Below are positions 1 through 64,000 of a stretch of 64,000 bases of DNA, piece by piece. Within the stretch, counting starts at the first letter, position 1, and the number at the start of each line of letters is the position of its first letter. Both the position numbers and the translations under genes were made by a program. The DNA lies in the IMG/VR virus record IMGVR_UViG_3300044846_005229, positions 124,001 through 188,000 of that record; one strand, given 5' to 3'. The notes under the pieces are model-generated. The model had not been told where the DNA came from. It searched no databases and worked only from the letters and a program-made list of their open reading frames with translations.

Positions 1-132
1 AGCACTGAATGTCCCTAACAAAACACCATCCGAACTAAAAGCAGCTGACCCCAAAGATAACATACTGTGTGGGCCCGGGATTGGCCCGTCAGTTTCAACG
101 TCGGTACTAAAATAGATTTCGTTATTGCTCAT
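1..132 (-). CDS. DEDD 3'-5' exonuclease (Rv2179c-like), 5' part only, runs off window edge
   Basis: Hand translation from ATG at 132: [32 protein letters not shown], with ExoI-type DxExxG motif; not in ORF track. Confidence 0.75.
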
Positions 133-262
133 TGGTTGATGCTGATGGGTGCTTGTTGGTTTAGATTAGTGTTGGTTGGTATTGACATGCATTGGCAGGT
201 ATTGGCAGGTATTGATAAGTATGATGGTCGTACCACAGGAAATACCAACCATCCGGCAACAA

Positions 263-589
263 TTAGCGAGGCAAAATAAGGCGGGACTCTGGTTCGTCTT
301 CGATTCGAATAGCCTCCTTGACGGTTAGATCGTTAGTCCCCTCAATCCGAGTGAATGATAAGGCATAGTTTCCTTCTTCAGCTTGAGATGCTACGGAGTA
401 GAGACCAAGTGAGCGCATGAATAATTCATCTTGGGTCAGTCCCTCTCGTTCTGAGAGCGAATTAAAAGCTTCGGCAAAGTTAGCCGGTAAATTGATTGTG
501 ACTTCGGTATGTTGTGGTTGCTGCGGTTGCTGTGGTTGCTGTGGTTGCTGTGGTTGCTGTAGCGCTTGTTCCGGGTTGTCAATTGTCAT
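263..589 (-). CDS. CopG/ribbon-helix-helix-like protein with N-terminal QQP repeats
   Basis: VTINLPANFAEAFNSLSEREGLTQDELFMRSL fits RHH beta-helix-helix; (QQP)n from 9-bp tandem repeat. Confidence 0.55.
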   Translation of the reverse strand: MTIDNPEQALQQPQQPQQPQQPQQPQHTEVTINLPANFAEAFNSLSEREGLTQDELFMRSLGLYSVASQAEEGNYALSFTRIEGTNDLTVKEAIRIEDEPESRLILPR

Positions 590-903
590 TTGCTATTTGC
601 GATTTGCGAATGGGTGTTGTTGTTGCCTAGGGTTGTTGTTGCCCAGGGTTGTTGTTGCCCAGGTAGACTACGGGTCGTAAAATAAAGGCAGGATGGCAAA
701 CTTATGTCCGTTGATGACAGTGCATATCGAAGTTCGCATTCCAGTTTGTTAGCTTTCTCCTTGACCCATGCGTAATAGTCATCTGGTGTGGGTGCTCTAT
801 CTTCATTGTCCTCCCAATAGCTTAGGAAATCATCAGTTGACCATGTGAAGTTTACTGATGTAAAGAGTTCCTGTACTTTGAATTCTGGCGTGCGACCATT
901 CAT
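586..903 (-). CDS. hypothetical protein
   Basis: ORF with ATGA stop/start overlaps at both ends (start MNGRT at 903). Confidence 0.7.
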   Translation of the reverse strand: MNGRTPEFKVQELFTSVNFTWSTDDFLSYWEDNEDRAPTPDDYYAWVKEKANKLECELRYALSSTDISLPSCLYFTTRSLPGQQQPWATTTLGNNNTHSQIANSK

Positions 904-1301
904 TTCAGGCACGCAATGTCACGAAACGTTTTAGGTCCTGCTTTGGTATCCCTGGCGTTGGCTATTGCTTCGGTCTTAGTTACCGCTGACTCCACGGCTT
1001 TTGAGATTGACTGCGTTAAAATGGCGGTTAGTTCTGCGGGAGTCAAAGCTGTCGAGCCGGAAAATATGATGGCAGGTTCAATAACAACCGGTGCGGCAAC
1101 AACCGGGCTACCCGATGCAGCCCTCATTGCGCGGATAGCATCGAGAGCAGTATTATGATCGGTGGCACCTAGGCACTCCAAAAGTTCACCATAGTTCGTC
1201 TGAATTTCCTCAGCCGCATAGCATATACTGCGAACCCACCCCATTAAGTCAAAGTTTGCATCCTCAATACGCTGAAGAATCGAATCAAAATTAATGGTCA
1301 T
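900..1301 (-). CDS. hypothetical protein
   Basis: 133-aa ORF; A-homopolymer before ATG; TTGACT-N16-TACAAT promoter upstream. Confidence 0.7.
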   Translation of the reverse strand: MTINFDSILQRIEDANFDLMGWVRSICYAAEEIQTNYGELLECLGATDHNTALDAIRAMRAASGSPVVAAPVVIEPAIIFSGSTALTPAELTAILTQSISKAVESAVTKTEAIANARDTKAGPKTFRDIACLK

Positions 1302-1357
1302 TTTTTTTTTTTGAGAAAGTCATTGTCATTACCATTGTAACTACACCTGCCACAAAG

Positions 1358-1912
1358 TCAAGGTTCGGTTTCCACCCGGCAAACAATCAGTCGCTTGCCT
1401 CTAACTGCGATGATAGATGCCCGATCTGATTTTACCAGGTCCCTAAACCATTCTTTGACTTTTGCGGTTGGTAGCTGATGAGTTTTCGCGAACGTGGTTG
1501 CATTTACCCGGTGCGGTAACCCGAAGATACCTTCAAACATAGCAGGCAAACCTTTTGCATTGACTCTAAATAGATCCTCAGGTTGCCGTATGCCTAGTAC
1601 TGAGTTATAATATCGGATGGTGCTTGGTTTTAGGTTGGGGTTCTTTAAACCTAGTCTAGCCCGGATGAGTTCAGGATATGTCGCCACTTTGGTTCTACGT
1701 GGCCCTGGCCTAAACATTCCTCCACCACGATGGAATCTAACCACATATTCATTTTCAACCAACCAATTTAATGCGCTAGGCGTATACCCCTTGAATTTAC
1801 CAATTTGATTGGCATTCAGGGTAGAGTCTGCCAGCGGTGATCTAACCCATTCGAGTAATAGCGCTAGGGGGGCTAAGGGGGCCTCTGTTATTTTTGGGCC
1901 GTCCTGCCCCAT
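1358..1912 (-). CDS. hypothetical basic protein, possibly DNA-binding
   Basis: 184-aa ORF, K/R-rich. Confidence 0.6.
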   Translation of the reverse strand: MGQDGPKITEAPLAPLALLLEWVRSPLADSTLNANQIGKFKGYTPSALNWLVENEYVVRFHRGGGMFRPGPRRTKVATYPELIRARLGLKNPNLKPSTIRYYNSVLGIRQPEDLFRVNAKGLPAMFEGIFGLPHRVNATTFAKTHQLPTAKVKEWFRDLVKSDRASIIAVRGKRLIVCRVETEP

Positions 1913-2033
1913 GCTGCTTGTTAGCCGTGCAATTAGGGTTTACCCTGCACCCTGCTTCGGGGTTGCCGTCGGGATTGATCACCGCTGGTTAGGATTCTCA
2001 TTAAGAATCAGTTTCAAGCCTTTCACAGTATAG

Positions 2034-2513
2034 TCAATCATGCTCCCCCGAAAAGTCATTCACCTGGAACCCTTCCCGTGTTGCAATTACGGTGTTGTCT
2101 GACCCGAAGGTTGCCTCCATAATCGGTTCCATAACCTTTGAGGTTAAAAGAGAAGAAAGAGATTCTGTTGAGACAGGGTCTACTCCTTCGGGGATAATAA
2201 CCTCTCCATATTTACATGTGAACGAATACTCAGACCAAATGTCCTCTTTTCCCCCGTCGTATTCACCCCACGAGGTGATATCCTCAAGATCTTTTCCTTC
2301 GGCATTCGTGAAGTAAGGATCATTCACACTAAACACACAAGCGTCCCCATCGTTGAAGTAAGGCGCGTATTGGGTCCAAGTTACAGCTTTAATAGCAGGG
2401 TTCTCTTCCCAGAATTTTAAGAAGAATTCTTTAAGTTTTTCCGTAACTAATTTCCTGAATTGCTCTTGGTAAGAAATAAAATCTTGAATAGGGGAGTCAA
2501 GTGATTGAGTCAT
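2034..2513 (-). CDS. conserved phage hypothetical protein
   Basis: WTQYAPYFNDGDACVFSV motif recalled from large-phage proteins; acidic; operonic with 2517-2879. Confidence 0.75.
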   Translation of the reverse strand: MTQSLDSPIQDFISYQEQFRKLVTEKLKEFFLKFWEENPAIKAVTWTQYAPYFNDGDACVFSVNDPYFTNAEGKDLEDITSWGEYDGGKEDIWSEYSFTCKYGEVIIPEGVDPVSTESLSSLLTSKVMEPIMEATFGSDNTVIATREGFQVNDFSGEHD

Positions 2514-2516
2514 GGT

Positions 2517-2879
2517 TTAGTCTCCGATTGGGATGAATTTAGTCTGTTTGTCTGGTGATTTGTTAGTTCCTGACATCCATGGTTGGGCAACCATATTGTT
2601 CAGGTATTTCTCGACTGTGGGAATAAACCCCAGATCCTGAATAATGTGATCCTCAGCAATGTCTCGCGGAGAGTAAGTTACTCCCGCAGAGTTGATCCGG
2701 GTGCGCCCGAACATTTGCTCGACGATGAAACACCCGAAAGAAGAGTGCAACAACGCACGGTGCCGAATGTCGGGGAACGCAATTTTACTGCTGTCGATGA
2801 AGTCGTCAATGTCAGCGTAATCGTCTGGTGATCCGCCGTACTTCTTGGCATGTTTTCGCCCATGTAGAAAAGGTTTCAT
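2517..2879 (-). CDS. DUF6915-like phage protein
   Basis: H..H.KKYGG..DDY..I..FIDSSK...DIRHRALLH pattern. Confidence 0.7.
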   Translation of the reverse strand: MKPFLHGRKHAKKYGGSPDDYADIDDFIDSSKIAFPDIRHRALLHSSFGCFIVEQMFGRTRINSAGVTYSPRDIAEDHIIQDLGFIPTVEKYLNNMVAQPWMSGTNKSPDKQTKFIPIGD

Positions 2880-2963
2880 TGCGCTTTTGAGTTTAAGGGG
2901 GGTATGTGTTTAGGTTTTTCATGGGGCCGCTCATCACGGTCTACAAAAGCAGGGGCCGATTTA

Positions 2964-3704
2964 CTACATGACCTTATACCGGGTCGGGCTAATAACCATG
3001 GGGGCACTGACCGCATCCATCGCAGCAACAAAATTGGCTATAGCCTCTTTACAATACTCAGTTACCCTGCCGATATCGCAACACCCATCGATCGTAACAT
3101 GTGGATATTCCTTAATAAAAGGTAACTTACTCGCATTATCATAACCTTCAATAACCCTATCCATAAATGGTCTTCCTTGCGATTCAAATCGATCTTTGAC
3201 ATCGGATTTCCTACCCTGTTCTTGCCTCAATTGTTTACTTCTCCTTCTCACCCTCAACGCAGCTTCATCGGCTGGAACATCAAAGTAAATCTCAAAGTCT
3301 GGATAAAACAAACCACACGCAAGTTCATGTGCTTGCTTAACGGCTTGCCACCCTAAGGCTCTACCCCACCCTTGGTAAGCCACGGTGCTAGTATAGAAAC
3401 GGTCGCATAATACCCAATTGCCTCTTTCAAGTTCAGGCTTAATTACAGTTTCCACATGTTGGGCTCGATCAGCCATCATCAATAGGAGTTCGGCTCTTGG
3501 GGTTAATGCAATGGCAGGATCTTTAAGTAGGGATCTAATAGCAGGCAAACAACCCGGCGCACGAGTTTCTACAACCTGGGCACCCTCTGGCAATAAACCA
3601 CTTGACCATAACCAATCAGCGATAGTTGCTAGTTGAGTTGTCTTTCCACAGCCGTCTATACCTTCGAAGGTTATGAATGTGCCTTTCTTTGCTTTAGTTT
3701 TCAT
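2964..3704 (-). CDS. tmk: thymidylate (dTMP) kinase
   Basis: FITFEGIDGCGKTTQ P-loop, ELLL..ADRAQH, VLCDRF..ST.AYQG, DRFE lid motif. Confidence 0.95.
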   Translation of the reverse strand: MKTKAKKGTFITFEGIDGCGKTTQLATIADWLWSSGLLPEGAQVVETRAPGCLPAIRSLLKDPAIALTPRAELLLMMADRAQHVETVIKPELERGNWVLCDRFYTSTVAYQGWGRALGWQAVKQAHELACGLFYPDFEIYFDVPADEAALRVRRRSKQLRQEQGRKSDVKDRFESQGRPFMDRVIEGYDNASKLPFIKEYPHVTIDGCCDIGRVTEYCKEAIANFVAAMDAVSAPMVISPTRYKVM

Positions 3705-3741
3705 TGCTTGTATGTTGTTGATTGGCGTTAGTTGGCGTCCC

Positions 3742-4080
3742 TCAAAGCCACTGCTTGGCTAGTTTTTCAAAGTTCTCCCCGTTCTCAAAGTCAGCCTCTC
3801 CTAGAATCTCAGACGACCCGTCACTGTAGAAGTTCACCATGATGTATCTCTGGTACCCGCAACTGATTCTCCATGAACATTCTTTAAACTCTTCAGTTTC
3901 TTTTTCGGGGTACTTTGGGGTAAAGCGACCATCATCACCCCGAGCATTACAGTCTATGTCGCCCAAAAAGTGCAAATTAACTGCTTTTCTCAGTTCTCTC
4001 TGAGTTTTATCACTAAAGCCATAGCTGATGAAGACCGGGAAGGTCCCCAATAGGGCCTTATTGCGGGGTTCAGATTGCAT
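3742..4080 (-). CDS. hypothetical protein
   Basis: 112-aa ORF in operon. Confidence 0.65.
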   Translation of the reverse strand: MQSEPRNKALLGTFPVFISYGFSDKTQRELRKAVNLHFLGDIDCNARGDDGRFTPKYPEKETEEFKECSWRISCGYQRYIMVNFYSDGSSEILGEADFENGENFEKLAKQWL

Positions 4081-4083
4081 GTT

Positions 4084-4272
4084 TTATCGAGTGATTGTCT
4101 TTAAATAGGCTTGATATCGCATAAACCTCCCAACCGATGGGTTAACACCTAGGCTCCGGCAAACTTCGCAATACGACAGGAATTCGTACCACGGGGTTGT
4201 AGGGTCTAAGGCTTCTAGGGGTCTTGGGGGACCTAAAGCTTCTAATTTCAAGATAGAGTCCAGCATTAACAC
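4084..4272 (-). CDS. conserved cyanophage small protein
   Basis: DPTTPWYEFLSYCEVC...RFMRY resembles small proteins recalled from cyanomyoviruses. Confidence 0.65.
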   Translation of the reverse strand: MLMLDSILKLEALGPPRPLEALDPTTPWYEFLSYCEVCRSLGVNPSVGRFMRYQAYLKTITR

Positions 4273-4836
4273 CTACGGCAGAATACGATGAACCCATGCC
4301 CTACCGACATCAGGTTGTACTTTCTCGGAGTAATAACGAATTGAATCCCACCGATTTGTACCAACGACGCAAGCAGCATAGATGATGCGGTCGCTATAGA
4401 ATCCGTCGAAGAAGTTTACCGATGGTTTATTATAGCTCCAGGAAGGGCCATCAAATTCACTCCAAGGGTCCTTTACATTGAAAGCGTGCCCCTTAGAAGA
4501 TGCCCCCGTGGCCTTCACTCCATCAAGAGCAATAACGTGACCACTGTCGGTGAACCAACCATGGGTAATTAGAAATTCACCATTTTTCAGGTAGCCAACC
4601 ATATCATCGATGGAAGCACTTTCATCATAGATATACTTTTCTCCTTTGTAACGCCTAAGGATCTGGCCCATATTTGACGGGTGACCTGCATCCCCTAGTT
4701 TCAGAAGCTGAGAGCGGATACCATAGATGTCATTACTGCCGATTGCCATAGCAATGCAAGTTGCTTGGCATGTGCTGCCATCGGGTTGAGATAAGTTTAA
4801 GGCCCGTACTTTAGTGCCCCATTCTGATTGTGTCAT
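4273..4836 (-). CDS. C39-like papain-fold peptidase
   Basis: SQPDGSTCQATCIAM (Gln/Cys), SGHVIAL (His), VKDPW (Asp) in catalytic order. Confidence 0.8.
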   Translation of the reverse strand: MTQSEWGTKVRALNLSQPDGSTCQATCIAMAIGSNDIYGIRSQLLKLGDAGHPSNMGQILRRYKGEKYIYDESASIDDMVGYLKNGEFLITHGWFTDSGHVIALDGVKATGASSKGHAFNVKDPWSEFDGPSWSYNKPSVNFFDGFYSDRIIYAACVVGTNRWDSIRYYSEKVQPDVGRAWVHRILP

Positions 4837-4989
4837 AGCTTGGTTATTTTATATTTGAGTATGGGTTTGAAGTCGGATGTAATTTATTGGAGGGGTTTGG
4901 ATTATTTATTTGGTGTTGCTAAGGCGGACCACCAATCACCCCACAACCCAATGGCCACCCCCAAAGAACACAACCCAATCACCTATACT

Positions 4990-5190
4990 TTAGGGGCAAT
5001 TAGGGGCAACCAGGGGACGATCACCTTTGCCCACCAGGGACTTTACCATGAGTTCAGTAAATCGCTCTTGCCTGCTGGGGCAAACTGACTGGGGGTAGCC
5101 GTCAATTGCTGCCTTTAACGAGGCAAGTTCTTGCCACTCTGCCAGGCTAATGGGGGCTGGGCCAATGGGTGCAACTTGTTGTGAATTCAT
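4990..5190 (-). CDS. conserved cyanophage small protein
   Basis: MNSQQ start, ATGA overlap with upstream gene; EW.EL..LK.AI...P.SV.P..ERFTEL pattern. Confidence 0.65.
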   Translation of the reverse strand: MNSQQVAPIGPAPISLAEWQELASLKAAIDGYPQSVCPSRQERFTELMVKSLVGKGDRPLVAPNCP

Positions 5191-5516
5191 TTTGTGGTGG
5201 ATGGTGTTAGAGGTTCGGGAGTTACCACAGCGGGTGCCATAACCTTGGGAGCATACACAGTTAGGGCACGATCTACAGCAATGATCATACCGACCGGTGG
5301 AATGCAAGCTGCGAGTTTCCACCAAAACCATGGCGCAATCGCTATCCCAGCAAACCACCATGCCAAAGTAAGTAAAGATAGGACCTTCGAGATACCGAAG
5401 TCTACCTTGAGGTTGATGGTCGGTTGGTTGGTGACAGTTTCAATTGCCTTTAATGCAGTGTTGCCATTGGCGGGTTGTCTAGATGCGGAGCTAATTGATG
5501 CGGAGCTATCAGTCAT
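5187..5516 (-). CDS. small membrane protein (two predicted TM segments)
   Basis: Hydrophobic VLSLLTLAWWFAGIAIA and WWKLAACIPPVGMIIAV; TTGACT-N17-TACAAT promoter upstream. Confidence 0.65.
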   Translation of the reverse strand: MTDSSASISSASRQPANGNTALKAIETVTNQPTINLKVDFGISKVLSLLTLAWWFAGIAIAPWFWWKLAACIPPVGMIIAVDRALTVYAPKVMAPAVVTPEPLTPSTTK

Positions 5517-5699
5517 TTTAGTGGGTGTTGTGGCTGCTGGGTTATGCCGTGAACCATGAGGCTAAAGGCAATCTGGTTCTGTTCTATTGTAGGGAGTTTA
5601 CCCCCAAAAGTCAATGGGTGTTGTGGGGGGGGGGGATTTCCGTAAGACTACCATAGGTGTTGTGGCTCCGAATGCAAGGGCCATGAACGCAAGTACACG

Positions 5700-5927
5700 C
5701 TACCAGTCACCTTCTCTCAAACAACGGACTATAACCGAACCGGGTCCCGCGAGTTCTAACGCAGTAGTAATTGCGTGAGTTGAGTTGTGGGCCATTATGT
5801 TGTGGATGTGCTGTCGGGTTAATGAGTAAGTTGAGTTTAAAGTTATTTCGGTTAGGACACGATAAGGGCGAAGTTTGCCAGGTGGTGTTGTGCTTCGGGT
5901 AGGTTTGCGGTTCGGTGAGTTGACCAT
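5700..5927 (-). CDS. small hypothetical protein, start uncertain
   Basis: C-terminus IMAHNSTHAITTALELAG...RCLREGDW looks coding; N-terminus overlaps repeats. Confidence 0.45.
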   Translation of the reverse strand: MVNSPNRKPTRSTTPPGKLRPYRVLTEITLNSTYSLTRQHIHNIMAHNSTHAITTALELAGPGSVIVRCLREGDW

Positions 5928-6078
5928 CGGGTGTGATGTTACAAAACTTAACATATCAGGGCGGGGAGTTTTACCATAATGAGTTAACTATCGGGTGGCA
6001 AGGAGTTTACCACGGGGGTAGTACACTTGTACTAGCTTACCCGGTGGCAATACCCGGTGGCAATACCCGGTGGCTAAC

Positions 6079-6282
6079 TCACTTGGAGCGGCGGCGCCTC
6101 AGCTCATCCCCGTAGGTGCAAGCCTCATCGCTATAGCGGCCCTCAGCAATCGGGTTCCAGCCACGCATGGCAGCCTCGGCCTGGCGACAATCTCTGGCTG
6201 CATAGGACAGCTCGGCATCGGTCATGCTGCTGGCTTTGGTGGCCCAGGCGGTGAAATCAGCGGCGGTAGCGGCGGTGGTCAT
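6079..6282 (-). CDS. cassette gene, conserved cyanophage small protein
   Basis: Own promoter at 6308; WNP..EG.YSDE..TYGDELRRR. Confidence 0.75.
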   Translation of the reverse strand: MTTAATAADFTAWATKASSMTDAELSYAARDCRQAEAAMRGWNPIAEGRYSDEACTYGDELRRRRSK

Positions 6283-6761
6283 GGTGCCCCTTGCTTGGTA
6301 CCTACATATTGTAGCACCCTGGCGGGGGCAATGTGGCCCTTGGTTCCTGGACTCGGGAAATCGTTACGGTTCGTCACATTGCCGCAGAAGTCGAAACCAT
6401 GGGAAAGCCCCGGAAACCGGGGCGGTGGAGTCATGCCAGGCGGATCAGCAAGTGGCAATCCATGCAGCCGCCTCGGCTTCGGTAAGGGGGCCAGCGATGC
6501 AGGTGCTGTCAACCTCAAAGCAGGAACGACGCTGCCACTCGTAGCCGAACCATGCGCCATCTTCCTGACGGATTGAGAAGCCGTAGCCGTTGCGGTCAAC
6601 TCGGCGGGTGGTGGCGGCGGTGGTCATGGTGCCCCTTGCTTGGTACCTACATATTGTAGCACCCTGGCGGGGGCAATGTGGCCCTTGGTTCCTGGACTCG
6701 GGAAATCGTTACGGTTCGTCACATTGCCGCAGAAGTCGAAACCATGGGAAAGCCCCGGAAA
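6269..6761 (+). repeat. 148-bp perfect direct repeat (6269-6416 and 6614-6761) containing a whole promoter module
   Basis: Base-by-base identity read from the sequence. Confidence 0.9.
6445..6627 (-). CDS. cassette gene, hypothetical
   Basis: Own promoter at 6653 (duplicated module). Confidence 0.7.
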   Translation of the reverse strand: MTTAATTRRVDRNGYGFSIRQEDGAWFGYEWQRRSCFEVDSTCIAGPLTEAEAAAWIATC

Positions 6762-6938
6762 TCACCAGCGGGCGGCCCAGACCTTAAGCTCAGCCAGGCT
6801 GTAGGTTGCCATGCAGCCAGCGAGGGTGCCATTCTCGACCCGGTGGACCCGGTACTGACCGAACCGGCGAGTAACCCTGACATCCGGGTGACTTGCGAAA
6901 AAATCTAGGATTTGATTGCTAGTGCTCAGGGTGGCCAT
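6762..6938 (-). CDS. cassette gene, 58-aa hypothetical
   Basis: MATLSTSNQILDFFASHPDVRVTRRFGQYRVHRVENGTLAGCMATYSLAELKVWAARW; promoter at 6965; below ORF-track cutoff. Confidence 0.65.
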   Translation of the reverse strand: MATLSTSNQILDFFASHPDVRVTRRFGQYRVHRVENGTLAGCMATYSLAELKVWAARW

Positions 6939-7207
6939 TTGCCGTTTGGTTGGTTGGCTTCGTAATTATAGCATGGTTGCCGGGGGTGCCGACGGGTTTG
7001 CCGGGGTTTTGTTACGTTTAGTAATAATGCCATGGGAGTAATACAAACGTATTAGCTCACCCGGTGAGGTTGCGCTTCGGGTGAGTTGTAACAAAACTTA
7101 ATAATCCGGTGAGTTTATTATCCGGTGGCGACACAAAACTTAACACATTGGGGCAGGGAGTTTAACGGCAATGAGTTAAGGGACCTAGTAGCAAGAACCT
7201 AGATAGC

Positions 7208-7230
7208 AAAAAGCCCCGGCGAACCGGGGC
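7208..7230 (-). terminator. rho-independent terminator, UUCG loop
   Basis: GCCCCGG-TTCG-CCGGGGC-TTTTT just after stop at 7243; near-copies at 10689-10712 and 14014-14037. Confidence 0.85.
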
Positions 7231-7242
7231 AGGGCCAGATAC

Positions 7243-7428
7243 TCAGCGGCGGTAGCAAAGTTCCCGGTGGAGTGCATTGGACCTTGCGATGCAGCCCCCA
7301 AGGCTCTCGGGGCGGATCCTGGCTTCGATGCCAAGGCGACGGATGGCCCGGTGGATTTCAGGGTCCGTCATCAGGGTGGCCTCTTTCTGCCAAGCGGTGA
7401 GATCAGCGATGGTAGCGACGGCGGGCAT
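7243..7428 (-). CDS. cassette gene, weak paralog of 6079-6282
   Basis: AT.AD.TAW...A..MTD.E shared N-terminus; own promoter at 7455. Confidence 0.65.
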   Translation of the reverse strand: MPAVATIADLTAWQKEATLMTDPEIHRAIRRLGIEARIRPESLGGCIARSNALHRELCYRR

Positions 7429-8028
7429 GGTGCGTTCCGGTGCGGTACTTACATATTATATGCCAGGGATGGATGGGTGTCAAGGCGCCGGTCGGTGAGT
7501 TTACGCCCTGTAACAATGCCGGTCGGCGAGTTTACGCTCCGGGTGTCGCGCTTCGGGTGAGTTGACTATCAGGTGGCGACACAAAACTTAACATATCAGG
7601 GCAGGGAGTTTGGCGGCAATGAGTTTACTGTCAGGTGGCGACACAAAACTTAACACACCCTGGCAAGGAGTAATACACTTGTACTAGCTTGCCCGGTGTT
7701 GCTCTCCGGTGTTGCTCTCCGATGAGTTGACTATCGGTGAGTTGACTACCGGGTGCGATGTTACAAAACTTTACATATCAGGGCAGGGAGTAATACACTT
7801 GTACTATCTCACCCGGCGGCAGTTTGACCGCAATGAGTTTACCGCGAGAGTAATACACTTGTACTATCTCACCCGGTGACAATACCCGATGGCAATACCC
7901 GATGCCAATGAGTTCGACCGCAATGAGTTTACCACGGGAGTAATGCTCTTGTACTATCTTCCCCAGTGGCAATACCCATGAAAAAACCCCGGCAAGGCCA
8001 GGGCAAGGTGGGAATTGGGCCGGAACCC

Positions 8029-8265
8029 CTAGGTAAGGGTCTCGATAGACTCGATAGACTGGCTCAGCATGCCCCTCAGCTGACGCAGGGTATCAAGGGT
8101 TTCATGGGCAGGGCGGAAGATGGCTTTGCCATCGGGGCGGTACACTTCCCTCAGGGACCCAATCAGGTTGGCCAGGGCGATTCCTTCGGTGACGGCCTTC
8201 TCCACGATTCGATCCACTTCGGCGGCGACGGGGGTGGTTACGGTGGCGGTAGTGGTGGTGGGCAT
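8029..8265 (-). CDS. cassette gene, hypothetical
   Basis: Start MPTTTT at 8265; promoter at 8293. Confidence 0.7.
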   Translation of the reverse strand: MPTTTTATVTTPVAAEVDRIVEKAVTEGIALANLIGSLREVYRPDGKAIFRPAHETLDTLRQLRGMLSQSIESIETLT

Positions 8266-8338
8266 GGGTGACTCCCGGTTGGTGACTCTGTAATTGTACC
8301 ATACGGCAGGCAGGGGGCGCAAGCCCCCCTTGGGCCAC

Positions 8339-8500
8339 TCATTCCCAGGTGGCACTAGCGACCCAGCCAGGGATCCCCCGGTCGGCAAAGCCGGAATTCA
8401 TCCGCTCTGCTTCGGCGATAGCGGCTTTCTTGTTAGGGGTCTCGTATAAGGTCTCGCGACCGGTTTCGGTGCAGAGGATGACGCGGTAGATGCGGGACAT
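8339..8500 (-). CDS. cassette gene, 53-aa hypothetical
   Basis: MSRIYRVILCTETGRETLYETPNKKAAIAEAERMN...; promoter at 8526. Confidence 0.6.
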   Translation of the reverse strand: MSRIYRVILCTETGRETLYETPNKKAAIAEAERMNSGFADRGIPGWVASATWE

Positions 8501-8662
8501 TTGCGGTTTGGTGCGGTACCTCGTAATTATAGCATGGTGCCATGGGGGTGGTCAACTCCTGGACTTTAATGGCTGGCAAGCATGGTGCCAACGGAACCGT
8601 CAACCCCATGGATTCTGCGGCAGGAAGGGGGCCCGGCAGGCAACCCCCCCCCCTAGGCACCC

Positions 8663-8797
8663 TCAGGCCTCGCCCACGACAATCCAACCCTTGGGTTTCC
8701 GGCTAAGGGGGCCAGTGTAGACGACTTGCTCAAGGAAACCTTCGCGGTTGGTGCGCTCAAGCAGCCACTGGCTGGGGGTGGTGGTTTTGGTGGCCAT
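8663..8797 (-). CDS. cassette gene, 44-aa hypothetical
   Basis: MATKTTTPSQWLLERTNREGFLEQVVYTGPLSRKPKGWIVVGEA; promoter at 8836. Confidence 0.6.
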   Translation of the reverse strand: MATKTTTPSQWLLERTNREGFLEQVVYTGPLSRKPKGWIVVGEA

Positions 8798-8870
8798 TGC
8801 GGTTCGGTGGGTGACTCCCGGTTGGTGACTCTGAGATTATAGCACGGATAGGCAGGGGGCGCAAGCCCCC

Positions 8871-9086
8871 TCAGGCAGGCATCGTGAAGTATGTATCCTC
8901 TGCGTCCCATCCTTGCTGGATAAGTTCTTCAATGCCCCGCTCCCCGTCTTCCTTGGAAGGGTGCAGCCAATTCAGCTCCCAGCTCCCATCGGAGCCAACC
9001 CGGAAAGTGGCACAGACGGTACCGGGTAGGAGGTGGTAGGGGTGGCCCTCAGGGCAGTAGCAGATGGAAGGGGTGGTTGTGGCCAT
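8871..9086 (-). CDS. cassette gene, hypothetical
   Basis: Start MATTTPSICYC; consensus promoter 9118-9146. Confidence 0.7.
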   Translation of the reverse strand: MATTTPSICYCPEGHPYHLLPGTVCATFRVGSDGSWELNWLHPSKEDGERGIEELIQQGWDAEDTYFTMPA

Positions 9087-9160
9087 GGGTGGTTGCCCTT
9101 GGTTGGTTGACTCTGTGATTATAGCATGGTTCCGGGGCAGTGTCAACCCCCTAGGAACCC

Positions 9161-9625
9161 TCAAACCGCAACCACAGCAACCTTGGCAGTCTTACGGGGG
9201 GCACGCTTGCGAGCAGGGGCAGGGGCCGGTGCAGGGGCGTCGGCGGTCGCAGAGGCCTTGGTTGCCTTGGTCGTCTTAGTCGTCTTGGCGCGGCTCTTAC
9301 GGGCAGGGGCCGGTGCAGCAGCCAGCAGGGCGATAGGGCCACTTGCGGCCATCAGGACGGGAACCTCAGCGGGCACGACAATTTCCTGGAACTCAATAGC
9401 GATGCCATCGATGGCTTCAACCGTGGCCCTAGCCAGGGCAGCCAACTGATCGTTGCGGGCATCGATAGCCTCGCGGGTTTGACAACCCAGATCATAGGCA
9501 GAGTCTGCCGTGATGGTGACCACGGCGATAGCGTAAGCGATCACAATGCCAGCAATGCGGGCAGCCTTCTCAAGGGTGGGGGCCCAATCGGCTTTCAGGA
9601 TGGTTGCGATGGTGGTGGTGGCCAT
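9161..9625 (-). CDS. cassette gene with K/A/P-rich basic C-terminal tail
   Basis: PARKSRAKTTKTTKATK...PARKRAPRKTAK; TTGACA-N17-TACAAT promoter. Confidence 0.7.
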   Translation of the reverse strand: MATTTIATILKADWAPTLEKAARIAGIVIAYAIAVVTITADSAYDLGCQTREAIDARNDQLAALARATVEAIDGIAIEFQEIVVPAEVPVLMAASGPIALLAAAPAPARKSRAKTTKTTKATKASATADAPAPAPAPARKRAPRKTAKVAVVAV

Positions 9626-10039
9626 GGGTGGCGTTTCGCTTGGGACCCCTTAATTGTAAGCCATGGGTGGCCGGGTGTCAAGGTGCTGGCGGTTTTGTTT
9701 GCATTTCGTAATAATGCCAGTGGGAGTAATACAAACGTACTAGCTCACCCGGTGAGTTTGCGCTTCGGGTGTCGCGGTCCGGTGAGTTTGCCGGTCGGTG
9801 AGTTTGCGGTCCGGTGAGTTTACGCTTCGAGTGTGATGTTACAAAACTTAACACATCGGGGCAGGGAGTTTGACGGCAATGAGTTAGCCGCCCGGTGTCA
9901 ACACAAAACTTAACATTCCGGTAGCAATTTGACGGCAATGAGTTAGCTATTGGGTGTCAACACACCATGGCAGGGAGCATGTGAAACCAGCATAAAGAAA
10001 GGCCGCCGATTGGCAGCCCTTTACTATGCGGACTTTCGT

Positions 10040-10429
10040 TCACAAAGGGTTGAAATTATCATCCACATCATCCATTCTTTCAAACGTAGGGCAATGTAGC
10101 AGATTGCCACTTTGTGCATACCCGTCGATGACATATTGTGAATATTGCTTAATGTTTTGAACAGCATCTTTGCTGTCTACTGTATCCACGAACTTGCCCA
10201 TGTTATAGTATGAAATCTGATCACCATTGTGGAAGTGATAAACCCTCTTTAGAATGAGACGCATCCCACTCACAAAGAACTCCATATCGACTTGACATTC
10301 GTCCCCCACCCCAAAGTATACGGGGAATGTATACAAATCGTTAGGGGAGGGATTAGCCCAAGGGCTGGAATTTTCCCACTGAAGGGTAACTGAAGTCGTC
10401 CCACGGGAAATGATCGAGGGGGTGGGCAT
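10040..10429 (-). CDS. cassette gene, hypothetical
   Basis: Own promoter at 10453 and downstream hairpin. Confidence 0.7.
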   Translation of the reverse strand: MPTPSIISRGTTSVTLQWENSSPWANPSPNDLYTFPVYFGVGDECQVDMEFFVSGMRLILKRVYHFHNGDQISYYNMGKFVDTVDSKDAVQNIKQYSQYVIDGYAQSGNLLHCPTFERMDDVDDNFNPL

Positions 10430-10732
10430 GGTGCGTTCCGGTTGACTCTGTAATTATAGCATGGGGCGGGAGCCTGCTGTGGGTTTCCGGGAGTTTTGTT
10501 TGCATTCCGTAATAATGCCGGGTCGGTGAGTTTACGCTTCGGTAAGTTGACTATCGGGTGCGATGTTACAAAACTTAACATTCCGGTGGCAGTTTGCGGT
10601 TCGGGTGTGATGTTACAAAACTTAACACATCATGGCAGGGAGTTTGACGGCAGGGAGTTAAACCTTGAACAGCAAAAATACCGACTACAAAAAGGTCCCG
10701 GCGAACCGGGACGGGTGGGGGGGCCAAGGCCA

Positions 10733-10963
10733 TCATGCGAAGCCGTAGCGTTGCATTAGGGCCTTAGTGGCAATGCGTTCTGCCCCCGTCATGTAGTCCA
10801 ACAGGTGTTCAGCGCCGTCTGCGGAGACCTCCTCGAATGCCTCTTCTTTCTTGATTCCATAGTGGCTGGAAATGTTGCCCAGAATGTTATCCCGGGTGGC
10901 TGCATCAATCGCAACGAGGAAAACGTAGTTCAGCCTGCCCTGGGGAACGGTGGTGGTGGTCAT
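10733..10963 (-). CDS. cassette gene, hypothetical
   Basis: Start MTTTTVPQG; promoter at 10989; UUCG terminator. Confidence 0.7.
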   Translation of the reverse strand: MTTTTVPQGRLNYVFLVAIDAATRDNILGNISSHYGIKKEEAFEEVSADGAEHLLDYMTGAERIATKALMQRYGFA

Positions 10964-11297
10964 TTGCCTTTCGGTGCGGGACCCCCTAATTGTAGCACAC
11001 TGCGGGGGCCTGCTGTGGGGTGCCGGTGGTTGTCGGTAGTTTTGTTTGCGTTTTGTTACCATTGGGAATTAGCCGCCAGGAGTAATACACTTGTACTAGC
11101 TCACCCGGTGGTATAATCCCGCAGGCACTTTACGCTTCGGGTTAGTTGTAACAAAACTTAATAATCCGGTGAGTTAACTACCGGGTGCCAACACAAAACT
11201 TAACACATCGTGGCAGGGAGTTTGACCGTAATGAGTTAAACCCCCAAACAGCAAGCCCCAGCAAAGCCAGGGCAGTAGCAACAACCTGATGCAACCC

Positions 11298-11504
11298 TCA
11301 ACCTCGCGCAACCCTGGCAAAGTCCAGATCGGGATAAACCACCAGCTCCCTAGGCAGGCTGCGGGCGCGACGGGCCCAGGCGTACTCGTCGGTGTACATC
11401 GCCTCGATGCGGGCATTATCACGGGCCACGACAGCGGTGATACGCTCACGGGCGGCAGCGCGGCGGTCGGAGGCGATCTGGGCGCGGTAGGTGGTGGGGG
11501 CCAT
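11298..11504 (-). CDS. cassette gene, hypothetical
   Basis: Promoter at 11532. Confidence 0.65.
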   Translation of the reverse strand: MAPTTYRAQIASDRRAAARERITAVVARDNARIEAMYTDEYAWARRARSLPRELVVYPDLDFARVARG

Positions 11505-11888
11505 TTGCCGTTTGGTGCGGTTGACTCTGTAATTGTAGCATATGGCCGGGGGTGCTGGGTGGTGCCGGTAGGTGCCGGGGGGTTTTGTTTACGTTTGGTT
11601 GCCATTGGGGGTTAGCCGCCAGGAGTAATACACTTGTACTAGCTCACCCGGTGAGTTTACGCTTCGGGTGTGATGTTACAAAACTTAACAATCCGGTGGC
11701 AGCTTCACGGCAATGAGTTAGCTATCCGGTGTCAACACAAAACTTAACATTTCTGGGGTAGCTTCACGGCAATGAGTTAGCTATCCGGTGTCAACACAAA
11801 ACTTAACACATCAAGGCAGGGAGTTTGACGACAAAGAGTTATCGCACCGGCCAGCAAAAAGCCCCCGGATGATGGAGGCAGTATGGGC

Positions 11889-12179
11889 TCAATCAACGAT
11901 AGCTGACCACTCGTTGGCATCAATGCCAGGGTGGACGTGTGCCTCGTAAAGACGGGTGCCGTCAGTGAGCTGGGCGACACAGAGGTAGTGATCTGTTTGG
12001 GCCATGCAACCAGCAATGTGGAGAACCGCGCCGGTTGCGGCGTGGCGAAAATCGGCAAGGTCGCTGATATAAGTGGTGCCGATGACAGCAGATTGCTTGC
12101 GCATGTACGGGGTGCTGGCACGCTCGGCAGCCTGCTCGGCGATGGTCAGAACCTCTTCGTCGGTGAGGGTGGTGGCCAT
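11889..12179 (-). CDS. cassette gene, hypothetical
   Basis: Start MATTLTDEE; promoter at 12208. Confidence 0.7.
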   Translation of the reverse strand: MATTLTDEEVLTIAEQAAERASTPYMRKQSAVIGTTYISDLADFRHAATGAVLHIAGCMAQTDHYLCVAQLTDGTRLYEAHVHPGIDANEWSAIVD

Positions 12180-12256
12180 GGGTGACTCCCGGTTGGTGAC
12201 TCTGTGATCATAGCATGGATGGGCCAGGGAACGCAAGCCCCCTAACCCCGTGGCGC

Positions 12257-12418
12257 TCAGGCGACTCTGACGTGGAGGCCCCGAGCGATCTCTTTAAGTT
12301 CGGACTCAGAGCGGAAAACCAGCATGAGCCAGAAATCTCCGGTGACTTCAAGATTGTTAGCCTTGATGACGTTCATGATGTCGTGGCGGAGGGCTTGCTT
12401 GCGTTGGGTGGTGGTCAT
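12257..12418 (-). CDS. cassette gene, conserved cyanophage small protein
   Basis: Start MTTTQRKQ; LEVTGDFWLMLVFRSESEL. Confidence 0.7.
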   Translation of the reverse strand: MTTTQRKQALRHDIMNVIKANNLEVTGDFWLMLVFRSESELKEIARGLHVRVA

Positions 12419-12468
12419 GGGTGGCTCCCGGTTGGTTGACTCTGTAATTATAGCACGGGGCCGTAGAG

Positions 12469-12702
12469 TCAGCAATAAGCGTTTAGAGATCCGTATGGAT
12501 TGGCCGAAAGATTGAAAAAACCCTCGTAGCTTTCCGCTTCAGTGCGTGCCATTGGCATCAATGGAGGGGGTGACTGAGAGGAGCCCCACTGGTGGCGATC
12601 ATTTGCTCTAGCGAGGTGATGATGATGCTTAATCCTGGAGCGTGTTTCACTCCAGTAGCAAGCGGTTCCATGAAAGTAGCCGTAGCCGGTCGAATTGGTC
12701 AT
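12469..12702 (-). CDS. cassette gene, hypothetical
   Basis: Start MTNSTGYGY; promoter at 12735. Confidence 0.6.
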   Translation of the reverse strand: MTNSTGYGYFHGTACYWSETRSRIKHHHHLARANDRHQWGSSQSPPPLMPMARTEAESYEGFFNLSANPYGSLNAYC

Positions 12703-12757
12703 GGGTGGTGATGCCGGTAGTTTGGGACTCCGCAATTATAGCATGAATGGCAGGGGG

Positions 12758-12964
12758 TTAGTCGTCGTTCCAGCATTGGCACCTAGGGTCAAGTACCCCA
12801 CAGCCCCGGCACGCCATCGAGATGAGACGCAATCGCTCGTCATCGCTTAGCTGTGCAAACTTAGCGGCAGCAGCCCCAAACTTACTTTCAACCGGCTTCC
12901 ATGACCCGTCTGGAGTGGTGCGAAACCAGAGAATGCCGCCCTCAAACTTCTCTTCGTAATACAT
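12758..12964 (-). CDS. cassette gene with C-terminal Cys cluster
   Basis: CRGCGVLDPRCQCWNDD; promoter at 12989. Confidence 0.7.
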   Translation of the reverse strand: MYYEEKFEGGILWFRTTPDGSWKPVESKFGAAAAKFAQLSDDERLRLISMACRGCGVLDPRCQCWNDD

Positions 12965-13087
12965 AGTGCCTTCGGGGTGGTGACTCTGTAATTATAGCAG
13001 GTTGGGGGCCGTAGCTGTGGGCGCTGTTGAGTTTTGTAACAATCGATGCGGAAAGGGGTCACCGGCTGGCAACCCCCCCCTTAGCAA

Positions 13088-13360
13088 TCAGCCCATCCCC
13101 GCAACCCTAGCAAGCTCTTGCATGGTGCAGGGGGAAGAACCCATCAGAGGCAAAATCGCAACTTCCATATGCGAATGCAGATTCTGCCAGCGAATAGCAG
13201 CAGCAGCAGCATCCTCAATGGACCAGCCTTCTACGGGGCCACCCTGCAGGAACCAGCGGCGCTGATGGGCTGTGGGGGTCTCAGGCTTGACGCGAGCCCA
13301 CAGGCGGTAGGTTGTTGCCGGGGCGGCGGGTTGCATCGGGGCGGTGGTTGCAGTAGCCAT
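13088..13360 (-). CDS. cassette gene, hypothetical
   Basis: Start MATATTAP; promoter at 13389. Confidence 0.65.
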   Translation of the reverse strand: MATATTAPMQPAAPATTYRLWARVKPETPTAHQRRWFLQGGPVEGWSIEDAAAAAIRWQNLHSHMEVAILPLMGSSPCTMQELARVAGMG

Positions 13361-13501
13361 CGTTGCGGTGTCGGTTGGGGACCTCGTAATTATAGCACAG
13401 GGGGCCAGAGAACACAATCCCTAACCCCTCGTGACGGCAGGCAGGGGGCCAACACAGTGTCAACCCCATGGCATTGTCAACCCTTGGGCATTGTCAACCC
13501 C

Positions 13502-13741
13502 TCAAACGGCAGCCAGGGCATCCAGGGCGGCAGCCAGGGCGGTGGAGGGGAAGTAGCGGTCCTCACCTTCGCAGATATCCGACAGGCACCAGCGGAAACC
13601 ACGACGGGTCGCATCAGCGGTCAGGATGTAGTCGGCACCTTTGAAGAAGGCACGGGATCCTTCGCTAAATTCCACACCGGCAGGGAGGCCTTTGCGGATG
13701 GCAGCGTTGATCATGGCGGAGGGGGTTGTGAGGCAGACCAT
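13502..13741 (-). CDS. cassette gene, hypothetical
   Basis: Promoter at 13768. Confidence 0.65.
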   Translation of the reverse strand: MVCLTTPSAMINAAIRKGLPAGVEFSEGSRAFFKGADYILTADATRRGFRWCLSDICEGEDRYFPSTALAAALDALAAV

Positions 13742-14064
13742 TTGCCGGGGGGGTGCGTTACCTCGTAATTATAGCACAGGGCCGAGGGTGCTGGGGGGTT
13801 GCCGGTAGGTGCCGGTGGTTTTGTTTACATCTGGTAACATTGCCGGTCAATGAGTTTGCAGTTCGGTGAGTTAACTATCGGGTGTGATGTTACATAACTT
13901 AACATACTGGGGCAGGGAGTTTAACGGCAATGAGTTTACTGCCAGGTGGCGACACAAAACTTAACACATCAAGGCAGGGAGTTTGACGACAAAGAGTTAT
14001 TGCACCGGCCAACAAAAAAAACCCCGGCGAACCGGGGCAGGGGCAGGGCAGTATCGGGGGGGTA

Positions 14065-14277
14065 TCAGCCTACGCCTTGTCCCCAGACGGTTAAGCAGCG
14101 GTCTCGGGCGACCCGGTAGGATTCAAGCTCCCTGCGGTTGAGATCCAACATGGGGCGATAACCGTTGATACCAGCCTCACATGCCGCTTTCCAAGCAGCC
14201 TCAGCACGGTCGATAGCGCATTGGGCGATATTAGCCCAAGCATCGGCGGAGATGGTTGCGGTGGTGGTGGGGGCCAT
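14065..14277 (-). CDS. cassette gene, hypothetical
   Basis: Start MAPTTT; promoter at 14302; UUCG terminator. Confidence 0.65.
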   Translation of the reverse strand: MAPTTTATISADAWANIAQCAIDRAEAAWKAACEAGINGYRPMLDLNRRELESYRVARDRCLTVWGQGVG

Positions 14278-14419
14278 TGCCGTTTGGTGCGGTACCCTGA
14301 AATTATAGCATGGTGCAGGGGCAATTGCGGGGTGCCGTTTGATGACGTTTGGTAACAATGCCGTTTGAGTAGTAGGTTTGTACTAGCTTGCCCGTGGTTT
14401 GTTTGCGGTCCGGGTGTGA

Positions 14420-14660
14420 TGTTACAAAACTTAACATTCCGATGGCAGTTTGTGAGTCTGTATTAACTACCCGGTGGCAACACAAAACTTAACATTCCGA
14501 TGGCAGTTTGTGAGTCTGTATTAACTACCCGGTGGCAACACAAAACTTAACATTCCGATGGCAGTTTGACGGCAAGGAGTTTACCATCAGGTGCCAACAC
14601 AAAACTTAACATTCCGATGGCAGTTTGACGGCAAGGAGTTTACCATCAGGTGGCAACACC
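14420..14660 (+). repeat. tandem amplification of the HLR1-like spacer unit (two 59-bp and two shorter copies)
   Basis: acaaaacttaacattccgatggcagtttg repeated four times. Confidence 0.9.
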
Positions 14661-14717
14661 ACGGCAAGGAGTAATACACTTGCACAAGTGTGTCCGGTGG
14701 TAATACCAGGTGTCAAT

Positions 14718-14793
14718 ATGGGGACTGTGGGGATCGAACCCAAACCTCCGCCGATTTATGAGATCGGAGCATTCACCAGATTGCTAAGCCCCC
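14718..14793 (-). tRNA. tRNA-Met/Ile2 (anticodon CAT), possibly degenerate
   Basis: Anticodon arm CCGAT-CTCATAA-ATCGG, GGTTCGATCC T-loop; G1 mismatch, weak T-stem, no CCA. Confidence 0.7.
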
Positions 14794-14822
14794 GTGTTTT
14801 CAGTTTGCCCTAGTTTGAGTTT

Positions 14823-14938
14823 TGTTGCGCTTCGTGATGATAGGCACGGCATGTTGCGCTTCGTGATGATGGGCATGGCATGTTGCGCTTCGTGGCGATA
14901 GGCACGGCATGTTGCGCTTCGTGATGGTAGGCATGGTG
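14823..14938 (+). repeat. 4 x 29-bp tandem repeat resembling the -10/leader module
   Basis: tgttgcgcttcgtgatgataggcacggca and variants at 14823, 14852, 14881, 14910. Confidence 0.85.
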
Positions 14939-14957
14939 CTGTTACGTTCTGCAACAT

Positions 14958-15215
14958 TCAAACCATTCTCACCATCGGGTGAAGATGCGAGCCGGTTTTC
15001 GGGTCTGGCGGATAGATTCGGAGGGTGATAACTTCGTCACCATACGCTTCGATGACATCCTCCAGACTGGGGAACCAGTCTCCAGTGTAGCCGTCTATGA
15101 CGCAGAATTCGTAGTCGTCGCCATCTGCATAACCATCGGCAAGAACCGGCGTGATATTGGCAGGCAGATCGCCCAACCTGGTGAGGATGGCATCCAGGGT
15201 AGTTGCGGTGACCAT
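14958..15215 (-). CDS. cassette gene, acidic hypothetical
   Basis: DGYADGDDYEF; promoter at 15241. Confidence 0.7.
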   Translation of the reverse strand: MVTATTLDAILTRLGDLPANITPVLADGYADGDDYEFCVIDGYTGDWFPSLEDVIEAYGDEVITLRIYPPDPKTGSHLHPMVRMV

Positions 15216-15320
15216 TTGCGGTTTGGGTAGTGACTCTGTAAGTATAGCATAGGGCCAACGGAACCGTCAACCCCTGGATTTAATCCTGCGGCAGGCAAGG
15301 GGCCAACACAGTGGCAACCA

Positions 15321-15497
15321 TCACCCAATGCCTTCCCGGTCGTATTCGCCAAAGGTTGCCTCAAATTCTGCACGGTCATCGTAGAATTCAGCCTGAGCGT
15401 CGGGATCACCGTCAGCCAGGGCTTGGAGGAATTTTAGGGTATCGCCGTCAGTGGCGGTGGTGGTGGTGGCGGTAATGGTTGTTGAAGTGGGGGCCAT
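15321..15497 (-). CDS. cassette gene, 58-aa acidic protein
   Basis: MAPTSTTITATTTTATDGDTLKFLQALADGDPDAQAEFYDDRAEFEATFGEYDREGIG; promoter at 15521. Confidence 0.65.
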   Translation of the reverse strand: MAPTSTTITATTTTATDGDTLKFLQALADGDPDAQAEFYDDRAEFEATFGEYDREGIG

Positions 15498-16094
15498 TTT
15501 TTTCTCCGGGGTGTCTGTCTATTGTAGCATAGTGCTGGGGGGTTGGGGTTTGCGGGTCGGGTGCCTCGGGATGGATGCCAGGGGTTGGATTCCAGGGGTT
15601 GGATTCCAGGGGTATCGTTGACTCCTAGGGGTGAGGTGGACAGTTTGTTAAGTGTCCATCTGACCTAAAGGAGTATCGTGCCAGGGAGTTTGGTGCCCAA
15701 GGGTTAGTGCCAGTATTAGACTTTGGGTGCGTTTTATGAGTAATGTGGAACCTCAGGGTGCTTTTTGCGAGTAATGTGGAACGCCCCAAAATAAAAATCG
15801 AAAATTCAATCCTTGAGATCGACTGCAGCGGAACGGAGTTACTCCTAAAAAAATTAAAAATTTTAGGACCTAGTTGAAATCCATCCAAAAAATTCTACAT
15901 TTGAATGCATATTATGCACCCTACTACTATAATCGCATATAAATTATTTAATAGAGTGTACTTATGTTAGTTGTACAATCAATAAGTTTTTCTTATTCTT
16001 AGGTACAATCAATGAGTTAAGGGCCAGAAGACAAAAAAAAAGGGGGGATAACCCTAAGGCAATCCCCCATTCTTTGTACTAAGTTTATCGCCAA

Positions 16095-16433
16095 TCAATC
16101 ATTCTTGGCCTTCCATGCACGCAACCGGCTAATTGCCTCCTCTACGCTGCTGGCATTAGACTTGCGGAATTTGGCCGTTTTGCTATAGGAAAACATTTCA
16201 ATCTTCCCACCCCCGATGGAAAACATTGCGTAGCGGGAATTGTGGAAGATTCCGTTAATCCATTCTTCCTTAGGGTCTAGGGATACCTTGACGATTAGGG
16301 AAGCGTTTTGCTCACCGCCAAGGGTAGACCTTTGCACAGAAGAAACCGGGAAGGTGGCATTCAGGGAAGCAGCCAGGGTGTCGCGATCGGTTTCGGTCGG
16401 GATGAAGGCAGTTGCGAGGGTTGCGGTGGCCAT
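16095..16433 (-). CDS. cassette gene, hypothetical
   Basis: TTGCGC-N17-TATAAT promoter; hairpin plus T-run at 16032-16070. Confidence 0.75.
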   Translation of the reverse strand: MATATLATAFIPTETDRDTLAASLNATFPVSSVQRSTLGGEQNASLIVKVSLDPKEEWINGIFHNSRYAMFSIGGGKIEMFSYSKTAKFRKSNASSVEEAISRLRAWKAKND

Positions 16434-16511
16434 GGGGCGCTCCGGTGGGTGACCCTGTAATTATAGCACGAAAGGGAAGGGGGCGCAAGCCCCCCAACCC
16501 CCGGCCATCAC

Positions 16512-16808
16512 TCACACAGCAGGGACCCGGCTACCGGCAGCGATCACCCCTTTGCCTTTCATCTCATCCAGCAGGGTAACGAAAGCGGCAGCGATGGCGT
16601 TCTTGGTGGCACGACCGGTTAGCTCAACCCGGAAACTCCGGCAGCTGAAGGGCAGGCATGTGAACATGCTGTAGCCGGTGCGGGTCTCTACAGTGCCCTC
16701 ACTGGCAGTAACCCTAGCAGGGCGGCCAGCGGGCTTGTAGAAGGTTACCTGGAAGACAGCTCCAGGGTTGTCAAGGCTGTTCACGTAGAAGGAATTGGGG
16801 GTTGCCAT
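16512..16808 (-). CDS. cassette gene, hypothetical
   Basis: Start MATPNS; promoter at 16845. Confidence 0.7.
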   Translation of the reverse strand: MATPNSFYVNSLDNPGAVFQVTFYKPAGRPARVTASEGTVETRTGYSMFTCLPFSCRSFRVELTGRATKNAIAAAFVTLLDEMKGKGVIAAGSRVPAV

Positions 16809-16895
16809 TGCGGTTCGGGGTGGTTGCCGTTGGTTGACTCTGTAATTGTACCATACAGCAGGCAGGGGGGCGCAAGCCCCCAACCACTCAAGGCA

Positions 16896-17228
16896 TCAAA
16901 TGGCCAGGGCTCGGACGCCTATGATCTTGCCTTCCCCGTCTCTCACTACGTTCTGGGGGCCAGTATCTGGGCGGTAAAGATCGGTCCGGTTGGGGGCTGC
17001 CTGTTGAACCAACATAGAAACAACAAAAATAGTACCCTCTTCGGGATCAGGGAGATTCTCTACATCCCCAAAAGTAGTCCGGGTGACGGGGATTCCATTA
17101 ATTTTGAATACCTCTTCTGTTACTGAAGATACCCGTGCCGCAGGAGCGGTTGGGGCAATAGTAAAGACTTCTCCGTTCTCCTTGTACAGATGAAGGGGGT
17201 GGGGGGTGAGGTTGATGATGGTGGCCAT
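16896..17228 (-). CDS. cassette gene, conserved viral NLTPH-motif protein
   Basis: IINLTPH...LPDPEEGTIFVVS...VRD.EGKIIG pattern recalled from diverse viruses. Confidence 0.75.
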   Translation of the reverse strand: MATIINLTPHPLHLYKENGEVFTIAPTAPAARVSSVTEEVFKINGIPVTRTTFGDVENLPDPEEGTIFVVSMLVQQAAPNRTDLYRPDTGPQNVVRDGEGKIIGVRALAI

Positions 17229-17311
17229 TGCGGCGTTCCGGTGTGGTTGACTCTGTAATTATAGCACAAAGGGGAAGGGGGGCAACCCTAAGGCAAACCC
17301 CAGGCCATCAC

Positions 17312-17560
17312 TCACACGGCGGGCAGGTAAATCTCTAGGGTATAGGTAACCTCAGCCTCATTATAGGCAGCCAAGGTATCGGCCAGCTCCCCAAGTGACA
17401 CATAGTCGCTGTATTCACCATCATCTACAAGGAAATCGACCTCATCGCCATCGGCAGGTTCTTCCGACAGGAAGGGAGCGCAGAACGGGCTCAGCGTAAC
17501 GGGCAAGGTGGCGAGGATTTCAGCCAGGGTAGGAGCAGTGGGGGCGGTTGCGGTAGCCAT
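17312..17560 (-). CDS. cassette gene, highly acidic protein
   Basis: EEPADGDEVDFLVDDGEYSDY; no K or R in the sequence. Confidence 0.7.
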   Translation of the reverse strand: MATATAPTAPTLAEILATLPVTLSPFCAPFLSEEPADGDEVDFLVDDGEYSDYVSLGELADTLAAYNEAEVTYTLEIYLPAV

Positions 17561-17628
17561 GGTGCGGTCTCGGTGGGTGACTCTGTAATTATAGCACGAA
17601 AGGGAAGGGGGCGCAAGCCCCCCACAAG

Positions 17629-17808
17629 TTAGAATCTGATGACGGGATGGCCGGGGTCAAGAGTGTCACATGCTTCAGTTGTGAAAACCAACTTAACTTT
17701 CTGGCCAAAATGCTCATCAATTCCCTCGTCATAAACTGTAACGTTAGAGTCTAGTTGTTCATCGGTGAATTGTTGCAGTTGCTGAAGCAGTTCCCGGTAG
17801 GTAATCAT
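17629..17808 (-). CDS. conserved cyanophage small protein (59 aa)
   Basis: MITYRELLQQLQQFTDEQLDSNVTVYDEGIDEH...TLDPGHPVIRF, hand-translated. Confidence 0.7.
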   Translation of the reverse strand: MITYRELLQQLQQFTDEQLDSNVTVYDEGIDEHFGQKVKLVFTTEACDTLDPGHPVIRF

Positions 17809-17962
17809 TGCGGTTCGGTGTGGGACCCCTTAATTATTACACATCGGTAGGCAGAACGCAAGAGGCCGGGTCGTTTGTTTGCGTTTTGTGACAGTGCCAC
17901 GCGAGTAGTATGTTTGTACTAACTGACCCGGTATCAATACCAGTAGGCAATGAGTTTGCCTA

Positions 17963-17997
17963 AGTATAAAAAAAAGAGGGGGCTGTCAACCCCCCCT
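17963..17997 (-). terminator. terminator hairpin with embedded promoter
   Basis: AGGGGGG-TTGACAG-CCCCCCT followed by T-run; TTGACA-N16-TATACT. Confidence 0.6.
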
Positions 17998-18019
17998 AAC
18001 TCAACTATCATTCTTACCA

Positions 18020-18256
18020 TCATTCGCAAACTTTCGGTAGTACGGTACCATGCACCAAATAGCCATACCTTTCGATGCCATACTTGTGCAAAATATGCAC
18101 ATTGGGCCATGATTCGCCTTGTCCCCAAGTACCTGACTGACTCATACGCTCAAAAGCACATTCAACGCTGTTACGCAGCCAGGAATGATCGATACGGGAT
18201 GCTGATGCCGCTTGGTTGCTGCGGTAGTTGCGGTACTTGGGGGCGGGGAATGCCAT
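18020..18256 (-). CDS. cassette gene, hypothetical
   Basis: Start MAFPAPK; promoter at 18286. Confidence 0.55.
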   Translation of the reverse strand: MAFPAPKYRNYRSNQAASASRIDHSWLRNSVECAFERMSQSGTWGQGESWPNVHILHKYGIERYGYLVHGTVLPKVCE

Positions 18257-19183
18257 TGTTGCCGGTGGTTGGTTGGCTCCGTAATTATAGCACATTGCCT
18301 CGGGGGTTGGGGCCCCGGATTGCTGACTCCCAAGGTGTGGTGGACAGTTTGTAAACTGTCTATTTGACTTCGTGAGTTTGACTTTTAGGGTTTGATTCTG
18401 GGGTGTGTTTTCGGGGTCAATGTGGAATCTCAGAGTGCTTTTTGCAGGTAATGTAGAATGCCTAATTTGAAAAGTCTGAAAGTCAACCGCTGAGATCGAC
18501 TGCAGGGCAACGGAGTTACTCCTAAAAAAATTAAAAATTTTAGGACCTAGTGAAAAACGATCCAAAAAATTCTACATTTGAATGCATATTCTGCACCCTA
18601 GGGTCTTTATATACACTTTTTCGCGAATATATGTATAATAAGTGTTTATTCTATGTTGTTATAGTTTGTTGTTGATGAGTCCAAGTAATAAACAACTGGG
18701 ATACGGTCTCAACAGTCTCAGTTAAGTATCGGAATGATGTCACACTTCAAGAGTAAGCAGATGGGTGCGTTTTTCCAGTAATGTAGAAACCCGGGGTGCA
18801 TTTTGCCGGTAATGTAGAATGCCCCAAATTAAAAACCTGAAATTCAATCCCTGAGATCGACTGCAGGGGAACGGAGTTACTCCTAAAATTTTTGAATTTT
18901 TTAGGACCTAATGGAAAACCATCCAAAAAATTCTACATTTGAATGCAAATTCTGCACCCTACTACTATATACTCGCGTAAAAATTATTTAATAGAAGACT
19001 CTTATCTTAATGTCTAGACAGATAAGTAATTCTTATCAATCTAATCCCCCATCAAACCGCAATGTTGTGGGCTATTCGAGGATGCTAACCGGAGTCTCAC
19101 CAAATAGCAAAGGGGCCGATGCCTAAGCACCAACCCCCAAACATTAAACTAAGGTCAATCTAAGGCCAAACCAAAGTCCGAAT

Positions 19184-19369
19184 TCAGGTATAGAAACGAA
19201 TCTGAGCCAGGAAGCACTCCCGGCGTTGCTTGCGGAGGATGGTGCGGATGCGTTTCGCCTGCGTGAGGGTCCACACTCGATTGCCAACGGGCTCAGACCA
19301 CGGTTTGCGGGTGATTTCCTGAACGGTATAAAAGATGCGGGTTTTCTTGGTTGCGATTGCGGTGGCCAT
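19184..19369 (-). CDS. cassette gene, basic small protein
   Basis: Start MATAIATKK; promoter at 19404. Confidence 0.65.
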   Translation of the reverse strand: MATAIATKKTRIFYTVQEITRKPWSEPVGNRVWTLTQAKRIRTILRKQRRECFLAQIRFYT

Positions 19370-19523
19370 TGTGGCGGTGTTGGTTGGTTGGTGACAGGTG
19401 AATTGTAGCATGGTGGCCGGGGGCTGTCAATGCCGTTGTGGCAAGGGGGCCCAGTTCTCAAAATTTTCGGAGGGGGCGTTAGCCCCTTGCCATCTGGTTA
19501 TAACCCTCTGGCTACCATCCCTA

Positions 19524-19590
19524 GGCATCAATCCCAGGGCATCAATCCCAGGGCATCAATCCCAGGGCATCAATCCCAGGGCATCATCCC
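19524..19590 (+). repeat. 14-bp tandem repeat gcatcaatcccagg (4-5 copies)
   Basis: Direct reading; related units at 38440-38500. Confidence 0.8.
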
Positions 19591-19786
19591 CTAGGCTAGG
19601 CCGTGAGAACTTCGGGTATATACCCCCTGTCCTAATCAGCCACCCAGCATCCACAAGGTCTTGGGCAGCATCGAGAACGCCCGCAACGTGGAAGTAGCCG
19701 ACAAGACCCACCGTATCAACGGATACACCTGGGCGGTTCAGGAAGTACAGCTTAAGGGACTCGCGGATCCACTCAGGGGATTTCAT
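19556..19786 (-). CDS. cassette gene, possible winged-helix fragment
   Basis: Start MKSPEW; AAQDLVDAGWL; C-terminus runs into tandem repeat. Confidence 0.5.
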   Translation of the reverse strand: MKSPEWIRESLKLYFLNRPGVSVDTVGLVGYFHVAGVLDAAQDLVDAGWLIRTGGIYPKFSRPSLGDDALGLMPWD

Positions 19787-19946
19787 GGTTGCTTGGGGTG
19801 AGACTACAGTAGTATAACACAAAGGGGCCAGGATTGCCTATGGGTGATGGCAATGGCAGTATAGCACAAAAGGCCAGGGGTACAAGCCCCCTAGCCCAGT
19901 GAATGCAACGGTTTCGTCACCCTTCTGAATTCAATAGATGGGAGTC

Positions 19947-20177
19947 TCACCAGTTCATAGCAATTTCCTGGGCAGTTGCCCCGAAAAAGTATAACACCAA
20001 CTCTCTGCGACCGCGAATATTCAGGTTCAAGATGGTGCAAGCCCGATTAAGCTCATCGCCGTCGGCCTGAACTTCCTCCACTTCGCTAGGGGCCAGGGTC
20101 CTGAGGGAAGAACTCAGGTGGGAGTCTCCGATGTAACCCGATATGCGACGGCCGGTGTTAAGGGTGACGTGAATCAT
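19947..20177 (-). CDS. cassette gene, paralog of 21031-21264
   Basis: MIHVTLNTGRRISGYIGD vs MIYVTLSTGHRISGYIGD. Confidence 0.75.
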   Translation of the reverse strand: MIHVTLNTGRRISGYIGDSHLSSSLRTLAPSEVEEVQADGDELNRACTILNLNIRGRRELVLYFFGATAQEIAMNW

Positions 20178-20265
20178 TGGGGTCCGGGGTGGTTGCCCTT
20201 GGTTGGTTGACTCTGTAAGTGTAGCATAGGGCCGACACGGTGTCAACCCCCCCCCCCTTGGGCTT

Positions 20266-20568
20266 TCAGCGACACTGACTTAGCGGTGTAGGATCAAAGT
20301 GAATATCCCGCTCGATGCGGAGCCCAGCTGGTCCCCGAGTAGCTTCTAGGTCATTCAGGTTGAAGTACCCAAGTTCTCGTGCCTGGCCGATAACCAACCC
20401 AAAGCATTGACCCGTCGCAGGGTCCATCTCGGTGAGGTACCATGTCCAATTGCCCCAGGGCGTGAAAAATTTGGCATAGGCGGTAGCCTCCATGCCTTTG
20501 CCGTCTTGTGCGTACAGGGCTGGGACCTTGGTGGCGATTGCCATGGTTAGTAGCTTGGTGTTGGCCAT
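20266..20568 (-). CDS. DUF2958 family protein
   Basis: KFFTPWGNWTWYLTEMDP...FGLV...ELGYFNL. Confidence 0.8.
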   Translation of the reverse strand: MANTKLLTMAIATKVPALYAQDGKGMEATAYAKFFTPWGNWTWYLTEMDPATGQCFGLVIGQARELGYFNLNDLEATRGPAGLRIERDIHFDPTPLSQCR

Positions 20569-20731
20569 GGTTGCCCTTGGTTGGTTGACTCAGGTATTAT
20601 AGCACGGATGGGGATGGTGCCGTTACGATCTGAAACAACAGGCATGGACCACAGGCAGGCAGGCCCCCGCCCGACAAGTTGACTTCGGTATTATAGCACA
20701 GGCAGGCAGGGGGCGCAAGCCCCCCCACAGG

Positions 20732-20917
20732 CTAGATATCAGAAGGGGGATTCTCAGTCAGCTCGAAGCTATAGGCCCCAGTGTCGTTATTGCCGTGGCT
20801 GGAAGTATACCCTTCCCTAACAAGACGCAGCGCTTCCTCTAGGGCAATTTCGATGTCATCCAGGGTTTGACCGCTGGCAGTCAATTTCAGGACAAACGGG
20901 GCGTTAAGATCGTTCAT
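20732..20917 (-). CDS. cassette gene, hypothetical
   Basis: Start MNDLNAPF; promoter at 20946. Confidence 0.7.
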   Translation of the reverse strand: MNDLNAPFVLKLTASGQTLDDIEIALEEALRLVREGYTSSHGNNDTGAYSFELTENPPSDI

Positions 20918-21030
20918 GGCGGTTCGGTGGTTGGTGACAGGGCAATCATAGCACAGGCAGGCATGGAACGCAAGCCCCTTGCCCTCCGAGCAAACAATCA
21001 AACTGGCAAGTTCCCAGTTAGCTCCGACCC

Positions 21031-21264
21031 CTAAACATCTCCACCCCAATTCATAACAATTTCCTGGGCGTTTGCCCCGAAAAAGCGGAACACACGGGTA
21101 TGAACCTTACGGTTCAATATAGTGCAACAACCGAATAATTCAACACCGTCTGCCTGAACTTCCACTACTTCACTAGGATTCAGGGATTTAAGTTCTGATA
21201 TCAGGCGGGGGTCCCCGATGTAACCAGATATGCGATGGCCGGTGCTAAGGGTGACGTAGATCAT
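21031..21264 (-). CDS. cassette gene, paralog of 19947-20177
   Basis: Shared EVQADG.EL...C.IL...FFGA.AQEI.MNW. Confidence 0.75.
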   Translation of the reverse strand: MIYVTLSTGHRISGYIGDPRLISELKSLNPSEVVEVQADGVELFGCCTILNRKVHTRVFRFFGANAQEIVMNWGGDV

Positions 21265-21330
21265 TGTGGTTCGGGTGGTTGCCGTTTGGTGCGGTACCCC
21301 GTAATTATAGCACGGGAGGCCGGGGGGGGG

Positions 21331-21642
21331 CTAGTCGGACGGTAAAGCGTCAAGCGCCAAATCCCAGATCCAGTGGGTTTCGTCGCCCAGCGGGTCGCCA
21401 GCAAACTCAAAATTGGCTACCGCCGCTTCGGCTAGTTGAGTAGCGGTTTCGTAATCACTTGCGTTTGCTCGCATCCAAATTCTAACGCTTTGTTTACTTA
21501 CCGATGCCAATTTAGTAGGTGAATAGCCCAAATTCCCATGGCGCTGCAATGATAAGGACTCAATTTCTGATTTCCTCTGATTGCGTTCTCTTGCCGCCGC
21601 CATACTGTTTCGTAAATAGCGGTTTTCGGATCTTGCGCTCAT
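21331..21642 (-). CDS. cassette gene, hypothetical
   Basis: Start MSARSEN; promoter at 21686. Confidence 0.65.
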   Translation of the reverse strand: MSARSENRYLRNSMAAARERNQRKSEIESLSLQRHGNLGYSPTKLASVSKQSVRIWMRANASDYETATQLAEAAVANFEFAGDPLGDETHWIWDLALDALPSD

Positions 21643-22149
21643 TTTTCTAAGGAAGCGAATGGGCCGGGTTTGGTCCCGATGCACTAATCATAGCACATTG
21701 CCACGGGGTTGGGGCCTTGGGTAGGGGCCTTGGGGTTGTTGACTCCTGGGGTGTGGTGGTTGCTGTGGGGTTGCTGTGGGGGTTGAGTATCTGGGGTTGT
21801 TGACTCCCAAGGTGTGGTGGACAGTTTGTAAACTGTCTATTTGCGTTGGGAGTTTGGTACCGAGGGTGTGTTTTCGGAGTTAATGTGGAACCTCAGGGTG
21901 CATTTTCCGGGTAATGTAGAATGCCCCAAATTGAAAACCTGAAATTCAATCCCTGAGATCCATTGCGGGGGAACGGAGTTACTCCTAAAAAAATTAAAAA
22001 TTTTAGGACCTAGTGAAAAACGATTCAAAAAATTCTACATTTGAATGCAAATTCTGCACCCTGGGGCTCTTTATATACACTTTTTCGCGAATATATGTAT
22101 AATGAGTGTTTACCTTATGTTGTTATAGTTTGTTGTTGATGGGTCCAAG

Positions 22150-22335
22150 TAGTCAACAACTGGGAGTGGTCCCAACAGTCTCAGTTAAGTATCGGAATGA
22201 GTCTACATCGAGTAGTTTACAGTTGGTATTAGTCCCAACAGTCTCAGTTAAGTATCGGAATGAGACCCAACCGAACAGTCAACAACTGGAATACGGTCTC
22301 AACAGTCTCGTTTCAGTCCCATAATGAGACCACAC
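22150..22335 (+). repeat. ~63-bp tandem units with GTCTCA-N14-TGAGAC hairpin (also ~18690-18745 and 25650-25880)
   Basis: cagtctcagttaagtatcggaatga recurs between paired 200-bp elements. Confidence 0.85.
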
Positions 22336-22795
22336 CTCAGGGTAAATATGGCAGGTATTTTCGGAGTTAATGTGGAACCTTGGGGTGCGTTTTGTGAGTA
22401 ATGTGGAATGTTGAGTGCAGTTTTCGGAGTAATGTGGAAACCACAAAATCAAAAAACCAAAATCCATTCCTTGAAATCGACTGCAGGGCAACGGAGTTAC
22501 TCCTAAAATTTTTGAATTTTTTAGGACCTAATGAAAAAACGATCCAAAAGTTCCACATTTGAATGCAAATTCTGCACCCTACTACTATATACTCGCGTAA
22601 AAATTATTTATAGTACACCCTTATCTAAATATCCATAATCAATAAGTTACCCTTATCTATGTACCAACCAATGAGTAATAGCGGTAAAGCAACAAAAAAA
22701 GGAGGGTCACCTTTCGGCAGCCCCCATATCAGTAAGTATTTATATTTACTGGGTGAAATTAGACCCCGGAACCAACAACCCCGGCAGCCCGACCT

Positions 22796-23119
22796 TCAAT
22801 AGCCAGCAAAGTCGTATCTATCGAAAGGTACTGGATCCCGCTTAATTTCTGATTCGATAATTTTGCGTGATTCGCTGTCCCAATGGCGCACAGTGACGGA
22901 CTCTGTAGCAAATCCCCAGTTTTCCTCAGGTTGCCGGGTATAGTGAACCTTGGCATCATCCAGGCTTGCCCATACGAAGGCTTCAGGATTAGCTACGATC
23001 TGCTCCACCGCTTCCATGGTTTGGCAGAGGGTAGTGCCATTGGCACCCCTAACAGTATAACCAGCAATGCGCTTGCCAACTTCATCGGTCGTGACATAGC
23101 AGTAGTCGATGGTTGCCAT
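22796..23119 (-). CDS. cassette gene, hypothetical
   Basis: Promoter at 23150. Confidence 0.7.
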   Translation of the reverse strand: MATIDYCYVTTDEVGKRIAGYTVRGANGTTLCQTMEAVEQIVANPEAFVWASLDDAKVHYTRQPEENWGFATESVTVRHWDSESRKIIESEIKRDPVPFDRYDFAGY

Positions 23120-23219
23120 TGGTGCGCCTCGGTTGGTTGACCTAGGTATTATAGCATGGGTTCCTGGGCAAGGTCAACCCCTTGAGTTCCCCCCTACGGC
23201 AAGCAGATGCCAGGATCAA

Positions 23220-23498
23220 TCAACCTTCGTACAAGGAAACATCATAGCGATGGGAGTAAAAATCCCCTAGCCCCCCACTATCGACCACCAACATAAAGTC
23301 AAAGTCCGGGTGAGTTAGCACCACTTGTGTGGACTCGCTTTCGTAAATATTCCCATTGGACACACCCACCTGATCAAGGAAATACCCTAAACTCTCAATA
23401 TTGTCCATGTCTGGTATTTCGTAGTCGATTATCCGATAGCTATTCTCACCTTGTTCAAACAAATCTGTGACGGAATCAGGGATTTCGTAGGTTGCCAT
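23220..23498 (-). CDS. cassette gene, highly acidic protein
   Basis: D/E-rich 92 aa; promoter at 23532. Confidence 0.7.
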   Translation of the reverse strand: MATYEIPDSVTDLFEQGENSYRIIDYEIPDMDNIESLGYFLDQVGVSNGNIYESESTQVVLTHPDFDFMLVVDSGGLGDFYSHRYDVSLYEG

Positions 23499-23573
23499 TA
23501 TTGGTCAGGGTGTTGCTGGTGTGGTCGATGGTAGTATAGCACGGATAGGCGAGTTGCCGGGGACCCCCGAAAG

Positions 23574-23792
23574 TCAATTAAAGCCGAGGATAAACTTACG
23601 TGCCGCTTCCGGCGTATTAAGTTGTCCGCCCATCATCATCATCAAGCCCAAACTGCAACCTACGTGTCCAGCTGTTTCAGGGTGCTTTTCAAGGTCGCTA
23701 AACATCGAGGAGAGGGCATTTTCTGCATCACCACGATCGCAGTATTCAAGGGCGCGTTTCTTGCACCATTCTAAGTGTTCGGATCGGTTTAT
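23574..23792 (-). CDS. cassette gene, conserved phage protein, apparent ATA start
   Basis: (I)NRSEHLEWCKKRALEY...SMFSDLEKHPET; promoter at 23842. Confidence 0.6.
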   Translation of the reverse strand: MNRSEHLEWCKKRALEYCDRGDAENALSSMFSDLEKHPETAGHVGCSLGLMMMMGGQLNTPEAARKFILGFN

Positions 23793-24001
23793 TTGGGGGG
23801 TGTTGGTGTCGGGTGTTTGACTTTGGATGTTTGTCAATGGCAGTATAGCACGGATGGTCAGGGGACCGTGGTTGCCATTATGGTTGGTGACGCTTCGTAA
23901 AGACAGGCACGGCAAGTTGCCGATGGGCTTTTGGGTTTTGTTGCATTTCGCAACAACAGGCAAGGAAGGGCCACCGGCAGGCAACCCCCCCCCCCCCAAG
24001 A

Positions 24002-24271
24002 TCATGCCATGAACTTAGCAATAGCCTCTTCGGCATCGGCACCATCGGCACCATGATTTACCATAAACTCCAACACAAGGCCAGTATCACTATCGAATCG
24101 CGTCAGAAGGGAATCCAACAGTTCATCTTGACTGACACCACCAGAGGCATTCTGAAGCTCTGACATCCTGCTGTCCATGGCTTCATTCCTAAGCTCATCA
24201 AGGCTCATCAAATCGACATAACGTTGGCAATGGGCTTCGGCGATCTCACGAATCAAGGATTGGTCGAACAT
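24002..24271 (-). CDS. cassette gene, acidic helical protein
   Basis: Promoter at 24301. Confidence 0.7.
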   Translation of the reverse strand: MFDQSLIREIAEAHCQRYVDLMSLDELRNEAMDSRMSELQNASGGVSQDELLDSLLTRFDSDTGLVLEFMVNHGADGADAEEAIAKFMA

Positions 24272-24397
24272 GGTTGCGTGTGCGGTTGGTTGACTTCGGT
24301 ATTATAGCACAGGGGGGGCCACGGTGCGAGGGATGTTACAGGGGTAACAACAGGCACGGCAAGGGGCCAGGGTTCACAACCCCGACCCCCAGGACAG

Positions 24398-24772
24398 TCA
24401 ACCAAGGGCCACAATGGCATGTAAATTGGTGCGCCACGTTCCAGGCAGCTTCTCACCACGACGACCTACGATCACGGGCAATTCCCCAACCATCTCAACT
24501 ACGGTATCAATCTCAAATACTTGCAAGGTGGCCGCCAGCCAGGTTCCAAACCAGCGAGTCCGACCCGTGGCCTTGGCAATGTAACGGCAGCCATGGGGGC
24601 CTTCCATGGCAAACTCTCCTTCCTCCAAACAAAGATCATGGGGCGCATCAGCCAGGACATCCCAGTGTCCCCACCAGCCTTTACGGACGCCACCAGGGGC
24701 CTTCTCGCAGGGCTCAGCGGTGAATGAACCGATGCGGTTGATGGGTGAGGTGGCGGCGGTTGCGAATGCCAT
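24398..24772 (-). CDS. cassette gene, hypothetical
   Basis: Start MAFATAA; promoter at 24802. Confidence 0.65.
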   Translation of the reverse strand: MAFATAATSPINRIGSFTAEPCEKAPGGVRKGWWGHWDVLADAPHDLCLEEGEFAMEGPHGCRYIAKATGRTRWFGTWLAATLQVFEIDTVVEMVGELPVIVGRRGEKLPGTWRTNLHAIVALG

Positions 24773-24866
24773 TGTTTCCGGTGGGTGCGATACCTTGAAA
24801 TTATAGCATGTTTCCAAGGGGGTCAGGGTGCATCCCAACCACAAAACTGCCTATTAGCAACAAAAC

Positions 24867-25202
24867 TTAACCCATAATGCCCCCAGGCCAACGTCCTCCC
24901 GGCGGGGTGCGCTCTGATGGGGATAGTTCGGGTGTTTCATCATAATAGCTAGGACACAATTTGGCGAGGCGCTCTGCGTCGGAGACGCATTGGCAGCATG
25001 GATTGTGCCTATTTTCCGCCATATAATTAGCGCCGCGCTTTGTTCTGAATGGTCCGATAACTGCCATGAAGTGTGGGGTATTGGCTTTGGTAGGGGTAAC
25101 TACCGATTTGAAAACCTCCAATTTACCTTGGCCGTATGGCAAACCCACATAGAATTTTGCCCGTTGGGGTGTGTTGGTGGTTGAGGGGGTTGCGGTAGCC
25201 AT
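24867..25202 (-). CDS. cassette gene, hypothetical
   Basis: Promoter at 25233. Confidence 0.65.
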   Translation of the reverse strand: MATATPSTTNTPQRAKFYVGLPYGQGKLEVFKSVVTPTKANTPHFMAVIGPFRTKRGANYMAENRHNPCCQCVSDAERLAKLCPSYYDETPELSPSERTPPGGRWPGGIMG

Positions 25203-26264
25203 CGTTGCGGTGTCGGTTGGTTGGCTTCGTAATTATAGCACATGGACGGGTCTGGATGCGGTTCGGCATGTTGGTGCGGTTCGGCATGTTGACTCCTGGG
25301 GTGTGGTGGACAGTTTGTAAACTGTCTATTTGCGTTGGGGGTTTGACTTTAGGGGCTTGATTCCAGGGTGTATTTTAGGGGTTAATGTATAATCCGGGGT
25401 GCGTTTTCCGGGTAATGTAGAATGCCTAATTTGAAAAGTCCGAAAGTCAACCGCTGAGATCGATTGCAGGGCAACGAGTTTACTCCTAAAATTTTTGAAT
25501 TTTTTAGGACCTAGCGAAAAACCATCCAAAAAATTCTACATTTGAATGCATATTTTGCACCCTGGGGTCTTTATATACACTTTTTCGCGAATATATGTAT
25601 AATAAGTGTTTACCTTATGTTGTTGGTGAGTTGAATAGTTGACGACTGGGTGTGATCTCGTCAGTCTCAGTTAAGTATCGGAATGAGTTCACATCGAGTA
25701 GTCTACAGTTGGCATCAGCCCCAACGGTCTCAGTTAAGTATCGGAATGAGACTCCACCAAATAGTAAACAACTGGGGTACGGTCTCAACAGTCTCGTTTC
25801 AGTCCCACAACAAGACTCATCCAAATAGTAAACAACTGGGGTACGGTCTCAACAGTCTCACTTCAATCTCACAATGAGATCACACTTCAAGAGTAAGCAG
25901 ATGGGTGCGTTTTTCCAGTAATGTAGAAACCCAGGGTGCATTTCCCAAGTAATGCAGAAACCCTAAAATCAAAAACCCGAAACTCAATCCCTGAGATCGA
26001 CTGCAGCGGAACGGAGTTACTCCTAAAAAAATTAAAAATTTTAGGACCTTTTCAAAAACAGCATGAAAAATTCTACATTTGAATGCATATTTTGCACCCT
26101 ACTACTATATACTCGCGTAAAAATTATTTATAGTACACTCTTATCTAAATATCCATAATCAATAAGTTATCCTTATCTATGTACCAACCAATGAGTAATA
26201 GCAGTAAGGCAACAAAAGAAAGGGGGGAATCACCCTAAGGCAATCCCTCCCCTAAAAACAGCAC

Positions 26265-26450
26265 CTATGCCCAAATGGTCTCAACACGGGCATCATGCCC
26301 TTTCATCTTCATCGCTTCGGCGATTCTCTGAGCCACGTTCCGATCATGGTAATCCGCCCTGGTGGTATAGCCAGGAGCCCCAGAACCAGGGGCAATCGAA
26401 CCAGTGGCAATCGAACCAGGGGCGATGGTGACACGGTGTAGTTGGGCCAT
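26265..26450 (-). CDS. cassette gene, hypothetical
   Basis: Promoter at 26484; hairpin plus T-run at 26213-26250. Confidence 0.6.
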   Translation of the reverse strand: MAQLHRVTIAPGSIATGSIAPGSGAPGYTTRADYHDRNVAQRIAEAMKMKGHDARVETIWA

Positions 26451-26518
26451 GGTGCGGTTTGGTGCGGTTGGTATGGACGTATCTTAGCACAGGTCCGAGG
26501 GGAACGTCAACCCCCCCC

Positions 26519-26950
26519 TTACCCGTACCACCCATACTGGCGAACCCTCTCCAAATAGGTCTCCCAAACCGACGGATCCATGGCACCTGCCGTTGTCTTA
26601 AAGTGATGGGAGAAAAACGTAATGGCAAGCTCCATATTGCGCCTACCAACAGGATTAGCAGAATGAATGACCACAGCCGGTGGAATAAACCCACCATCAA
26701 AACCATTCTCATACACAATTTGCTCAATCCACTTGCAAACATCCATGCCAGTTCCCCTAGCGTCATCCCCGAGATCATGATCCAAGGATACAACTTCGAC
26801 ATTGCCAGTCTTCAGCAATTCGATAACCTCATCAGGCCAATAGCAACGGACCCACCCATCAGGGGTAGGCCTGATATCATCGAGAAATACTTTCATTGCC
26901 TTGGGTTTAGGTAGACTGTGGGCGTGGTTGCCATTGGGGGTGGTTGCCAT
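26519..26950 (-). CDS. cyclic-phosphate-processing receiver-domain protein
   Basis: KVFLDDIR, SLDHDLG, GTGMDV..W, IHSANPVG motifs. Confidence 0.8.
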   Translation of the reverse strand: MATTPNGNHAHSLPKPKAMKVFLDDIRPTPDGWVRCYWPDEVIELLKTGNVEVVSLDHDLGDDARGTGMDVCKWIEQIVYENGFDGGFIPPAVVIHSANPVGRRNMELAITFFSHHFKTTAGAMDPSVWETYLERVRQYGWYG

Positions 26951-27445
26951 TGGGGGTGGTCCGGTGGGTGACGGTAGGGGAATTATAGCATAGGCCTGGC
27001 AGGTTAGTTGGTGGCCCCGTAATTATAGCACAGGGGGGTCAGGCTACGGGTGCCGTTACATTCCGTAACAACAGGTACGGCAAGGAGTCACTGGATGGCA
27101 ACCCCTGTAAAGAATTGGCCAGGTTGTGGGGTTATGCTTTCGCTCCTGAAGGGTAGCCAGGCGAAGAAGGGCAGCCCTGCGGCTGATAATCCTAATTCCA
27201 TTTCCCACTATTTGCCTTCACGTCTACCTGTATTTTGGGTTGTTTAGCCATTGTAGCATGGGCCTGGCAGTGTCAACTCATGGCGTTAACTGAGTTTACT
27301 GCAACATGGTTGCCGTTGGTTGGTGGCGATTGGGTTTGAACCCATTGTTTGCGGGGGGCTGGTGGGCTGGTGATAGGGGAATTGTAGCATGGCCCGGCAG
27401 GTTGGATGGTTTACTTTGGTAGTATAATACGAACCCGATAGGCAG

Positions 27446-27811
27446 TCAATCCTTAGCGGTAATCTCAGCACCTTCCAGTAGTTTGGAAGCTAGGTCAGTA
27501 TCACCCGCCTTAATTGCGTTTTGGATGCGTTCTTTCAAGGTTAGCTCGTATGACCATTTTCGGCCGTTGATGGTGCCCCTGACATTGCCCCCGACAGAGC
27601 CCTCGACAGAGCCCCCGACAGAGCCCCCGACAGAGCCCCTGACATTGCCCCCGACAGAGCCCCTGACATTGCCCCCGACAGAGCCTAGGACATCACCCAA
27701 GACACCACCCCTGACATTGCCCCCGACAGAGCCCTCGACATCATTTACCCGCCATTCACCGCTGATTCTGGTGAAAGTAACTAGTTTTTTAATTTCTTCA
27801 ATGCTTGGCAT
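27446..27811 (-). CDS. repeat protein (GSVGGNVR repeats, beta-solenoid-like)
   Basis: 12/24-bp tandem coding repeats at 27575-27740. Confidence 0.7.
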   Translation of the reverse strand: MPSIEEIKKLVTFTRISGEWRVNDVEGSVGGNVRGGVLGDVLGSVGGNVRGSVGGNVRGSVGGSVGGSVEGSVGGNVRGTINGRKWSYELTLKERIQNAIKAGDTDLASKLLEGAEITAKD

Positions 27812-28002
27812 TTCAATTTAGGGGTTTGATGATGTCATGGTGTGTCCGGTGGTTGGTGACAAAGGAATTATAGCATGGGTCCGGCAGACAGTCAACCCTT
27901 AGGGACCTGGGGCCACACCCCAAACAGCAAAAAAAAGGGGGGGGCCGATGCCAACGGCACCAACCCCCCCCCCAAGCAATCGGCCGATACCGACGGCTCC
28001 AA

Positions 28003-28260
28003 TCAGCTAGCCACTGCAAGCAGCCGATCAGCCACTGCACCCTTCGCAGTACGCTTCCCATCGAGATAATACAAGGTATAAACTCGCCCCGGCTTCACAC
28101 TGGGGGTTACCGTAACGGTCAGGGCCTTGCCGTTGATGCGGATGGCAGTTTCGGCCTTTGCGCCGGATGCTGTAGCTTGTTGCACGGTGTTGGCTTCAGT
28201 GGTATCAAGGCGGGCAAGCAGGGTGTCAAACTTACGGATGGTCAGAGGGGGAGTAGCCAT
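28003..28260 (-). CDS. cassette gene, hypothetical
   Basis: Start MATPPLT; promoter at 28307. Confidence 0.65.
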   Translation of the reverse strand: MATPPLTIRKFDTLLARLDTTEANTVQQATASGAKAETAIRINGKALTVTVTPSVKPGRVYTLYYLDGKRTAKGAVADRLLAVAS

Positions 28261-28425
28261 GGTTGTGGGTGGGTTGTGTTGTGGGGTGAATCCCCGGGAC
28301 CTTGCCATTATAGCCCAGGTGAGAGACGGTTGTCAATGCTTGACTGGTGGCAAGATCCCCCGAGGGTCACCATATTATGGCATATTGCCGGAGTTATTGC
28401 AACCTGCTGCGTTGGCGACCAGGGG

Positions 28426-28522
28426 TTGACAACCGCCGGAATCCACGCTATAATATGCACATAACCAAACGAGGGGCGAGGTAGCCCTGAAGACGAAAAA
28501 GGTCGCCACGGAACCTGCTTGC
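28426..28522 (+). ncRNA. plus-strand sigma70 promoter and putative structured RNA, copy 1
   Basis: TTGACA(28426)-N17-TATAAT(28449) then GGGGCGAGGTAGCCCTGAAGACGAAAAAGGTCGCCACGG; no ORF. Confidence 0.55.
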
Positions 28523-28638
28523 TTATAGTTATTACCGGACAGTAAAAAAAGGGGGGTTGACCCTCGGGTTTTATCCCAGAGTCATAGCCCCGGAGCCACA
28601 ACCCCGGAGTCACAACCCCAGAGTCAAACCCCACGCAC

Positions 28639-29091
28639 TCAAGAATTACGGGCAATGACTTTTTTCAGGAAGTCCAAACCATCTTCATTGGTAACAAAGA
28701 AATGGGATCCAGCCTCATCACCTAGCAATAGTTGGCCAGCTGTAGAAGGCAATTTGGAGAATCCTACTTCCCCCGCCATCACTTGGGCGGTTCCCGCGAT
28801 ACAATGGACCGTACCACATTCGTTGAAGGCTTCTTTACCCGTAGTTTCTTTGCCAAGGTCGATACGAAACATTAAGGGACCCCATGCCTGATGCCAATTA
28901 GCCATATCAAAGTTTTTCAAATCACGCTCTACAATCCAACGCGCCACATGGTGAAGGTTAGCCCTTTGTTGCTCGGGGGTGAGTTTGATGCTGAGGTTTT
29001 CAGGAATATGGGGCAACGGGGGAAGGCCGGGAGTAGTATCCAGCTTCTGGAGATTTAGGCGAGTAGCTTCAGTTAGGGAAAGGGTTTTCAT
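28639..29091 (-). CDS. cassette gene, CGT..CIAG-motif phage protein
   Basis: Start MKTLSL; CGTVHCIAGTAQ. Confidence 0.7.
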   Translation of the reverse strand: MKTLSLTEATRLNLQKLDTTPGLPPLPHIPENLSIKLTPEQQRANLHHVARWIVERDLKNFDMANWHQAWGPLMFRIDLGKETTGKEAFNECGTVHCIAGTAQVMAGEVGFSKLPSTAGQLLLGDEAGSHFFVTNEDGLDFLKKVIARNS

Positions 29092-29252
29092 GGTTTTGGA
29101 AGGGGGGGTTAGTTGCCTGGTTGGTTGGTTGGTTGACTCTGTAATCATAGCACAGGGCCAGGGGAAGGTCAACCCTTAGGGACCTAGGGCCACAACCCCG
29201 GAGTCAATACCCTGGAGTCATAGCCCCCAATCCCCAATCCCCAATCCCAAAG

Positions 29253-29726
29253 TCATGCCGCAGCAAACTGCTTATTCCGGGAATAGAAACGCTCACAGCC
29301 ATACTTGACCGCAATTTCATCCAAACTACCCGGATTGGAGCGGCTCCGGCCCAGCCCTGCAGGCTTCCAGAACCAGCATTTCCGGCCACTATGCCAGCGG
29401 CACCCCAGAGCCTTAAGGTCTTCCTTAACGGGCTTGGTATCACCCGTGACCCATACCCATAGGCCAATCAGGCTGATATCAAGGTTGGGAATCTTAAGCA
29501 ATTCCGCAATCTGATCCATGATGGCCTGCTCGGTTTTTTCCGTATAGCGGTAGGTCCGGCCATCGTCCTCTTGACCGTTGCAGGCTGCCAGGGCCTCGTG
29601 GTAGGCGGCATTAAGGGCCTTCATGGTTTCCAGATCGCCACCAAGATCAGGGTGGTGCTTGCGAGCCAGATCACGGTAAGCGCTTTTGACTTGCTCAACA
29701 GTGGTGAGGCCAGTGAAGAATGTCAT
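29253..29726 (-). CDS. J-domain (DnaJ-like) protein
   Basis: VKSAYRDLARKHHPDLGGDLETMKALNAAY with intact HPD. Confidence 0.9.
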   Translation of the reverse strand: MTFFTGLTTVEQVKSAYRDLARKHHPDLGGDLETMKALNAAYHEALAACNGQEDDGRTYRYTEKTEQAIMDQIAELLKIPNLDISLIGLWVWVTGDTKPVKEDLKALGCRWHSGRKCWFWKPAGLGRSRSNPGSLDEIAVKYGCERFYSRNKQFAAA

Positions 29727-29966
29727 TGCCGGTTCCAGGTGGTGGGTGACTTTGGTAGTGTAGCATGGTTGCCGGTGGGTCGTCAACCCCCCCCCTTTTT
29801 TAGGGGAAGGTTAAAACCGCTACCTGCTGACCCATGAATTATAGCATGTCCGAGGGCCAACTGTGGATGGCCGGAAGTTAGTGCCCATAGGCTGACAGCG
29901 GGTTCGGGGGGCCAACTGTGGATGGCCGGGAGTTAATGCTCATGGGCCGACACATTGCCGAAGGGG

Positions 29967-30064
29967 TTGACAAGACTAGGGTAGTCGCCCTATAATAAGC
30001 AAACAATCAGAGAAGGGGCGGGGTAGCCCTGAAGACGAAAAATGTCGCCACGGCCCCTACTTGC
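29967..30064 (+). ncRNA. plus-strand sigma70 promoter and putative structured RNA, copy 2
   Basis: TTGACA(29967)-N18-TATAAT(29991) then AGGGGCGGGTAGCCCTGAAGACGAAAAATGTCGCCACGGCCCCT. Confidence 0.55.
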
Positions 30065-30426
30065 AATTAAAGAGTTTATGCCATTGAGTTTATGCCATGG
30101 TGCATTTTGCGAGTAATGTAGAAGTCTAGGGTGTGTTTTCGGAGTTAATGTAGAATGCCAAGGGTGCTTTTTCTGGGTAATGTGGAAACCCCCAAATTGA
30201 AAATCGAAAATTCATTCCCTGAGATCCGTTGCAGGGCAACGGAGTTACTCCTAAAATTTTTGAATTTTTTAGGACCTAATGAAAAAACGATCCAAAAGTT
30301 CCACATTTGAATGCAAATTCTGCACCCTACTATCATATATTCGCGAAAAGTATATTTAATAGAAGACTCTTATGTATAGTTCCATAACCAATAAGAAATC
30401 CTTATCACTGCACCCTCCATTCAAAG

Positions 30427-30648
30427 TCAATCCACAGCCAACTCAAAGTCAACCTCAAAGGGGCCATCCCAATCCTGAGCCCATTGGGGGGCGCCCATGA
30501 AGCGAAGATCGTCCGACTGATGAGAGAATGGTTCAGGAACCGTGTCAACTACACAGACCCAAGTTGGAAGATTCTCCCGACGCACGGGGTGGGCAGTGTC
30601 CCCGATCCATTCTTGAGCCAGGAAGGTGCAGCGTAGGGTGTGTGCCAT
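30427..30648 (-). CDS. cassette gene, hypothetical
   Basis: Promoter upstream; 73 aa. Confidence 0.65.
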   Translation of the reverse strand: MAHTLRCTFLAQEWIGDTAHPVRRENLPTWVCVVDTVPEPFSHQSDDLRFMGAPQWAQDWDGPFEVDFELAVD

Positions 30649-30800
30649 TGTGAGGTCGGTGGGTTTCGGTTGGTATGGGCCTAGTTTAGCATGGTTGCCG
30701 TGGGAGCGTCAACCCCCTAGCTTCAAGGATTGGCAAGCATGGGGCCGGGAGTGCGTCAACCTATCGGCAACAACTCCACGGCCCCCAGCCCTGACAGCAA

Positions 30801-31184
30801 TCAGCGCCGGTACAAATATCCCCCAGCCCAATCAGCCCGCTGATAGCAACTCTCAGGGTCCTCCAACAAATTGTAACGAATTCCTTTGGCAGGAGACTTC
30901 CAATTGGCTGCCTTGTAAACGTCCCCGGTTACCCGATCGATGAAAGCATGAATAGAACGATTGCCGGACGTTGACATTATGATTTTCAGATACTTGCGCC
31001 CTTCCTCCACTGAGAATATCGGGGCATAACCCTTGCCAACCCCATCAGGATTAAACCGCGCCGAGCTATCAGCCAGAACCGCGCATAGCTTGAGGGTGGC
31101 GGTGAGAACCGGGCTAGGTGCCTTAGGGGTGGTAACCTCAGGGGCGGTAGCTTCGGGATTCGTGGCCAGTTCGGTAGCAATCAT
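30801..31184 (-). CDS. conserved cyanomyovirus protein
   Basis: KYLKI...SIHAFID..TGDVYKAANWKSPAKGIRYNL...ADWAGGYLY. Confidence 0.8.
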   Translation of the reverse strand: MIATELATNPEATAPEVTTPKAPSPVLTATLKLCAVLADSSARFNPDGVGKGYAPIFSVEEGRKYLKIIMSTSGNRSIHAFIDRVTGDVYKAANWKSPAKGIRYNLLEDPESCYQRADWAGGYLYRR

Positions 31185-31792
31185 GGCGGGTCGGGAACGG
31201 CGGTGTTTGGTTCCTTGCCATTTTACACCATTGGAACCCGGATCGTCAAGGGGCCACCAGGGGAATTGCCGAGGTATTGTCAAGGCATCGTCAAGGGGCC
31301 ATCAGGGTCCGCTAAGGAAGCCATGCGACCAAAAAACACACAAAGTCAAGGGACCCCACCGAGCCGAGGCTCAGAAACCCAGTCACTGTCAGGGATTTTC
31401 CCTTACTGTGGTTGTCTTCATTTGAGAATGCCCTAGGTGGGTGTTCCTAATTGTTGTTACCAAAGTTTCAAACCTGAAAAATTGAAAAATTTGAATTTAT
31501 TATATTTTTCTATTATACCAACACACTATAATGTCATAATGCCATAACAGTATAACACTATCGTTATATGAGCATAAAGTCATTTTGATCTTGGGGGGCA
31601 CCTTGACACTACATATCATGGCACCGTCTCACAGTAACTTCATTGCGCTAACACTATGCCATCATAACACTATCGTTATACGATTATAGAGTCATTAACC
31701 CTGGGGACTAAAGCGTGTCTGGGGGGCATAGGAGTAATGTGGCGCGGTAAGTTGCCAGTGGGCGATGATTATGGTATAGGCAGACCCGGCAA

Positions 31793-32101
31793 TCAGGCGG
31801 ATACCTCTTGTTTGGTTAGCCAGGCTTCTACGGCAGCCAGCGCCGACGGGGGGACCATGCGATGGCCGACGGGCTGCCATGAGTGACTGGCCCATCCGCC
31901 GGCAGGCTGCTCATGCCATTCAGTCAACCTGCGGAACATATAGAAAACCGCTGTTTCATTAAGCGACAGTAAATCAGGAAAATACTGATACTCTACCCGA
32001 AAAAGGAGATACCAAGAAAAAGCGTTTCTGGGCCAGGCTTGGACGGTCAAGCCGCTGGCGGGGTCAGTGTAGACGGTTGTAACGGCAAGGGTGTTGGTCA
32101 T
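31793..32101 (-). CDS. hypothetical protein
   Basis: 102-aa ORF. Confidence 0.6.
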   Translation of the reverse strand: MTNTLAVTTVYTDPASGLTVQAWPRNAFSWYLLFRVEYQYFPDLLSLNETAVFYMFRRLTEWHEQPAGGWASHSWQPVGHRMVPPSALAAVEAWLTKQEVSA

Positions 32102-32134
32102 TGGTGGTTGGCTGCAGGGAAAGAAAGGCCAAAG

Positions 32135-32311
32135 TTAAGAATTGAAGTAGTCATATTCGTAATCACCTAAATCTAAATCCTCCAAGAATTGTTTAAAAAA
32201 CTCTTCTTCGGTTAGTGGCATCACACTTTCTGGCAGCGTGGCATACGGGTTAGTTGGCCAGCTATTAAGGAGCCGATCTCTAAGCGCATGGTTGACTTTG
32301 CGTTTGCCCAT
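32135..32311 (-). CDS. hypothetical protein
   Basis: Start MGKRK after promoter near 32346. Confidence 0.55.
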   Translation of the reverse strand: MGKRKVNHALRDRLLNSWPTNPYATLPESVMPLTEEEFFKQFLEDLDLGDYEYDYFNS

Positions 32312-32402
32312 GGGGATTGCGGTTTGTGGAATCTGACTCCCATAGTCTAGCACACATGGGCCAAACTGACCCGTACTCAGTCCGATGCCAATTCATGCCA
32401 AT

Positions 32403-32603
32403 TCATGCCAATTCACAAACCGACACACAGTAACCCACACTCTCCACCCTCTCACAAACCATCCTAGCGCATTGCCTCTCAGCCTTCTCCTTAGATGTCG
32501 AAACATACATAACGGAAGCCCACGCATCGGGGTAACTCCCGTAAGCAACTACACTGTAGGTTAAGGTAGGGGCTTCATAGGCAAGAATTGAATCAGGATT
32601 CAT
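32403..32603 (-). CDS. hypothetical protein
   Basis: Promoter at 32633. Confidence 0.6.
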   Translation of the reverse strand: MNPDSILAYEAPTLTYSVVAYGSYPDAWASVMYVSTSKEKAERQCARMVCERVESVGYCVSVCELA

Positions 32604-32699
32604 TGGTTGTGCCGTGGTTGCTGACTTTCATAGTATAGCACACGGGAGACCGAACCGAACCGAACCCCCCCTATGCCAGTTGCTTAATTGTCCTTAAAT

Positions 32700-33555
32700 C
32701 TAAGATAAATCAATACCGTGGGTATCATACCACCATTCTTTTGTTTTATCTGGATGTTTATCTTTAATCTTCAAGTATCGTGAAGTTATTTTACTTTGTC
32801 GGTTAACTTCGTCAGCAAAAAATTGATGCTCAATAGTTTCCCCACTTTTGTATAGTTAGCGCAATAATTTACGCAAAACATACTCCTGTTTTTGGTTTCC
32901 AGGTTTATACCCAGACTCTATTATTTTGTAGATGGTTTCCTTTAGAGTTTCCGTTGAACTTTTTACTGGATTCCCTAAAATACTTTCAATTCTCTCTAAA
33001 CCAAACCCAACATCAATAAACTGTCCAGATGTATTAACAATGTTACCAATTTCTATTCCATTCTTATAAAATTCAGTGCAGTAACCACCGAGTTCACCAT
33101 CACTCCAAACGCATTCTGAATCGTATCTAATTTCCAGATCAGGATAATCCAAATAAAAATATTTCCAAGAGTTGTACTTATCCGGGTGCATAGTTACATA
33201 ATCTATGGAAACTTTTAGTATGTCATTAAAAAAATTTCATCCAAAAATGAATGGTTTGTTGCATCGTCAATTCACCAAAGGAAAAAAGACCCAACATATT
33301 AAAATACAATAAATGAGACCCATCACCAATTTCATCTAAATCCTGTAGGCGGATGCAAGATTGGCTATTAGCGATAGATGTATTATCTGGATTTTTAAAC
33401 TTGTCCTTAAACTGTTGCATTCCAGCAGGACAAAATAGGGTAGTGTCGTCATAAGGCTTCACGCTATCATCCACCTTAAATGAAATGTTATTACTCTCGC
33501 AATAACTCCGGTATAGATCTATTACTTTAGTCATTTTTAACGTAGGATGAGCCAT
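32700..33555 (-). pseudogene. alaS: alanyl-tRNA-synthetase-like gene broken by a frameshift and an in-frame stop
   Basis: TLFCPAGMQQFK, Q.CIR..DLDEIGD..H..F.MLG.FSFG, IDVGFGLERI, YVLRKLLR, WYDTHGIDL; extra base in A7 at 33228-33234; TAA at 32856. Confidence 0.8.
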
Positions 33556-33944
33556 TGCATTGCAAAGTGAATGGTTATGAGTAAATAGTGGTCAGCTAAA
33601 TTGTATAGGGTATCTTTAATCTTCAAAGTTATCCCCAAATTCTCTTCGCAGAACCCTATACTTTTGAAGCCGCCTTTTTCTTTCTTGGGCTGCACGTATC
33701 TCCTCCCTTTAATTCTCGCTTGATACTCAGCATCAGTTTCTTCACGTTGGAAATACGGTGTTAATCCGATGATGCACCCATCGTAGTTTTCACACTCTTC
33801 AAAATACACATACCCCTTGGTTTTCAATTCTTGAAACCTCTTAATTGCATCATCAATTGAGCCTGCTAAATGAGCAAAATAAATGCTGCTCCCACTGACT
33901 CTAACCATTTTCTTTTCAGTGTCGTTGATGTTGAACTTTTCCAT
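33537..33944 (-). CDS. hypothetical protein
   Basis: Start MEKF; TTGACG-type promoter upstream. Confidence 0.55.
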   Translation of the reverse strand: MEKFNINDTEKKMVRVSGSSIYFAHLAGSIDDAIKRFQELKTKGYVYFEECENYDGCIIGLTPYFQREETDAEYQARIKGRRYVQPKKEKGGFKSIGFCEENLGITLKIKDTLYNLADHYLLITIHFAMQWLILR

Positions 33945-34292
33945 TGGGGTTACGGTTTGTTCCGGTGATGGACTCATTGTAGCATAGGGCCAACGGCAGC
34001 GTCAACCCCCTGGCTCCAAACCCGTAGTAAAACACCGGGGCGGAAACATTTGAACGTAACGGCGAACATCAGCCAAATAAATTGACCTAGACATAACGGT
34101 TATGCCGTTCCCCCCATTTAGTCGAAATTGATAGACCAATCTGATGATGGTGCCGATGCAGGTATTATACGAGGCAGGTTAGGTGCCATTTGGGTCCGTG
34201 TGCCAGTTCTCAGGGTGTCACAAGCAATTTCAAGGGTCCCCACCGTTAATTATGCCGATGTCGGTTACTTGTACCAATTGTAACCATGACAA

Positions 34293-34493
34293 TTAAACCC
34301 AAGACTCTGAGACTATAATATCAACCACCTTCAAATCATAATCATACCTAACCTGACAAACATCATAAGATACCCCACCAATAAGAATCATTTCGCCCTT
34401 TCGCGGAATAATGCTAGAGACATAATTTATGCCCAAGATGGGGCCACCATGGGTCTTAAACCCTAATTGAAATTGGTTAACGATAGAGTTCAT
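34293..34493 (-). CDS. hypothetical protein
   Basis: ATGA overlap with 34490-35254. Confidence 0.65.
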   Translation of the reverse strand: MNSIVNQFQLGFKTHGGPILGINYVSSIIPRKGEMILIGGVSYDVCQVRYDYDLKVVDIIVSESWV

Positions 34494-35254
34494 TGGTTGC
34501 GATGAGAGTTAATTCTAGTAGTCAGACCAACGACCAGCTGATACATCATGTCACGATGCTTTGTTGTCCATTGTTCATCAGAATAAGACGTTCCGACCTT
34601 ATACACTCTCCCAGCACCAAGTTCCTTATTAAGATAATTAAACCATGCGGTGCAAAAATTCAATGCGACCCCTCGCACACATTCCGGTGATTTACTGCTA
34701 AGTAAGTAAACCTTAGAATACTCCTCAGAGAGTGGATAAGGTCTTACATATTTGTACTCGTCGCCACCACCATGCTCGGTTCTCATTGGGTTATCCTCTT
34801 CGTTCACCAGCTGCTGATACAGACTGTCAACCGAAAGGTCATCCGGTGTAATCTCAGGAAAGACATACTTTGCAAGTTCCCCCTCAATGAATGCCTCTTT
34901 GTTCCAGTTATCCTCCCTTTCTCTGCCTACTTTTTTGTATATTTTTTCCAGCTCAAGTTCCCATTCTTCTTTCTCTTCTGCTCTTTTTTTAACCTTCTCT
35001 CTCCATCGCGGCATCATCTCTTTCGTCATTTCTTCCTTATTGAAATCGGGAAACAAATGAATTGGGTACCTATCTCCAATGCCAATAGGCGACTGAGTTT
35101 CTTCATCCATCTCATAACCATTGCCGATAGTAAAGAAAATGTGATCAAGAACACTTGCAGCACTAGGGAAGATGCTGTGATATTCACCCATTTGATACGA
35201 AACAAAATTACAAATTGATTGAATTGCCATGTCAGTTTTCCAATTGCCTCTCAC
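34490..35254 (-). CDS. hypothetical protein
   Basis: 254-aa AT-rich ORF, ATGA-coupled operon. Confidence 0.75.
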   Translation of the reverse strand: MRGNWKTDMAIQSICNFVSYQMGEYHSIFPSAASVLDHIFFTIGNGYEMDEETQSPIGIGDRYPIHLFPDFNKEEMTKEMMPRWREKVKKRAEEKEEWELELEKIYKKVGREREDNWNKEAFIEGELAKYVFPEITPDDLSVDSLYQQLVNEEDNPMRTEHGGGDEYKYVRPYPLSEEYSKVYLLSSKSPECVRGVALNFCTAWFNYLNKELGAGRVYKVGTSYSDEQWTTKHRDMMYQLVVGLTTRINSHRNQ

Positions 35255-35610
35255 AAGTACAACCCGGGGTGAAAATGATCATTGCTATAGGACCTTACTT
35301 TCTGATTATCTGACATAAGAAAATAAGTCAAATTATCAATGAGATTTTTAGTAACTCTGGTAATCATCATCTGCCGATTAAGTTTGTAGTTCAAGTCCTT
35401 AAGAAGATCCCTAACAGCAACTGCAGAAAGAGTAACTTCAAAACCCCCTTGCTTACGGACTGATTCTTGCAAGTTGCTATAAACAAACTCACCTATATCA
35501 GTATAAACATAACCAACTTCTAATACAATTCTAAAGTCGGACAAAAATGCAGCCGCTTCTTGACGTTCAAGAAAAACCGTAAGAGACGATTCCCGTTTTT
35601 TGAAGTTCAT
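35251..35610 (-). CDS. hypothetical protein
   Basis: First gene of coupled operon; promoter at 35682. Confidence 0.7.
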   Translation of the reverse strand: MNFKKRESSLTVFLERQEAAAFLSDFRIVLEVGYVYTDIGEFVYSNLQESVRKQGGFEVTLSAVAVRDLLKDLNYKLNRQMMITRVTKNLIDNLTYFLMSDNQKVRSYSNDHFHPGLYL

Positions 35611-35810
35611 TGGTGGTAGGTGGTGGGGGGTGGTTGGTTGGTTGGTCCCGATTGGTTCCGGCTGGTTCCGGTGATAATCCCATTATAGCACAATGCCAAG
35701 GCAATAGCAACCATCCCACTCAAACGGGGGTAGCAGGCTCAACCCCGCCGGCAGACACAAGCTCCCGCCAGCGTAAATCTGATGCCTCACCCACAAGATA
35801 ATCCACACAA

Positions 35811-36026
35811 TCATGCCAATCCCCTTCCATAACTCCATAACTCCATAACTCCATAACTCAACAATCTCTGCAATGCCACAGCTAAAACCTCAGAAGTCGG
35901 CAACGGGCGGCCACTTTCCTTCCGAGACCTTGCCAATAAGGACACATCCCGGCAGGCTTCATTGCAAGCGGCTTCAATTTTGCGCGATTGGTTGCTGCTG
36001 GTGCGGATGGTGGCAGTAGTGTCCAT
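35811..36026 (-). CDS. hypothetical protein
   Basis: 71-aa ORF. Confidence 0.5.
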   Translation of the reverse strand: MDTTATIRTSSNQSRKIEAACNEACRDVSLLARSRKESGRPLPTSEVLAVALQRLLSYGVMELWSYGRGLA

Positions 36027-36116
36027 GGTTGTTTGTAAGTGAGTGGGGTCAGAAGGTGGCCGATGCAGGTATTATACATGACAGGTTGGCAGCCGCACGG
36101 GGCCGATGCCAGCTAG

Positions 36117-36701
36117 TCAACTGGCCAAATCAGCAAACAGCGGCACGAAAACCGGATCATCAATACCTTCAATCAGTTCATAAGTGGCACACCCGACGGC
36201 ACACCCGGCGGCATCGGCGGCGGCATCGACGGCGGTCGCTCCGGCGGCGGCGGCGGTGGCTATGGCGGCGGCGGCGGCGGCGGCACCTAAGGCACGGCAG
36301 CGGCTAGCAACTTCTTTCCATTGGCCTCCGGTAAGACCGTCCACAAACCACCAAAACTTCATAACCGCTTGGTAGTTCTTGCCGAGGTATTTCTCAGGAC
36401 TTGTCAAAACATCAGACGGGGCCCCCGGTTGACCGTCATTAATTAGACGCAGAAGAACCGAATGTGCCGCTGAAATATCCAAAAGTCTAGCAACTTCGCG
36501 ATCTGCTTTATACTGTGTAATACTACGAAGATCCTCTTCGCTATAACCGCCAATCTTGTATAATGCCTGCCCTTGGGCGCACATACAGGTTGTTGGCTCT
36601 TTACCGTCGCCAGGCGGCTCTTCGGAGATTAGTCTACGCTTAAAGGGGATATTCCGGGGATCTTCCCAAAAGGCCAGAAGTGTTTCGGCTGCGGTGTTCA
36701 T
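36117..36701 (-). CDS. phage hypothetical, paralog of the N-terminus of 61339-62715
   Basis: CMCAQGQAL, HSVLLRLIND, PEKYLGKNY..V.KFW.F.DGLT. Confidence 0.75.
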   Translation of the reverse strand: MNTAAETLLAFWEDPRNIPFKRRLISEEPPGDGKEPTTCMCAQGQALYKIGGYSEEDLRSITQYKADREVARLLDISAAHSVLLRLINDGQPGAPSDVLTSPEKYLGKNYQAVMKFWWFVDGLTGGQWKEVASRCRALGAAAAAAAIATAAAAGATAVDAAADAAGCAVGCATYELIEGIDDPVFVPLFADLAS

Positions 36702-36772
36702 TGCTGATCTGGTTGTTTACTTAGTAATGGTAACAGAGAGCGGGGTCGTTCGGTTGGCTGGGGCACCAGTTG

Positions 36773-37537
36773 TTAAAGTGTCACTTCAAACGTTCCGTGA
36801 GAATCGTCCTTTGCATTCCTCTTAAGAAAGGGCGCAATTCCTAGCCAATCGTTATGCGTTACCGGGTAGAACACATGAAGATAACTACTGATGTGCTCAG
36901 GAATTCTACTAGAAAAATACTTATCGGCTTTCACCAATTCGTAAATTTTTGCGTAGGTTTCTTGATCTGGACGAATGATAACCTTGCTGATGCATTGATC
37001 ATAATCATATTCACAGCTATAATAAGAAATGTTCTCAATTTTCAAGTCATCTTTATTAAGAACCCAGGGATGTCCTTTAAGATACTCCAAAAGTTCAGGA
37101 AGATTGAAGTATTTGTTGTTGAACTGAGAGTCAATGTAATTAAACCCACGCGGAAGAGTATAAGGAACAGCATTTGAATCAAAAAACATATGGCCAGAAC
37201 TATAAATCCAAACAAGATTCTCTTCAGAAATGTTACCTTCAAGAATCTCCTCATCACTCATTTCGTGATATTCATAGGTCCAGAACGGATTATAAGTTTT
37301 AATGAATTCAAAGAATGAGTCCCTAACTAATGCCGGTCTGCATTCTTTAAGAACTTTCAGGCTTTTATCTTTGACCGCATTGATAACTTCAACTACTGCG
37401 GAAGTCTTACCTGATGGCTCCACCGTGGTAGTCGTCACTTGAAGATAGGCAAGACTCTTATCCACACCGGGAATAATGTAAGATACAATCTCCGTAAATG
37501 TTGTGTGACGGGTATTTTCAAATGGTGCGAGTTTCAT
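36773..37537 (-). CDS. hypothetical protein, paralog of 52595-53323
   Basis: 172-bp identical core 37050-37221 = 52836-53007. Confidence 0.8.
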   Translation of the reverse strand: MKLAPFENTRHTTFTEIVSYIIPGVDKSLAYLQVTTTTVEPSGKTSAVVEVINAVKDKSLKVLKECRPALVRDSFFEFIKTYNPFWTYEYHEMSDEEILEGNISEENLVWIYSSGHMFFDSNAVPYTLPRGFNYIDSQFNNKYFNLPELLEYLKGHPWVLNKDDLKIENISYYSCEYDYDQCISKVIIRPDQETYAKIYELVKADKYFSSRIPEHISSYLHVFYPVTHNDWLGIAPFLKRNAKDDSHGTFEVTL

Positions 37538-37563
37538 GGTTGGTTGTGGGGAGCGGTTTAGTG

Positions 37564-37788
37564 TCAATCTGACCTAAGGCTACTATAGCACGGTGCTAGA
37601 GCAGGGGCAATCCCTTCCCCCACCACATCTAGCAACATATCCCTAAGACGGCTCATTTCTTCACGATCACCAGCCATAAGCCATCCATAGCAAACATAAT
37701 TGTTACTATACTCCTCATCCAAAATTGTGAACAGAACTTTAGCCGTCCTCTCTGGGAGAACAATTTTAACACCTTTAGAAACTTCCAT
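37564..37788 (-). CDS. hypothetical protein
   Basis: Promoter at 37828. Confidence 0.55.
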   Translation of the reverse strand: MEVSKGVKIVLPERTAKVLFTILDEEYSNNYVCYGWLMAGDREEMSRLRDMLLDVVGEGIAPALAPCYSSLRSD

Positions 37789-37879
37789 GAACCCTCCGGG
37801 GTTGTGATTTGAGGTTGAACAAGCACACTATAGCACAATGCTAAGGCCCTGTCAACCCCCTTGCCCTACCGGAAGAGTG

Positions 37880-38044
37880 TCAATCATTGGCGTTGCCTGT
37901 GATGATGGCCCTGATCCTGCCATGCCGCCTTCTTAATTCTCTCCTAGCGTCCTTCTCATTGGCTGCTATTACATAATCATAGCTGTGGACTCCAGGAACC
38001 TCGTTGTTATCGGCAGTAGTGAAATAAAGCAGGAAGGTTTCCAT
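37880..38044 (-). CDS. small hypothetical protein
   Basis: Start METFLL after promoter near 38075. Confidence 0.5.
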   Translation of the reverse strand: METFLLYFTTADNNEVPGVHSYDYVIAANEKDARRELRRRHGRIRAIITGNAND

Positions 38045-38136
38045 GTTGGTTGTGAGGCGACAGTTGTGATACCATCTTAGCATGGTGCTGGTGGTCATGT
38101 CTATGCGATCAAGTGTTGTTGGCTGTGTAGGATTAG

Positions 38137-38357
38137 TAAGTATTTATACTTAGTGCTTGGCCAGGGTGGGCACCACCCGATGTCGTTGACTCCTATAAGT
38201 TGGTAAGTATTTATACTTAGTGCTGGTTAGGTTAGGGGCCGTCTAGTGTCGTTGACTTCTGGGGGTTTGTAAGTATTTATACTCACTGCCGGCTAAGTCG
38301 GAGTCCCCCCGGTGTCGTTGGCTCCCCTCAAGTCAGTAAGTATTTATACTCACTGTT
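38137..38357. repeat. 4 units at 66-67 bp period, each with palindrome TAAGTAT-TT-ATACT(T/C)A (TATAAATA on minus strand)
   Basis: Starts 38137, 38203, 38269, 38336; second box TGTCGTTG(A/G)CT; single copies at 22737, 41505, 43119, 46626. Confidence 0.85.
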
Positions 38358-38512
38358 CAAAAACAAAAAACCTATAATTTTCGGAGGGGGCGTTAGCCCC
38401 CGACTGGTTCGGGCGCCGTAGGCGGTAACCCGAAGCTCAATCCCAGGGTCACCAATCCCCAGGGCTACCATTCCCTAGGCCATCAATCCCCCGGCCATCG
38501 ACCCAACAGCAA

Positions 38513-39898
38513 TCACAAAACCTCAGGTAAAACATAGCCTTTAATTTTCGCAACCCGCTTATTCAAAATAGCCCAATCATCCAAATCCTTAAACCTAAAG
38601 TGAGCAGACCCCTTCAGGAATACCTTAAACTCAAAGAATCCCCAATCTTGCCATACCCCTGGTTCCAATCGGTCTTTGCCACAAACAGGGTCCTTAACGG
38701 CATCATAATCTTTGCCAGTCAAAGTAGATAGGACCTTAATTAAGTCCGCTACCTTATAGTAATTAGTCTGATAGGATCTAACAGATACGGTCCCCCCACT
38801 CCAATCTTTCTCCGCAAAGTACGGCAAAATAAACTTCTTCCCAAATAAATACTGCTCATTGGTCTTCCATCCTTCTACACCATGTCTATTATCGTGATAA
38901 TGCTTAGTGAAAGCATCGAAAACTTGCTCTACAGTCCTATCCAATCGCTGATCCTGAGTTGCAATAACGATCTCCAACATCCTGTAGATATTCCTCATTG
39001 TAAACGGAACCTTACTTTGTTGCTCCACAAACCTGTTAATATCTTTAAGCAATTCCGTAGTTGCCAATTTCTCCATTCCCATCTTACTAAATACAAATTC
39101 CCACGCTGATCTTTGCAGGTCTTTTTGAAAGTCATTCCTTGCTTTTGCCTGGCCATTTTCCGTACAAACAAATGCGATATTTGATTTGTAAAATCCGCTC
39201 AGCACCCTATTTATACCAACTGCAGACTCAATCTGCCTATCATAAATCCTGCAGGCTTCCACGTATCGGTTGACAATATCCCTAACAAAATTATACGGAA
39301 TCAGACCTTCCCCTTCAGCTTCAATTGCATCGGGACCCATAAAGAACCCATTAAACTCAGCATCAGAACCCAAGGCAGGCTTCCTAAGGGTAACTAATCC
39401 TATTGCCACATCCGTAGAACGCTCCGCACCCTTAAAGACCTCACCCAAGTTCTCAACGTGCCCATAGTTTCTAATTAGGGTCCCCAATTGCCTACGCGCC
39501 AAAGAATATTCATTTCGTACAGTCTCCCAATTACATAATGACACAATTTGACACCCTGGCGGTGCAATCTCGAAGGCATAGTTAATATGTTTTTCGTCCC
39601 CACTGAAAGGGGGATTCATTATGATGAAGTCCACATGGCTTATTGCTTCCGGTTGAACATCCAGGAAGTCGGTGCCAATTAGTTTACATTGTTTTGCTGC
39701 CAGGATTGCCCTGAGGTTATCATCAATTTCACACGCCAGAACTTCACTAGCCCCATATTGCAAGCAACCTTCTACCAAATTGCCAGAACCTGCGGATGGC
39801 TCCAGAACAACTTTGCCATTCAAGTCGAATGGGGCTAGCATGTAGGATATTACGTGTTCCGGGGTCGGATAATAGTCTTTGTTGTTATAGGATGGCAT
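38513..39898 (-). CDS. N6-adenine DNA methyltransferase with DUF4942 domain
   Basis: DYYPTP, VLEPSAGSG (motif I), IMNPPF (motif IV), WGFFEFKVFLKGSAHFRFKD C-terminus; start MPSYNN. Confidence 0.85.
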   Translation of the reverse strand: MPSYNNKDYYPTPEHVISYMLAPFDLNGKVVLEPSAGSGNLVEGCLQYGASEVLACEIDDNLRAILAAKQCKLIGTDFLDVQPEAISHVDFIIMNPPFSGDEKHINYAFEIAPPGCQIVSLCNWETVRNEYSLARRQLGTLIRNYGHVENLGEVFKGAERSTDVAIGLVTLRKPALGSDAEFNGFFMGPDAIEAEGEGLIPYNFVRDIVNRYVEACRIYDRQIESAVGINRVLSGFYKSNIAFVCTENGQAKARNDFQKDLQRSAWEFVFSKMGMEKLATTELLKDINRFVEQQSKVPFTMRNIYRMLEIVIATQDQRLDRTVEQVFDAFTKHYHDNRHGVEGWKTNEQYLFGKKFILPYFAEKDWSGGTVSVRSYQTNYYKVADLIKVLSTLTGKDYDAVKDPVCGKDRLEPGVWQDWGFFEFKVFLKGSAHFRFKDLDDWAILNKRVAKIKGYVLPEVL

Positions 39899-40081
39899 TG
39901 GGTTCCGGTGGGTAATGGTGGGATGACCGGTAGTGGGGGTTAGTGGCGGGGGGAATAGCTGGTAATGAGGGGTAATGGGGAAGGGTGGATAGGCAGGGTA
40001 CCAGTTAGTTGCGGTGGGAATGATTGATAGCGACGATGGCCACAAGCGGTCAGACCCCCAAAGTCAACCCAAAGTCAAACC

Positions 40082-40375
40082 TCAGGCAATAACTTCTAAC
40101 AATTCTAAATCAAAACAATCGTCAGGCTTCAAGTAGCCGGTTACCTTGACAAAGGAGCCTTCCTTCAATTTAAGGATCTGGCTCTCATATTCTGTCCCCC
40201 AAAACTCGCCGCAAGCCCTGAGAACTTTAGTAGGGCGCGGGTTACGGTTGACAGTCAAATGAAAGAAGACAATATAGGTGCCGCAACTAGGATTAACAAT
40301 CAACCTACTAATTTGGCCCGTAAGGGTAAGGCGATTGAAGCAAAAGTCATCATCGTCGTTGCCGGATTGAGTCAT
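40082..40375 (-). CDS. hypothetical protein, possible OB/SSB-like fold
   Basis: LTLTGQI...F.LTVNR...FVKVTGYL. Confidence 0.5.
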   Translation of the reverse strand: MTQSGNDDDDFCFNRLTLTGQISRLIVNPSCGTYIVFFHLTVNRNPRPTKVLRACGEFWGTEYESQILKLKEGSFVKVTGYLKPDDCFDLELLEVIA

Positions 40376-40503
40376 TTTTTGGTGGGAATTGTTACCGTAT
40401 GAAAAAAAAAGGGGGGGTGACCATTTGGTTTGAACCCACTATAGCACGATGCCAGGGCATCGTTAATTCCTGGCCTAAACCAAACAGCAATATTAAAGCA
40501 AGG

Positions 40504-41370
40504 TCAAACCCAATCCTCAGCTTCTTTCCGAGTCATATAGAAATGAATACCGTTAGTACACTCAATCCGAATATCGTCATCATAACTATCTGCAACCACA
40601 ATCTCGCCTTCCTCGTATTCAAGGGCATTCCAAGTATGGATAGGGGAGTTGCCGGACCCTTCCAAGACTAAAACATGGGACGCCCTACATTTCCTACCCA
40701 CCAATGTAGAAGTTCTCTTAGCATCTTCTGGGATCAGGATTTTGATAACCCCTGTATCAACTTTTTTGAACGCAATAAATGACCCCTCCTCTGGGACTAA
40801 TTGAAAGGGGGGAAGAGTTGCACCCCGGAGATCAGCACCCTGGAGAATAGCACCCCGGAGAATAGCACCCCGAAGATTAGCATCCCGGAGATCAGCATCC
40901 TGGAGATCAGCACCCCGGAGATCAGCACCCTGGAGAATAGCACCCCGGAGAATAGCACCCCGGAGATCAGCACCCCGAAGATTAGCATCCCGGAGATCAG
41001 CTTCCTGGAGATTAGCACCCCGGAGATCAGCACCCCGAAGATTAGCATCCCGGAGATTAGCACCCTGGAGATCAGCATCCCGGAGAATAGCACCCCGGAG
41101 ATCAGCATCCTGGAGATTAGCACCCCGGAGAATAGCACCCCGGAGATCAGCACCCCGGAGATCAGCATCCCGGAGAATAGCACCCTGGAGAATAGCACCC
41201 TGGAGAATAGCACCCCGGAGATCAGCACCCCAGAGAATAGCACCCTGGAGATCAGCACCCCGAAGATTAGCATCCCGGAGATCAGCATCCTGGAGATTAG
41301 CACCCCGGAGATCAGAAAACGGCCCAATAACGTACTCAGACCCGTTGATTAGCATTGTTTTGGAAGACAT
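40504..41370 (-). CDS. pentapeptide-repeat protein with DUF5758-like C-terminus
   Basis: About 35 A(D/N/I)L(R/Q)(G/D) repeats; GRKCRAS, IECTNGIHFYMTRKEA. Confidence 0.9.
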   Translation of the reverse strand: MSSKTMLINGSEYVIGPFSDLRGANLQDADLRDANLRGADLQGAILWGADLRGAILQGAILQGAILRDADLRGADLRGAILRGANLQDADLRGAILRDADLQGANLRDANLRGADLRGANLQEADLRDANLRGADLRGAILRGAILQGADLRGADLQDADLRDANLRGAILRGAILQGADLRGATLPPFQLVPEEGSFIAFKKVDTGVIKILIPEDAKRTSTLVGRKCRASHVLVLEGSGNSPIHTWNALEYEEGEIVVADSYDDDIRIECTNGIHFYMTRKEAEDWV

Positions 41371-41546
41371 TGTTTTTGGAGAATGGGTATTGGTGGGGGG
41401 TTGATTGGGAGCGGTTTGCCCTGGCAACGGGCCCCACTATCTCACTATAGCATGGTGCCGGGGCAGTGTCAACCCCCATAGCTTCAACCCCTAGGTCAGA
41501 TAAGTATAAATACCTACCCACCCAAACAGTATAAGCACTAAGGCCA

Positions 41547-41972
41547 TCAGTCTATCCTAACAACAATAACCGCACTCTCCAGCAAGGTACCATCTGGCAA
41601 CCTGCAAACTACAGAGCTAGTATAAGCCTTGCGCTTGCGATTACCAATCGAAACCACACCTTCCAGCCGATATCCCGTAGGAAAACAACCCTGAAGTTGC
41701 CTCTCCCCGTACAACGTATAAGACTCAATGAGTCCACCCTCGCTATGGCAAATCGAAACTGCCGGAGCTTTGAATCCGATAATAGTATCATGGACTCCGA
41801 CCTTATCACAAATGCCCCGACAATCTTCTAGGTTAGGGGAAATATATTGTTGCCATTGCGATACAGTAAGGGCCAAGGCGTTTTCTTTCCAGTGGGCTGT
41901 AATCGGCGGTTTTTGCTTTCGTGACTTTGGGGGTTTTGTGGTTTTGGGGGTGCGAAGGCTAAATGTTTGCAT
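41547..41972 (-). CDS. hypothetical protein
   Basis: Start MQTFSLR; promoter at 42018. Confidence 0.65.
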   Translation of the reverse strand: MQTFSLRTPKTTKPPKSRKQKPPITAHWKENALALTVSQWQQYISPNLEDCRGICDKVGVHDTIIGFKAPAVSICHSEGGLIESYTLYGERQLQGCFPTGYRLEGVVSIGNRKRKAYTSSVVCRLPDGTLLESAVIVVRID

Positions 41973-42139
41973 AGGTGCAGGTTGGTTGCTGTTTGGATGC
42001 TGTTTGGTTATGGGCCCATAATAGCACGGTGTCAATGCAGTGTCAACTCCGCGTAGCTTTAACCAAACGGCAATCATGGTGCCAATGCAGTGTCAACCCC
42101 CATAGCTTCAACCAAACAGAAAGCATGATGCCGGGGCAG

Positions 42140-42382
42140 TCAACCCCCGGTGGTCTTACCAATTCGGTAGGCAATAATGGCAACATCAACAAGAGCTTCA
42201 CTCAAGGCATCAACATGAACCTCGTGAAAGTCTAATCTATCGCGGCCCCTACTTTTTAAGGTCGGGATACCTAATCTTTTCTTGGCAATCTGCTCTAGTT
42301 TTCTTTCTAAATTCTGAAAAAGGGGATCATCTAATGGATCGGTGTCAGGTGCCGGGTTACTTACCGAGTGAAGTTCTTCCAT
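42140..42382 (-). CDS. DUF6900-like small protein
   Basis: LEQIAKKRLGIPTLKSRGRDRLDFHEVHV..L.EAL..AY..G. Confidence 0.7.
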   Translation of the reverse strand: MEELHSVSNPAPDTDPLDDPLFQNLERKLEQIAKKRLGIPTLKSRGRDRLDFHEVHVDALSEALVDVAIIAYRIGKTTGG

Positions 42383-42457
42383 TGGTTGTTGGTTGCTGTT
42401 TGGTGACTGTTTGGTTATGAGACTATCCTAGCATCGTGCCGTGGCATTGTCAACCCC

Positions 42458-42691
42458 TTATTTTGCCATCCAGTTTTTACAATTCCAATCCCCTGGGGTT
42501 TTGATGAAAGTACCATTTGTGGCAATTCCACTTTTAACAACTAGCTTCCCATTCGGTTTACCCTTGGGTTGATTAGGAATAGAAATAACAATGGAACTAG
42601 CCCTAATGCCAGAACAATCACCAATATTGAATCCCCTATAACTCCAATACCTGCATGTTTTACATTTTTTCATTTTTCTGATCTCAAACAT
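42458..42691 (-). CDS. small Cys-motif protein
   Basis: CKTCRYW...GDC...CKNW. Confidence 0.55.
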   Translation of the reverse strand: MFEIRKMKKCKTCRYWSYRGFNIGDCSGIRASSIVISIPNQPKGKPNGKLVVKSGIATNGTFIKTPGDWNCKNWMAK

Positions 42692-43022
42692 CCAAAAGTT
42701 CTCTAATCTGTTCGGCAGTGAGCCTTGAAAGGATAAGCCCTTTTTCCTTTTCACTAAGGTTGTCAATTGTGACTTCTTTTTTCTTCCTGAGAATCTCAAG
42801 ACAAGTCAAATACTTAGGATTATCGCCGTATGGAAAGGCACTATCTAAATCTTCATCTAAATCTTCTACACCCTCAATACAATCTTGAACTTCAATATTT
42901 GGGTTCTTATCATTATTAACAATTATATCACGATTTTCGTATGCGACAAAATAGGCATCTCCAAAATCGTCCGCCATGACTATTACATCGTAAGTAATCT
43001 TTACCGAATAAAGTTTTTTCAT
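42684..43022 (-). CDS. hypothetical acidic protein
   Basis: 112-aa ORF; promoter near 43057. Confidence 0.65.
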   Translation of the reverse strand: MKKLYSVKITYDVIVMADDFGDAYFVAYENRDIIVNNDKNPNIEVQDCIEGVEDLDEDLDSAFPYGDNPKYLTCLEILRKKKEVTIDNLSEKEKGLILSRLTAEQIRELLDV

Positions 43023-43127
43023 TGGTTGTTGGTGGCTGTTTGGTTATGAGACTACCCTAGCATGGTGCCGTGGCATTGTCAACCCCTTAGAATTGTTAAC
43101 TACTGTGGGTCAAATAAGTATAAATAC

Positions 43128-44555
43128 TTACCCCGAAACCCTGACATCCCTAATCTCTATACCCTCAGCTTCCAGCAACTCCCGGAGCCTATCTGCCTCC
43201 TTAAAATCACGGTTAGCCCTTGCGATATTACGTTTTTCAATTAGTGCTTGAATACCATCGCTTTTTGGTTTTTGAGGTGCGGGAACCTCATGAACTAATC
43301 CTAAAATTCCGGCCAATTCACATAAGAGCCTCCAACGATTTAGAATTTCCCTATTTTCATCGCCCGCTGATACGATGGGGCGAGCCAAATAGAACAATTC
43401 CCCGATGGCTACAGACGTATTAAGATCATCATTGAGTGCCGAAATGAAACGATCTTGACTATTTTTTAAGTCTGTAGTTAAAATCAAGGGTTCATTCGTT
43501 TGCTGACTATCGCCATGTTGACTAATTCCATGCCGACTAACATCATGCTGACTAGCCCCATGCCAACTATCACCATGCCAACCAAACCCCAATGCAGCAT
43601 TTAATACTTTCCAACCATTGATCGCGGGCACCATTGCTTCCGAATTAAAATCTATCGGCTTTCTATAGTGGGCTTGTAATACGAATAATCTAATGGTCAT
43701 AGGGCTAATTCCTGATCCAATTAGGTCTCTGATGGTTGTGAAATTCCCTAAGGATTTAGCCATTTTCTCTTCCCCAACCGTGACAAACCCATTATGAAGC
43801 CAATACCTGGCTAGTTCAGCCCCATTGGCGGCCTCCGACTGGGCTATCTCGTTTTCGTGGTGAGGAAAGATCAGGTCGGCTCCGCCCAAATGAATGTCAA
43901 TCGTGTCGCCCAACTCCCCGCGCACCATAGCCGAACATTCAATGTGCCAGCCGGGACGGCCCCACCCCCATGGTGACGGGTACCCATGGTCAATAGGCAT
44001 TGCCCCTTTCCAAAGAGCAAAATCAAAAGGGTGGCCCTTCTTTGAGTCGCTATTAACCTGTTGTTGGCCAAGGTTGCGACCACTTAGTTTCCCGTACCCC
44101 TTAAACCCCACAACCGAGAAGTACATATCACCACCCATAGAATAAGCAAACCCTTTATCAGCAAGGTCTTGAATCATGGTGCGGATTGCATCAAGACTAC
44201 GGGTAACCCTTGGCATTTTGTCGGCAGGCAGGATGTTCAATGTGCCCATGTCTTCCTCAAAGGCCTTAATATTGCGCTCACTGACGGCCCCGATTGTTAC
44301 TCCTTCGGAGTTGGCTTTGGCTAGAATTTTATCGTCGATATCCGTATAATTTTGAACAAACGTAACCTCATACCCATGCCACATAAAATTACGCCTTAAG
44401 ACATCCCACACGATATAACTACGGGCGTGCCCTAAGTGGCATAGATCATAAACGGTAACACCGCAACAATACATCGACACTTTGCCTGGAACCAGCGGGA
44501 TAAACTTCTCTTTGGTTTTAGTTAGGGTGTTGGTTAGGGTAATGTCGTTAATCAT
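43128..44555 (-). CDS. cysS: cysteinyl-tRNA synthetase
   Basis: MYCCGVTVYDLCHLGHAR (HIGH), DFALWK, GRPGWHIECSAM, DIHLGGADLIFPHHENEIAQSE, KMAKSLGNF, DF.EADRLR. Confidence 0.97.
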   Translation of the reverse strand: MINDITLTNTLTKTKEKFIPLVPGKVSMYCCGVTVYDLCHLGHARSYIVWDVLRRNFMWHGYEVTFVQNYTDIDDKILAKANSEGVTIGAVSERNIKAFEEDMGTLNILPADKMPRVTRSLDAIRTMIQDLADKGFAYSMGGDMYFSVVGFKGYGKLSGRNLGQQQVNSDSKKGHPFDFALWKGAMPIDHGYPSPWGWGRPGWHIECSAMVRGELGDTIDIHLGGADLIFPHHENEIAQSEAANGAELARYWLHNGFVTVGEEKMAKSLGNFTTIRDLIGSGISPMTIRLFVLQAHYRKPIDFNSEAMVPAINGWKVLNAALGFGWHGDSWHGASQHDVSRHGISQHGDSQQTNEPLILTTDLKNSQDRFISALNDDLNTSVAIGELFYLARPIVSAGDENREILNRWRLLCELAGILGLVHEVPAPQKPKSDGIQALIEKRNIARANRDFKEADRLRELLEAEGIEIRDVRVSG

Positions 44556-44573
44556 TGTGTTTTGCAGTATCGA

Positions 44574-44837
44574 TCATTTGTTGATTTCCTGTTGATTTCC
44601 CGTTGATTGTTGGCATGAAAGAGCCACCCATTTCTCTAAATAAAGAATGTCTTCTTCCGTGAGAGGTTCCAATCCTTCGCAGATTTTCCTCCAATAATCA
44701 TTTCCTTGGGGGGTTTCAGACCAAAGGAAGGCATACACTAAGGATTCAAGATCGCCATTAAGAACTTTGATGGCGTCTTCCCGAGTAAGACTCGGAAGTC
44801 TTTCAATTTTGGTTTCCAGTTGTTCGTATTTTTTCAT
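44574..44837 (-). CDS. hypothetical protein
   Basis: AFLWSETPQGNDYW motif. Confidence 0.65.
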   Translation of the reverse strand: MKKYEQLETKIERLPSLTREDAIKVLNGDLESLVYAFLWSETPQGNDYWRKICEGLEPLTEEDILYLEKWVALSCQQSTGNQQEINK

Positions 44838-44941
44838 GGGGGGTCGATAGTTGGGTTTGTGGTTGCTTTGTGGTTTAGGGCCAATCGTAGACTCAATGAG
44901 GGCTCAATGTGTACCTATTATAGCATGGTTCCGAAGCAAAA

Positions 44942-45631
44942 TCAATCCCTGCCCTTAGCAAGGTACATCCGGTCAAAAATCATAAACGGCAATTCATTAT
45001 TTGCAGTACCTAAACTACCTTCCACAAACTCAATAATAAGGGCCTGCATTACTTTGGCGTACTCCGGGTGAGACTCCACAAACTTGATTGCCCCTGGTGT
45101 TAATGCCGATGCAATCGTGGATAGGGCTTCGGGTTCCAAGGAATTAGCTTCTTTCGGTGTTTGTTGTGGCCCCTGTTCGGGGTCGGACGGGCTTGGACCC
45201 TTATCTAGAATTTCAATTTCCCTAATATTACGTCCTGTAGAACAATAGTTTTCTCCATCATTGTAATAAAGCAATGTTCCCCTACCCTCCGGGTAGAACA
45301 CATACGAGTTAGTGACATATGGGCGAAGCATCCCAGTGTAAACTTCATTATGACAAGTAGTTACTTTAACTACATTATCAACATACTTAGAAAGGTCAAT
45401 CATTGGTTGAGGTTCAAGGGTTGATAGTTGGATTTTCACAATGTCATTGCGATGGGGGGTCCAGCCGTCGTTGTAACAGCCATCTATTTTATAGGATAAT
45501 CCGCTGATAGTGTAAGGATATGATTCGGAGCTATTGGCTAATAATAGGGTATTAAGAAGAATTTCCCCGTTATGAAGCTCAACATCAACTTCTTTGCCGA
45601 CAAATTGTGAGAGGTTTAGTTTCAGTGCCAT
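44942..45631 (-). CDS. hypothetical protein with two related small beta-rich domains
   Basis: LNLSQFVGKEVDV and IDLSKYVDNVVKV; start MALKLN. Confidence 0.7.
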   Translation of the reverse strand: MALKLNLSQFVGKEVDVELHNGEILLNTLLLANSSESYPYTISGLSYKIDGCYNDGWTPHRNDIVKIQLSTLEPQPMIDLSKYVDNVVKVTTCHNEVYTGMLRPYVTNSYVFYPEGRGTLLYYNDGENYCSTGRNIREIEILDKGPSPSDPEQGPQQTPKEANSLEPEALSTIASALTPGAIKFVESHPEYAKVMQALIIEFVEGSLGTANNELPFMIFDRMYLAKGRD

Positions 45632-45773
45632 AGTAAAAAAAAGGGGGGTGTATTCGGGGCCCCGTGGCCCCATTGTAGCATGGTATTAGGGGGAACGTAA
45701 ACCCGTCTCTGTCCATGCCTAGCGACTTGCTGTAGGGGGGGTTAGCGATGGGCCGTGTCGTTGGCTCAGGGGG

Positions 45774-46493
45774 TCAACTACCACGCAGCGCTAACCCACG
45801 GCTGCCACCAACCTGAGTATTCAATCCCACTCCATTGGCCGCCTGAGCACCCATTTGGGTTCCACTGCGAGTAACACAGGTACTTTTAGTTGTAGTGATC
45901 TTGCCAAAAGAACCATCGACAAAGGAATTAACTGCTTTCAATTCTCTGGCATCTTTGTCGGCTACCGTAAGTCCGGGGGTTTTAATGCCAGTGCCATAGC
46001 CATCTCTAGTTTCCTTCATATTACGCAAACGACTACCTATCGTAAGAGCAAAACCCTTTCTAAAATCAGCCTTAAATGACCGTGGCGAATAGGGATTAGC
46101 GGCTTTGGCATTATCCGCCAGCTTAGTCATAACCTCCATGATATACTCAAAGTACAATTCAATTTGAATTTGATTGCCTTTAGAAGCCACAATCTTTAGG
46201 GTAATTCCTTCGCGCCTGCCGCCAAATTGAATGAGTCTACCATTGAAGAATTTTGTAATCGAATTCAAAACCCAGGATTCGGCCTTATCCATGCGCTTAC
46301 CCCGGAGAAGATCAATAACGACAACACCATCCCTTTCCGGGTCATAATCTGCGTTGATGTCATTGGCAGTAACACCATGCTGCCTACAAAGTTTCTCAAG
46401 GAATTCCGTCGCATTGGCAGCTTCGTTTGCATTGGAGGATTCCTGCATCTTCATTACCTTAGCAATTTTGGCCTTGATTTCTGAGGAGATCAT
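45774..46493 (-). CDS. DUF2786/DUF7168-like protein
   Basis: KIAKVMKMQESSNANEAANA...L..HG; SF..GFA..I..RL. Confidence 0.8.
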   Translation of the reverse strand: MISSEIKAKIAKVMKMQESSNANEAANATEFLEKLCRQHGVTANDINADYDPERDGVVVIDLLRGKRMDKAESWVLNSITKFFNGRLIQFGGRREGITLKIVASKGNQIQIELYFEYIMEVMTKLADNAKAANPYSPRSFKADFRKGFALTIGSRLRNMKETRDGYGTGIKTPGLTVADKDARELKAVNSFVDGSFGKITTTKSTCVTRSGTQMGAQAANGVGLNTQVGGSRGLALRGS

Positions 46494-46634
46494 TTTGATT
46501 GTCGGGGAAAGGGAACGGATGGGAACGGGGCACCAAAGCAGCGCCCTCACCCCGTTATTATACCATGCTGGGGAGACCTTGGCAAGATGCTATCGGGAGT
46601 CGTTGACTGTTACGGGTGAGATAAGTATTTATAC

Positions 46635-46886
46635 TCAGTGCCGTTTCTTTGAGTTCCTACCACTGTACCCACTGACTGGGATTGGGTTACCGTTTAGTTC
46701 CCTTTCATCTGCTAAATGCCACGCTATGGCCTCTGCTATTGCGGCTAATTTTTTACGTGCTGGTTTAGTGTAGAGGTGTAATCCTTCCGTTTCTTTGTTA
46801 TTTGGGTCTCCTTCAATTTCGGATGTCAATTGGACAAGTTCCTGCTTAGAGTATCTTTTGTAGTATGTGTTTGAAGTTGGTACCAT
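46635..46886 (-). CDS. conserved phage small protein
   Basis: EL..L..EIE.DP.N...GLHLYT..ARKKL.AIA.AI. Confidence 0.7.
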   Translation of the reverse strand: MVPTSNTYYKRYSKQELVQLTSEIEGDPNNKETEGLHLYTKPARKKLAAIAEAIAWHLADERELNGNPIPVSGYSGRNSKKRH

Positions 46887-46937
46887 GTTAAGGGAAAAAG
46901 AAAGGGCCATCGCCATGTAGCAACGACCCCATAGCAA

Positions 46938-48125
46938 TCACTGATTAGCCCTGATTTGAACAGGCATCACCAGATAGGTGTATCTTGCCGTATCAATAGA
47001 ACCAATCGGGAAAAAAACTGCCGGTGTTGTCGGGGCGTTCATTTGAATTTGAACTTTATCCGCACCCATAACCTTAGTTTTCAGGACTTCAATCAGGTAA
47101 CGCACATTAAATGCGATTGTGATTTCCGGACTATTACCAATGACCGTCAAACTCTCATTAAATGACATCATTCCTTCGGCTTGAGCACTAATTGTGGCCC
47201 CAACCTCAGTAAACTCAAACTTGACTACATTATTATGGGCATTAGCCACAATGGCAGCTTGCTCAAGTGTAGTCAGCAGAGAAAGACGATCAAAGACAGC
47301 AACCGACTTGAAATTATCAGGAATCAACTGCCGATAGTTAGGGTATTGCCCATCTACCAATCGGAATTGAACCTTATAGTTACCATACACTACGGTAACA
47401 TCTTGCTTGGATACAGTGAAGGAAACCGGACTAAACTTAGGCTTAGCACCGATAATCTTAGCAATCTCTGCAAGGATCTTAGCGGGCATCGTAAAGTTAA
47501 ATTCCGTTTCCCCGGTATCAACAATATCATCCAAAGTCAAAACCGACAACCTATGCCCATCCGTAGCAGCAAAAGACAAAGAATTGCCAGCAAGTTGCAG
47601 GTTGATCCCGGTAAGGAGCACCTTAGCTTGGTCCGAACTTGCCGAAAACAGGGTACTACCCAGGCCACCAACAAACTCAGCAGGTTGCACGCCGAACGTT
47701 ATTGGATCGGTAGTAATACTGGCTGTGACTGGCAAACTCGGAAAATCGTCGGCAGGGATCGTATTGATCTTAACTGTCGCACCTTTATCTGCAGAAACCA
47801 ACAACTTATCGTCAGAATCACCAGGATCAAAACTAAGGGTGACCGCCGAAGTCTTGGGCACCCCGTTTACGATATCCTTAAGGGTGAACACCGAAGCAGT
47901 AATTGAACCTGGAGACTCCACCGATGCAGCAATATCGACTGATACTTGTTTGATGAAACCGGAATTATTTCCTAGGTCAAATACCGTGGCCACTAACTTG
48001 CCTGAAGCACCATCAGCGGTAAGCAACACATTGAAGAGAACAGGGTGCTTAGCCCGCTTATCATAGTTCCGTGCCAGATCTTTAAGAGCCTGGCTGAGAT
48101 CGGATTGGGCAACTACGGCTTTCAT
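46938..48125 (-). CDS. dnaN: DNA polymerase III beta sliding clamp
   Basis: HPVLFNVLL, ASSDQAKVLLTGINL, FAATDGHRLS, RLVDGQYPNYRQLIP, IAFNVRYL..VL, YLVMPVQIR. Confidence 0.95.
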   Translation of the reverse strand: MKAVVAQSDLSQALKDLARNYDKRAKHPVLFNVLLTADGASGKLVATVFDLGNNSGFIKQVSVDIAASVESPGSITASVFTLKDIVNGVPKTSAVTLSFDPGDSDDKLLVSADKGATVKINTIPADDFPSLPVTASITTDPITFGVQPAEFVGGLGSTLFSASSDQAKVLLTGINLQLAGNSLSFAATDGHRLSVLTLDDIVDTGETEFNFTMPAKILAEIAKIIGAKPKFSPVSFTVSKQDVTVVYGNYKVQFRLVDGQYPNYRQLIPDNFKSVAVFDRLSLLTTLEQAAIVANAHNNVVKFEFTEVGATISAQAEGMMSFNESLTVIGNSPEITIAFNVRYLIEVLKTKVMGADKVQIQMNAPTTPAVFFPIGSIDTARYTYLVMPVQIRANQ

Positions 48126-48364
48126 GTGACAGGGGGGTAGATGGTTTGGGAATGATGGACTCTGGGAGACAGCGGGCCAAAACCCGCTACTCACAAGGTA
48201 ATTATAGGGGACAGGGGGCCAAATGTCAACCCCCTTGCCCTGGGTATCGGTGTTGGTATTGCTGGCATTGCTGGTATTGCTGGAATTCGATCAACTCCTA
48301 GCCGACTCTTAGCCAACTCGTGGTCAACTATCAATCGGCCATTAGAATTAACGCATGGCCACAA

Positions 48365-48655
48365 TCAAACCGCTAGCATAGCCGCAAAACGAGCTGCTTG
48401 TTTCTGGCTACGGGCCTGCGCTTGACGGCGGTATTGGGCCTTTGCGGTTGCAGCCAAGGTAGTAGCTTCAAGCAAGTTGACTGCAAGGGAGGCAGCACCG
48501 ACGGCATCCGCTCCGATGGCATTGGCCCACTTGAGCAAGGAAGCTCGATTCATGGCAACTGTGGGCCAGCCTGGCACATTATACACCCCGTTAGCTATGA
48601 CTTCGAGTGGTTGGTTGATGATATCCTGGATTTGAGCGATCGTGGTGATTTTCAT
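48365..48655 (-). CDS. hypothetical protein
   Basis: Start MKITTI; promoter near 48715. Confidence 0.55.
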   Translation of the reverse strand: MKITTIAQIQDIINQPLEVIANGVYNVPGWPTVAMNRASLLKWANAIGADAVGAASLAVNLLEATTLAATAKAQYRRQAQARSQKQAARFAAMLAV

Positions 48656-48765
48656 GGTTGTTGCGGGGGAGGTTCTAGCAATTGGTTGGAACCGGCGCTT
48701 TGCCGATGGGTGCATTATAGGGTGGATTCCCCGAGGTGTCAACCCCCATGCCCTGGGCATCGATG

Positions 48766-49182
48766 TCAACTCCCAATCTGACCGCTAGCATGTTGGTCGA
48801 TATGGTAGTTTGCTGTTTGGTAACCTTCTCGCCATTGTGGTGACTGTTTATAATAATAGCTAAAGGTCGCTTTCCTTTTGCCTTCAAACCGTCTCCGGTA
48901 CCCTTTTTCATACTCCTTGTTGTCGGCCACATCTTCCACAAAACCAAAGTCTATGATATTATGGTTGATTACTTCGCCACAGTAATACTCACCGCCAGAA
49001 ACCAAACGCAATTTGCCATCTCCAGTTACAAAACCCTTATGGGTGCCATCACTGGGCATACCAAAGCCAGGTCCGGGTACGAGGGTATATGTGACCTTGA
49101 TAAAACTACCAGGCAACTTAGAATCTTCCCAATGGGTAATCCATTTGCCGCCAGAAATGTGGATTGTTTGGGTGGGGGACAT
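48766..49182 (-). CDS. hypothetical protein
   Basis: 138-aa ORF. Confidence 0.6.
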   Translation of the reverse strand: MSPTQTIHISGGKWITHWEDSKLPGSFIKVTYTLVPGPGFGMPSDGTHKGFVTGDGKLRLVSGGEYYCGEVINHNIIDFGFVEDVADNKEYEKGYRRRFEGKRKATFSYYYKQSPQWREGYQTANYHIDQHASGQIGS

Positions 49183-49269
49183 TTTGCTAGGGGTTGCAGG
49201 GACAGTGGTAGACTTTACTTTAGCACAGATTGGGCAGGAATGTCAAGTACCTGGGCCCCATTCGAGTCA

Positions 49270-49458
49270 CTAGCTCAATTCTTCGAACTCCCCTGATCCG
49301 TCAAAGATGCAAATCTCTAGCGAACTACACAAAAGTAAAATCGCAGCAAAAAGGAACTCACCATGCGCAGCAAGCAGGGCTACCCCAAATCCGAGCCCAT
49401 TGAACATCGTTAAAAAGCCACAGATACATGAGATAAAATTCTGCACCATTTGTAGCAT
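49270..49458 (-). CDS. small membrane protein
   Basis: Two hydrophobic stretches. Confidence 0.5.
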   Translation of the reverse strand: MLQMVQNFISCICGFLTMFNGLGFGVALLAAHGEFLFAAILLLCSSLEICIFDGSGEFEELS

Positions 49459-49506
49459 ACCAAGCTAATGCTCTGGTGGTTTTTTGATTCATTGGGGGGA
49501 TAGGGT

Positions 49507-49752
49507 TCAGGGTGCAAGTCGAAGGTAGTTAACCACATGGTTAACGAAGTAGTCATCGGTATGTCCGTTCCCGTTAATCAGAACACACTCACGAAGTCCA
49601 TTCCGAATTTCACTGTGAGTTACAGTGCCGTTATCGAGAAGATCAATCAGTTCTCCAGCGATGGATACGCAAAGTTCGTTTTCTTCACGAGCACTGAGGC
49701 ACTGGATGCTGCCGAAGGGGGTTTCAGTCATTGAAAAGAATTCGTTTTTCAT
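49507..49752 (-). CDS. hypothetical protein
   Basis: Promoter near 49760. Confidence 0.6.
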   Translation of the reverse strand: MKNEFFSMTETPFGSIQCLSAREENELCVSIAGELIDLLDNGTVTHSEIRNGLRECVLINGNGHTDDYFVNHVVNYLRLAP

Positions 49753-49816
49753 GGTCCTATCCTAGCATAGGGCGAACGCCACAGGGTGCCATAGGGTGCC
49801 GCAGCATACCAGTTAG

Positions 49817-50131
49817 TCAGGTGTCCATTAGCCTATCGACTTCCTCGGGAACATTGACCAACCAAGCCAAACGAAATCCGGCACTAAATCGGTCTGAAAT
49901 GTAAATGAGATTGTTCCCAATATTTTCAATTGATTTATAGCCGTAAGTCTCATGGCCGCTCCGATAATCATTTTCACTTCGTTGGTGATAGGACTTCATT
50001 CTTTGAAGGTATTTGCGATACTTTCTGATTTTTGAGCAAGTTACCTTGATGTCCTGGTCATTCATATCGCAATTATTGAAAACCTCTTTGAAAATAAGGT
50101 TCCAATACTTTCGGCGGATTCGGCGTTTCAT
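49817..50131 (-). CDS. hypothetical basic protein
   Basis: Operonic ORF. Confidence 0.6.
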   Translation of the reverse strand: MKRRIRRKYWNLIFKEVFNNCDMNDQDIKVTCSKIRKYRKYLQRMKSYHQRSENDYRSGHETYGYKSIENIGNNLIYISDRFSAGFRLAWLVNVPEEVDRLMDT

Positions 50132-50136
50132 TTTGG

Positions 50137-50418
50137 TTAGATATATGAAAAGTAAGGATTGATAACCGAATTAACAAGGTCTAAATGCTCTTTTACTCTT
50201 TCTCTTTCGTGTTTAAGGTCTTCTATGCTATTCCATACCCCATCAGTATGCTGATTTACCCATTGATTATACCTTCGTCGTACTGCTTCGTGTCCACCAT
50301 CAGGCTCATTAGTTTCTGGGTTGTAAGACAAACAAATGAAAGTTACCCAAGTTGGTGTTTGCCAAAGAGGAATTTGCGGCCCATCTTTGCCATTATGCAA
50401 AGTAAGATTGAGACTCAT
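50137..50418 (-). CDS. hypothetical protein
   Basis: Start MSLNL; LWQTPTWVT. Confidence 0.65.
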   Translation of the reverse strand: MSLNLTLHNGKDGPQIPLWQTPTWVTFICLSYNPETNEPDGGHEAVRRRYNQWVNQHTDGVWNSIEDLKHERERVKEHLDLVNSVINPYFSYI

Positions 50419-50419
50419 T

Positions 50420-50617
50420 TCAGGAGTCTTCCTGATAACGAAATACTTTGGCAAACTCTTCTGCAGCTTTAAATGCTGTTTCTGCAACAAACTTTAAGAC
50501 TGACCTTCGTTCTTCTTCAGTAGTGGATGTGGCATTAGTCATTGAAACTGAACTCAACCACTTAATATAGAGCGTCTGACCCAAATCAACAAAGCGGTTT
50601 TGAGAAAATTCAGTCAT
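50420..50617 (-). CDS. hypothetical protein
   Basis: Promoter at 50669. Confidence 0.6.
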   Translation of the reverse strand: MTEFSQNRFVDLGQTLYIKWLSSVSMTNATSTTEEERRSVLKFVAETAFKAAEEFAKVFRYQEDS

Positions 50618-50760
50618 TGGTTTTTGTGTATGAGGGGGGGGTTTGGGGATAATAGGTTGAACGTGTCCATTATAGCAAGAAGCGTGTTACTCCGGGGCAA
50701 TGTGCAAGTTTACCGGGTGTCATAACCACGCCGGGGTTTCAATGAGTTCTTTAACATTTA

Positions 50761-51105
50761 TTACTCCACCCAAAGGTCTAATTTATTGCAAATTTCCACT
50801 TTCGCCGCATCCATTTCAATTCTAATGTTCTCAGCAAGGCCACTAAGAATGTTTCCGACGCTCTGGAATTTTTCAGCAAAAAGTTCTTCTGCACGGAATT
50901 CAGCACTTTTGTCAAGTTTATCGTGCCAGGCCATAAAAACCTCCTCAACCGGAAGTTCAACACCATTAACCATAAGGGTTACATCGTATTCGTCAGGGTT
51001 GGGAATTTCAATCTGCTTTTCCATCGTAACTGCCATAGCCGAAAGCAAAAAGTGACCAAATACATCACCATCCATACTAACAATGCGGTTTCTGTGGACT
51101 TTCAT
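50761..51105 (-). CDS. hypothetical protein
   Basis: Start MKVHRN. Confidence 0.65.
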   Translation of the reverse strand: MKVHRNRIVSMDGDVFGHFLLSAMAVTMEKQIEIPNPDEYDVTLMVNGVELPVEEVFMAWHDKLDKSAEFRAEELFAEKFQSVGNILSGLAENIRIEMDAAKVEICNKLDLWVE

Positions 51106-51202
51106 TGGGGTTTTTCTGGGGGGGTTGTTTTGGGGATAATAGGTTGAACTTGTCAATTATAACAAGAAGAGTGTTACTCAGGGGGGGCAACGTGCCAGTT
51201 GG

Positions 51203-51463
51203 TCAATCGTCCCCATCTTCTTGAAACTCCAGTGAGCGATCCTCAACGATTTCGTGGAAATCCTCCTGACTCATAATCTTTTTGTCCGCAAGAAACTCAA
51301 GAAGGTTAGCTAGAATCTTTTGGGTAACTTCCAAACGAGTTTCAATTGTTACTTTTGCCCCATAGGAAAATCTATTCGTGGAATCATAGGCTTTTTTATC
51401 AATAAGGCACTCAATTTCAGTTCCAAAATGGGAACCCCATTCTACCCGGCTCTTGAATCTCAT
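51203..51463 (-). CDS. hypothetical protein, start uncertain
   Basis: ORF open to 51556; TGCTATGAT at about 51500 suggests MRFKS start. Confidence 0.55.
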   Translation of the reverse strand: MRFKSRVEWGSHFGTEIECLIDKKAYDSTNRFSYGAKVTIETRLEVTQKILANLLEFLADKKIMSQEDFHEIVEDRSLEFQEDGDD

Positions 51464-51556
51464 AATTGTGTAGTTCCTTTGTGGGTACGAAGTAATCATA
51501 GCATACGGCGCACCACCCCCGAAGGGGCAGTGTGCCAGTTGGTCAAGCGTCTTCAA

Positions 51557-52369
51557 TCACTTAAAGATATTATCGGAAAGTGAAAGAACGTTAGCGCCGT
51601 TAATTAGGATCTTCTGAATGCTACCATTCTTCATCGCTTCACGAAGAACTTCAAGGCGTTGATACTCAAGAGATTGTGCCGTCACAGTAGATGCTAGTGC
51701 CCTGTTTTCCTCTGCTTTGAGTTGTGCAGTCTGCGTCTTAACTTGCTGTTCTTTATTTGCAGATTGTGCGGCAACAACACGATTTACGGACGCAACCAAA
51801 TCATCAGGAAGATCTGCCTTACCAACAATAATAGAATCGATGGTAATTTTACCTTCAAGACCATTTTTCTTCAAGGCATCAGAAAGATTGGCTTTAATTG
51901 TGTCTTGAATTTGCTCAAGGCTACTATTTACCGCAAGTGCAGAGAATTCATCTACAGATTGGTTTACGGCAGAAGTAATCAGGCGAGCAATATAACTACT
52001 CATAAGTTGAACTTGGTTACCATCACCAATCGCGTGATTGGTCATATCATAACCAGTATAAAACTCATAGAGAGAAGTAGGATTGATACTGTAGGTTACA
52101 GTCACATCCATTTCCTTCATGATGGTGTTATCTTTAGTCTTGGGGCGGAGATCATTTGCCGTCACCGTAATCTTACGTGTATTGAAGACTTTGATGCTAC
52201 CAAAGCCATCATATTTAATTCCGGGTGTAAGAACTTCATTCTTCACCTGGCCATCAAAACCTACGAATAGGCCATTTTCACCAGTGCTAATTGTGGTGAA
52301 TTGTCCTGCCGTAAGTGCAAGAGCAAGAGCACCAACACCGACGCCAATACCAATTTTTGCGAGAGACAT
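51557..52369 (-). CDS. SPFH/band-7/prohibitin-domain membrane protein
   Basis: N-terminal TM, L.PG..Y, D.TV.YSI, coiled-coil A.N..VAAQ. Confidence 0.9.
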   Translation of the reverse strand: MSLAKIGIGVGVGALALALTAGQFTTISTGENGLFVGFDGQVKNEVLTPGIKYDGFGSIKVFNTRKITVTANDLRPKTKDNTIMKEMDVTVTYSINPTSLYEFYTGYDMTNHAIGDGNQVQLMSSYIARLITSAVNQSVDEFSALAVNSSLEQIQDTIKANLSDALKKNGLEGKITIDSIIVGKADLPDDLVASVNRVVAAQSANKEQQVKTQTAQLKAEENRALASTVTAQSLEYQRLEVLREAMKNGSIQKILINGANVLSLSDNIFK

Positions 52370-52594
52370 GATTAAGGGGGGGTAGTTAAGGGGGGGGTAA
52401 AGAACAATTAGTCAGATGTTACGCCTGCGTATATAAACGCAATCGCAACAAAGAGTAGAAAAGCGAGAGGAATCATCTTAAGAAAGAACAACACTGGTAG
52501 TCCTCTCAAAAGAAGAATGTAGAGTAGAGAAGCTACTCCGATAGAGACACCTATAATTCGGATTACCATTTTCAATTGTAAGTGCAGAGTTGAG

Positions 52595-53323
52595 TCATAC
52601 GGCCGCGTTCATAAGAAAGGGAGCAATTCCCAGCCAATCGTTATGCTTTTCACGGTTGAACAGATAAAGATAACTGCTGATGTTCTCAGGAATTCTACAA
52701 GAGAAAAACTTATCAGTTTTCACCAATTCATAGATTTTTGCATAGGTTTCTTGGTCTGGACAAATAAGGACACTGATATATTTATCTCTACCATCGCTGC
52801 AATTATAATAAGGAACATCCTCAATCTTCAGATCTTCTTTATTAAGAACCCAGGGATGTCCTTTAAGATACTCCAAAAGTTCAGGAAGATTGAAGTATTT
52901 GTTGTTGAACTGAGAGTCAATGTAATTAAACCCACGCGGAAGAGTATAAGGAACAGCATTTGAATCAAAAAACATATGGCCAGAACTATAAATCCAAACA
53001 AGATTCTTTTCGGAAATGTTACCTTCAAGAATCTCTTCATCACTCATATTGTGATATTCATAGTCCCAAAATGGGTTATTAGTTTTAATTCGTTCAAAGA
53101 ATGAATCTTTAACAAAAGTAGGTCTGCATTGTTTAAGAACTTTCAGGTCCCTATCTTTGACCGCATTGATAACTTCAACTACTACGGAAGTCTTGCCGGA
53201 TGGTTGCACTGTGGAAGATGTTACTTTAAGATAAGCAAGATTCTCATTTACGCCTGGAATAATATAATCTACAATCTCCGTAGATGTTTCGTGGCGAGTG
53301 ATTTTAATTGGGGTGAGTTCCAT
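52595..53323 (-). CDS. hypothetical protein, paralog of 36773-37537
   Basis: High identity; start MELTPI. Confidence 0.8.
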   Translation of the reverse strand: MELTPIKITRHETSTEIVDYIIPGVNENLAYLKVTSSTVQPSGKTSVVVEVINAVKDRDLKVLKQCRPTFVKDSFFERIKTNNPFWDYEYHNMSDEEILEGNISEKNLVWIYSSGHMFFDSNAVPYTLPRGFNYIDSQFNNKYFNLPELLEYLKGHPWVLNKEDLKIEDVPYYNCSDGRDKYISVLICPDQETYAKIYELVKTDKFFSCRIPENISSYLYLFNREKHNDWLGIAPFLMNAAV

Positions 53324-53403
53324 GGTTTGGTTTGGTTTGGATAGTTTTCTTGAGTAAGCCCAGTATAGCAGAATGCACATCGCGCAAGGCGAAGCAGAGA
53401 CAG

Positions 53404-53610
53404 TTAGCCAAGTGTCATAGCCACAATAGCCCCAACCATCTTCACAATTGAATCAGCATTGGATTCTTCTGGTGCTAAAATGACGGATGTTCTGTCGTTG
53501 GCAAGTACCAAATCGCCGTCAAAATTGAAAGACAGGTATAAGCCAGGGATCAAACAAAGTTCCCCATGGTGATCCCCGTGATTCAAAAAGTGCTCAATTT
53601 TGTCTTTCAT
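53404..53610 (-). CDS. hypothetical protein
   Basis: Start MKDKIEH after C14 leader tract. Confidence 0.6.
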   Translation of the reverse strand: MKDKIEHFLNHGDHHGELCLIPGLYLSFNFDGDLVLANDRTSVILAPEESNADSIVKMVGAIVAMTLG

Positions 53611-53661
53611 TGCTGATTTGGACGGGTAGTGGTGGGGGGGGGGGGGGCAGTGGTAGAACAA

Positions 53662-53901
53662 TTAGATGGGATCATAAGCATCATCAACCACACCCATATA
53701 CCGGTCAAATTCGTCCATGAAAGCAGTAACGTCAGCCTCGCAAGAAGAATCAGGATTCACCCAATCAAGTTCAACTTTCCGACTGACATTTTCTGAAAAA
53801 ATCAAATCAAACTTAGCTTCCCAAGATAGGTTAGAGTCGAAGATCTTCCTAGCCTCACTGTAGATTAAATGAAGCTCATCGTAGGTTGGTTGGTTTGTCA
53901 T
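53662..53901 (-). CDS. hypothetical acidic protein
   Basis: Promoter at 53943. Confidence 0.65.
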   Translation of the reverse strand: MTNQPTYDELHLIYSEARKIFDSNLSWEAKFDLIFSENVSRKVELDWVNPDSSCEADVTAFMDEFDRYMGVVDDAYDPI

Positions 53902-53983
53902 TGGTTTTGGTAGAGAATGGTTGTTGGCGGGTAGTGAACCGATCTTAGCACAGTGCCGGGGTCAGTGTCAACCCCTCATATCT

Positions 53984-54665
53984 TTAACCCGGCAGCAAGC
54001 ACGGTGCCGAAGCATCGTCAACCCATAGGGTTTCCAAATCATAGACAGAACTTGGTTTGCCTTCTTCCAAGGTAACTCCAAGGTTCCCCGTATAGTAGTT
54101 ACTGGTTACCCTAGCCACTGTGCCTATGGGCTTTACTGTCTTTTTCTTTTGCCTCCTGTAAACAGTTTGCCCCTTCAAATATGAATATCCATTAGGATCA
54201 CATCTGACAGGGCTATCACTTACTTTGGTGTACCCTTCGATATTGACCCCCCCCCTTAGTCTCACCATCGGCACGATTTGTTTGTTTATTACCCTTTCTG
54301 CACCCATAGGGCCGATCACCATTACCCTTCCTGAAATTACAGCCCGCGCACATTGGCTGAAGATTATTAAGGCCGTTACCACCCCCTTTGGACTTAGGGA
54401 TAATATGATCAACAGTCAACGGATAAAGATCATCAGTATAAACATCCCAGTGTCTCCCACCACGGCCTTTACCCAATACTAACCTAGAGCCAACTTTGCC
54501 GCAAGTTACGCAAGTACACCCTTTGTTTGCAAAAACTCTTAGGCGCGGATGGAAACTAAATGATGGCAAACTTAATTTCTCAATTGGTTCCTCTCGAATG
54601 ACCGTATAGTTAAAAATCTGGGTCTTTGCAATCCGGTTAACCCCTGTGGCCACGGCACCCATCAC
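53984..54665 (-). CDS. HNH endonuclease (54216-54665), probably continuing to 53984 across a G9 frameshift
   Basis: [31 protein letters not shown]; C9 on plus strand at 54247-54255 lies where the two reading frames overlap. Confidence 0.8.
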
Positions 54666-54919
54666 TTCACCCCCAACTTAATCAGCAGGCAAGTACGGCG
54701 AGCCCTAGCAGCCTTGGCCGCCTGTGGCTTACGTTTGCCCTTGGATTTACGACCCTTCTCACGGGGTCCTAGTTTGCTGTGGTTGCTGGTCATGGCCTTG
54801 GCGGTCCGATACTTGTGTATTATAGTATGTGGGGGCGGCTTTGTCAACCCCCTTGCCTTGACTTTGCCTTGACACCGTGGCCACAATTTGTGTTAGATCC
54901 TGCCGAGGCAAAACCACAA

Positions 54920-55669
54920 TTACATTTTCATCGTGGCATCCAGACGCAAGCCCCCAGAGAAGATAACCTTAGCCATTGTGTCAGGCAGCGTCCCCAGTAG
55001 GTGCAGAGAGTCTAAAGTGGAAAACATAAACATTTTGTTAAGCTCTTCCCTTACCCTTTCCCTGGAGACGCAAGCTAGCATTTCTACTGCCAAGTCACTG
55101 CGCAATACAGCATAAGTTTCATCATCGGGGACGAATCCTTTGGTAATTTGGAACCTGAACCCTCTTAGAACTCTGAGGCCGTCTTCTCTGATCCGGTCAG
55201 CAGGGTTCCCAACGAAACGAAGAATTTTATTCTTAACGTCGGAAACTCCCCCGAAAGGGTCAATCAGAGAGCCATCAATAGCTTTGGCGATTGCCCCACT
55301 GGTAAAGTCTCTTCTGGCCAAATCATCAAGTAAAGTCCCCGGCACCACCCAATCAGGACGGCGACCATCGGTGTAGGGGCCATCTTTGCGGGCTAGTACA
55401 AAGTCAGCGACGGTGGTGCGGGCTTCTAGCACATGGCCCTTTGGGACCCGCGCACGGATGGTTAGAAACTCACGGCGAGATTCGAAAATCTGGAAACCTT
55501 GCTCGGCAAGCTGAGCTTCCATTGCTAAGAAAGCGCTATCTGCCGTGGCGAAGACACCCTCGGGTGCAACAACGGAAAAATCAATGTCCTTGGATGGAAT
55601 CCCGAGCAAACTGTCACGGACGCACCCACCAACCTCAAAAAATTCAAATTTTTCTGCTTGGCTTGTCAC
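54920..55669 (-). CDS. cca: tRNA nucleotidyltransferase (CCA-adding/poly(A) polymerase family, class II)
   Basis: VGGCVRDSLLG...DIDF, DLARRDFT, DPFGG, RIREDGLRVLRGFRF, VSRERVREEL.K; GTG start. Confidence 0.9.
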   Translation of the reverse strand: MTSQAEKFEFFEVGGCVRDSLLGIPSKDIDFSVVAPEGVFATADSAFLAMEAQLAEQGFQIFESRREFLTIRARVPKGHVLEARTTVADFVLARKDGPYTDGRRPDWVVPGTLLDDLARRDFTSGAIAKAIDGSLIDPFGGVSDVKNKILRFVGNPADRIREDGLRVLRGFRFQITKGFVPDDETYAVLRSDLAVEMLACVSRERVREELNKMFMFSTLDSLHLLGTLPDTMAKVIFSGGLRLDATMKM

Positions 55670-55804
55670 TTTATACTCCGGGGTTGGTTACGGGTATTTT
55701 AGCGTACGGGTTGGCAAGCTGTCAAGGGGTGGTGCTTATGGGGTAGCCGAGGGTGGCCGATGCGGTTGTTTACGCCTACCTTAATACATTAAGTTTTGTT
55801 ACTG

Positions 55805-56038
55805 TCATAACCCCGTGTCAAAGTGACGTTTACAAACCTTGAGTAACACTGATTCCCCCAAATATCTATCACTGTGTTCCAAAAATGCACTCATTGCTTC
55901 CCCTTCAGAATTATAACCACCATAGGAATTTAAACGTTCACCAAACATATTCCTATCGTCAGGATCTACAAGGCGCCCTTCATCTGTCAATTCGCGCCAA
56001 ATGTAGGAAGTTGTTATTTTGGTAGGTTGTTTTATCAT
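55805..56038 (-). CDS. hypothetical protein
   Basis: 77-aa ORF. Confidence 0.6.
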   Translation of the reverse strand: MIKQPTKITTSYIWRELTDEGRLVDPDDRNMFGERLNSYGGYNSEGEAMSAFLEHSDRYLGESVLLKVCKRHFDTGL

Positions 56039-56062
56039 GGGGGGTTAATATACCGAGTACAA

Positions 56063-56821
56063 TCATATCTTAGGCAATTCAACTACTTTGCTGATAGGTT
56101 CTGGGGGTACCATGGCATCAGCCCCACCATCGGCCCCACCAATCATCTTACCGTTATCAGCCATAGCCGCCATGGCATTCACACCATAACTATGAGCAGT
56201 TTGGATAAAATGGGCTTCAACTTCTGCCTTGGCTCCTTCAACCATTTCCTCAGTTGCTTCTCTAAAGGATTCCACTGCAAAGTTAAGGTTTTTAGGTAGA
56301 TTACTAGCTTGAGACTTCAAATTAGCTACAATTCCCTTCAGTTTAACTTTACTGATAGACTTATCATTTAGTATCTCTTCCAGTTGGCCTGCAATGGCAT
56401 TGATTCCTTGCATAGCCTTATCAAGTTCAACCCCAAACTCCTTATCGAAACTATCTTTCCGGCTCTTTTCTGGGTGTTTAATCCCAGGAATAGCAACCAG
56501 TGGGCCCTCAGAAAGGCGATTCAAAGTAATTAGGGTAGCTTGACTTCTACCTGCTCCGGAGCCAAATCTCCCCCATTGGGCTTCACTCATTGAGAACTCA
56601 ACAACTTGACCCTTAGGAAATACCCAATCCCTATGCAAATCCCTTTCCAACTCCGCAGTTTGGATGGTTACCGATATGTAATGCCCATGGCTCAAGTCAG
56701 ACCCGAACAAATTAACTCCGGGTGAACATTGCGGGCGAGTAACTGTGATCACCCCGTAAGCAGGATGACTGTAAACTTGGTTGTTGTCTTTGGTGGTGAT
56801 GGTGGGGAGTTGATTGCTCAT
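56063..56821 (-). CDS. conserved phage hypothetical protein
   Basis: HPAYGVI...LFGSDL.H...I.I..AE..RDLHRDW...MSEAQW; start MSNQLP. Confidence 0.75.
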   Translation of the reverse strand: MSNQLPTITTKDNNQVYSHPAYGVITVTRPQCSPGVNLFGSDLSHGHYISVTIQTAELERDLHRDWVFPKGQVVEFSMSEAQWGRFGSGAGRSQATLITLNRLSEGPLVAIPGIKHPEKSRKDSFDKEFGVELDKAMQGINAIAGQLEEILNDKSISKVKLKGIVANLKSQASNLPKNLNFAVESFREATEEMVEGAKAEVEAHFIQTAHSYGVNAMAAMADNGKMIGGADGGADAMVPPEPISKVVELPKI

Positions 56822-56915
56822 TGTTTTTGTTGGGGTTGTTGTTGCTGGGGGTTGTTGCTGTCGCTGCTGTTGTCGCTGTCGGGTTATATGGAAAGGGCCC
56901 ATATCCACTATCTAA

Positions 56916-57371
56916 TCAACGATTGGCGGTGATTTTGGGACGACTAAAAATGGTAGCAACATAAATGCGCCCCCTTTTAGCCATAGCCGATACTGCTTTG
57001 TTGCGATTAAATACCGAAACTTTCTTAACCGTGGGTTCCATATTAGCCTTGGCAGCATCTTCTAGGGCCTTCAGTTTGGCTTTGGCAACTTCCACCGTTT
57101 GGGTAGCCTTTTGGATCTTAGCATTGCCAGAAAAATCGTATTCCTTGTCATCCCGCAGAATGAAATTACCATAAATTGTCTCAATTTTCTTAAGTTTGGC
57201 GGCATTCAGTTTTCCCACAATGGAAGCCTTAACAGCATTCTTACGCTCAGTCAGAACAGCAATACGTTCTTCCAGCGAAGATAAGCGACGGACAAGATTC
57301 TCGGTGGTTTGGGTTTGGATTGTGGTTTGGATTGTGGTTTGAGCGATGGCTATGGCTTCGGTGTGTGTCAA
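56916..57371 (-). CDS. coiled-coil basic protein
   Basis: TTG start; helical, K-rich. Confidence 0.55.
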   Translation of the reverse strand: MTHTEAIAIAQTTIQTTIQTQTTENLVRRLSSLEERIAVLTERKNAVKASIVGKLNAAKLKKIETIYGNFILRDDKEYDFSGNAKIQKATQTVEVAKAKLKALEDAAKANMEPTVKKVSVFNRNKAVSAMAKRGRIYVATIFSRPKITANR

Positions 57372-57472
57372 CTGAACCCATTATAGATGATGCCTGCCCC
57401 CTTGTCAACCCCCTAACCAAAACGCAACTAACACCAAGCATCTTGCTACGGGGGCAGCGGCGACAATGACTA

Positions 57473-57772
57473 CTAAACTAACTTGGCTTGAATTTTATCT
57501 AATTTCTCCAGTAGGATACTCATGGACTTGGCTTCCCCCACTGCAAGGTCTAATTGCCCCCTGGTCACATAAGTAGCAATACGCTCACTTTGTTTTGTGC
57601 GGAATACTGGGCAAAAAGACTCAGCACATTGTGCTAAGATGCCCCATTCTTCATTACTTAATTCAATCGAACGCTTGATCGGGTTATCTACACCATTGTC
57701 AAAATCCCCGTAATCATTAAACTTTTTTCCGAACTCGAAAGTAACCAATGGGTATTCAATTGGTGTGGTCAT
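57473..57772 (-). CDS. hypothetical protein
   Basis: ATGA overlap with 57769-58008. Confidence 0.65.
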   Translation of the reverse strand: MTTPIEYPLVTFEFGKKFNDYGDFDNGVDNPIKRSIELSNEEWGILAQCAESFCPVFRTKQSERIATYVTRGQLDLAVGEAKSMSILLEKLDKIQAKLV

Positions 57773-58008
57773 TTGGTGTTATGCAATTTATGAAGTTTAT
57801 TCAGAAAGAGGAAACCAGCGTATTTATGGAAAACTTCAACAGGTCTCCAATCATTGAAGTATTCAGATGACAGAAACCATTTGCCACTTTCCGATTTATA
57901 TACTCTGCCACACTCTGACATTGTATTTGAACTGCGGTAAACGACCAGAGACGGTTTATTTACTGAGATGTAGAGGGGGGATTGGTATTTTGTTTGGGGT
58001 TTGTCCAT
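57769..58008 (-). CDS. hypothetical protein
   Basis: Coupled operon. Confidence 0.6.
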   Translation of the reverse strand: MDKPQTKYQSPLYISVNKPSLVVYRSSNTMSECGRVYKSESGKWFLSSEYFNDWRPVEVFHKYAGFLFLNKLHKLHNTK

Positions 58009-58058
58009 GGTGGAGGCGGAAAGGGGATGAGGATGGGCTTAAATAAATGTGGAAACAA

Positions 58059-58781
58059 TCAACTAAAGATATCCACTGTTTCTTTTTTCTTAATCTGCCA
58101 GTAAGTGTCTCGTGTAGCATTATACGCAGTTAAAATACCTGAGAATACAGCCCCGGTATCAATCCCGATACGGTCATTAGTTATGTCCGGATCTTTACCT
58201 ACGATAGTATGACCATGGACAACTCTCTTTATTTTGGCGGTCCATTCATGCAGTTCAGGTCCCAGGCTAAGGAATGGTTCACGTATCCATAGTAGGTTGT
58301 CGGCCTTTTTAGTTTTAATTTGTTCAAAGGGATCATGCCCAGGAAACACTCCAGCATGAATAAACATTGTGTCCCCCACAGTCATGTAGATAGGTAGTTG
58401 TTTGATCCATTCATAGTGATTGGCCTTCATGTCTTCAAACTGTTTAAGATTGCCGCCATTCTTCACCCAAAGCGTCAAAGAATTGTATCCCCACGAGGTT
58501 TCGGATCCTACAACAACATCCATAAACATACGCTCATGGTTACCCCTCAGCACATTGAAACTTTCTAGTCCTGCACTTTCGGGGTCATCCATAAGCTCCT
58601 TGACTTTGTTAAGGACCTTCATATCTTCCCCGCCACGATCTATCAAGTCCCCCAGCAGAATCACTCGCGCCCTGGTTCCATTAAGCCACTTTAATGCGGC
58701 AGCTAAAACATCATAACGAGCGTGGATGTCACCAATGGCTACTACATCACCGGCATTTACTTTTTTCCTTAGTTTAGTCAT
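58059..58781 (-). CDS. calcineurin-like metallophosphoesterase (NinI/PphA-like)
   Basis: GDIHA, GDLIDRG, RGNHE, FIHAG, VHGHT, IDTG. Confidence 0.93.
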   Translation of the reverse strand: MTKLRKKVNAGDVVAIGDIHARYDVLAAALKWLNGTRARVILLGDLIDRGGEDMKVLNKVKELMDDPESAGLESFNVLRGNHERMFMDVVVGSETSWGYNSLTLWVKNGGNLKQFEDMKANHYEWIKQLPIYMTVGDTMFIHAGVFPGHDPFEQIKTKKADNLLWIREPFLSLGPELHEWTAKIKRVVHGHTIVGKDPDITNDRIGIDTGAVFSGILTAYNATRDTYWQIKKKETVDIFS

Positions 58782-58876
58782 TTTACTTCGGGGGTTTTAC
58801 TTTGGGGTTAATACTTCGGTATTTACCCTGTGGATATCCTATGGGTAATCTTGCGGGGTCACCATACGGGACCATA

Positions 58877-59374
58877 CTACGGACCCTTGCGGCAACCAAC
58901 ATATTCTACCATAGAAAAACCTTCCGTGTCAACCCCCCTTAAGGACGCTTGCAAGGCAGAGTGCATCTTTTCAATAACCAACTCAGGTACATTGCGACCC
59001 CTAGCTGCATTTTGCTTAAGACAAATTTCCAGGGGTGGATTCACTATGATGGCTCTAATGTTAGGGTACCCATAACTCTGGAGCAAAGCAATTGCATCCT
59101 TGCGGTATTTTGCCCTATAATGGGTGCCATCCATAATTAACACCTTACCAACATTTTCCTCTATCAGGTTTTCAATACGATCTTGAATAACCATCCATTC
59201 GCCCTGAATATTGGCATCCCCATATAATTCTGCTCGGATTTGGTCCCCGGAGAGGATTACTGCGTTTTCACGTTCAGCAAGCCTAGCAGCATAGGTGGAT
59301 TTACCGGAGCCAGGGGCCCCTACCATGATGTAGGCGTAGTTGTGGTTGCAGGTGAGGGTGTTTATAGGGACCAT
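58877..59374 (-). CDS. P-loop kinase, AAA_33/polynucleotide-kinase-like
   Basis: MVGAPGSGKST, D.IR.EL.GD, IMDGT..RAKYR, RGRNVPE.VI..M. Confidence 0.85.
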   Translation of the reverse strand: MVPINTLTCNHNYAYIMVGAPGSGKSTYAARLAERENAVILSGDQIRAELYGDANIQGEWMVIQDRIENLIEENVGKVLIMDGTHYRAKYRKDAIALLQSYGYPNIRAIIVNPPLEICLKQNAARGRNVPELVIEKMHSALQASLRGVDTEGFSMVEYVGCRKGP

Positions 59375-59484
59375 AAAAAAAAAAAGGGGGGGGGGGTTCA
59401 AGGACCAGGAGTGTAGGGGTTCAAGGACCAAGGATGCCATAACCACATCAATTACACTTAGTATAGCATACCGCCAACCAAAGG

Positions 59485-59703
59485 TCAACGCCCGAAAGTC
59501 AAAAACCTATATCTATCCAACCAATCCTTTAGCAAATCATCATCTTCGACTACTTGGGAGTTTTGATTTACAAAATCTTCAACTACCCACGCAACTTCTT
59601 TGAATTGCAATTCATTGCAATCCGGTTTGAATGAGACTTTGAGATTGGGGTATTTGGGTAGTATGGCCGCTAGTTGTGACTTTAGACTTGATGGTGTGCT
59701 CAT
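59485..59703 (-). CDS. hypothetical protein
   Basis: Start MSTPSS. Confidence 0.55.
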   Translation of the reverse strand: MSTPSSLKSQLAAILPKYPNLKVSFKPDCNELQFKEVAWVVEDFVNQNSQVVEDDDLLKDWLDRYRFLTFGR

Positions 59704-59742
59704 TTTGCAACTGCCGGGATTCAACAAACTTACCCATTATCC

Positions 59743-59973
59743 TCAAAGGTCAGTCTCTAAGGCAATTTCCCCCAAGTTAAACCTTTCCATAATGTCCAAA
59801 TAACCTGCATTCAAGATACCTTGAATAAGGTCACCGTCATCTAGTTCCTTCAGATTTGCAGTCAAGGCTTCGCAATAAACACGAATAAGTTCCTTAACTG
59901 GTGCATTTTCTGCAACACGGGACACCAAAATGTCGATCAGTTCGTTGCGATTTTCAATCGATTTAGGAGCCAT
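59743..59973 (-). CDS. conserved cyanophage small protein
   Basis: Start MAPKSIENRNEL. Confidence 0.65.
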   Translation of the reverse strand: MAPKSIENRNELIDILVSRVAENAPVKELIRVYCEALTANLKELDDGDLIQGILNAGYLDIMERFNLGEIALETDL

Positions 59974-60095
59974 TTTTTGTCTGTTTAGTTTGTTTAGTCT
60001 GTTCGGTCTGTTCGGTCTGTTTAGTCCGTTTGGTCCATCAATGTAATTATACAATTACCTTAATATAACCAAGATGTAACCCCCAGGGATTACAA

Positions 60096-60184
60096 AGGAA
60101 GAAGGGGGATTCGAACCCCCGGAGCCGCGAAAGCGACTCTGCAGTTTTCAAGACTGCTGCTATCAGCCACTCAGCCACTCTTCC
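60096..60184 (-). tRNA. tRNA-Ser(TGA)
   Basis: GGAAGAG acceptor, GCAGT-CTTGAAA-ACTGC arm, long variable arm, GGTTCGAATCC; no CCA. Confidence 0.93.
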
Positions 60185-60221
60185 AGTGGTTCATCTAATG
60201 GGCCTTCAATTGGGCCAGAAC

Positions 60222-61082
60222 CTATGACTTTATCTCACCTTGTTCTAATTCACTTGGGGTTTCTTTCTTTGGCCCCTTTGAAATTTTACGATTAGATTTG
60301 TAGCCGCACTTGCTTAATTTGTCTAGGAACAAAAATAGTCTATCTAACCAAGTTAGAGTGGGCAAGGTAGCTTTCGGTCCGAACATCGGGGTTTTTCTGC
60401 CTTTCCAATTTAGGCCGATTCCGGCTTCACTTTCGATATGAATGACCACGATTTCCGGTAGTAACTCTCTTTTTTCTCGTGGCCACTTTTTGCAATGCAA
60501 AACATCTGTGCGATCCGCAAATCCGTGCTTGCTCGGGTATTGACTTACCCCTGAACCTACTGGATTCCACATTTGGAAGTAACCGATTGGCTCATAGCCC
60601 CCTTGCCAAGTTTTGTATTCAGCAATTCTGACCCCGACCGGATACCTGTCTAAATGGATAAAAATCCAAGAATCTTGAATGGGAGATGGCTTATCTACAA
60701 ACTTTATCCAATCTTCATAACCAGGGCACATCAAACGGTCGGCACCATAGATCTTTTCCTTATCTAGGGGTAAATTCTCTAGAATTGATCGTGTTTGAGG
60801 GGGCAAGTAGATATCTGAGTCCAGGTGCAGAACCCATCCATCTAGGCTTAGTTTTTCTAACCCTGCATTTATTCCTTTGCCTTTATTAAAGGAGTCACCG
60901 TTCTCATAAAAAACATCCGTTTGAACACACTCTACATTGTAGTATTCGCATAGCTTCTTAGTATCGTTATCCTTAGTATCGGTAACGACTACGAGTTTAT
61001 CAAATTGATTTCGGGTGCTGGGCAAGGTATGGGCCAGGAAGTCAGAGTAGTTGACGCAAATAATGACGGCTTCGAGTTTCAC
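60222..61082 (-). CDS. glycosyltransferase family 2/A-like protein
   Basis: N-terminal VIICVNY, FNKGKGINAGL, LHLDSD (DxD); GTG start. Confidence 0.75.
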   Translation of the reverse strand: MKLEAVIICVNYSDFLAHTLPSTRNQFDKLVVVTDTKDNDTKKLCEYYNVECVQTDVFYENGDSFNKGKGINAGLEKLSLDGWVLHLDSDIYLPPQTRSILENLPLDKEKIYGADRLMCPGYEDWIKFVDKPSPIQDSWIFIHLDRYPVGVRIAEYKTWQGGYEPIGYFQMWNPVGSGVSQYPSKHGFADRTDVLHCKKWPREKRELLPEIVVIHIESEAGIGLNWKGRKTPMFGPKATLPTLTWLDRLFLFLDKLSKCGYKSNRKISKGPKKETPSELEQGEIKS

Positions 61083-61131
61083 GGTTGGACGGGGGGGTAA
61101 GCCTACCTTAAATTTTACCCCCCCCCGTTCA

Positions 61132-61335
61132 TTAACCTTTCAAATTAGATTTGGCAAGGTCTAATGCGATCCAGTTTTTCAGGGTTTGAAGACTGCGAAT
61201 TTTTGCCTGAAGGTGTGATAATCCTTCTTCGGAAAAAGACTCAGGACATAACTCTCGTTCAGCAATTAGTTCCCCTGCGTACATTTCAAGAGCTTCGATG
61301 GCTAGCTCTTTATCTTGTTTGGAAATTAGTGACAT
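61132..61335 (-). CDS. small hypothetical protein
   Basis: 67-aa ORF in operon. Confidence 0.6.
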   Translation of the reverse strand: MSLISKQDKELAIEALEMYAGELIAERELCPESFSEEGLSHLQAKIRSLQTLKNWIALDLAKSNLKG

Positions 61336-61338
61336 GGC

Positions 61339-62715
61339 CTATGAGTTGAAACCTTTGGGTGCGTTGAATCTTGGCTTGGACTTCTCTTTCTTGGAGCTAA
61401 CAGCCCATTCAGACCCTTCTTTCGAAGATGAATTATCTGTCTCGCAAAATCTCTTTGCCCCCACGTAGAAAGTTTCTTTTAACTTTTGGGTAAGCTCATA
61501 GAACTTGGCGTCTGCCTCTGTATTTGAACCTAGTTTTGGTACTCTAAATCGCAAAGTTCCAAAAAACCTACCCTTGCCGACCTCGTAAGTTTCTTGAATT
61601 TTGTTGTATGCTTTTCCACTTACAATGTCATCTTCCGTCAGCTCTAAAAGACCCTCAATCATCTCTTTCGTTGGAGCTTGCTTAACATTGGTGTCTTTGG
61701 ACAAATTGCTGAAGATAAGATTGTCGGTAATACGGTAGAATCTGTTCAAATTACCTAACAAAGACCGCTTGTATTCTCGGACATTCCGTTGAACTTTCCT
61801 TAGGGTGTTACCCTTGGTAGGATCATAACCGATGATTTTACAAAAGTATAGGTCTTCATAACTTTGACCTTTTTCCAGGGTCTGAATCTCATTCGTTGCA
61901 CAAGCGAGTAAGACTTGAAGGTCCAGTGAGCCCATGTGACTACGGAGGTTAGAACGGGGGTAGTCATAAGGGGCAATCCATCCAAAATACGCACGAGAGT
62001 AATCACCTACCACTATTGCTTTTTCGGTTGAACACGGTGAGTCATTAGGGTATTTCGCCAACCGATCATAGCCAGGCAGGATTTTGGGCGCATGTTGGTT
62101 GTTAGAGTAAGTAACCTTAAATGACGGGAACACTTTAGCTACCTCTTCCTCAGTTTGTCTTTCTATAAGAGCAGGGTCTAACGGTGTTGAAGAATCCATA
62201 GTATAGTACAAGTCCGGAATAATAACATCTAAGGTTTCAGTTCGGAGTTTCAGGTCTCTCTTTCTTAATTCGTACTCTTTTGTTATATTATTAATTGTCA
62301 ATTCCTCCTGCAATTTTTTACATTGCCCCTGAGTAAGGGAATCTAAAAAGTGCCAAAATTCTAAAACTTTATTCCAATTCTTTCCGAGAACTCTCTCAGG
62401 TTCATTGAGTACGATGGCCGGGTTTAGGCTTGAAAGGTCGTTGAACCTTCGTAGAAGAATTGAGTGAATAACACTAATTCCTAGGGCCTTAGCTGTGATT
62501 TTATCTAGATTAGGGATACCTATAGAGAGATGCCCCTTCGCTAGAAAAGCCTGAAAGTCCATCACTCCCATGCCCTTAGAGAGCATAATCGCTTCACTCT
62601 GGGCACAAGGGCTGAGACATCTTTCTTCTCTCACCAGTTCGTAACCCTTACCGGGCATACCCCCAGGCTGAGACCATTTTTTAGTTAGTTTGTTTATTAG
62701 TCCGGTGTTTGCCAT
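61339..62715 (-). CDS. 458-aa hypothetical with N-terminal domain paralogous to 36117-36701
   Basis: CAQSEAI, HSILLRRFND, PERVLGKNWNKVLEFW. Confidence 0.75.
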   Translation of the reverse strand: MANTGLINKLTKKWSQPGGMPGKGYELVREERCLSPCAQSEAIMLSKGMGVMDFQAFLAKGHLSIGIPNLDKITAKALGISVIHSILLRRFNDLSSLNPAIVLNEPERVLGKNWNKVLEFWHFLDSLTQGQCKKLQEELTINNITKEYELRKRDLKLRTETLDVIIPDLYYTMDSSTPLDPALIERQTEEEVAKVFPSFKVTYSNNQHAPKILPGYDRLAKYPNDSPCSTEKAIVVGDYSRAYFGWIAPYDYPRSNLRSHMGSLDLQVLLACATNEIQTLEKGQSYEDLYFCKIIGYDPTKGNTLRKVQRNVREYKRSLLGNLNRFYRITDNLIFSNLSKDTNVKQAPTKEMIEGLLELTEDDIVSGKAYNKIQETYEVGKGRFFGTLRFRVPKLGSNTEADAKFYELTQKLKETFYVGAKRFCETDNSSSKEGSEWAVSSKKEKSKPRFNAPKGFNS

Positions 62716-62801
62716 TTTTTTTATAGTTGTTGGTGTAGGTTGTTAATGAAAAGGATACAAATTTTGGTTACAAACCATGGTCATTATTACCCAAAGTCAA
62801 A

Positions 62802-62891
62802 TAGGCGCGTAGGGAATCGAACCCTAACTAGCCGGTAATCTGCCGGAGAGGTCTTCATAAGGGACCCTGTGCTACCGTACACCACACGCCC
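62802..62891 (-). tRNA. tRNA-Ile(TAT) with long variable arm
   Basis: GGGCGTG/CGCGCCT acceptor, loop CT-TAT-GA, CCGG-CAGATTA-CCGG extra arm, GGTTCGATTCC; no CCA. Confidence 0.7.
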
Positions 62892-63095
62892 GAATTTCCA
62901 GGAGTTAAACAATCGTGTTAATTACCCCGTTAGTTTCCAATTAGTTTTAATTAGGTGAAAAATCGCCCCTGGCTTTGTTAGAGCCATTGTTTAATGGTGT
63001 TTGGTTATGGACGTATCCATGGAACCATGTAGTGTATTATCAATGGGGCATTTCCTAAACGTTAATCGTTTCTACAGCGGCCAACTTAAATCAAG

Positions 63096-63245
63096 TCAAC
63101 CAGCAACATCCTGATCGTAAAGATCAAGAGCCTCTAGAACTTCTACCCCCGTCTCAGCAGCATCTAGCCGAAGAAGCAAATCTGCAGCAGCAGGATTACT
63201 TTCAGACAGTACAGCTGCCTTAGCAGCAATCAGAGCATTAGCCAT
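63096..63245 (-). CDS. 49-aa cyanophage-type small protein
   Basis: MANALIAAKAAVLSESNPAAADLLLRLDAAETGVEVLEALDLYDQDVAG, hand-translated. Confidence 0.6.
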   Translation of the reverse strand: MANALIAAKAAVLSESNPAAADLLLRLDAAETGVEVLEALDLYDQDVAG

Positions 63246-63304
63246 TTTTGTTTGTTTTTGTGAGCTTTGTTTAACACTTGGTATGGCTGCATCTCAGCAA
63301 CCAA

Positions 63305-63376
63305 CACCCTGAGAGGGATTTGAACCCCCGACCGACGACTTAGAAGGTCGCTGCTCTTCCACTGAGCTACCAGGGC
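63305..63376 (-). tRNA. tRNA-Arg(TCT)
   Basis: GCCCTGG acceptor, GCGAC-CTTCTAA-GTCGT arm, GGTTCAAATCC; no CCA. Confidence 0.93.
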
Positions 63377-63495
63377 TTGATATTTGGTTGATGGCTGCGG
63401 GTGGAAGCACCCCCGGCATCTACACCTATTATAGCACGTTTTTGGGCAAAGTCAATGGGTGTTGCCGAACGCTGCCGGTCACTACCCGATACCAA

Positions 63496-63780
63496 TCAAA
63501 TAGTATAATAATGAATTAAACTGAACGATCCAGGGAATTTTCGGGTAGCATCATCCAAGGCAGCAATCTCCTGTATCTTCCCGTAGGCCCTATCCATGTT
63601 TTCCTGAGAATCCCAAAATAACAAGACCGTAACCTGACCGCCTCTAACTGAGTCTATTTGCTTTCTGATGAACCCTTGCTGTTGTCTTAGCCATGGTTCC
63701 CAAACTTTACCGTATGTGTCAAGAAAATCTGTGATGGATTGCGATGGTATAACTTGAAATGTTAAACTTTCGATTTTCAC
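63496..63780 (-). CDS. TIGR03792-like cyanobacterial dimeric alpha/beta-barrel protein
   Basis: IESLTFQV...VWEPWL..QQGFIRK...V.LFWDSQE; GTG start. Confidence 0.65.
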   Translation of the reverse strand: MKIESLTFQVIPSQSITDFLDTYGKVWEPWLRQQQGFIRKQIDSVRGGQVTVLLFWDSQENMDRAYGKIQEIAALDDATRKFPGSFSLIHYYTI

Positions 63781-63810
63781 TTTGGGTGTAGGTGTGTTGT
63801 TTTTCTTAAC

Positions 63811-64000
63811 TTATTTGCCATCACTATCAGATCGCTTCCATTCTGTCCAATGATCTACTGGGCACCTCATGTTCGCCATTGTCGTTTTTAGTGGCATATA
63901 GCACCCACATCGCTCACAAATTGAACTCTTTTCGTTAAACGCCCCACAAGTATTACTTTCGCAAATTGCTAACCTATCCTTTGCAACTTGGCGAGGAGCA
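63811..64000 (-). CDS. DUF6171-like Cys-rich protein, 3' part only
   Basis: RLAICES..C...CERCGCYMPLKT...CPVDHW, hand-translated, open at window edge. Confidence 0.7.
   Translation of the reverse strand, partial: APRQVAKDRLAICESNTCGAFNEKSSICERCGCYMPLKTTMANMRCPVDHWTEWKRSDSDGK

What the first reader, a model, noticed from the sequence alone, without database searches (positions are those of the whole stretch)
5880..32650. 27-kb array of about 55 self-contained promoter-gene-hairpin cassettes
Seen: nearly every small minus-strand ORF has its own extended -10 (TGNTATAAT/TACAAT), often a -35 at 17 bp, a stereotyped leader (ACAGAGTCAACCAACC or ACAGAGTCACCAACCGGGAGTCACCC) and a downstream hairpin. 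The ORFs are mostly unrelated while the flanks are near-identical. Known: early host-takeover regions with strong host-type promoters exist in T4, T5 and SPO1, but are far smaller. Inference: a modular platform in which cargo genes are swapped by recombination between homologous promoter modules, with no integrase seen in the window. So many consensus promoters may also draw host sigma70 RNA polymerase away from host genes.
Basis: partly seen in the sequence, partly recalled or inferred. Interest (0 to 1): 0.85.

Follow-up and report, generated by a model that had tools for sequence, protein, structure and literature searches.

The report
Swappable promoter-gene cassettes in giant phage
A 27-kb stretch of an uncultured 279-kb phage, probably of a freshwater cyanobacterium, holds about 51 tiny genes that each have their own host-type promoter and usually a terminator hairpin; related phages have gained, lost, replaced and moved these genes one cassette at a time, the pattern already described for "PeSL" cassettes of T4-like phages.

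Summary
Between 6079 and 32603 there are 51 small minus-strand genes (44-157 aa, median 78) and a tRNA.
- **Promoters:** 45 of 51 genes have a TGn-extended -10 located 23-73 nt before the ATG. TGCTAYAAT occurs 40 times, always on the minus strand, against 0.84 expected.
- **Hairpins:** 33 of 51 genes are followed by a strong hairpin.
- **Cargo:** the proteins are almost all unrelated to each other.

The flanks are similar families, not near-identical. A true -35 is present in a minority. Comparable systems of this size are already known.

The region is a hyperplastic, probably early, accessory-gene region built from composite terminator/promoter modules. It matches the PeSL cassettes of T4-like phages, here in a non-T4-looking jumbo phage with A+C-rich leaders that mostly lack a Shine-Dalgarno motif.

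Relatives at about 90% identity lack 15 of 34 cassettes. Only 1 of 29 homology breaks falls in coding DNA. One cassette sits behind a different promoter at another array position. A Crn4-type ring-nuclease (anti-CRISPR candidate) cassette is a strain-specific insertion flanked by two modules.

Early timing, sigma-70 titration and the recombination mechanism remain untested. I rate it a new variant of a known kind, of moderate interest.

The parts
5880..32650 (-). Whole array: 51 monocistronic small-gene cassettes plus tRNA-Met, orphan promoters and intergenic repeat blocks. G+C is 0.50-0.59, against 0.41-0.49 in the rest of the window.
8266..8330 (-). Example of a hairpin-type module. The G/C hairpin (core 8314-8327) carries a -35-like TTGCGC in its loop. 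It is followed by TGGTACAAT, the leader TACAGAGTCACC... and the ATG at 8265.
9087..9146 (-). Example of a full sigma-70-type module: TTGACA, 17 nt, TGCTATAAT, then an A+C-rich leader and the ATG at 9086.
16480..16493 (-). One of six identical hairpin cores GGGGCTTGCGCCCC. The others are at 8314-8327, 8856-8869, 16867-16880, 17608-17621 and 20710-20723. They act as the terminator of one cassette and the -35 region of the next, and they are candidate crossover sites.
   Evidence: (6 found, 0.01 expected)
16896..17228 (-). 110-aa cassette that is a Crn4b-type ring-nuclease homologue (candidate anti-type III CRISPR / anti-cyclic-oligoadenylate enzyme). It was seen only in this strain among the sampled relatives and is flanked by two homologous modules.
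17629..17808 (-). 59-aa cassette that lies at a different array position, behind a different promoter, in relatives L196 and L179. The junctions are in the leader and just after the hairpin.
29253..29726 (-). 157-aa cargo with an N-terminal J domain (HPD motif). The Pfam hit is below the gathering score.
26519..26950 (-). 143-aa cargo with a cREC_REC (cyclic-phosphate processing receiver) domain. It is preceded by two tandem promoters at 26990 and 27030.
20266..20568 (-). 100-aa DUF2958 cargo, conserved in strain B.
30801..31184 (-). 127-aa DUF7717 cargo. A 31%-identical paralogue replaces the 96-aa gene (11889-12179) in strain B.
19947..21264 (-). Span holding the only clear paralogue pair of the array (19947-20177 and 21031-21264, 64% aa identity).
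14719..14793 (-). tRNA-Met (CAT) embedded in the array, preceded by a 29-nt tandem repeat at 14823-14933.
6283..6661 (-). 345-nt tandem duplication of the promoter plus its upstream region (promoters at 6316 and 6661). The two copies drive different ORFs. The duplication is absent from strain B.
20600..20698 (-). Orphan promoter module (TGCTATAAT at 20698) with no ORF, just upstream of the next promoter. A second orphan module is at 29846.
18383..18975 (-). Two of eight copies of the A+T-rich ~230-nt 'D1' non-coding element. The others are at 15707-15937, 21846-22077, 22365-22595, 25349-25578, 25885-26115 and 30111-30343. Each lies between a terminator and the next promoter.
11678..11808 (-). 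58-59-nt tandem repeats (GTTAAGTTTTGT type) that fill the long upstream regions of about 10 promoters between 5900 and 14700. They were the crossover site of one cassette indel.
27935..27973 (-). Strongest intrinsic-terminator-like hairpin of the array (18 pairs followed by a T run).

Best explanation
The region is the hyperplastic accessory-gene region of an uncultured 279-kb phage whose host is probably a cyanobacterium. Each small gene is a self-contained transcription unit. A composite module ends the previous transcript with a G/C hairpin, which often carries the -35-like TTGCGC in its loop. The module then starts a new transcript from a host sigma-70-type extended -10 promoter (TGCTATAAT). 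An 80% A+C leader that mostly lacks a Shine-Dalgarno motif follows, and the ORF usually opens Met-Ala-Thr-Thr.

By analogy with T4, T5 and SPO1, these promoters would be read by unmodified host RNA polymerase early in infection. They would deliver many small host-takeover and counter-defence proteins, one of which is a Crn4-type ring nuclease.

The modules recur every ~0.5 kb in one orientation. They therefore also act as portable homology for recombination, which deletes, inserts, replaces or moves single cassettes. Related phages thus share a collinear backbone but each carries a different subset of an open pool of cargo genes. This is the PeSL (promoter-early stem-loop) mechanism described for T4-like phages.

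Shown here: the anatomy, the statistics, purifying selection on the ORFs, cassette-wise turnover, and the positions of the junctions. Inferred: early timing, terminator function, homologous recombination as the mechanism, and the functions of the cargo.
For: **Anatomy and statistics:**

**The genes are real.** In 966 orthologous codons, differences by codon position are 63/52/158. The cargo hits 18 PHROG families and 6 Pfam families. JGI gene calls agree with mine.

**It is not a misassembly.** The same gene order appears in at least 6 independent assemblies.

**Cassette turnover.**
- Of 34 window cassettes in the interval covered by strain B (L027), 19 are shared at 80-97% aa identity and 15 are absent. 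The 3.9-kb flank 996-4860 is one block without indels.
- Of 10 cassettes in the interval covered by L014, 4 are absent.
- Across the window and 20 related loci, 224 cassette ORFs fall into 94 families. Of these, 45 are not in the window and 14 are found only in the window.
- The order map shows a collinear backbone with a different subset in each genome.

**Junction positions.**
- Of 29 homology-block ends, 1 lies in coding DNA, which makes up 44% of positions (P = 1e-6).
- Of the 28 non-coding ends, 22 lie in promoter/leader or stop/terminator zones, which make up 50% of non-coding positions (P = 0.0016).
- One indel is a clean leader-to-leader deletion or insertion.
- One gene replacement starts between the -10 and the ATG.
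- The 59-aa cassette is found behind another promoter at another site, flanked by two hairpin copies.
- The Crn4b cassette is flanked by two modules where strain B has a single chimeric module.

**Cargo is independent of the module.** Homologues of the 96-aa protein occur in high-GC phage contigs with a different promoter and leader.

**Literature parallel.** PeSLs combine a sigma-70 consensus promoter with a polyG/polyC stem-loop that may overlap the -35. Their crossovers lie between the -10 and the ATG or in the loop. There are about 52 per genome.

**Host.** The nearest cellular relatives of the phage CysRS are cyanobacterial, at 45-50% identity. The best cultured-phage hits of its DnaN are cyanophages.
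Against: - No expression data exist. 'Early', promoter strength and terminator function all rest on sequence resemblance.
- Homology at some junctions is only 5-12 nt. Microhomology-mediated or illegitimate recombination followed by selection could give the same picture.
- Selection alone would keep breakpoints out of coding DNA.
- Six of 29 block ends lie in other intergenic repeats, so the promoter modules are not the only substrate.
- About a third of cassettes lack a strong hairpin, and the U-tracts are often weak.
- Within one strain the array is stable across samples, so turnover is not rapid.
- Two features of the published PeSL motif are absent: the A+T-rich upstream region and the Shine-Dalgarno box.
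- I did not see the phage's structural genes, so its family is not settled.
Confidence: 0.75

Rival explanations
1. Expression-only modules. The promoter, leader and hairpin sequences resemble each other only because each gene needs strong host-polymerase recognition and insulation from its neighbours. Cassette gain and loss would come from illegitimate or microhomology-mediated recombination at random places. Selection would then remove every event that damages a gene, which leaves junctions at cassette borders.
For: - Junction homology is short in some events, 5-12 nt.
- One indel used unrelated intergenic repeats.
- The exact leader types are few.
- The same promoter+leader core occurs in unrelated phage contigs L002 and L003, as a host-imposed constraint would predict.
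Against: - Among non-coding positions, junctions are still enriched in modules: 22 of 28, against 50% expected (P = 0.0016).
- Inserted cassettes are flanked by direct copies of the module or the hairpin.
- Chimeric modules are seen.
- The conserved part of the module extends into the first codons of otherwise unrelated ORFs.
Confidence: 0.2
2. A site-specific cassette platform, like an integron. A dedicated recombinase encoded elsewhere in the genome would recognise the hairpins or another repeat as its site and move the cassettes.
For: - The hairpin GGGGCTTGCGCCCC recurs in identical form and brackets a moved cassette.
- About 197 kb of the contig was not examined.
Against: - No integrase or other recombinase was found among the ORFs scanned, or among the JGI Pfam annotations, of the 82 kb held.
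- Junctions lie at several different places: leader, -10, hairpin and other repeats.
- Every cassette has its own promoter, and there is no attC-like site.
Confidence: 0.04
3. The main function of the array is to act as a sink for host sigma-70 RNA polymerase. On this view the many consensus promoters matter more than the cargo.
For: - About 55 near-consensus extended -10 promoters lie in 27 kb.
- Orphan promoters without an ORF exist at 20698 and 29846.
Against: - The cargo ORFs are under purifying selection, and many belong to phage protein families.
- At least one cargo is a plausible enzyme with its catalytic residues intact.
- No measurement bears on titration.
Confidence: 0.08
4. The array is an assembly artefact: repeats caused a chimeric metagenome contig.
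For: The region is rich in repeats.
Against: The same order of more than 25 cassettes was recovered in independent assemblies from at least 6 samples and by two assemblers (JGI and Logan). A 12-kb contig from another sample is 100% identical.
Confidence: 0.01

Closest known systems
PeSL (promoter-early stem-loop) cassettes of T4-like myoviruses (phi1/RB49, T4/PST, KVP40/nt-1; Arbiol et al. 2010 PMC2839356; Comeau et al. 2014 PMC4122927)
   Same: - A composite of a sigma-70-consensus promoter and a polyG/polyC stem-loop that may overlap the -35.
- Placed in front of small ORFan genes and clustered in hyperplastic regions.
- Insertions, deletions, replacements and displacements of single ORFs between close relatives.
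- Crossovers between the -10 and the ATG or in the stem-loop.
- Degraded or tandem -35 copies.
- A similar number of motifs per genome (about 52 there, about 55 here).
   Different: - Here nearly all motifs form one contiguous 27-kb unidirectional run rather than several regions.
- The upstream region is G+C-rich, not A+T-rich.
- There is no Shine-Dalgarno box. An 80% A+C leader takes its place, and the conserved part runs into the first codons (Met-Ala-Thr-Thr).
- The phage has a DnaN-type clamp and no close cultured relative, so it does not look T4-like.
- Mini-circles and promoter or terminator activity were shown for PeSLs and are untested here.
Early host-takeover regions of T4, T5 and SPO1 (from general knowledge)
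   Same: Many small genes of unknown function are read from strong host-type promoters, and they are dispensable and variable.
   Different: Those regions are mostly short operons, and in SPO1 and T5 they number a couple of dozen genes. Here almost every gene is monocistronic. Timing is unknown.
Cyanomyovirus hyperplastic region and the S-PM2 'ORFanage' (Puxty et al. 2015, PMC4503421)
   Same: A contiguous block of about 33 ORFans in a cyanophage. It is variable between relatives and dispensable.
   Different: The authors found few PeSL-like motifs there and argued against PeSL-mediated acquisition. Here the motif density is maximal.
Integron cassette arrays
   Same: A unidirectional array of small, unrelated, exchangeable cassettes with a hairpin at each 3' end, and an open cassette pool.
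   Different: No integrase and no attC were found. Each cassette carries its own promoter. Junction positions vary.
Viral Crn4b and AcrIII-1 ring nucleases (Chi et al. 2025, PMC12830947)
   Same: The 110-aa cassette at 16896-17228 aligns over its whole length with Crn4b. The T-x-H motif and the C-terminal Arg are conserved.
   Different: It concerns only one cargo gene, and its activity is untested.

Membership tests
PeSL cassettes | Sigma-70-consensus promoter directly upstream of a small ORF(an) | tested here: met
   45 of 51 cassettes have an extended -10, and 4 more have other sigma-70-like boxes. All 40 TGCTAYAAT hits are on the minus strand, against 0.84 expected. This is sequence-level evidence only.
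PeSL cassettes | Stable stem-loop (often polyG/polyC) next to or overlapping the promoter | tested here: met
   33 of 51 cassettes have a hairpin of -12 kcal/mol or stronger after the stop, against 17% of controls. Six identical G/C hairpins have a loop that supplies the -35-like TTGCGC. About a third of the cassettes lack one.
PeSL cassettes | Concentrated in a hyperplastic region of non-essential ORFans | tested here: met
   There are 6-11 promoters per 4 kb in the array and 0-4 elsewhere in 82 kb. Only 6 of 51 proteins hit Pfam. 15 of 34 cassettes are missing in a ~90%-identical relative.
PeSL cassettes | Indels, replacements and displacements between close relatives, with crossovers inside the motif | tested here: met
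PeSL cassettes | [quoted passage not shown] | tested here: not met
   The upstream consensus is G/C-rich. The leader is 80% A+C. An SD-like core is present in 6 of 50.
PeSL cassettes | Measured promoter and terminator activity; excised mini-circles | not testable with these tools
   This needs reporter assays and inverse PCR on lysates.
PeSL cassettes | Carried by a T4-like myovirus | tested here: inconclusive
   The clamp is DnaN-like, with best hits to non-T4 cyanophages at 26-32%. No megablast or tblastn relatives were found among cultured phages. Structural genes are not in the 82 kb examined.
Integron | IntI-type recombinase next to the array, attC sites, promoterless cassettes read from one Pc | tested here: not met
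   No recombinase was found among the ORFs scanned, or the JGI Pfam annotations, of the 82 kb held. Every cassette has its own promoter. The rest of the genome was not examined.
Crn4 ring nuclease (cassette 16896-17228 only) | Homology to the Crn4 fold, with conserved Thr/His near the N-terminus and Arg near the C-terminus | tested here: met
   PADLOC Unk_01 E = 1.6e-26. PDB 9sma E = 1.6e-9 and 9r7b E = 3.4e-8. NLTPH and the G-x-R-A-L motif are aligned. The catalytic residues are named in PMC12830947.
Crn4 ring nuclease (cassette 16896-17228 only) | Cleavage of cyclic oligoadenylates; relief of type III CRISPR immunity | not testable with these tools
   This needs an enzyme assay and a plasmid or phage challenge.
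Phage early (host-polymerase) gene class | Transcribed in the first minutes of infection by unmodified host RNA polymerase | not testable with these tools
   Only the promoter sequence type is known.

The most novel reading that the evidence does not exclude
The array may be more than a passive PeSL-like region. It may be a dedicated cassette-exchange platform, without an integrase, shared by a whole family of freshwater jumbo phages. On this reading the conserved module (hairpin, extended -10, GTC-ACC leader and the first Met-Ala-Thr codons) is a functional recombination and expression adaptor. The adaptor would let any captured ORF be expressed at once, and the other conserved non-coding parts would be cis-acting control or targeting sites for a phage factor. 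Those parts are the eight ~230-nt D1 elements with inverted and direct ~30-nt units, the 18-bp palindrome and the 58-64-nt tandem hairpin repeats. The array would then be a natural, self-renewing library of counter-defence genes.
Probability: 0.12. Interest if true: 0.85.

Novelty: new variant of a known kind. Interest (0 to 1): 0.55.

Why it matters
- **Breadth of the mechanism.** It extends the PeSL idea, regulatory cassettes that double as recombination sites, from T4-like coliphages and vibriophages to an unrelated-looking giant phage of probable cyanobacterial host. This suggests the mechanism is a general solution in large phages rather than a T4 peculiarity.
- **A place to look for new genes.** The array and its relatives give a compact, pre-parsed catalogue of at least 94 families of small, independently expressed proteins. 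One of them is a Crn4-type ring nuclease. This is a good place to look for new anti-defence and host-takeover functions in cyanobacteria.
- **Possible tools.** The modules are candidate strong, insulated promoter-leader-terminator parts that work without a Shine-Dalgarno sequence.

Tried and rejected
- **Nucleotide similarity to cultured phages.** Megablast of the array and of the flank against 50,697 phage records gave no match.
- **Protein similarity.** tblastn of the 458-aa flank protein gave no match.
- **Rfam.** Searches at gathering threshold and at E up to 1 found only tRNAs.
- **D1 core in bacterial genomes.** The D1 core pattern had no match in 185,579 bacterial genomes.
- **CRISPR mini-array idea.** The 63-64-nt tandem units next to D1 have a 29-nt conserved part and a 34-35-nt variable part, and they contain GGGACTGAAAC. 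I rejected the CRISPR reading because the 'spacers' are related to each other and are duplicated between arrays.
- **D1 as a structured RNA.** RNAalifold on 31 distinct copies gave -8.8 kcal/mol and one covarying pair. I judged it more likely to be DNA-level iterons.
- **First hairpin metric.** It was too lenient: 43 of 51 cassettes against 41 of 50 controls. I replaced it with compact hairpins and 200 controls.
- **L032 as a comparison strain.** It is 100% identical to the window and so is uninformative.
- **PDB sequence searches.** Five further cargo proteins gave nothing.
- **NtcA-site reading of AGTAC-N-GTATTACT.** I dropped this idea because the spacing is N9, not N8, and the site lies about 95 nt upstream. 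This rests on my own knowledge of the NtcA consensus.

Full report
**Source and setting.** The window is bases 124,001-188,000 of IMG/VR contig IMGVR_UViG_3300044846_005229 (279,339 bp), in the same orientation.
- It has no nucleotide-level relative among 50,697 cultured phage records.
- All convincing genes in the window, and in 10 kb beyond each end, lie on the minus strand.
- The flanks encode CysRS, a DnaN-type clamp, thymidylate kinase, RNA ligase, a CCA-adding/polyA-polymerase-type enzyme, a pentapeptide-repeat protein, an SPFH protein, an HNH endonuclease and four tRNAs.
- The nearest cellular relatives of the CysRS are cyanobacterial, at 45-50% identity. One 58% hit is probably a misbinned phage contig.
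- The best cultured-phage hits of the clamp are cyanophages, at 26-32%.
- From this I infer, but do not show, a cyanobacterial host. No structural genes lie in the 82 kb that I could read.

**Observation.** Between 6079 and 32603 I curated 51 protein-coding cassettes (44-157 aa, median 78) and a tRNA-Met. JGI's independent gene calls give the same sizes.
- 45 of 51 genes have a TGn-extended -10 located 23-73 nt upstream of the ATG. Four more have other sigma-70-like boxes. One (32101) appears co-transcribed.
- TGCTAYAAT occurs 40 times, always on the minus strand, against 0.84 expected. The looser pattern gives 68 minus-strand and 4 plus-strand hits.
- Promoter density is 6-11 per 4 kb in the array and 0-4 per 4 kb elsewhere in 82 kb.
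- All 13 matches of the promoter+leader pattern in the whole 279-kb contig lie in the array.
- The module consensus is a G/C-rich upstream part, then TGCTATAAT, then taCagaGTCacCcACC. Leaders are 80% A+C, and only 6 of 50 have an SD-like core.
- The ORFs tend to begin Met-Ala-Thr-Thr: Ala at position 2 in 24 of 51 and Thr at position 3 in 25 of 51.
- A compact hairpin of -12 kcal/mol or stronger follows the stop in 33 of 51 cassettes, against 17% of coding controls. At -16 kcal/mol or stronger the counts are 17 of 51 against 0 of 200.
- Six hairpins share the identical core GGGGCTTGCGCCCC, against 0.01 expected. They sit so that the loop provides a -35-like TTGCGC for the next promoter.
- Only two paralogue pairs exist among the 51 proteins.

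- The exact leaders it quotes are a minority: 4 and 3 exact copies.
- A true TTGAC -35 is present in 9-15 promoters.
- A third of the cassettes have no strong hairpin.

**The genes are real and the region is not an artefact.**
- In 966 codons of orthologue pairs against two relatives, differences by codon position are 63/52/158, which indicates purifying selection.
- Eighteen PHROG families and six Pfam families are hit: DUF7717, cREC_REC, DUF2958, a weak J domain, DUF5710 and SnoaL_2.
- The same cassette order occurs in at least 6 independent assemblies.

**Test of the swapping idea: strain B.** Strain B (L005/L027, JGI 3300043772) is about 90% identical to the window.
- Of the 34 window cassettes in the interval it covers, 19 are shared at 80-97% aa identity and 15 are absent. 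Strain B has about 10 cassettes of its own.
- The adjacent flank 996-4860 is one 3.9-kb block without indels.
- Of 29 homology-block ends, 1 lies in coding DNA, which makes up 44% of positions (P = 1e-6).
- Of the 28 non-coding ends, 22 lie in the promoter/leader or stop/terminator zones, which make up half of the non-coding positions (P = 0.0016).

**Individual events.**
- A 96-aa gene is replaced by a 102-aa DUF7717 gene. Homology ends between the -10 and the ATG and resumes at the terminator.
- A 63-aa cassette is present only in strain B, as a clean leader-to-leader indel.
- A 76-aa cassette is present only in the window, with breaks in the intergenic GTTAAGTTTTGT repeats.
- A 53-aa cassette in the window corresponds to a repeat block in strain B, with breaks at a terminator and at a -10.
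- Around 6100-6950 there is a truncation, a 345-nt tandem duplication and a replacement.
- Strain C (L014) lacks 4 of 10 cassettes and has several new ones.

**Metagenome relatives.** Twenty-seven of them hold at least 2 modules.
- The multi-module loci are related arrays at 70-90% identity.
- Together with the window they give 224 cassette ORFs in 94 families. Of these, 45 are not in the window and 14 are only in the window. Some of the very short ORFs may be spurious.
- The order map shows a collinear backbone with a different subset in each genome.

**Two events that show the mechanism most directly.**
- The 59-aa cassette (17629-17808) lies between the orthologues of the 8500 and 8265 cassettes in L196 and L179. 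Homology to the window copy starts about 12 nt before the ATG and ends just after the hairpin. In L196 the gene is driven by the recipient-site promoter and is bracketed by two hairpin copies.
- The 110-aa cassette (16896-17228) is flanked in the window by two homologous modules. Strain B has a single chimeric module at that place.

**Cargo.** The 110-aa protein is a Crn4b-type ring-nuclease homologue.
- PADLOC Unk_01 matches at 1.6e-26. PDB Crn4a 9sma matches at 1.6e-9 and Crn4b 9r7b at 3.4e-8.
- The NLTPH motif and the C-terminal Arg are aligned with the residues that the Crn4 paper names as catalytic.
- That paper notes phage orthologues as likely anti-CRISPRs.
- The cassette is absent from every sampled relative.

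Other cargo includes a J-domain protein, a cREC receiver-domain protein that is widespread in unrelated phages, DUF2958 and DUF7717. Most cargo is unannotatable. Homologues of the 96-aa protein occur in 53-63% G+C phage contigs behind a different promoter and leader. Cargo and module are therefore separable. The array's raised G+C may reflect imported genes; this is an inference.

**Comparison with what is known.** The anatomy and behaviour match the PeSL cassettes of T4-like phages.
- PeSLs combine a sigma-70-consensus promoter with a polyG/polyC stem-loop that can overlap the -35.
- They sit in front of ORFans in hyperplastic regions.
- Phages phi1 and RB49 carry about 52 each, up to 8 per 5 kb.
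- Their crossovers lie between the -10 and the ATG or in the loop.
- Slipped -35 copies are seen.
- In the paper library that I searched, no paper describes PeSLs outside T4-likes. The S-PM2 'ORFanage' paper argued against PeSLs there.

The differences here are as follows.
- There is one contiguous 27-kb run.
- The upstream part is G/C-rich.
- There is no Shine-Dalgarno box. An A+C leader takes its place, and conservation extends into the first codons.
- The phage looks non-T4.

Integron membership fails: no integrase, no attC, and each cassette has its own promoter.

**Verdict.** Early timing, terminator function, homologous recombination as opposed to selection-filtered illegitimate recombination, and the sigma-70 sink idea all remain untested.

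**Other non-coding content of the array.**
- Eight copies of a ~230-nt A+T-rich element (D1) are built from one inverted and two or three direct ~30-nt units around two palindromes.
- 63-64-nt tandem hairpin units lie next to some D1 copies.
- An 18-bp perfect palindrome lies about 50 nt upstream of four promoters.
- 58-59-nt tandem repeats fill the long upstream regions of about ten promoters.

Noticed in passing
window 15707-15937, 18383-18614, 18745-18975, 21846-22077, 22365-22595, 25349-25578, 25885-26115, 30111-30343 (minus strand): There are eight copies, 77-87% alike, of a ~230-nt A+T-rich non-coding element that I call 'D1'. Each lies between a terminator and the next promoter. The element holds one inverted and 2-3 direct copies of a ~30-nt unit (GGGTGCA..AATGTAGAAT / ATTCTACATTAC..GCACCC). 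These surround the palindromes CCTAAAA-N10-TTTTAGG and GGAGTAACTCC. I found 31 distinct copies across relatives. There is no Rfam hit and only weak RNAalifold support, so it looks like DNA-level iterons or a TIR-bounded element. Copy number differs between strains.
   Followed up: partly
window 22173-22363, 25659-25849, 18710-18773: These are 63-64-nt tandem units with a conserved 29-nt hairpin-forming part (GTCTCA..TGAGAC) and a variable part of 34-35 nt. The geometry resembles a CRISPR array, and one unit contains GGGACTGAAAC. However, the 'spacers' are related to each other, so this is not a CRISPR array. The function is unknown.
   Followed up: partly
window 18610-18639, 22074-22103, 25574-25603 (plus strand): Three conserved plus-strand promoter-like sites (TATACA-18-TATAAT) lie at the junction of tandem D1 copies. 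They point against the direction of all the genes and could drive antisense or non-coding RNAs through the hairpin units.
   Followed up: no
window about 18340-18358, 21826-21844, 25312-25330, and a variant at about 15650-15670 (minus strand): An 18-bp perfect palindrome, GACAGTTTACAAACTGTC, lies about 50 nt upstream of the -10 of the four promoters that follow a D1 element. It looks like an operator for a dimeric regulator.
   Followed up: no
window 5900-6070, 7010-7230, 7510-7990, 9690-9990, 10480-10690, 11010-11260, 11560-11860, 13800-14020, 14330-14720: Long upstream regions of about ten promoters are built from 58-59-nt tandem repeats (GTTAAGTTTTGT hairpin, AAACTCATTGCCG) and a conserved 30-nt box (GAGCTAGTACAAGTGTATTACTCC). 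A shared CGGCACC..CAGCA..CCCC stretch replaces the -35. These repeats were the crossover site of one cassette indel.
   Followed up: partly
window 13458-13501 and 31250-31335 (minus strand): There are two or three tandem copies of the -35 motif GGGTTGACA in front of a single -10. This resembles the 'slipped' degraded PeSLs described for nt-1 and PST.
   Followed up: no
window 27446-27811 (minus strand): A 121-aa cargo is encoded largely by a 12-nt repeat (about 14 copies, Gly-Ser-Val-Gly-Gly-Asn-Val-Arg type). The orthologue in L014 is 218 aa, so the repeat expands and contracts. Its leader holds a 6-codon upstream ORF.
   Followed up: no
window 33226-33555 and 32856-33191 (minus strand): Two adjacent short ORFs look like pieces of an alanyl-tRNA synthetase catalytic domain. 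The first hits Pfam tRNA-synt_2c at 1e-15. The second has no Pfam hit, and I read it as AlaRS-like only by eye from its sequence. This may be a split gene, a minimal gene or a decayed gene, and it lies just upstream of the array.
   Followed up: no
window 4860-5880: About 1 kb at the downstream edge of the array has no convincing ORF; the gene callers disagree on strand. It is 86-90% conserved in strain B. It may be a non-coding RNA or a regulatory region.
   Followed up: no
window 43128-44555, 54920-55669, 58877-59440, 58059-58781, 60096-63376; L033 13625-14257: The flanks carry a full CysRS, a CCA-adding/polyA-polymerase-type enzyme, a zeta-toxin/AAA_33-type kinase, a metallophosphatase, RNA ligase and tRNAs Ser, Ile(TAT) and Arg(TCT). 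This set suggests tRNA supply and repair against host anticodon nucleases.
   Followed up: no
L035 (CALRKZ020000018.1, 56.7 kb, labelled as a Mesorhizobium MAG): This contig carries the closest CysRS (58% identity), well above any cyanobacterial one. It is probably a related phage contig that was binned into a bacterial MAG.
   Followed up: no
L002 286-330, L003 214-240: The same TGCTATAAT-TACAGAGTCAAC promoter and leader core occurs once each in two otherwise unrelated viral contigs of 37-43 kb. The core is therefore either host-imposed or exchanged between phage lineages.
   Followed up: partly

What the first reader, a model, noticed from the sequence alone, without database searches (positions are those of the whole stretch)
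6020..17920. About 12 cyanobacterial SOS (LexA)-box-like palindromes interleaved with the HLR1-like repeats
Seen: AGTACACTTGTACT at 6020-6033 (within TAGTAC-ACTT-GTACTA). One-mismatch AATACACTTGTACT at 7672, 7792, 7852, 11084, 11627. Weaker copies at 7040, 7942, 9728, 14371, 14673, 17907. Those next to promoters lie about 75-100 bp upstream of the start, too far for simple occlusion, and four cluster at 7670-7955 away from any promoter. Known: the cyanobacterial LexA consensus is AGTACWNWTGTACT. Inference: a second host regulator is targeted by the same spacers. Titrating LexA would derepress recA and repair genes useful for recombination-dependent replication, or the boxes tie early genes to UV damage.
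Basis: partly seen in the sequence, partly recalled or inferred. Interest (0 to 1): 0.72.

Follow-up and report, generated by a model that had tools for sequence, protein, structure and literature searches.

The report
LexA-operator look-alikes in cyanophage early spacers
A 279-kb freshwater cyanophage carries 12 copies of a short DNA module whose core closely matches the SOS-repressor (LexA) binding site of picocyanobacteria, placed in non-coding spacers upstream of early promoters, so the phage probably ties itself to the host's DNA-damage regulator, though binding is untested.

Summary
All 12 sites exist at the stated coordinates, all in one orientation. They occur nowhere else in the 279-kb phage genome. 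They are copies of one oriented module of about 30 nt, not 12 independent events.

Read on the gene-sense (minus) strand, the dominant "one-mismatch" form is AGTACAAGTGTATT. That is nearly the autoregulatory box GGTACAAATGTATT found upstream of lexA in 18 Cyanobiaceae genomes. The pattern RGTACNNNNGTAYY occurs only 5-10 times per host-family genome, including upstream of recA, umuD-like genes and lexA. It occurs 7 times in 6 kb of this phage.

Across 34 copies in six related phage sequences the palindrome arms are conserved and the centre varies. There are no compensatory changes, which fits a protein site rather than an RNA hairpin.

The boxes lie in terminator-to-promoter spacers. Six are centred about -82 to -109 from predicted early-gene start sites, with variable spacing. 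The others lie deeper in longer arrays.

Host LexA binding is plausible (about 0.5) but unproven. Cis-regulation and titration cannot be told apart. The modules also serve as recombination points.

The parts
6017..6046 (+). Module copy. Core at 6020-6033 is AGTACACTTGTACT, the only perfect 7+2+7 palindrome (TAGTACA-CT-TGTACTA). It lies inside the array at 5880-6075.
7037..7066 (+). Module copy, type B centre. Core at 7040-7053 is AATACAAACGTATT. Promoter-proximal: centre about -88 from the predicted start site of the promoter at 6965-6973(-).
7669..7698 (+). Module copy. Core at 7672-7685 is AATACACTTGTACT (gene-sense AGTACAAGTGTATT). Directly preceded by an HLR1-like module.
7789..7818 (+). 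Module copy. Core at 7792-7805 is AATACACTTGTACT. Directly preceded by an HLR1-like module.
7849..7878 (+). Module copy. Core at 7852-7865 is AATACACTTGTACT. Followed by tandem GCAATACCCGRTG units.
7939..7968 (+). Degenerate module copy. Core at 7942-7955 is AATGCTCTTGTACT. Lies just after the minus-strand terminator at 8004-7986.
9725..9754 (+). Module copy, type B centre. Core at 9728-9741 is AATACAAACGTACT (gene-sense AGTACGTTTGTATT, which fits the host pattern). Promoter-proximal to TTGACA-17-TACAAT at 9681-9653(-).
11081..11110 (+). Consensus module copy. Core at 11084-11097. Promoter-proximal: centre about -108 from the predicted start site of the promoter at 10989-10997(-).
11624..11653 (+). 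Consensus module copy. Core at 11627-11640. Promoter-proximal: centre about -108 from the predicted start site of the promoter at 11532-11540(-).
14368..14397 (+). Degenerate module copy. Core at 14371-14384 is AGTAGGTTTGTACT. Promoter-proximal to the promoter at 14302-14310(-).
14670..14699 (+). Variant copy. Core at 14673-14686 is AATACACTTGCACA, forming a shifted palindrome ACACTTG-CA-CAAGTGT. Lies next to tRNA-Met at 14719-14793(-).
17904..17933 (+). Degenerate copy. Core at 17907-17920 is AGTATGTTTGTACT. It corresponds to a fusion of two separate boxes present in the related contig L087. Promoter-proximal to TGTAATAAT at 17833-17841(-).
7484..7985 (-). Longest non-coding array. It runs from a terminator to a promoter and holds four boxes, HLR1-like modules and GAGTTKAC...CGGTG units.
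7455..7483 (-). Consensus sigma-70-type promoter TTGACA-17-TATAAT (12/12) downstream of the four-box array. It precedes the 61-aa ORF at 7243-7428.
6965..6973 (-). Extended -10 (TGCTATAAT) early promoter. It is one of about 40 on the minus strand between window positions 6300 and 40000.
7986..8004 (-). Intrinsic-terminator-like hairpin plus T-run closing the upstream gene. Similar ones at 7213-7230, 9998-10021, 10695-10712, 11255-11273, 11861-11879, 14021-14038 and 17975-17997 each open an array.
7010..7025 (-). Promoter-proximal A-rich direct-repeat block (ATTACTAAACGTAACA, HLR1-like in gene-sense orientation) between the box and the -10. It is conserved in all six promoter-proximal architectures.

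Best explanation
The palindromes are the core of a discrete, oriented module of about 22-30 bp. In gene-sense it reads (G)AG-n-TAGTAC-NNNN-GTAYTACTC, followed on the + strand by CACCCGGTG. The module acts as a double-stranded DNA protein-binding operator, and the most likely reader is the host's LexA.

Shown:
- The phage is a 279-kb freshwater cyanophage whose genes all run on the minus strand.
- Its early region is a chain of small ORFs, each driven by a host-type extended -10 promoter.
- About ten of these promoters are preceded by untranslated terminator-to-promoter spacers built from short repeated modules.
- The LexA-like module is one of those modules.
- In half of all copies it sits directly upstream of an A-rich, HLR1-like direct repeat that abuts the promoter.
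- Its core matches the LexA operator seen upstream of lexA, recA and umuD-like genes in Cyanobiaceae.

Inferred:
- Host LexA occupies these sites on the incoming genome.
- From about -82 to -109 (and from extra distal copies, perhaps by cooperative binding or looping) it modulates the adjacent early promoters, most likely damping them.
- LexA cleavage after DNA damage, or after infection-induced RecA activation, then changes early-gene output.
- As a by-product, replicated phage DNA multiplies LexA sites and could drain LexA.

Independently of binding, the repeated modules act as crossover points that shuffle early-gene cassettes.

The confidence given (0.35) is for this cis-regulatory LexA reading. 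Together with the decoy rival, the probability that host LexA binds at all is about 0.5.
For: 1. Match to real host-family operators. In 18 of 30 Cyanobiaceae lexA loci the pattern RGTACNNNNGTAYY lies about 35-50 nt upstream of the LexA domain, in gene-sense orientation, with consensus GGTACAAATGTATT. The phage's dominant gene-sense form AGTACAAGTGTATT differs only at position 1 and one central base, and has the same GTAC/GTATT asymmetry.

2. The pattern is rare and SOS-linked in hosts. There are 5-10 distinct sites per 2.4-3.9 Mb genome. These include sites upstream of recA in G012, G018 and G054, of umuD-like S24 genes in G054 and G039, and of lexA. This agrees with Li et al. 2010.

3. The phage is enriched. 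It has 7 sites in window 6020-11640 against 0.65 expected, and only one other site in the remaining 215 kb. 26 of 34 copies in six related phage sequences fit the pattern.

4. The conservation profile matches that of host operators. The arms (AGTAC, GTA-Y-T) are invariant or nearly so, and the central 3-4 nt vary (AAGT, GTTT, ATTT, AAGC and others). Host sites often share the flanks (GC)TAGTAC...GTACTAG(C).

5. It behaves as a sequence element, not a structure. There are 0 compensatory pairs and covariation is no better than shuffles. Hairpin energies are not significant. Rfam finds nothing. The sites lie after terminators and before promoters.

6. The module is found in at least 5 different flanking contexts yet keeps its sequence. 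It holds a conserved place upstream of the promoter-proximal block in six G000 promoters.

7. Host plausibility. The DNA polymerase is 54.6% identical to that of Synechococcus phage S-CBWM1. The CysRS is of cyanobacterial type. The phage occurs in lake-water metagenomes. lexA was found in 79 of 81 Cyanobiaceae genomes sampled. The phage has no LexA or S24 protein of its own.
Against: - No binding data exist.
- The host is inferred only to family level.
- The geometry is not that of a canonical LexA repressor site. No box overlaps a -35, -10 or start site. Box-to--10 spacing varies (61, 61, 66, 70, 87, 87 nt), so helical phasing is not kept.
- The module has invariant positions outside the LexA 14-mer (ACTC on one side, AG on the other, plus CCCGGTG) that host operators lack. 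A different or additional reader is therefore possible.
- All copies descend from one module, so their number is not independent evidence. A single founding resemblance has roughly a 1-5% chance probability by my hand estimate.
- 8 of 34 copies have lost the pattern.
- One orthologous pair differs at 5 of 14 core positions while the flanks are nearly identical (G000 17904 against L087 box at 5018-5047), which suggests weak constraint at some sites.
- The nearest cultured relative, S-CBWM1, has no such boxes in its first 50 kb, which includes its small-gene region.
Confidence: 0.35

Rival explanations
1. LexA decoy or titration. The boxes do bind host LexA, but their purpose is to soak it up. 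As the genome replicates, hundreds to thousands of sites drain LexA and derepress host recA, umuDC and other SOS genes to the phage's benefit. Position relative to phage promoters is then irrelevant.
For: - One phage genome carries 7 strict and 12 total sites, against 5-10 strict sites in a whole host-family genome.
- Four to five copies sit deep in arrays, 230-500 bp from any predicted start site.
- Spacing to promoters is not phased.
- No RecA homologue was detected in the phage.
- HLR1-like modules are multiplied in the same spacers, which suits a general 'sponge'.
Against: - Half of all copies occupy one conserved slot right upstream of the promoter-proximal block, which a pure decoy does not need.
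- The dominant form copies the asymmetric lexA-gene operator rather than the symmetric recA-type site. A decoy would be expected to favour the strongest site.
- Twelve sites on a single incoming genome cannot titrate an abundant repressor, so any effect would come only late.
- No expression or binding data exist.
Confidence: 0.15
2. The module is an operator for an unidentified phage-encoded dimeric DNA-binding protein, for example an early/middle switch factor. Its resemblance to the LexA box is coincidental or reflects a similar winged-helix reader.
For: - Conservation extends beyond the LexA 14-mer. T...A, G...C and A...T pairs flank the core, with a one-base offset, and CCCGGTG follows. 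These positions are not conserved in host operators.
- The module is confined to this phage lineage and to its early spacers.
- The other array modules (GAGTTKAC...CGGTG, GCAATACCCGGTG) have no known host reader.
Against: - No LexA-like, S24 or other recognisable DNA-binding protein was found among the proteins tested. Pfam and PHROGS found nothing informative for 10 small early proteins.
- The match to host operators covers every position that is invariant in the hosts, including the Y at position 13 and part of the flanks.
- The sites lie upstream of early promoters, which must work before any phage protein is made.
Confidence: 0.2
3. There is no sequence-specific reader. The module is one of several short repeats spread by recombination and slippage in hyperplastic early spacers (PeSL-like shuffling substrate), and it resembles a LexA box by chance.
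For: - A G000 box is a fusion of two boxes of a related contig, with the crossover inside the TAGTAC arm.
- Closely related genomes differ by cassette insertions and deletions bounded by the repeated promoter, terminator and array modules.
- Many alternative joints appear at these repeats in lake metagenome contigs.
- Some copies are decaying.
- All copies share descent, so one lucky founder (about 1-5%) would suffice.
Against: - Within the module the positions that match the LexA operator arms are the best conserved, while the centre drifts. Neutral repeats would not show this.
- Two centre sub-families (AAGT and GTTT) keep the same arms in several genomes.
- The module keeps sharp boundaries in five or more flanking contexts.
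Confidence: 0.12
4. The palindrome forms a hairpin in minus-strand RNA or in single-stranded DNA, for example as a processing, termination or replication signal.
For: On the gene-sense strand every copy can pair at the polymorphic position (25 G:U, 6 G:C, 2 A:U), whereas the + strand would have A:C there. Minus-strand folds are slightly better than + strand folds.
Against: - No pair changes on both sides, and covariation equals the shuffles.
- Fold z-scores are only -0.9 to -1.7 on the gene-sense strand in three of four copies and about 0 in the fourth.
- There is no Rfam match.
- The sites lie downstream of intrinsic terminators and upstream of promoters, so they are probably little transcribed.
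- The Y at that position is also what host LexA operators show.
Confidence: 0.04

Closest known systems
Cyanobacterial LexA (SOS) operators: AGTACWNWTGTACT (Li et al. 2010, PMC3091678) and RGTACNNNDGTWCB (Mazon et al., as cited there)
   Same: - It is a 14-bp imperfect palindrome with GTAC and GTAY arms and a free centre.
- The dominant phage form nearly equals the lexA-gene operator of Cyanobiaceae.
- The flanks TAG/CTA are shared with many host sites.
   Different: - It lies on a phage, in 12 copies within 12 kb.
- It is centred at -82 to -109 or further from predicted start sites, rather than overlapping the promoter.
- It is embedded in a longer oriented module with extra invariant bases.
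- Binding is untested.
Host transcription-factor sites recruited by cyanophages: NtcA sites and Pho boxes in T4-like cyanomyoviruses (Sullivan et al. 2010, PMC3037559), and HLR1 motifs reported in cyanophage genomes (Riediger et al. 2019, PMC6525291)
   Same: A lytic-type cyanophage appears to use operators of a host global regulator in front of its own genes. HLR1-like modules sit in the same spacers.
   Different: - The regulator would be LexA. The papers found here did not report this for cyanophages (LexA has 0 occurrences in PMC3037559).
- The sites come as multi-copy modular arrays, not as single promoter elements.
LexA-controlled switches of temperate phages, such as GIL01 (PMC6182141), and CTXphi and coliphage 186 tum (from my own knowledge)
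   Same: A phage genome carries LexA boxes so that host DNA damage feeds into phage gene expression.
   Different: - In those phages one or two boxes overlap a specific promoter in a lysogeny switch.
- Here no lysogeny module was looked for or seen.
- The boxes are distal, numerous and linked to many early promoters.
PeSL (promoter-early stem-loop) cassettes of T4-like phages (PMC2839356, PMC4122927)
   Same: - Small early ORFs are each flanked by a conserved stem-loop and early promoter.
- Related genomes differ by cassette swaps at these repeats.
- One crossover is seen inside a box.
   Different: - The phage is not T4-like. It has a PolG-like DNA polymerase and its nearest relative is S-CBWM1.
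- PeSLs are not described as carrying arrays of operator-like modules between terminator and promoter.

Membership tests
Cyanobacterial LexA operator (SOS box) | 14-bp imperfect palindrome fitting AGTACWNWTGTACT or RGTACNNNDGTWCB | tested here: met
   One copy is exact and five have 1 mismatch. Seven of 12 copies in the window, and 26 of 34 in relatives, fit the host-derived pattern RGTACNNNNGTAYY. Five window copies are degenerate.
Cyanobacterial LexA operator (SOS box) | The same motif stands upstream of SOS genes (lexA, recA, umuD) in the host clade | tested here: met
   Found upstream of lexA in 18 of 30 Cyanobiaceae loci. Also found upstream of recA, umuD-like and lexA genes in G012, G018, G039 and G054.
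Cyanobacterial LexA operator (SOS box) | The host encodes LexA | tested here: inconclusive
   lexA is present in 79 of 81 sampled Cyanobiaceae genomes. The actual host is only inferred.
Cyanobacterial LexA operator (SOS box) | The operator overlaps or abuts the regulated promoter or start site (repressor geometry) | tested here: not met
   Box centres lie about -82 to -109, or 230-500 bp, upstream of predicted start sites, and spacing is variable. Li et al. list predicted boxes up to -172 from start codons, so this weakens but does not exclude membership.
Cyanobacterial LexA operator (SOS box) | Specific binding by LexA and a DNA-damage-dependent change in expression | not testable with these tools
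   This needs EMSA or footprinting and infection or reporter assays. The complex-prediction tool does not fold protein-DNA jobs.
PeSL-like mobile regulatory cassettes | Composite stem-loop plus early promoter flanking small ORFs in a hyperplastic region | tested here: met
   A GGGGGCTTGCGCCCCC hairpin lies directly before TGCTATAAT at several genes. About 40 such promoters are present.
PeSL-like mobile regulatory cassettes | Insertions, deletions and swaps between close relatives are bounded by the repeats | tested here: met
   G000 and G001 are 88-95% identical, with cassette rearrangements in window 5000-20000. A crossover lies inside a box.
PeSL-like mobile regulatory cassettes | Belongs to T4-like myoviruses | tested here: not met
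   The DNA polymerase is PolG-like and nearest to that of S-CBWM1. The region therefore works like PeSLs but is not a member.
Structured RNA element | Compensatory base changes or significant folding energy | tested here: not met
   There are 0 double-sided changes. Fold z-scores range from about -1.7 to +1.6. No Rfam match was found.

The most novel reading that the evidence does not exclude
The spacers are purpose-built 'operator sponges'. In this reading, dense, recombining arrays of mimics of at least two host global-regulator sites (LexA SOS boxes and RpaB HLR1 repeats, plus modules for unknown readers) on a jumbo cyanophage capture host regulators as the genome replicates. They would rewire the host's DNA-damage and light or redox programmes without any phage-encoded regulator.
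Probability: 0.12. Interest if true: 0.8.

Novelty: new variant of a known kind. Interest (0 to 1): 0.55.

Why it matters
Cyanophages are known to borrow host nutrient regulators (NtcA, PhoB) to time their genes. A link to the SOS repressor LexA has not, to my knowledge, been described for them, and the literature searches here did not find one.

If host LexA binds these modules, early gene expression of an abundant freshwater jumbo cyanophage would be coupled to host DNA damage such as UV. Alternatively, the phage would manipulate the SOS response by site titration. Either would bear on how sunlight and viral lysis interact in lakes.

The modules also give a clean, testable case of operator mimicry. 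A 30-bp element with two natural centre variants and several naturally degraded copies can serve as built-in controls.

Tried and rejected
1. RNA or ssDNA hairpin. Folding of four copies on both strands gave non-significant z-scores. Pair counting on 34 copies gave no compensatory change. Rfam found only tRNA-Met.

2. Plus-strand promoters overlapping the box. The scan proposes TTAACA-18-TACACT at 7650-7679 and 7770-7799 (9/12 matches). Only the few copies that directly follow an HLR1-like module have this, and type-B copies lose the -10 T. I rejected it as a general explanation.

3. NtcA site. By inspection GTA...TAC in the module is spaced by 9, not the 8 required by GTA-N8-TAC (motif as).

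4. Phage-encoded LexA, S24 or RecA. None was found. Pfam and PHROGS were uninformative for 10 early proteins.

5. Closest cultured relative, S-CBWM1. There was no nucleotide similarity to the arrays. Its first 50 kb holds no boxes and one match to the early-promoter motif, no more than shuffles allow.

6. Transcription evidence. One metatranscriptome (X24) holds contigs of a relative. Contigs carry no strand, DNA carry-over cannot be excluded, and depth over the repeats is summed. The result is inconclusive.

7. LexA dimer plus DNA complex prediction. The job was not folded for protein-DNA input, so it gives no evidence either way.

8. The Python machine was lost. Position-weight-matrix scoring, likelihood ratios and custom permutation tests were therefore not done. 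The chance estimates given are hand calculations.

9. Most of the 120 metagenome hits to the 15-base pattern were single chance matches. Only L045, L087, L107 and L132 are relatives.

Full report
WHAT THE WINDOW IS. The window is bases 124,001-188,000 of a 279,339-bp IMG/VR virus record with direct terminal repeats. All large ORFs lie on the minus strand. The record encodes a PolG-like family-A DNA polymerase that is 54.6% identical to that of Synechococcus phage S-CBWM1, whose host is Synechococcus sp. CBW1002. More distant matches are S-TIM5, A-HIS1/2 and Mic1. It also encodes a CysRS whose best cellular relatives are cyanobacterial at 47-50% identity, a pol III beta clamp, pentapeptide-repeat proteins and tRNAs. 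Near-identical DNA is held by more than 20 lake-water metagenome runs. It is therefore a freshwater jumbo cyanophage. A picocyanobacterial (Cyanobiaceae) host is likely, but this is inferred.

THE OBSERVATION. The 12 sites are copies of one oriented module of about 30 nt, AGTAATACACTTGTACTAGCTCACCCGGTG. All are on the + strand and all lie inside window 6017-17933. There are none elsewhere in the 279 kb. Shuffles give 0.19 expected matches against 7 observed for the published consensus at up to 1 mismatch. Because the copies share descent, the count by itself shows duplication rather than 12 independent hits.

CONTEXT. Between window positions about 6,300 and 40,000 there are roughly 40 minus-strand extended -10 promoters, TGCTATAAT followed by a conserved TACAGAGTCAACC leader. 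Each stands in front of a small ORF, and several are directly preceded by a GGGGGCTTGCGCCCCC hairpin. About ten of these promoters are instead preceded by 130-500-bp non-coding spacers. Each spacer starts right after an intrinsic-terminator-like hairpin plus T-run, or after tRNA-Met, and ends at the next promoter. The spacers are mosaics of short modules:
- GAGTTKAC-N4-CGGTG units at 16-nt period.
- GCAATACCCGGTG tandems.
- About 22 HLR1-like GTTACAAAACTTAACA units, often at 58-62-nt period.
- The LexA-like module.

Six window copies (7037, 9725, 11081, 11624, 14368, 17904) share one architecture. In order it runs box, 12-16 nt, an A-rich direct repeat (gene-sense TTAC-AAAC-G-TAAC-AAAAC, itself HLR1-like), a GC-rich stretch of variable length, the -10, the leader and the ATG. 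Box centres fall about -82 to -109 from predicted start sites. The spacing (61-87 nt to the -10) is not phased. The four copies at 7669-7968 lie 190-480 bp upstream of a perfect TTGACA-17-TATAAT promoter at 7483-7455(-).

IS IT LexA-LIKE? Their table also lists GGTACAAATGTATT upstream of lexA in marine Synechococcus and Prochlorococcus. I tested this directly. lexA is present in 79 of 81 sampled genomes of the family that contains Prochlorococcus, Synechococcus and Cyanobium. In 18 of the 30 lexA loci fetched, RGTACNNNNGTAYY lies about 35-50 nt upstream of the LexA domain, always in gene-sense orientation, with consensus GGTACAAATGTATT.

Read on the phage's gene-sense (minus) strand, the dominant "one-mismatch" variant is AGTACAAGTGTATT. 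That is the same operator with the same strong/weak half-site asymmetry. The type-B variant reads AGTACGTTTGTATT and also fits.

In five host-family genomes the pattern is rare, with 5-10 distinct sites per 2.4-3.9 Mb, fewer than a reversed control pattern. It marks recA (G012, G018, G054), umuD-like S24 genes (G054, G039) and lexA. The phage has 7 strict sites in 6 kb against 0.65 expected, and one more in the other 215 kb. Many host sites carry the flanks (GC)TAGTAC...GTACTAG(C). These are the phage's flanks on one side.

COMPARATIVE EVIDENCE. Six related sequences carry 34 copies, all in the same orientation relative to the early genes:
- This genome.
- A 53.8-kb IMG/VR fragment that is 88-95% identical and syntenic (G001).
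- Four metagenome contigs (L045, L087, L107, L132).

A seventh sequence (L023) has the orthologue of the 6017 copy with AATAC in place of AGTAC. In the 34-copy alignment the best conserved columns are T-AGTAC and GTA-Y-T-A, while the 3-4 central columns vary. This is the same profile as host operators. 26 of the 34 copies fit the host pattern. The module keeps sharp boundaries in at least five different upstream contexts, so it is a discrete unit.

Against a pure LexA reading, positions outside the 14-mer (ACTC on one side, AG plus one free base on the other, then CCCGGTG) are equally conserved and are not seen in host operators.

STRUCTURE OR SEQUENCE? On the gene-sense strand the polymorphic pair is always pairable (G:U, G:C, A:U). 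However, there is no double-sided change, covariation equals the shuffles, fold energies are unremarkable and Rfam finds nothing. The location between terminators and promoters also argues against an RNA role. The element behaves like a double-stranded DNA protein site.

RECOMBINATION. The box at 17904 equals the left part of one L087 box joined to the right part of a second L087 box 122 nt away, with the crossover in the TAGTAC arm. G000 and G001 differ by cassette insertions and deletions bounded by the repeated modules. Lake metagenome contigs show many alternative joints at them. Whatever else they do, the modules act as shuffling points in the manner of T4-type PeSLs.

MECHANISM. Steps that are shown:
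- A discrete, conserved, palindromic module.
- A close match to the operator that marks SOS genes in the probable host family.
- Placement in non-coding upstream spacers of host-type early promoters.
- No phage LexA, S24 or RecA.

Steps that are inferred:
- Host LexA binds the module.
- Binding modulates the neighbouring early promoters from a distal position, possibly together with RpaB at the adjacent HLR1-like repeats. Distal HLR1 positions are activating in Synechocystis.
- LexA cleavage changes that input.
- Replication multiplies the sites enough to drain LexA.

I put about 0.5 on LexA binding at all. Of that, about 0.35 goes to a mainly cis-regulatory role and about 0.15 to a mainly decoy role. 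I put 0.2 on a phage-encoded reader, 0.12 on no specific reader and 0.04 on a hairpin role.

LIMITS. The Python machine was lost, so no weight-matrix scoring or custom statistics could be run. The protein-DNA complex job was not folded. The single RNA run is uninformative about transcription of the arrays. The host is not identified below family level.

Noticed in passing
window 5938-14611 (+ strand), e.g. 5938, 9838, 10565, 10612, 11675, 14421: There are about 22 copies of an HLR1-like direct repeat, GTTACAAAACTTAACA (8+2+8 layout as for RpaB sites), against 0.7 expected. They are often at 58-62-nt period inside the same spacers. A further HLR1-like block in gene-sense orientation sits at about -50 to -67 of the array-bearing promoters.
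   Followed up: partly
window 6300-40000, minus strand (e.g. 6973, 8534, 9126, 10461, 12455, 16468, 17596, 23156): There are about 40 extended -10 promoters, TGCTATAAT, with a conserved leader TACAGAGTCAACC and mostly no -35. Several directly follow a GGGGGCTTGCGCCCCC hairpin. This is a PeSL-like early-gene architecture in a phage that is not T4-like.
   Followed up: partly
window 9762-9839, 10506-10567, 13830-13891 and others: Units of the form GAGTTKAC-N4-CGGTG repeat at a 16-nt period, and there are 13-nt tandems GCAATACCCGGTG and TTGCTCTCCGGTG. CTCACCCGGTGAG next to many boxes is itself a 6-1-6 palindrome. No reader is known for any of these.
   Followed up: no
window 6273-6426 and 6618-6812: This is a tandem duplication of a promoter plus leader plus the upstream gene end. 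The same 40-nt upstream sequence occurs at the promoters at 6316 and 6661.
   Followed up: no
window 15724-15931, 18401-18608, 18762-18969, and about 21800, 22380, 25300, 25900, 30120: A repeat of about 200-330 nt is present in at least 8 copies across the early region of this phage, and also in the relative G001.
   Followed up: no
window 14719-14793 (-): tRNA-Met lies directly upstream (in gene-sense) of an array. In the relatives L087 and L132, and in G001 at a similar sequence not checked with a tRNA finder, a box also abuts what looks like the same tRNA's 3' end.
   Followed up: no
window about 30000-32000: Cumulative GC skew peaks here (rising over 1-30 kb and falling afterwards) although all genes stay on the minus strand. 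This may be a replication origin or terminus. G+C is 51-59% in window 6-18 kb against 41-49% over most of the window beyond 32 kb.
   Followed up: no
L154 (CALRKZ020000018.1, labelled as a Mesorhizobium MAG): This is the best cellular hit to the phage CysRS (58% identity, above all cyanobacteria). It may be a related phage contig binned into a bacterial MAG.
   Followed up: no
Host-family genomes G012, G018, G039, G054, G083: The pattern RGTACNNNNGTAYY is 2-5 times rarer than its reversed control in four of the five genomes (about 1.8 times in the fifth). This suggests avoidance of GTAC-containing words or of spurious LexA sites.
   Followed up: no

What the first reader, a model, noticed from the sequence alone, without database searches (positions are those of the whole stretch)
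6269..6761. One 148-bp promoter module duplicated perfectly in front of two unrelated genes
Seen: 6269-6416 equals 6614-6761. The unit holds the upstream motif, -10, leader and first codons (ATG ACC ACC GCC GC), then diverges into different ORFs (6079-6282 and 6445-6627). Inference: a snapshot of recent cassette insertion. Recombination between the copies would excise a 345-bp circle carrying exactly one promoter-gene unit.
Basis: partly seen in the sequence, partly recalled or inferred. Interest (0 to 1): 0.62.

Follow-up and report, generated by a model that had tools for sequence, protein, structure and literature searches.

The report
Duplicated promoter module brackets phage cassette
Two identical 148-base control modules bracket a tiny gene in the early region of an uncultured lake jumbo cyanophage, and related strains show that such modules are the seams at which small genes and their promoters are swapped, gained and lost, as already described for T4-type phages.

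Summary
Window 6269-6416 equals 6614-6761 exactly (148 nt). Independent metagenome assemblies and the k-mer graphs of four lake runs (2020-2024) reproduce it.

All genes here read on the minus strand: D, C, module, B (60 aa), module, A (67 aa). The module holds half a GC terminator hairpin, a conserved operator-like motif, an extended -10 promoter, a 25-nt leader, the ATG and 11 coding bases.

The window lies in a complete 279-kb phage that is not T4-like. Its early region carries about 39 such promoter-plus-small-ORF units.

Related strains decide the interpretation. L042, L045 and L032 have the same B-A order but non-identical modules, and there A has its own leader type. L043/L044 carry a different ORFan (E) in place of B. 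L032 carries E and B. Two assemblies (L050, L052) carry C-module-A, exactly the predicted 345-bp deletion.

So this is a recombination hot spot of PeSL type. The perfect identity arose when the module that normally follows gene C replaced A's own promoter, leader and start. The order of events is unresolved: conversion then deletion, or deletion then re-insertion of B.

No circle was observed. This is a known kind of mechanism in a new phage lineage, of moderate interest.

The parts
7243..7428 (-). Gene D, a 61-aa ORFan. Its first 30 residues are 50% identical to gene A. It has a perfect TTGACA-17-TATAAT promoter at 7483-7455 and a canonical terminator at 7230-7213.
6762..6938 (-). Gene C, a 58-aa ORFan with its own extended -10 promoter at 6992-6965. 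Its TGA stop abuts repeat copy 2.
6614..6761 (-). Repeat copy 2, the module between C and B. Read on the minus strand it holds the terminator loop and 3' arm only (6761-6752), the conserved 23-nt core with TGTGAC-N5-GTAAC (6728-6706), the extended -10 TGCTACAAT (6661-6653), the 25-nt leader with AAGGGG (6652-6628), and ATG plus 11 nt of B (6627-6614).
6445..6627 (-). Gene B, a 60-aa ORFan and the bracketed cassette. Relatives at about 89% nucleotide identity, confined to the coding sequence, lie in siphovirus-like cyanophage contigs.
6407..6423 (-). Complete 7-bp GC hairpin with a 3-nt loop, followed by TTTCCC, after gene B. Its loop and 3' arm are the first bases of repeat copy 1.
6269..6416 (-). 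Repeat copy 1, the module between B and A. Same parts as copy 2: core 6383-6361, -10 at 6316-6308, leader 6307-6283, ATG plus 11 nt of A at 6282-6269. At least 6360-6279 is of the type that sits behind gene C in other strains, not the type that precedes A there.
6079..6282 (-). Gene A, 67 aa. It belongs to a small protein family spread over T4-like (S-SRM01), siphovirus (S-2L) and other cyanophage contigs. Only its first four or five codons come from the repeat.
6269..6278 (-). The 10-nt stretch CCACCGCCGC, also present at 6614-6623. It is shared by the first codons of A-type and B-type genes, is the gene-side recombination joint, and is in frame.

Best explanation
The repeat is two copies of a composite intergenic control module. 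Each holds a terminator hairpin, an operator-like motif, an extended -10 sigma-70-type promoter, a leader and the first codons. The copies flank the small ORFan B in the hyperplastic early region of an uncultured, non-T4, 279-kb lake cyanophage.

Such modules stand between all the small genes here. Because they resemble each other, general homologous recombination uses them as seams. In the population the seams have shuffled both the cassettes (B, E, both or neither) and the promoter-leader type in front of each gene.

In the window's lineage the module that normally follows gene C (leader type alpha) overwrote A's own module (type beta). One joint lies in or near the shared hairpin. The other lies in the 10 nt shared by the first codons. 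B is thereby bracketed by perfect 148-nt direct repeats, and A and B have identical expression signals.

I favour gene conversion between the two neighbouring modules, followed by loss of B through recombination between the repeats in some genomes.

Shown: the identity, the mosaic structure and the haplotypes. Inferred: promoter and terminator activity, the recombination pathway, the order of events and any circle.
For: 1. Mosaic structure. In the 87-nt promoter-leader half, the window's A-side copy equals its own B-side copy and L042's B-side copy (87/87). L042's and L032's A-side modules match those only 61/88, yet match each other 83/88. Upstream (the tail after B) and downstream (the codons) the window's A-side copy is of A type: 34/34 and 27/28.

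2. Assortment among strains.
- Leader alpha precedes B in the window, L042 and L032, and precedes E in L044.
- Leader beta precedes A in L042, L045 and L032.
- Leader gamma precedes B in L045 and A in L044.
- Cassette content is C-B-A, C-E-A or E-B-A.

3. Distant A homologs carry the consensus-type leader, not alpha, and none starts MTTAA. B-family proteins natively start MT[TA]A.

4. The region is a dense array: 39 extended -10 promoters with a common leader in front of small ORFs. GC hairpins are enriched upstream of them, 8 of 39 against 6% in controls.

5. The exact predicted deletion form C-R-A is assembled from two further samples, with flanks 100% identical from 7645 to 5466.

6. The window's module is itself patchy: one stretch of its 5' half matches other strains' A-side copies and its 3' half is alpha. 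This fits repeated conversion.

7. No tyrosine integrase is found in the genome, with working positive controls.

8. The same mechanism is documented for PeSLs of T4-type phages, including mini-circles of about 400 bp and crossovers in the stem-loop or between the -10 and the ATG (PMC2839356).
Against: - The direction of events is not fixed. The same three haplotypes follow if B plus A's module were first deleted through the 10-nt stretch, and B then came back by one unequal crossover with a B-carrying strain.
- The C-R-A contigs could be assembler loop-collapses at low coverage.
- Promoter and terminator function is untested. The simple scan called neither the -35 nor the terminator of this module, the hairpin's T-tract is weak, and its fold z-score is only -1.1.
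- Only 8 of 39 promoters in the region have a clean hairpin.
- Strain phylogeny is mosaic: B groups the window with L042, while A groups L042 with L032. Parsimony arguments are therefore soft.
- No RecA-type recombinase was found in the phage, so the enzymes are unknown.
Confidence: 0.72

Rival explanations
1. A genome of the form C-R-A existed first, and the B cassette with one module copy was inserted recently by a single crossover in the module, either from a B-carrying co-infecting strain or from an excised circle. The repeats are the footprint of that insertion.
For: C-R-A contigs exist with flanks identical to the window. One unequal crossover between such a genome and an L042-like genome would give the window's structure (inference). 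B is absent from another strain, L043/L044. PeSL circles and re-insertion are proposed in PMC2839356.
Against: It still needs an earlier event that put the alpha module in front of A. For 148/148 identity it also needs the 5' halves of the parental modules to have been identical already, whereas they differ at four or more sites in every strain with two module types. The C-R-A contigs are few: 2 assemblies against 10 contigs of the window type. They may be assembly collapses.
Confidence: 0.3
2. A dedicated, site-specific cassette system, integron-like or hairpin-directed. The hairpin plus the invariant 23-nt core would be a recombination site, and 345-bp circles would be true mobile cassettes.
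For: The 23-nt core is nearly invariant in all 10 modules of 5 strains while its surroundings vary. The repeat starts in a hairpin loop. A and B occur in unrelated phage families.
Against: No tyrosine integrase is found in the complete genome, with positive controls. Joints differ from case to case: hairpin, mid-module, first codons. The loop-edge boundary is explained by a deletion between short direct repeats. The core belongs to a palindromic motif family found upstream of other promoters, which fits an operator.
Confidence: 0.05
3. An assembly artefact: a repeat or strain mixture wrongly joined.
For: The repeat (148 nt) is about as long as a short read, so no single read spans it. One arrangement, C-R-A, may indeed be a collapse.
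Against: At least 4 independent assemblies span the locus identically. All four junction k-mer paths are present in 4 runs, with the repeat at twice the flank depth. Diverged strains have the same order with distinguishable modules.
Confidence: 0.02
4. A simple tandem duplication of a promoter-gene unit, followed by divergence of the second gene.
For: The copies are direct, and the first codons are shared.
Against: A and B have separate families of relatives in other phages. There is no similarity beyond about 35 nt into the coding sequence.
Confidence: 0.01

Closest known systems
PeSLs (promoter-early stem-loops) of T4-type phages: Arbiol et al. 2010 (PMC2839356), Comeau et al. 2014 (PMC4122927)
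   Same: Both are composite terminator-hairpin plus host-type early promoter plus ribosome site plus ATG. Both are repeated between ORFans of a hyperplastic region. Insertions, deletions and replacements between close relatives are bounded by the modules. A cassette of about 350-400 bp between two modules can be looped out. Crossovers are seen in the stem-loop and between the -10 and the ATG.
   Different: The phage is not T4-like: no Gp23 and no T4 portal. The promoter is an extended -10 without a good -35. The hairpin lies about 90 nt upstream rather than within or next to the promoter. There is no AT-rich tract but a palindromic operator-like motif. The homology runs into the first codons. 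Circles have not been observed here. The sequences are not homologous to PeSLs, so this is an analogue.
Morons and modular exchange at conserved linker sequences in lambdoid and other phages (from general knowledge)
   Same: Small self-contained promoter-gene-terminator units of variable presence. B and A occur in unrelated phages of the same host group.
   Different: In the other phages B's homology stops at the ends of the coding sequence. The unit that moves between phage families is therefore not the module-plus-gene seen here.
Integron gene cassettes (attC hairpin, circular intermediates)
   Same: A single small ORF, a hairpin at the cassette boundary, and the prospect of a circular form.
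   Different: There is no integrase. Each cassette has its own promoter. Joints are scattered within the homology.
Gene conversion and concerted evolution of neighbouring repeats (from general knowledge)
   Same: A patch of one copy is overwritten by its neighbour and flanked by unconverted sequence. The result is zero divergence within a genome but divergence between strains.
   Different: Here the converted unit is regulatory, and it changes which signals drive a gene.

Membership tests
PeSL-type regulatory cassette | Intergenic composite of a host-type (sigma-70-like) early promoter with a stem-loop | tested here: inconclusive
   An extended -10 TGCTACAAT is present in both copies. The -35 is poor and the consensus scan did not call it. 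A 7-bp GC hairpin is complete only at copy 1, and at the orthologous place in L042 and L045. Activity is untested.
PeSL-type regulatory cassette | Many copies concentrated in a hyperplastic region, immediately upstream of ORFans | tested here: met
   39 of the 76 minus-strand TGNTANAAT sites lie in genome 129-160.5 kb, nearly all 23-40 nt before a small ORF with a common leader. A, B, C, D and E have no Pfam, PHROG or PADLOC family above threshold.
PeSL-type regulatory cassette | Stem-loop present in most modules | tested here: not met
   Only 8 of 39 promoters have a perfect GC-rich hairpin of 6 bp or more within 140 nt upstream, against 6% in controls. Six of the eight are GGGGGC-TTGC-GCCCCC overlapping the -35 region.
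PeSL-type regulatory cassette | Insertions, deletions and replacements between close relatives are bounded by the modules | tested here: met
   The haplotypes C-B-A, C-E-A, E-B-A and C-A all have their joints inside the modules. Three leader types are recombined with three genes.
PeSL-type regulatory cassette | Excised mini-circles detectable (inverse PCR) | not testable with these tools
   Only k=31 contigs of the runs were available. They break at the repeat and cannot show a circle.
PeSL-type regulatory cassette | Carried by T4-like myoviruses, the only group in which PeSLs were described | tested here: not met
   Gp23 (PF07068) and Portal_T4 (PF07230) are absent from the complete genome. 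S-SRM01 and contig G001 score E about 1e-150 in the same search.
Integron-like cassette | Tyrosine-recombinase integrase and a defined attC/attI junction | tested here: not met
   PF00589 is absent from the genome while all 14 controls ring. Junctions are variable.
Tandem gene duplication | The two downstream genes are paralogs | tested here: not met
   A and B share only their first codons and have distinct homolog sets.

The most novel reading that the evidence does not exclude
The modules may be more than passive homology. The hairpin plus the invariant 23-nt core could be a recognised site. Promoter-gene circles of about 345 bp excised at it could serve as vehicles that carry small early genes between unrelated cyanophage families. 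That would fit the presence of A in T4-like, siphovirus-like and this jumbo phage, and the shared promoter-leader consensus seen in front of A in a T4-like contig.
Probability: 0.08. Interest if true: 0.75.

Novelty: new member of a known kind. Interest (0 to 1): 0.42.

Why it matters
It gives a natural, population-level picture of how the ORFan-rich early regions of large phages are rebuilt. Five haplotypes of one locus occur in public lake metagenomes. Their joints lie in repeated terminator-promoter modules, and promoters are reassigned to genes as freely as genes are gained and lost.

Module-mediated shuffling was described for T4-type coliphages and vibriophages. It was judged unlikely in the one cyanophage examined, S-PM2 (PMC4503421). 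Here it is seen in an unrelated jumbo cyanophage.

The perfect 148-nt repeats and the matching B-less contigs make a concrete, cheap test possible: spanning reads, or inverse PCR on lake viral DNA.

For annotation, it warns that identical upstream regions in such genomes mark recombination, not co-ancestry of the genes.

Tried and rejected
Searches that found nothing:
- Megablast of 5000-9000 against isolated phages.
- Exact 30-mer of the module in viral contigs.
- Gene B in viral contigs.
- Module and gene B in five genomes carrying A homologs. These later proved to be other phage types, at least one of them T4-like, so their silence says little.
- Metagenome-contig scan with the alpha-leader pattern. 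The collection apparently lacks or hides the known carriers. The second scan, with the conserved core, gave L043-L045.
- Pfam, PHROGs and PADLOC for A, B, C, D and E gave no family above threshold.
- The ESM Atlas look-up for A and B gave only unnamed clusters.

Ideas dropped:
- 'Copy 2 is the derived copy because its hairpin is truncated.' L042 and L045 show the truncation is a later deletion.
- The module's core as an NtcA site. This was a recollection only; the spacing and position do not fit, and it was not tested.
- A tandem amplification of B, suggested by a 1.6-fold B depth in run X4. The repeat depth does not fit, and coverage is about 9x.

Limits of the read data:
- Read laying was given 4001 letters.
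- Logan contigs cannot tell C-R-A from C-R-B-R-A except by depth. B is at or above its flanks in all four runs, so no large B-less fraction exists there.

Full report
OBSERVATION

Window 6269-6416 and 6614-6761 are identical over 148 nt, 345 nt apart. Similarity continues with one mismatch to 6262/6607 and, with a gap, to 6248/6592. It is the longest near-perfect repeat of the genome.

The genes are on the minus strand, in this order: D (7428-7243), C (6938-6762), repeat copy 2, B (6627-6445), repeat copy 1, A (6282-6079). Both B and A start inside the repeat with ATG ACC ACC GCC GC.

WHERE IT LIES

The window is bases 124001-188000 of a 279,339-bp virus record with 124-bp terminal repeats, rated complete. 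The sequence is held by at least 24 lake-water runs.

The phage is not T4-like. Gp23 and the T4 portal are absent, while Synechococcus phage S-SRM01 and a 258-kb contig score E about 1e-150 in the same search. It encodes a bacterial-type sliding clamp, a CysRS and a thymidylate kinase.

The host is probably a freshwater Synechococcus-type picocyanobacterium. Relatives of A lie in S-SRM01 and S-2L, and one relative of B sits in a Synechococcaceae MAG.

IS THE DUPLICATION REAL?

Yes.
- Four JGI assemblies from different samples span D-C-R-B-R-A at 99.7-100% (L035-L038). Ten contigs in all carry both exact proteins.
- Logan contigs (k=31) of four runs from 2020 to 2024 break exactly 30 nt inside each repeat edge. 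They give the same 257-nt B piece with no difference.
- In run X1 the 148-nt piece has depth 103. The A flank has 43, B 58 and C 59.
- B is never below its flanks, so those four runs hold no large B-less fraction.

ANATOMY OF THE MODULE (minus-strand sense)

- It begins with the loop and 3' arm of a 7-bp GC hairpin. The hairpin is complete only at copy 1, where the 5' arm is the end of B's tail (6423-6407). The T-tract is weak, and the simple scan did not call it a terminator.
- Next is a 23-nt core holding TGTGAC-N5-GTAAC. This motif family occurs 26 times in the window against 1.6 expected, nearly all in the early region.
- About 45 nt further on is an extended -10, TGCTACAAT, without a good -35.
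- A 25-nt leader with AAGGGG follows, then the ATG.

Promoter, terminator and operator functions are inferred from sequence only.

THE REGION

Extended -10 sites on the minus strand number 76 in the genome. Of these, 39 lie in genome 129-160.5 kb (window about 5-36.5 kb). Nearly all lie 23-40 nt before a small ORF, with a shared leader and Thr/Ala-rich first codons. GC hairpins precede 8 of the 39, against 6% at random places. This is a hyperplastic early region made of promoter-ORFan units.

THE GENES

A, B, C, D and E have no Pfam, PHROG or PADLOC family above threshold, and the Atlas gave no lead.
- A belongs to a small family found in 22 viral contigs and in S-SRM01 and S-2L. In those, its upstream region is a consensus-type leader and its N-terminus is never MTTAA.
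- B has relatives at 88-95% protein identity in siphovirus-like contigs (RusA, Sipho_Gp157, SSB, YqaJ neighbours). The DNA homology of about 89% stops at the ends of the coding sequence. Their N-termini natively read MT[TA]A.

THE DECISIVE COMPARISON

Related strains of the same phage were recovered through exact and near-exact proteins and through the conserved core. The modules fall into three leader types, here called alpha, beta and gamma (alignments A2 and A3).

| Strain or contig | Gene order | Module types |
|---|---|---|
| Window | C-B-A | alpha before B, alpha before A (identical) |
| L042 | C-B-A | alpha before B, beta before A |
| L045 | C-B-A | gamma before B, beta before A |
| L032/L033 | E-B-A | alpha before B, beta before A |
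| L043/L044 | C-E-A | alpha before E, gamma before A |
| L050/L056, L052 | C-A | one alpha module |

- E is an 85-aa ORFan absent from the window's genome.
- In the C-A contigs the sequence is identical to the window from 7645 to 5466 apart from the missing 345 nt.

Segment counts make the mosaic plain. In the 87-nt promoter-leader half:
- the window's A-side copy equals its own and L042's B-side copies (87/87);
- the A-side copies of L042 and L032 match those only 61/88;
- the A-side copies of L042 and L032 match each other 83/88.

The tail before the module and the codons after it are of A type in the window (34/34 and 27/28). At least 6360-6279, and at most 6416-6269, of the A-side module has therefore been replaced by the other module. 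The gene-side joint lies in the 10 nt CCACCGCCGC, which both gene starts share, and it is in frame.

The sharp upstream edge of copy 2 is a separate event. L042 and L045 have a complete hairpin after C, flanked by a short direct repeat (TTTCCGGG). The window and L044 have lost the stretch between the repeats.

HOW IT MOST LIKELY WORKS

The modules are repeated, partly conserved sequences at every gene boundary, and general homologous recombination uses them. The outcome is shuffling of cassettes and of promoter-leader types.

For the window I favour gene conversion between the two neighbouring modules. The window's module is itself patchy: one stretch of its 5' half equals the A-side copies of L042 and L045, while its 3' half is alpha. 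This suggests more than one exchange. Loss of B by recombination between the perfect repeats would then give the C-A form.

The reverse order needs the same number of events and cannot be excluded. In it, B plus the beta module is deleted through the 10-nt stretch, and B then returns by one unequal crossover. The strain phylogeny is mosaic.

The C-A contigs could also be loop-collapses by the assembler.

No integrase is encoded, which argues against a site-specific system. No RecA-type protein was found either, so the recombination enzymes are unknown.

COMPARISON WITH WHAT IS KNOWN

The closest known system is the PeSL of T4-type phages. These are composite terminator-promoter cassettes in hyperplastic regions that mediate ORFan insertions, deletions and swaps. 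They give mini-circles of about 400 bp upward, with crossovers mapped to the stem-loop or between the -10 and the ATG (PMC2839356; PMC4122927).

The present case works like that but is not a member in the strict sense:
- the phage lineage is different;
- the promoter is an extended -10;
- the hairpin is distant from the promoter;
- an operator-like motif stands in place of an AT tract;
- most promoters of the region lack a hairpin.

In cyanophage S-PM2 a PeSL mechanism was considered and judged unlikely (PMC4503421).

VERDICT

However, the identity marks a promoter replacement at an old arrangement rather than simply a fresh insertion.

This is a new member of a known kind, of moderate interest.

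Noticed in passing
window 6016-17921, minus strand only: A 19-nt motif, TAGTACAAGTGTATTACTC, occurs 11 times against 0.01 expected. All copies are on the gene strand, in non-coding arrays between cassettes (for example 7668-7956), and it is conserved in related strains upstream of promoters. It may be a phage-specific promoter or a binding-site array.
   Followed up: partly
window 5937-27070: The palindromic motif TGTTAC-N5-GTAAC (often TGTTAAGTTTTGTAACA) occurs 26 times against 1.6 expected, clustered in the early region. The invariant core of the repeat is a member. It looks like an operator for an unknown regulator.
   Followed up: partly
window 6300-35700, minus strand: About 39 extended -10 promoters share a leader (TACAGAGTCAACCAACC...) and are followed by ORFs that start MAT.. 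or MTT... A very similar -10 plus leader precedes the A homolog in a T4-like cyanophage contig (L003), so unrelated phages of this host group share early promoter-leader consensus.
   Followed up: partly
genome 276047-276181 vs 277105-277239, and 242175-242288 vs 257711-257824 (outside the window): Two further near-perfect intergenic repeats (135 nt at 99%, 114 nt at 100%) lie in AT-richer parts of the genome. The second holds two palindromes. They may be the same kind of module homogenisation.
   Followed up: partly
window 6262-6282; L044 1993-2030; L032 750-775: The start of gene A carries a variable number of ACC-GCC-GCY units among strains (MTTAATAADF, MATAATAATAADF, MATATAADF). It behaves as a triplet-repeat-like slippage or recombination spot.
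   Followed up: partly
window 5077-5137 and 5453-5465: Clusters of strain differences are seen both in Logan contigs of runs X9 and X11 and in contig L050. A second haplotype block starts about 800 nt beyond gene A.
   Followed up: no
window 7243-7428 and 6079-6282: Genes D and A share their first 30 residues (50% identity) but not the rest, so they are paralogous or have recombined N-terminal parts.
   Followed up: no
window 6653-6640 vs L026 upstream of its B homolog: The alpha module's -10 and the bases after it (GCTACAATATGTAG) match the promoter in front of B homologs in siphovirus-like contigs at 13 of 14 positions, unlike the genome's own consensus. This is a weak hint that B once arrived with its core promoter.
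   Followed up: no
window 15700-30400; 36820-37549 vs 52609-53335; 40814-41315: There are many diverged paralogous segments (75-88% identity) among the early cassettes. A 730-nt paralog pair is also present, as is a pentapeptide-repeat gene with internal 15-nt periodicity.
   Followed up: no
window 14719-14793, 60096-60184, 62802-62891, 63305-63376; 43128-44555: Four tRNA genes (Met, Ser-TGA, Ile-TAT, Arg-TCT) and a full-length cysteinyl-tRNA synthetase are encoded by the phage.
   Followed up: no
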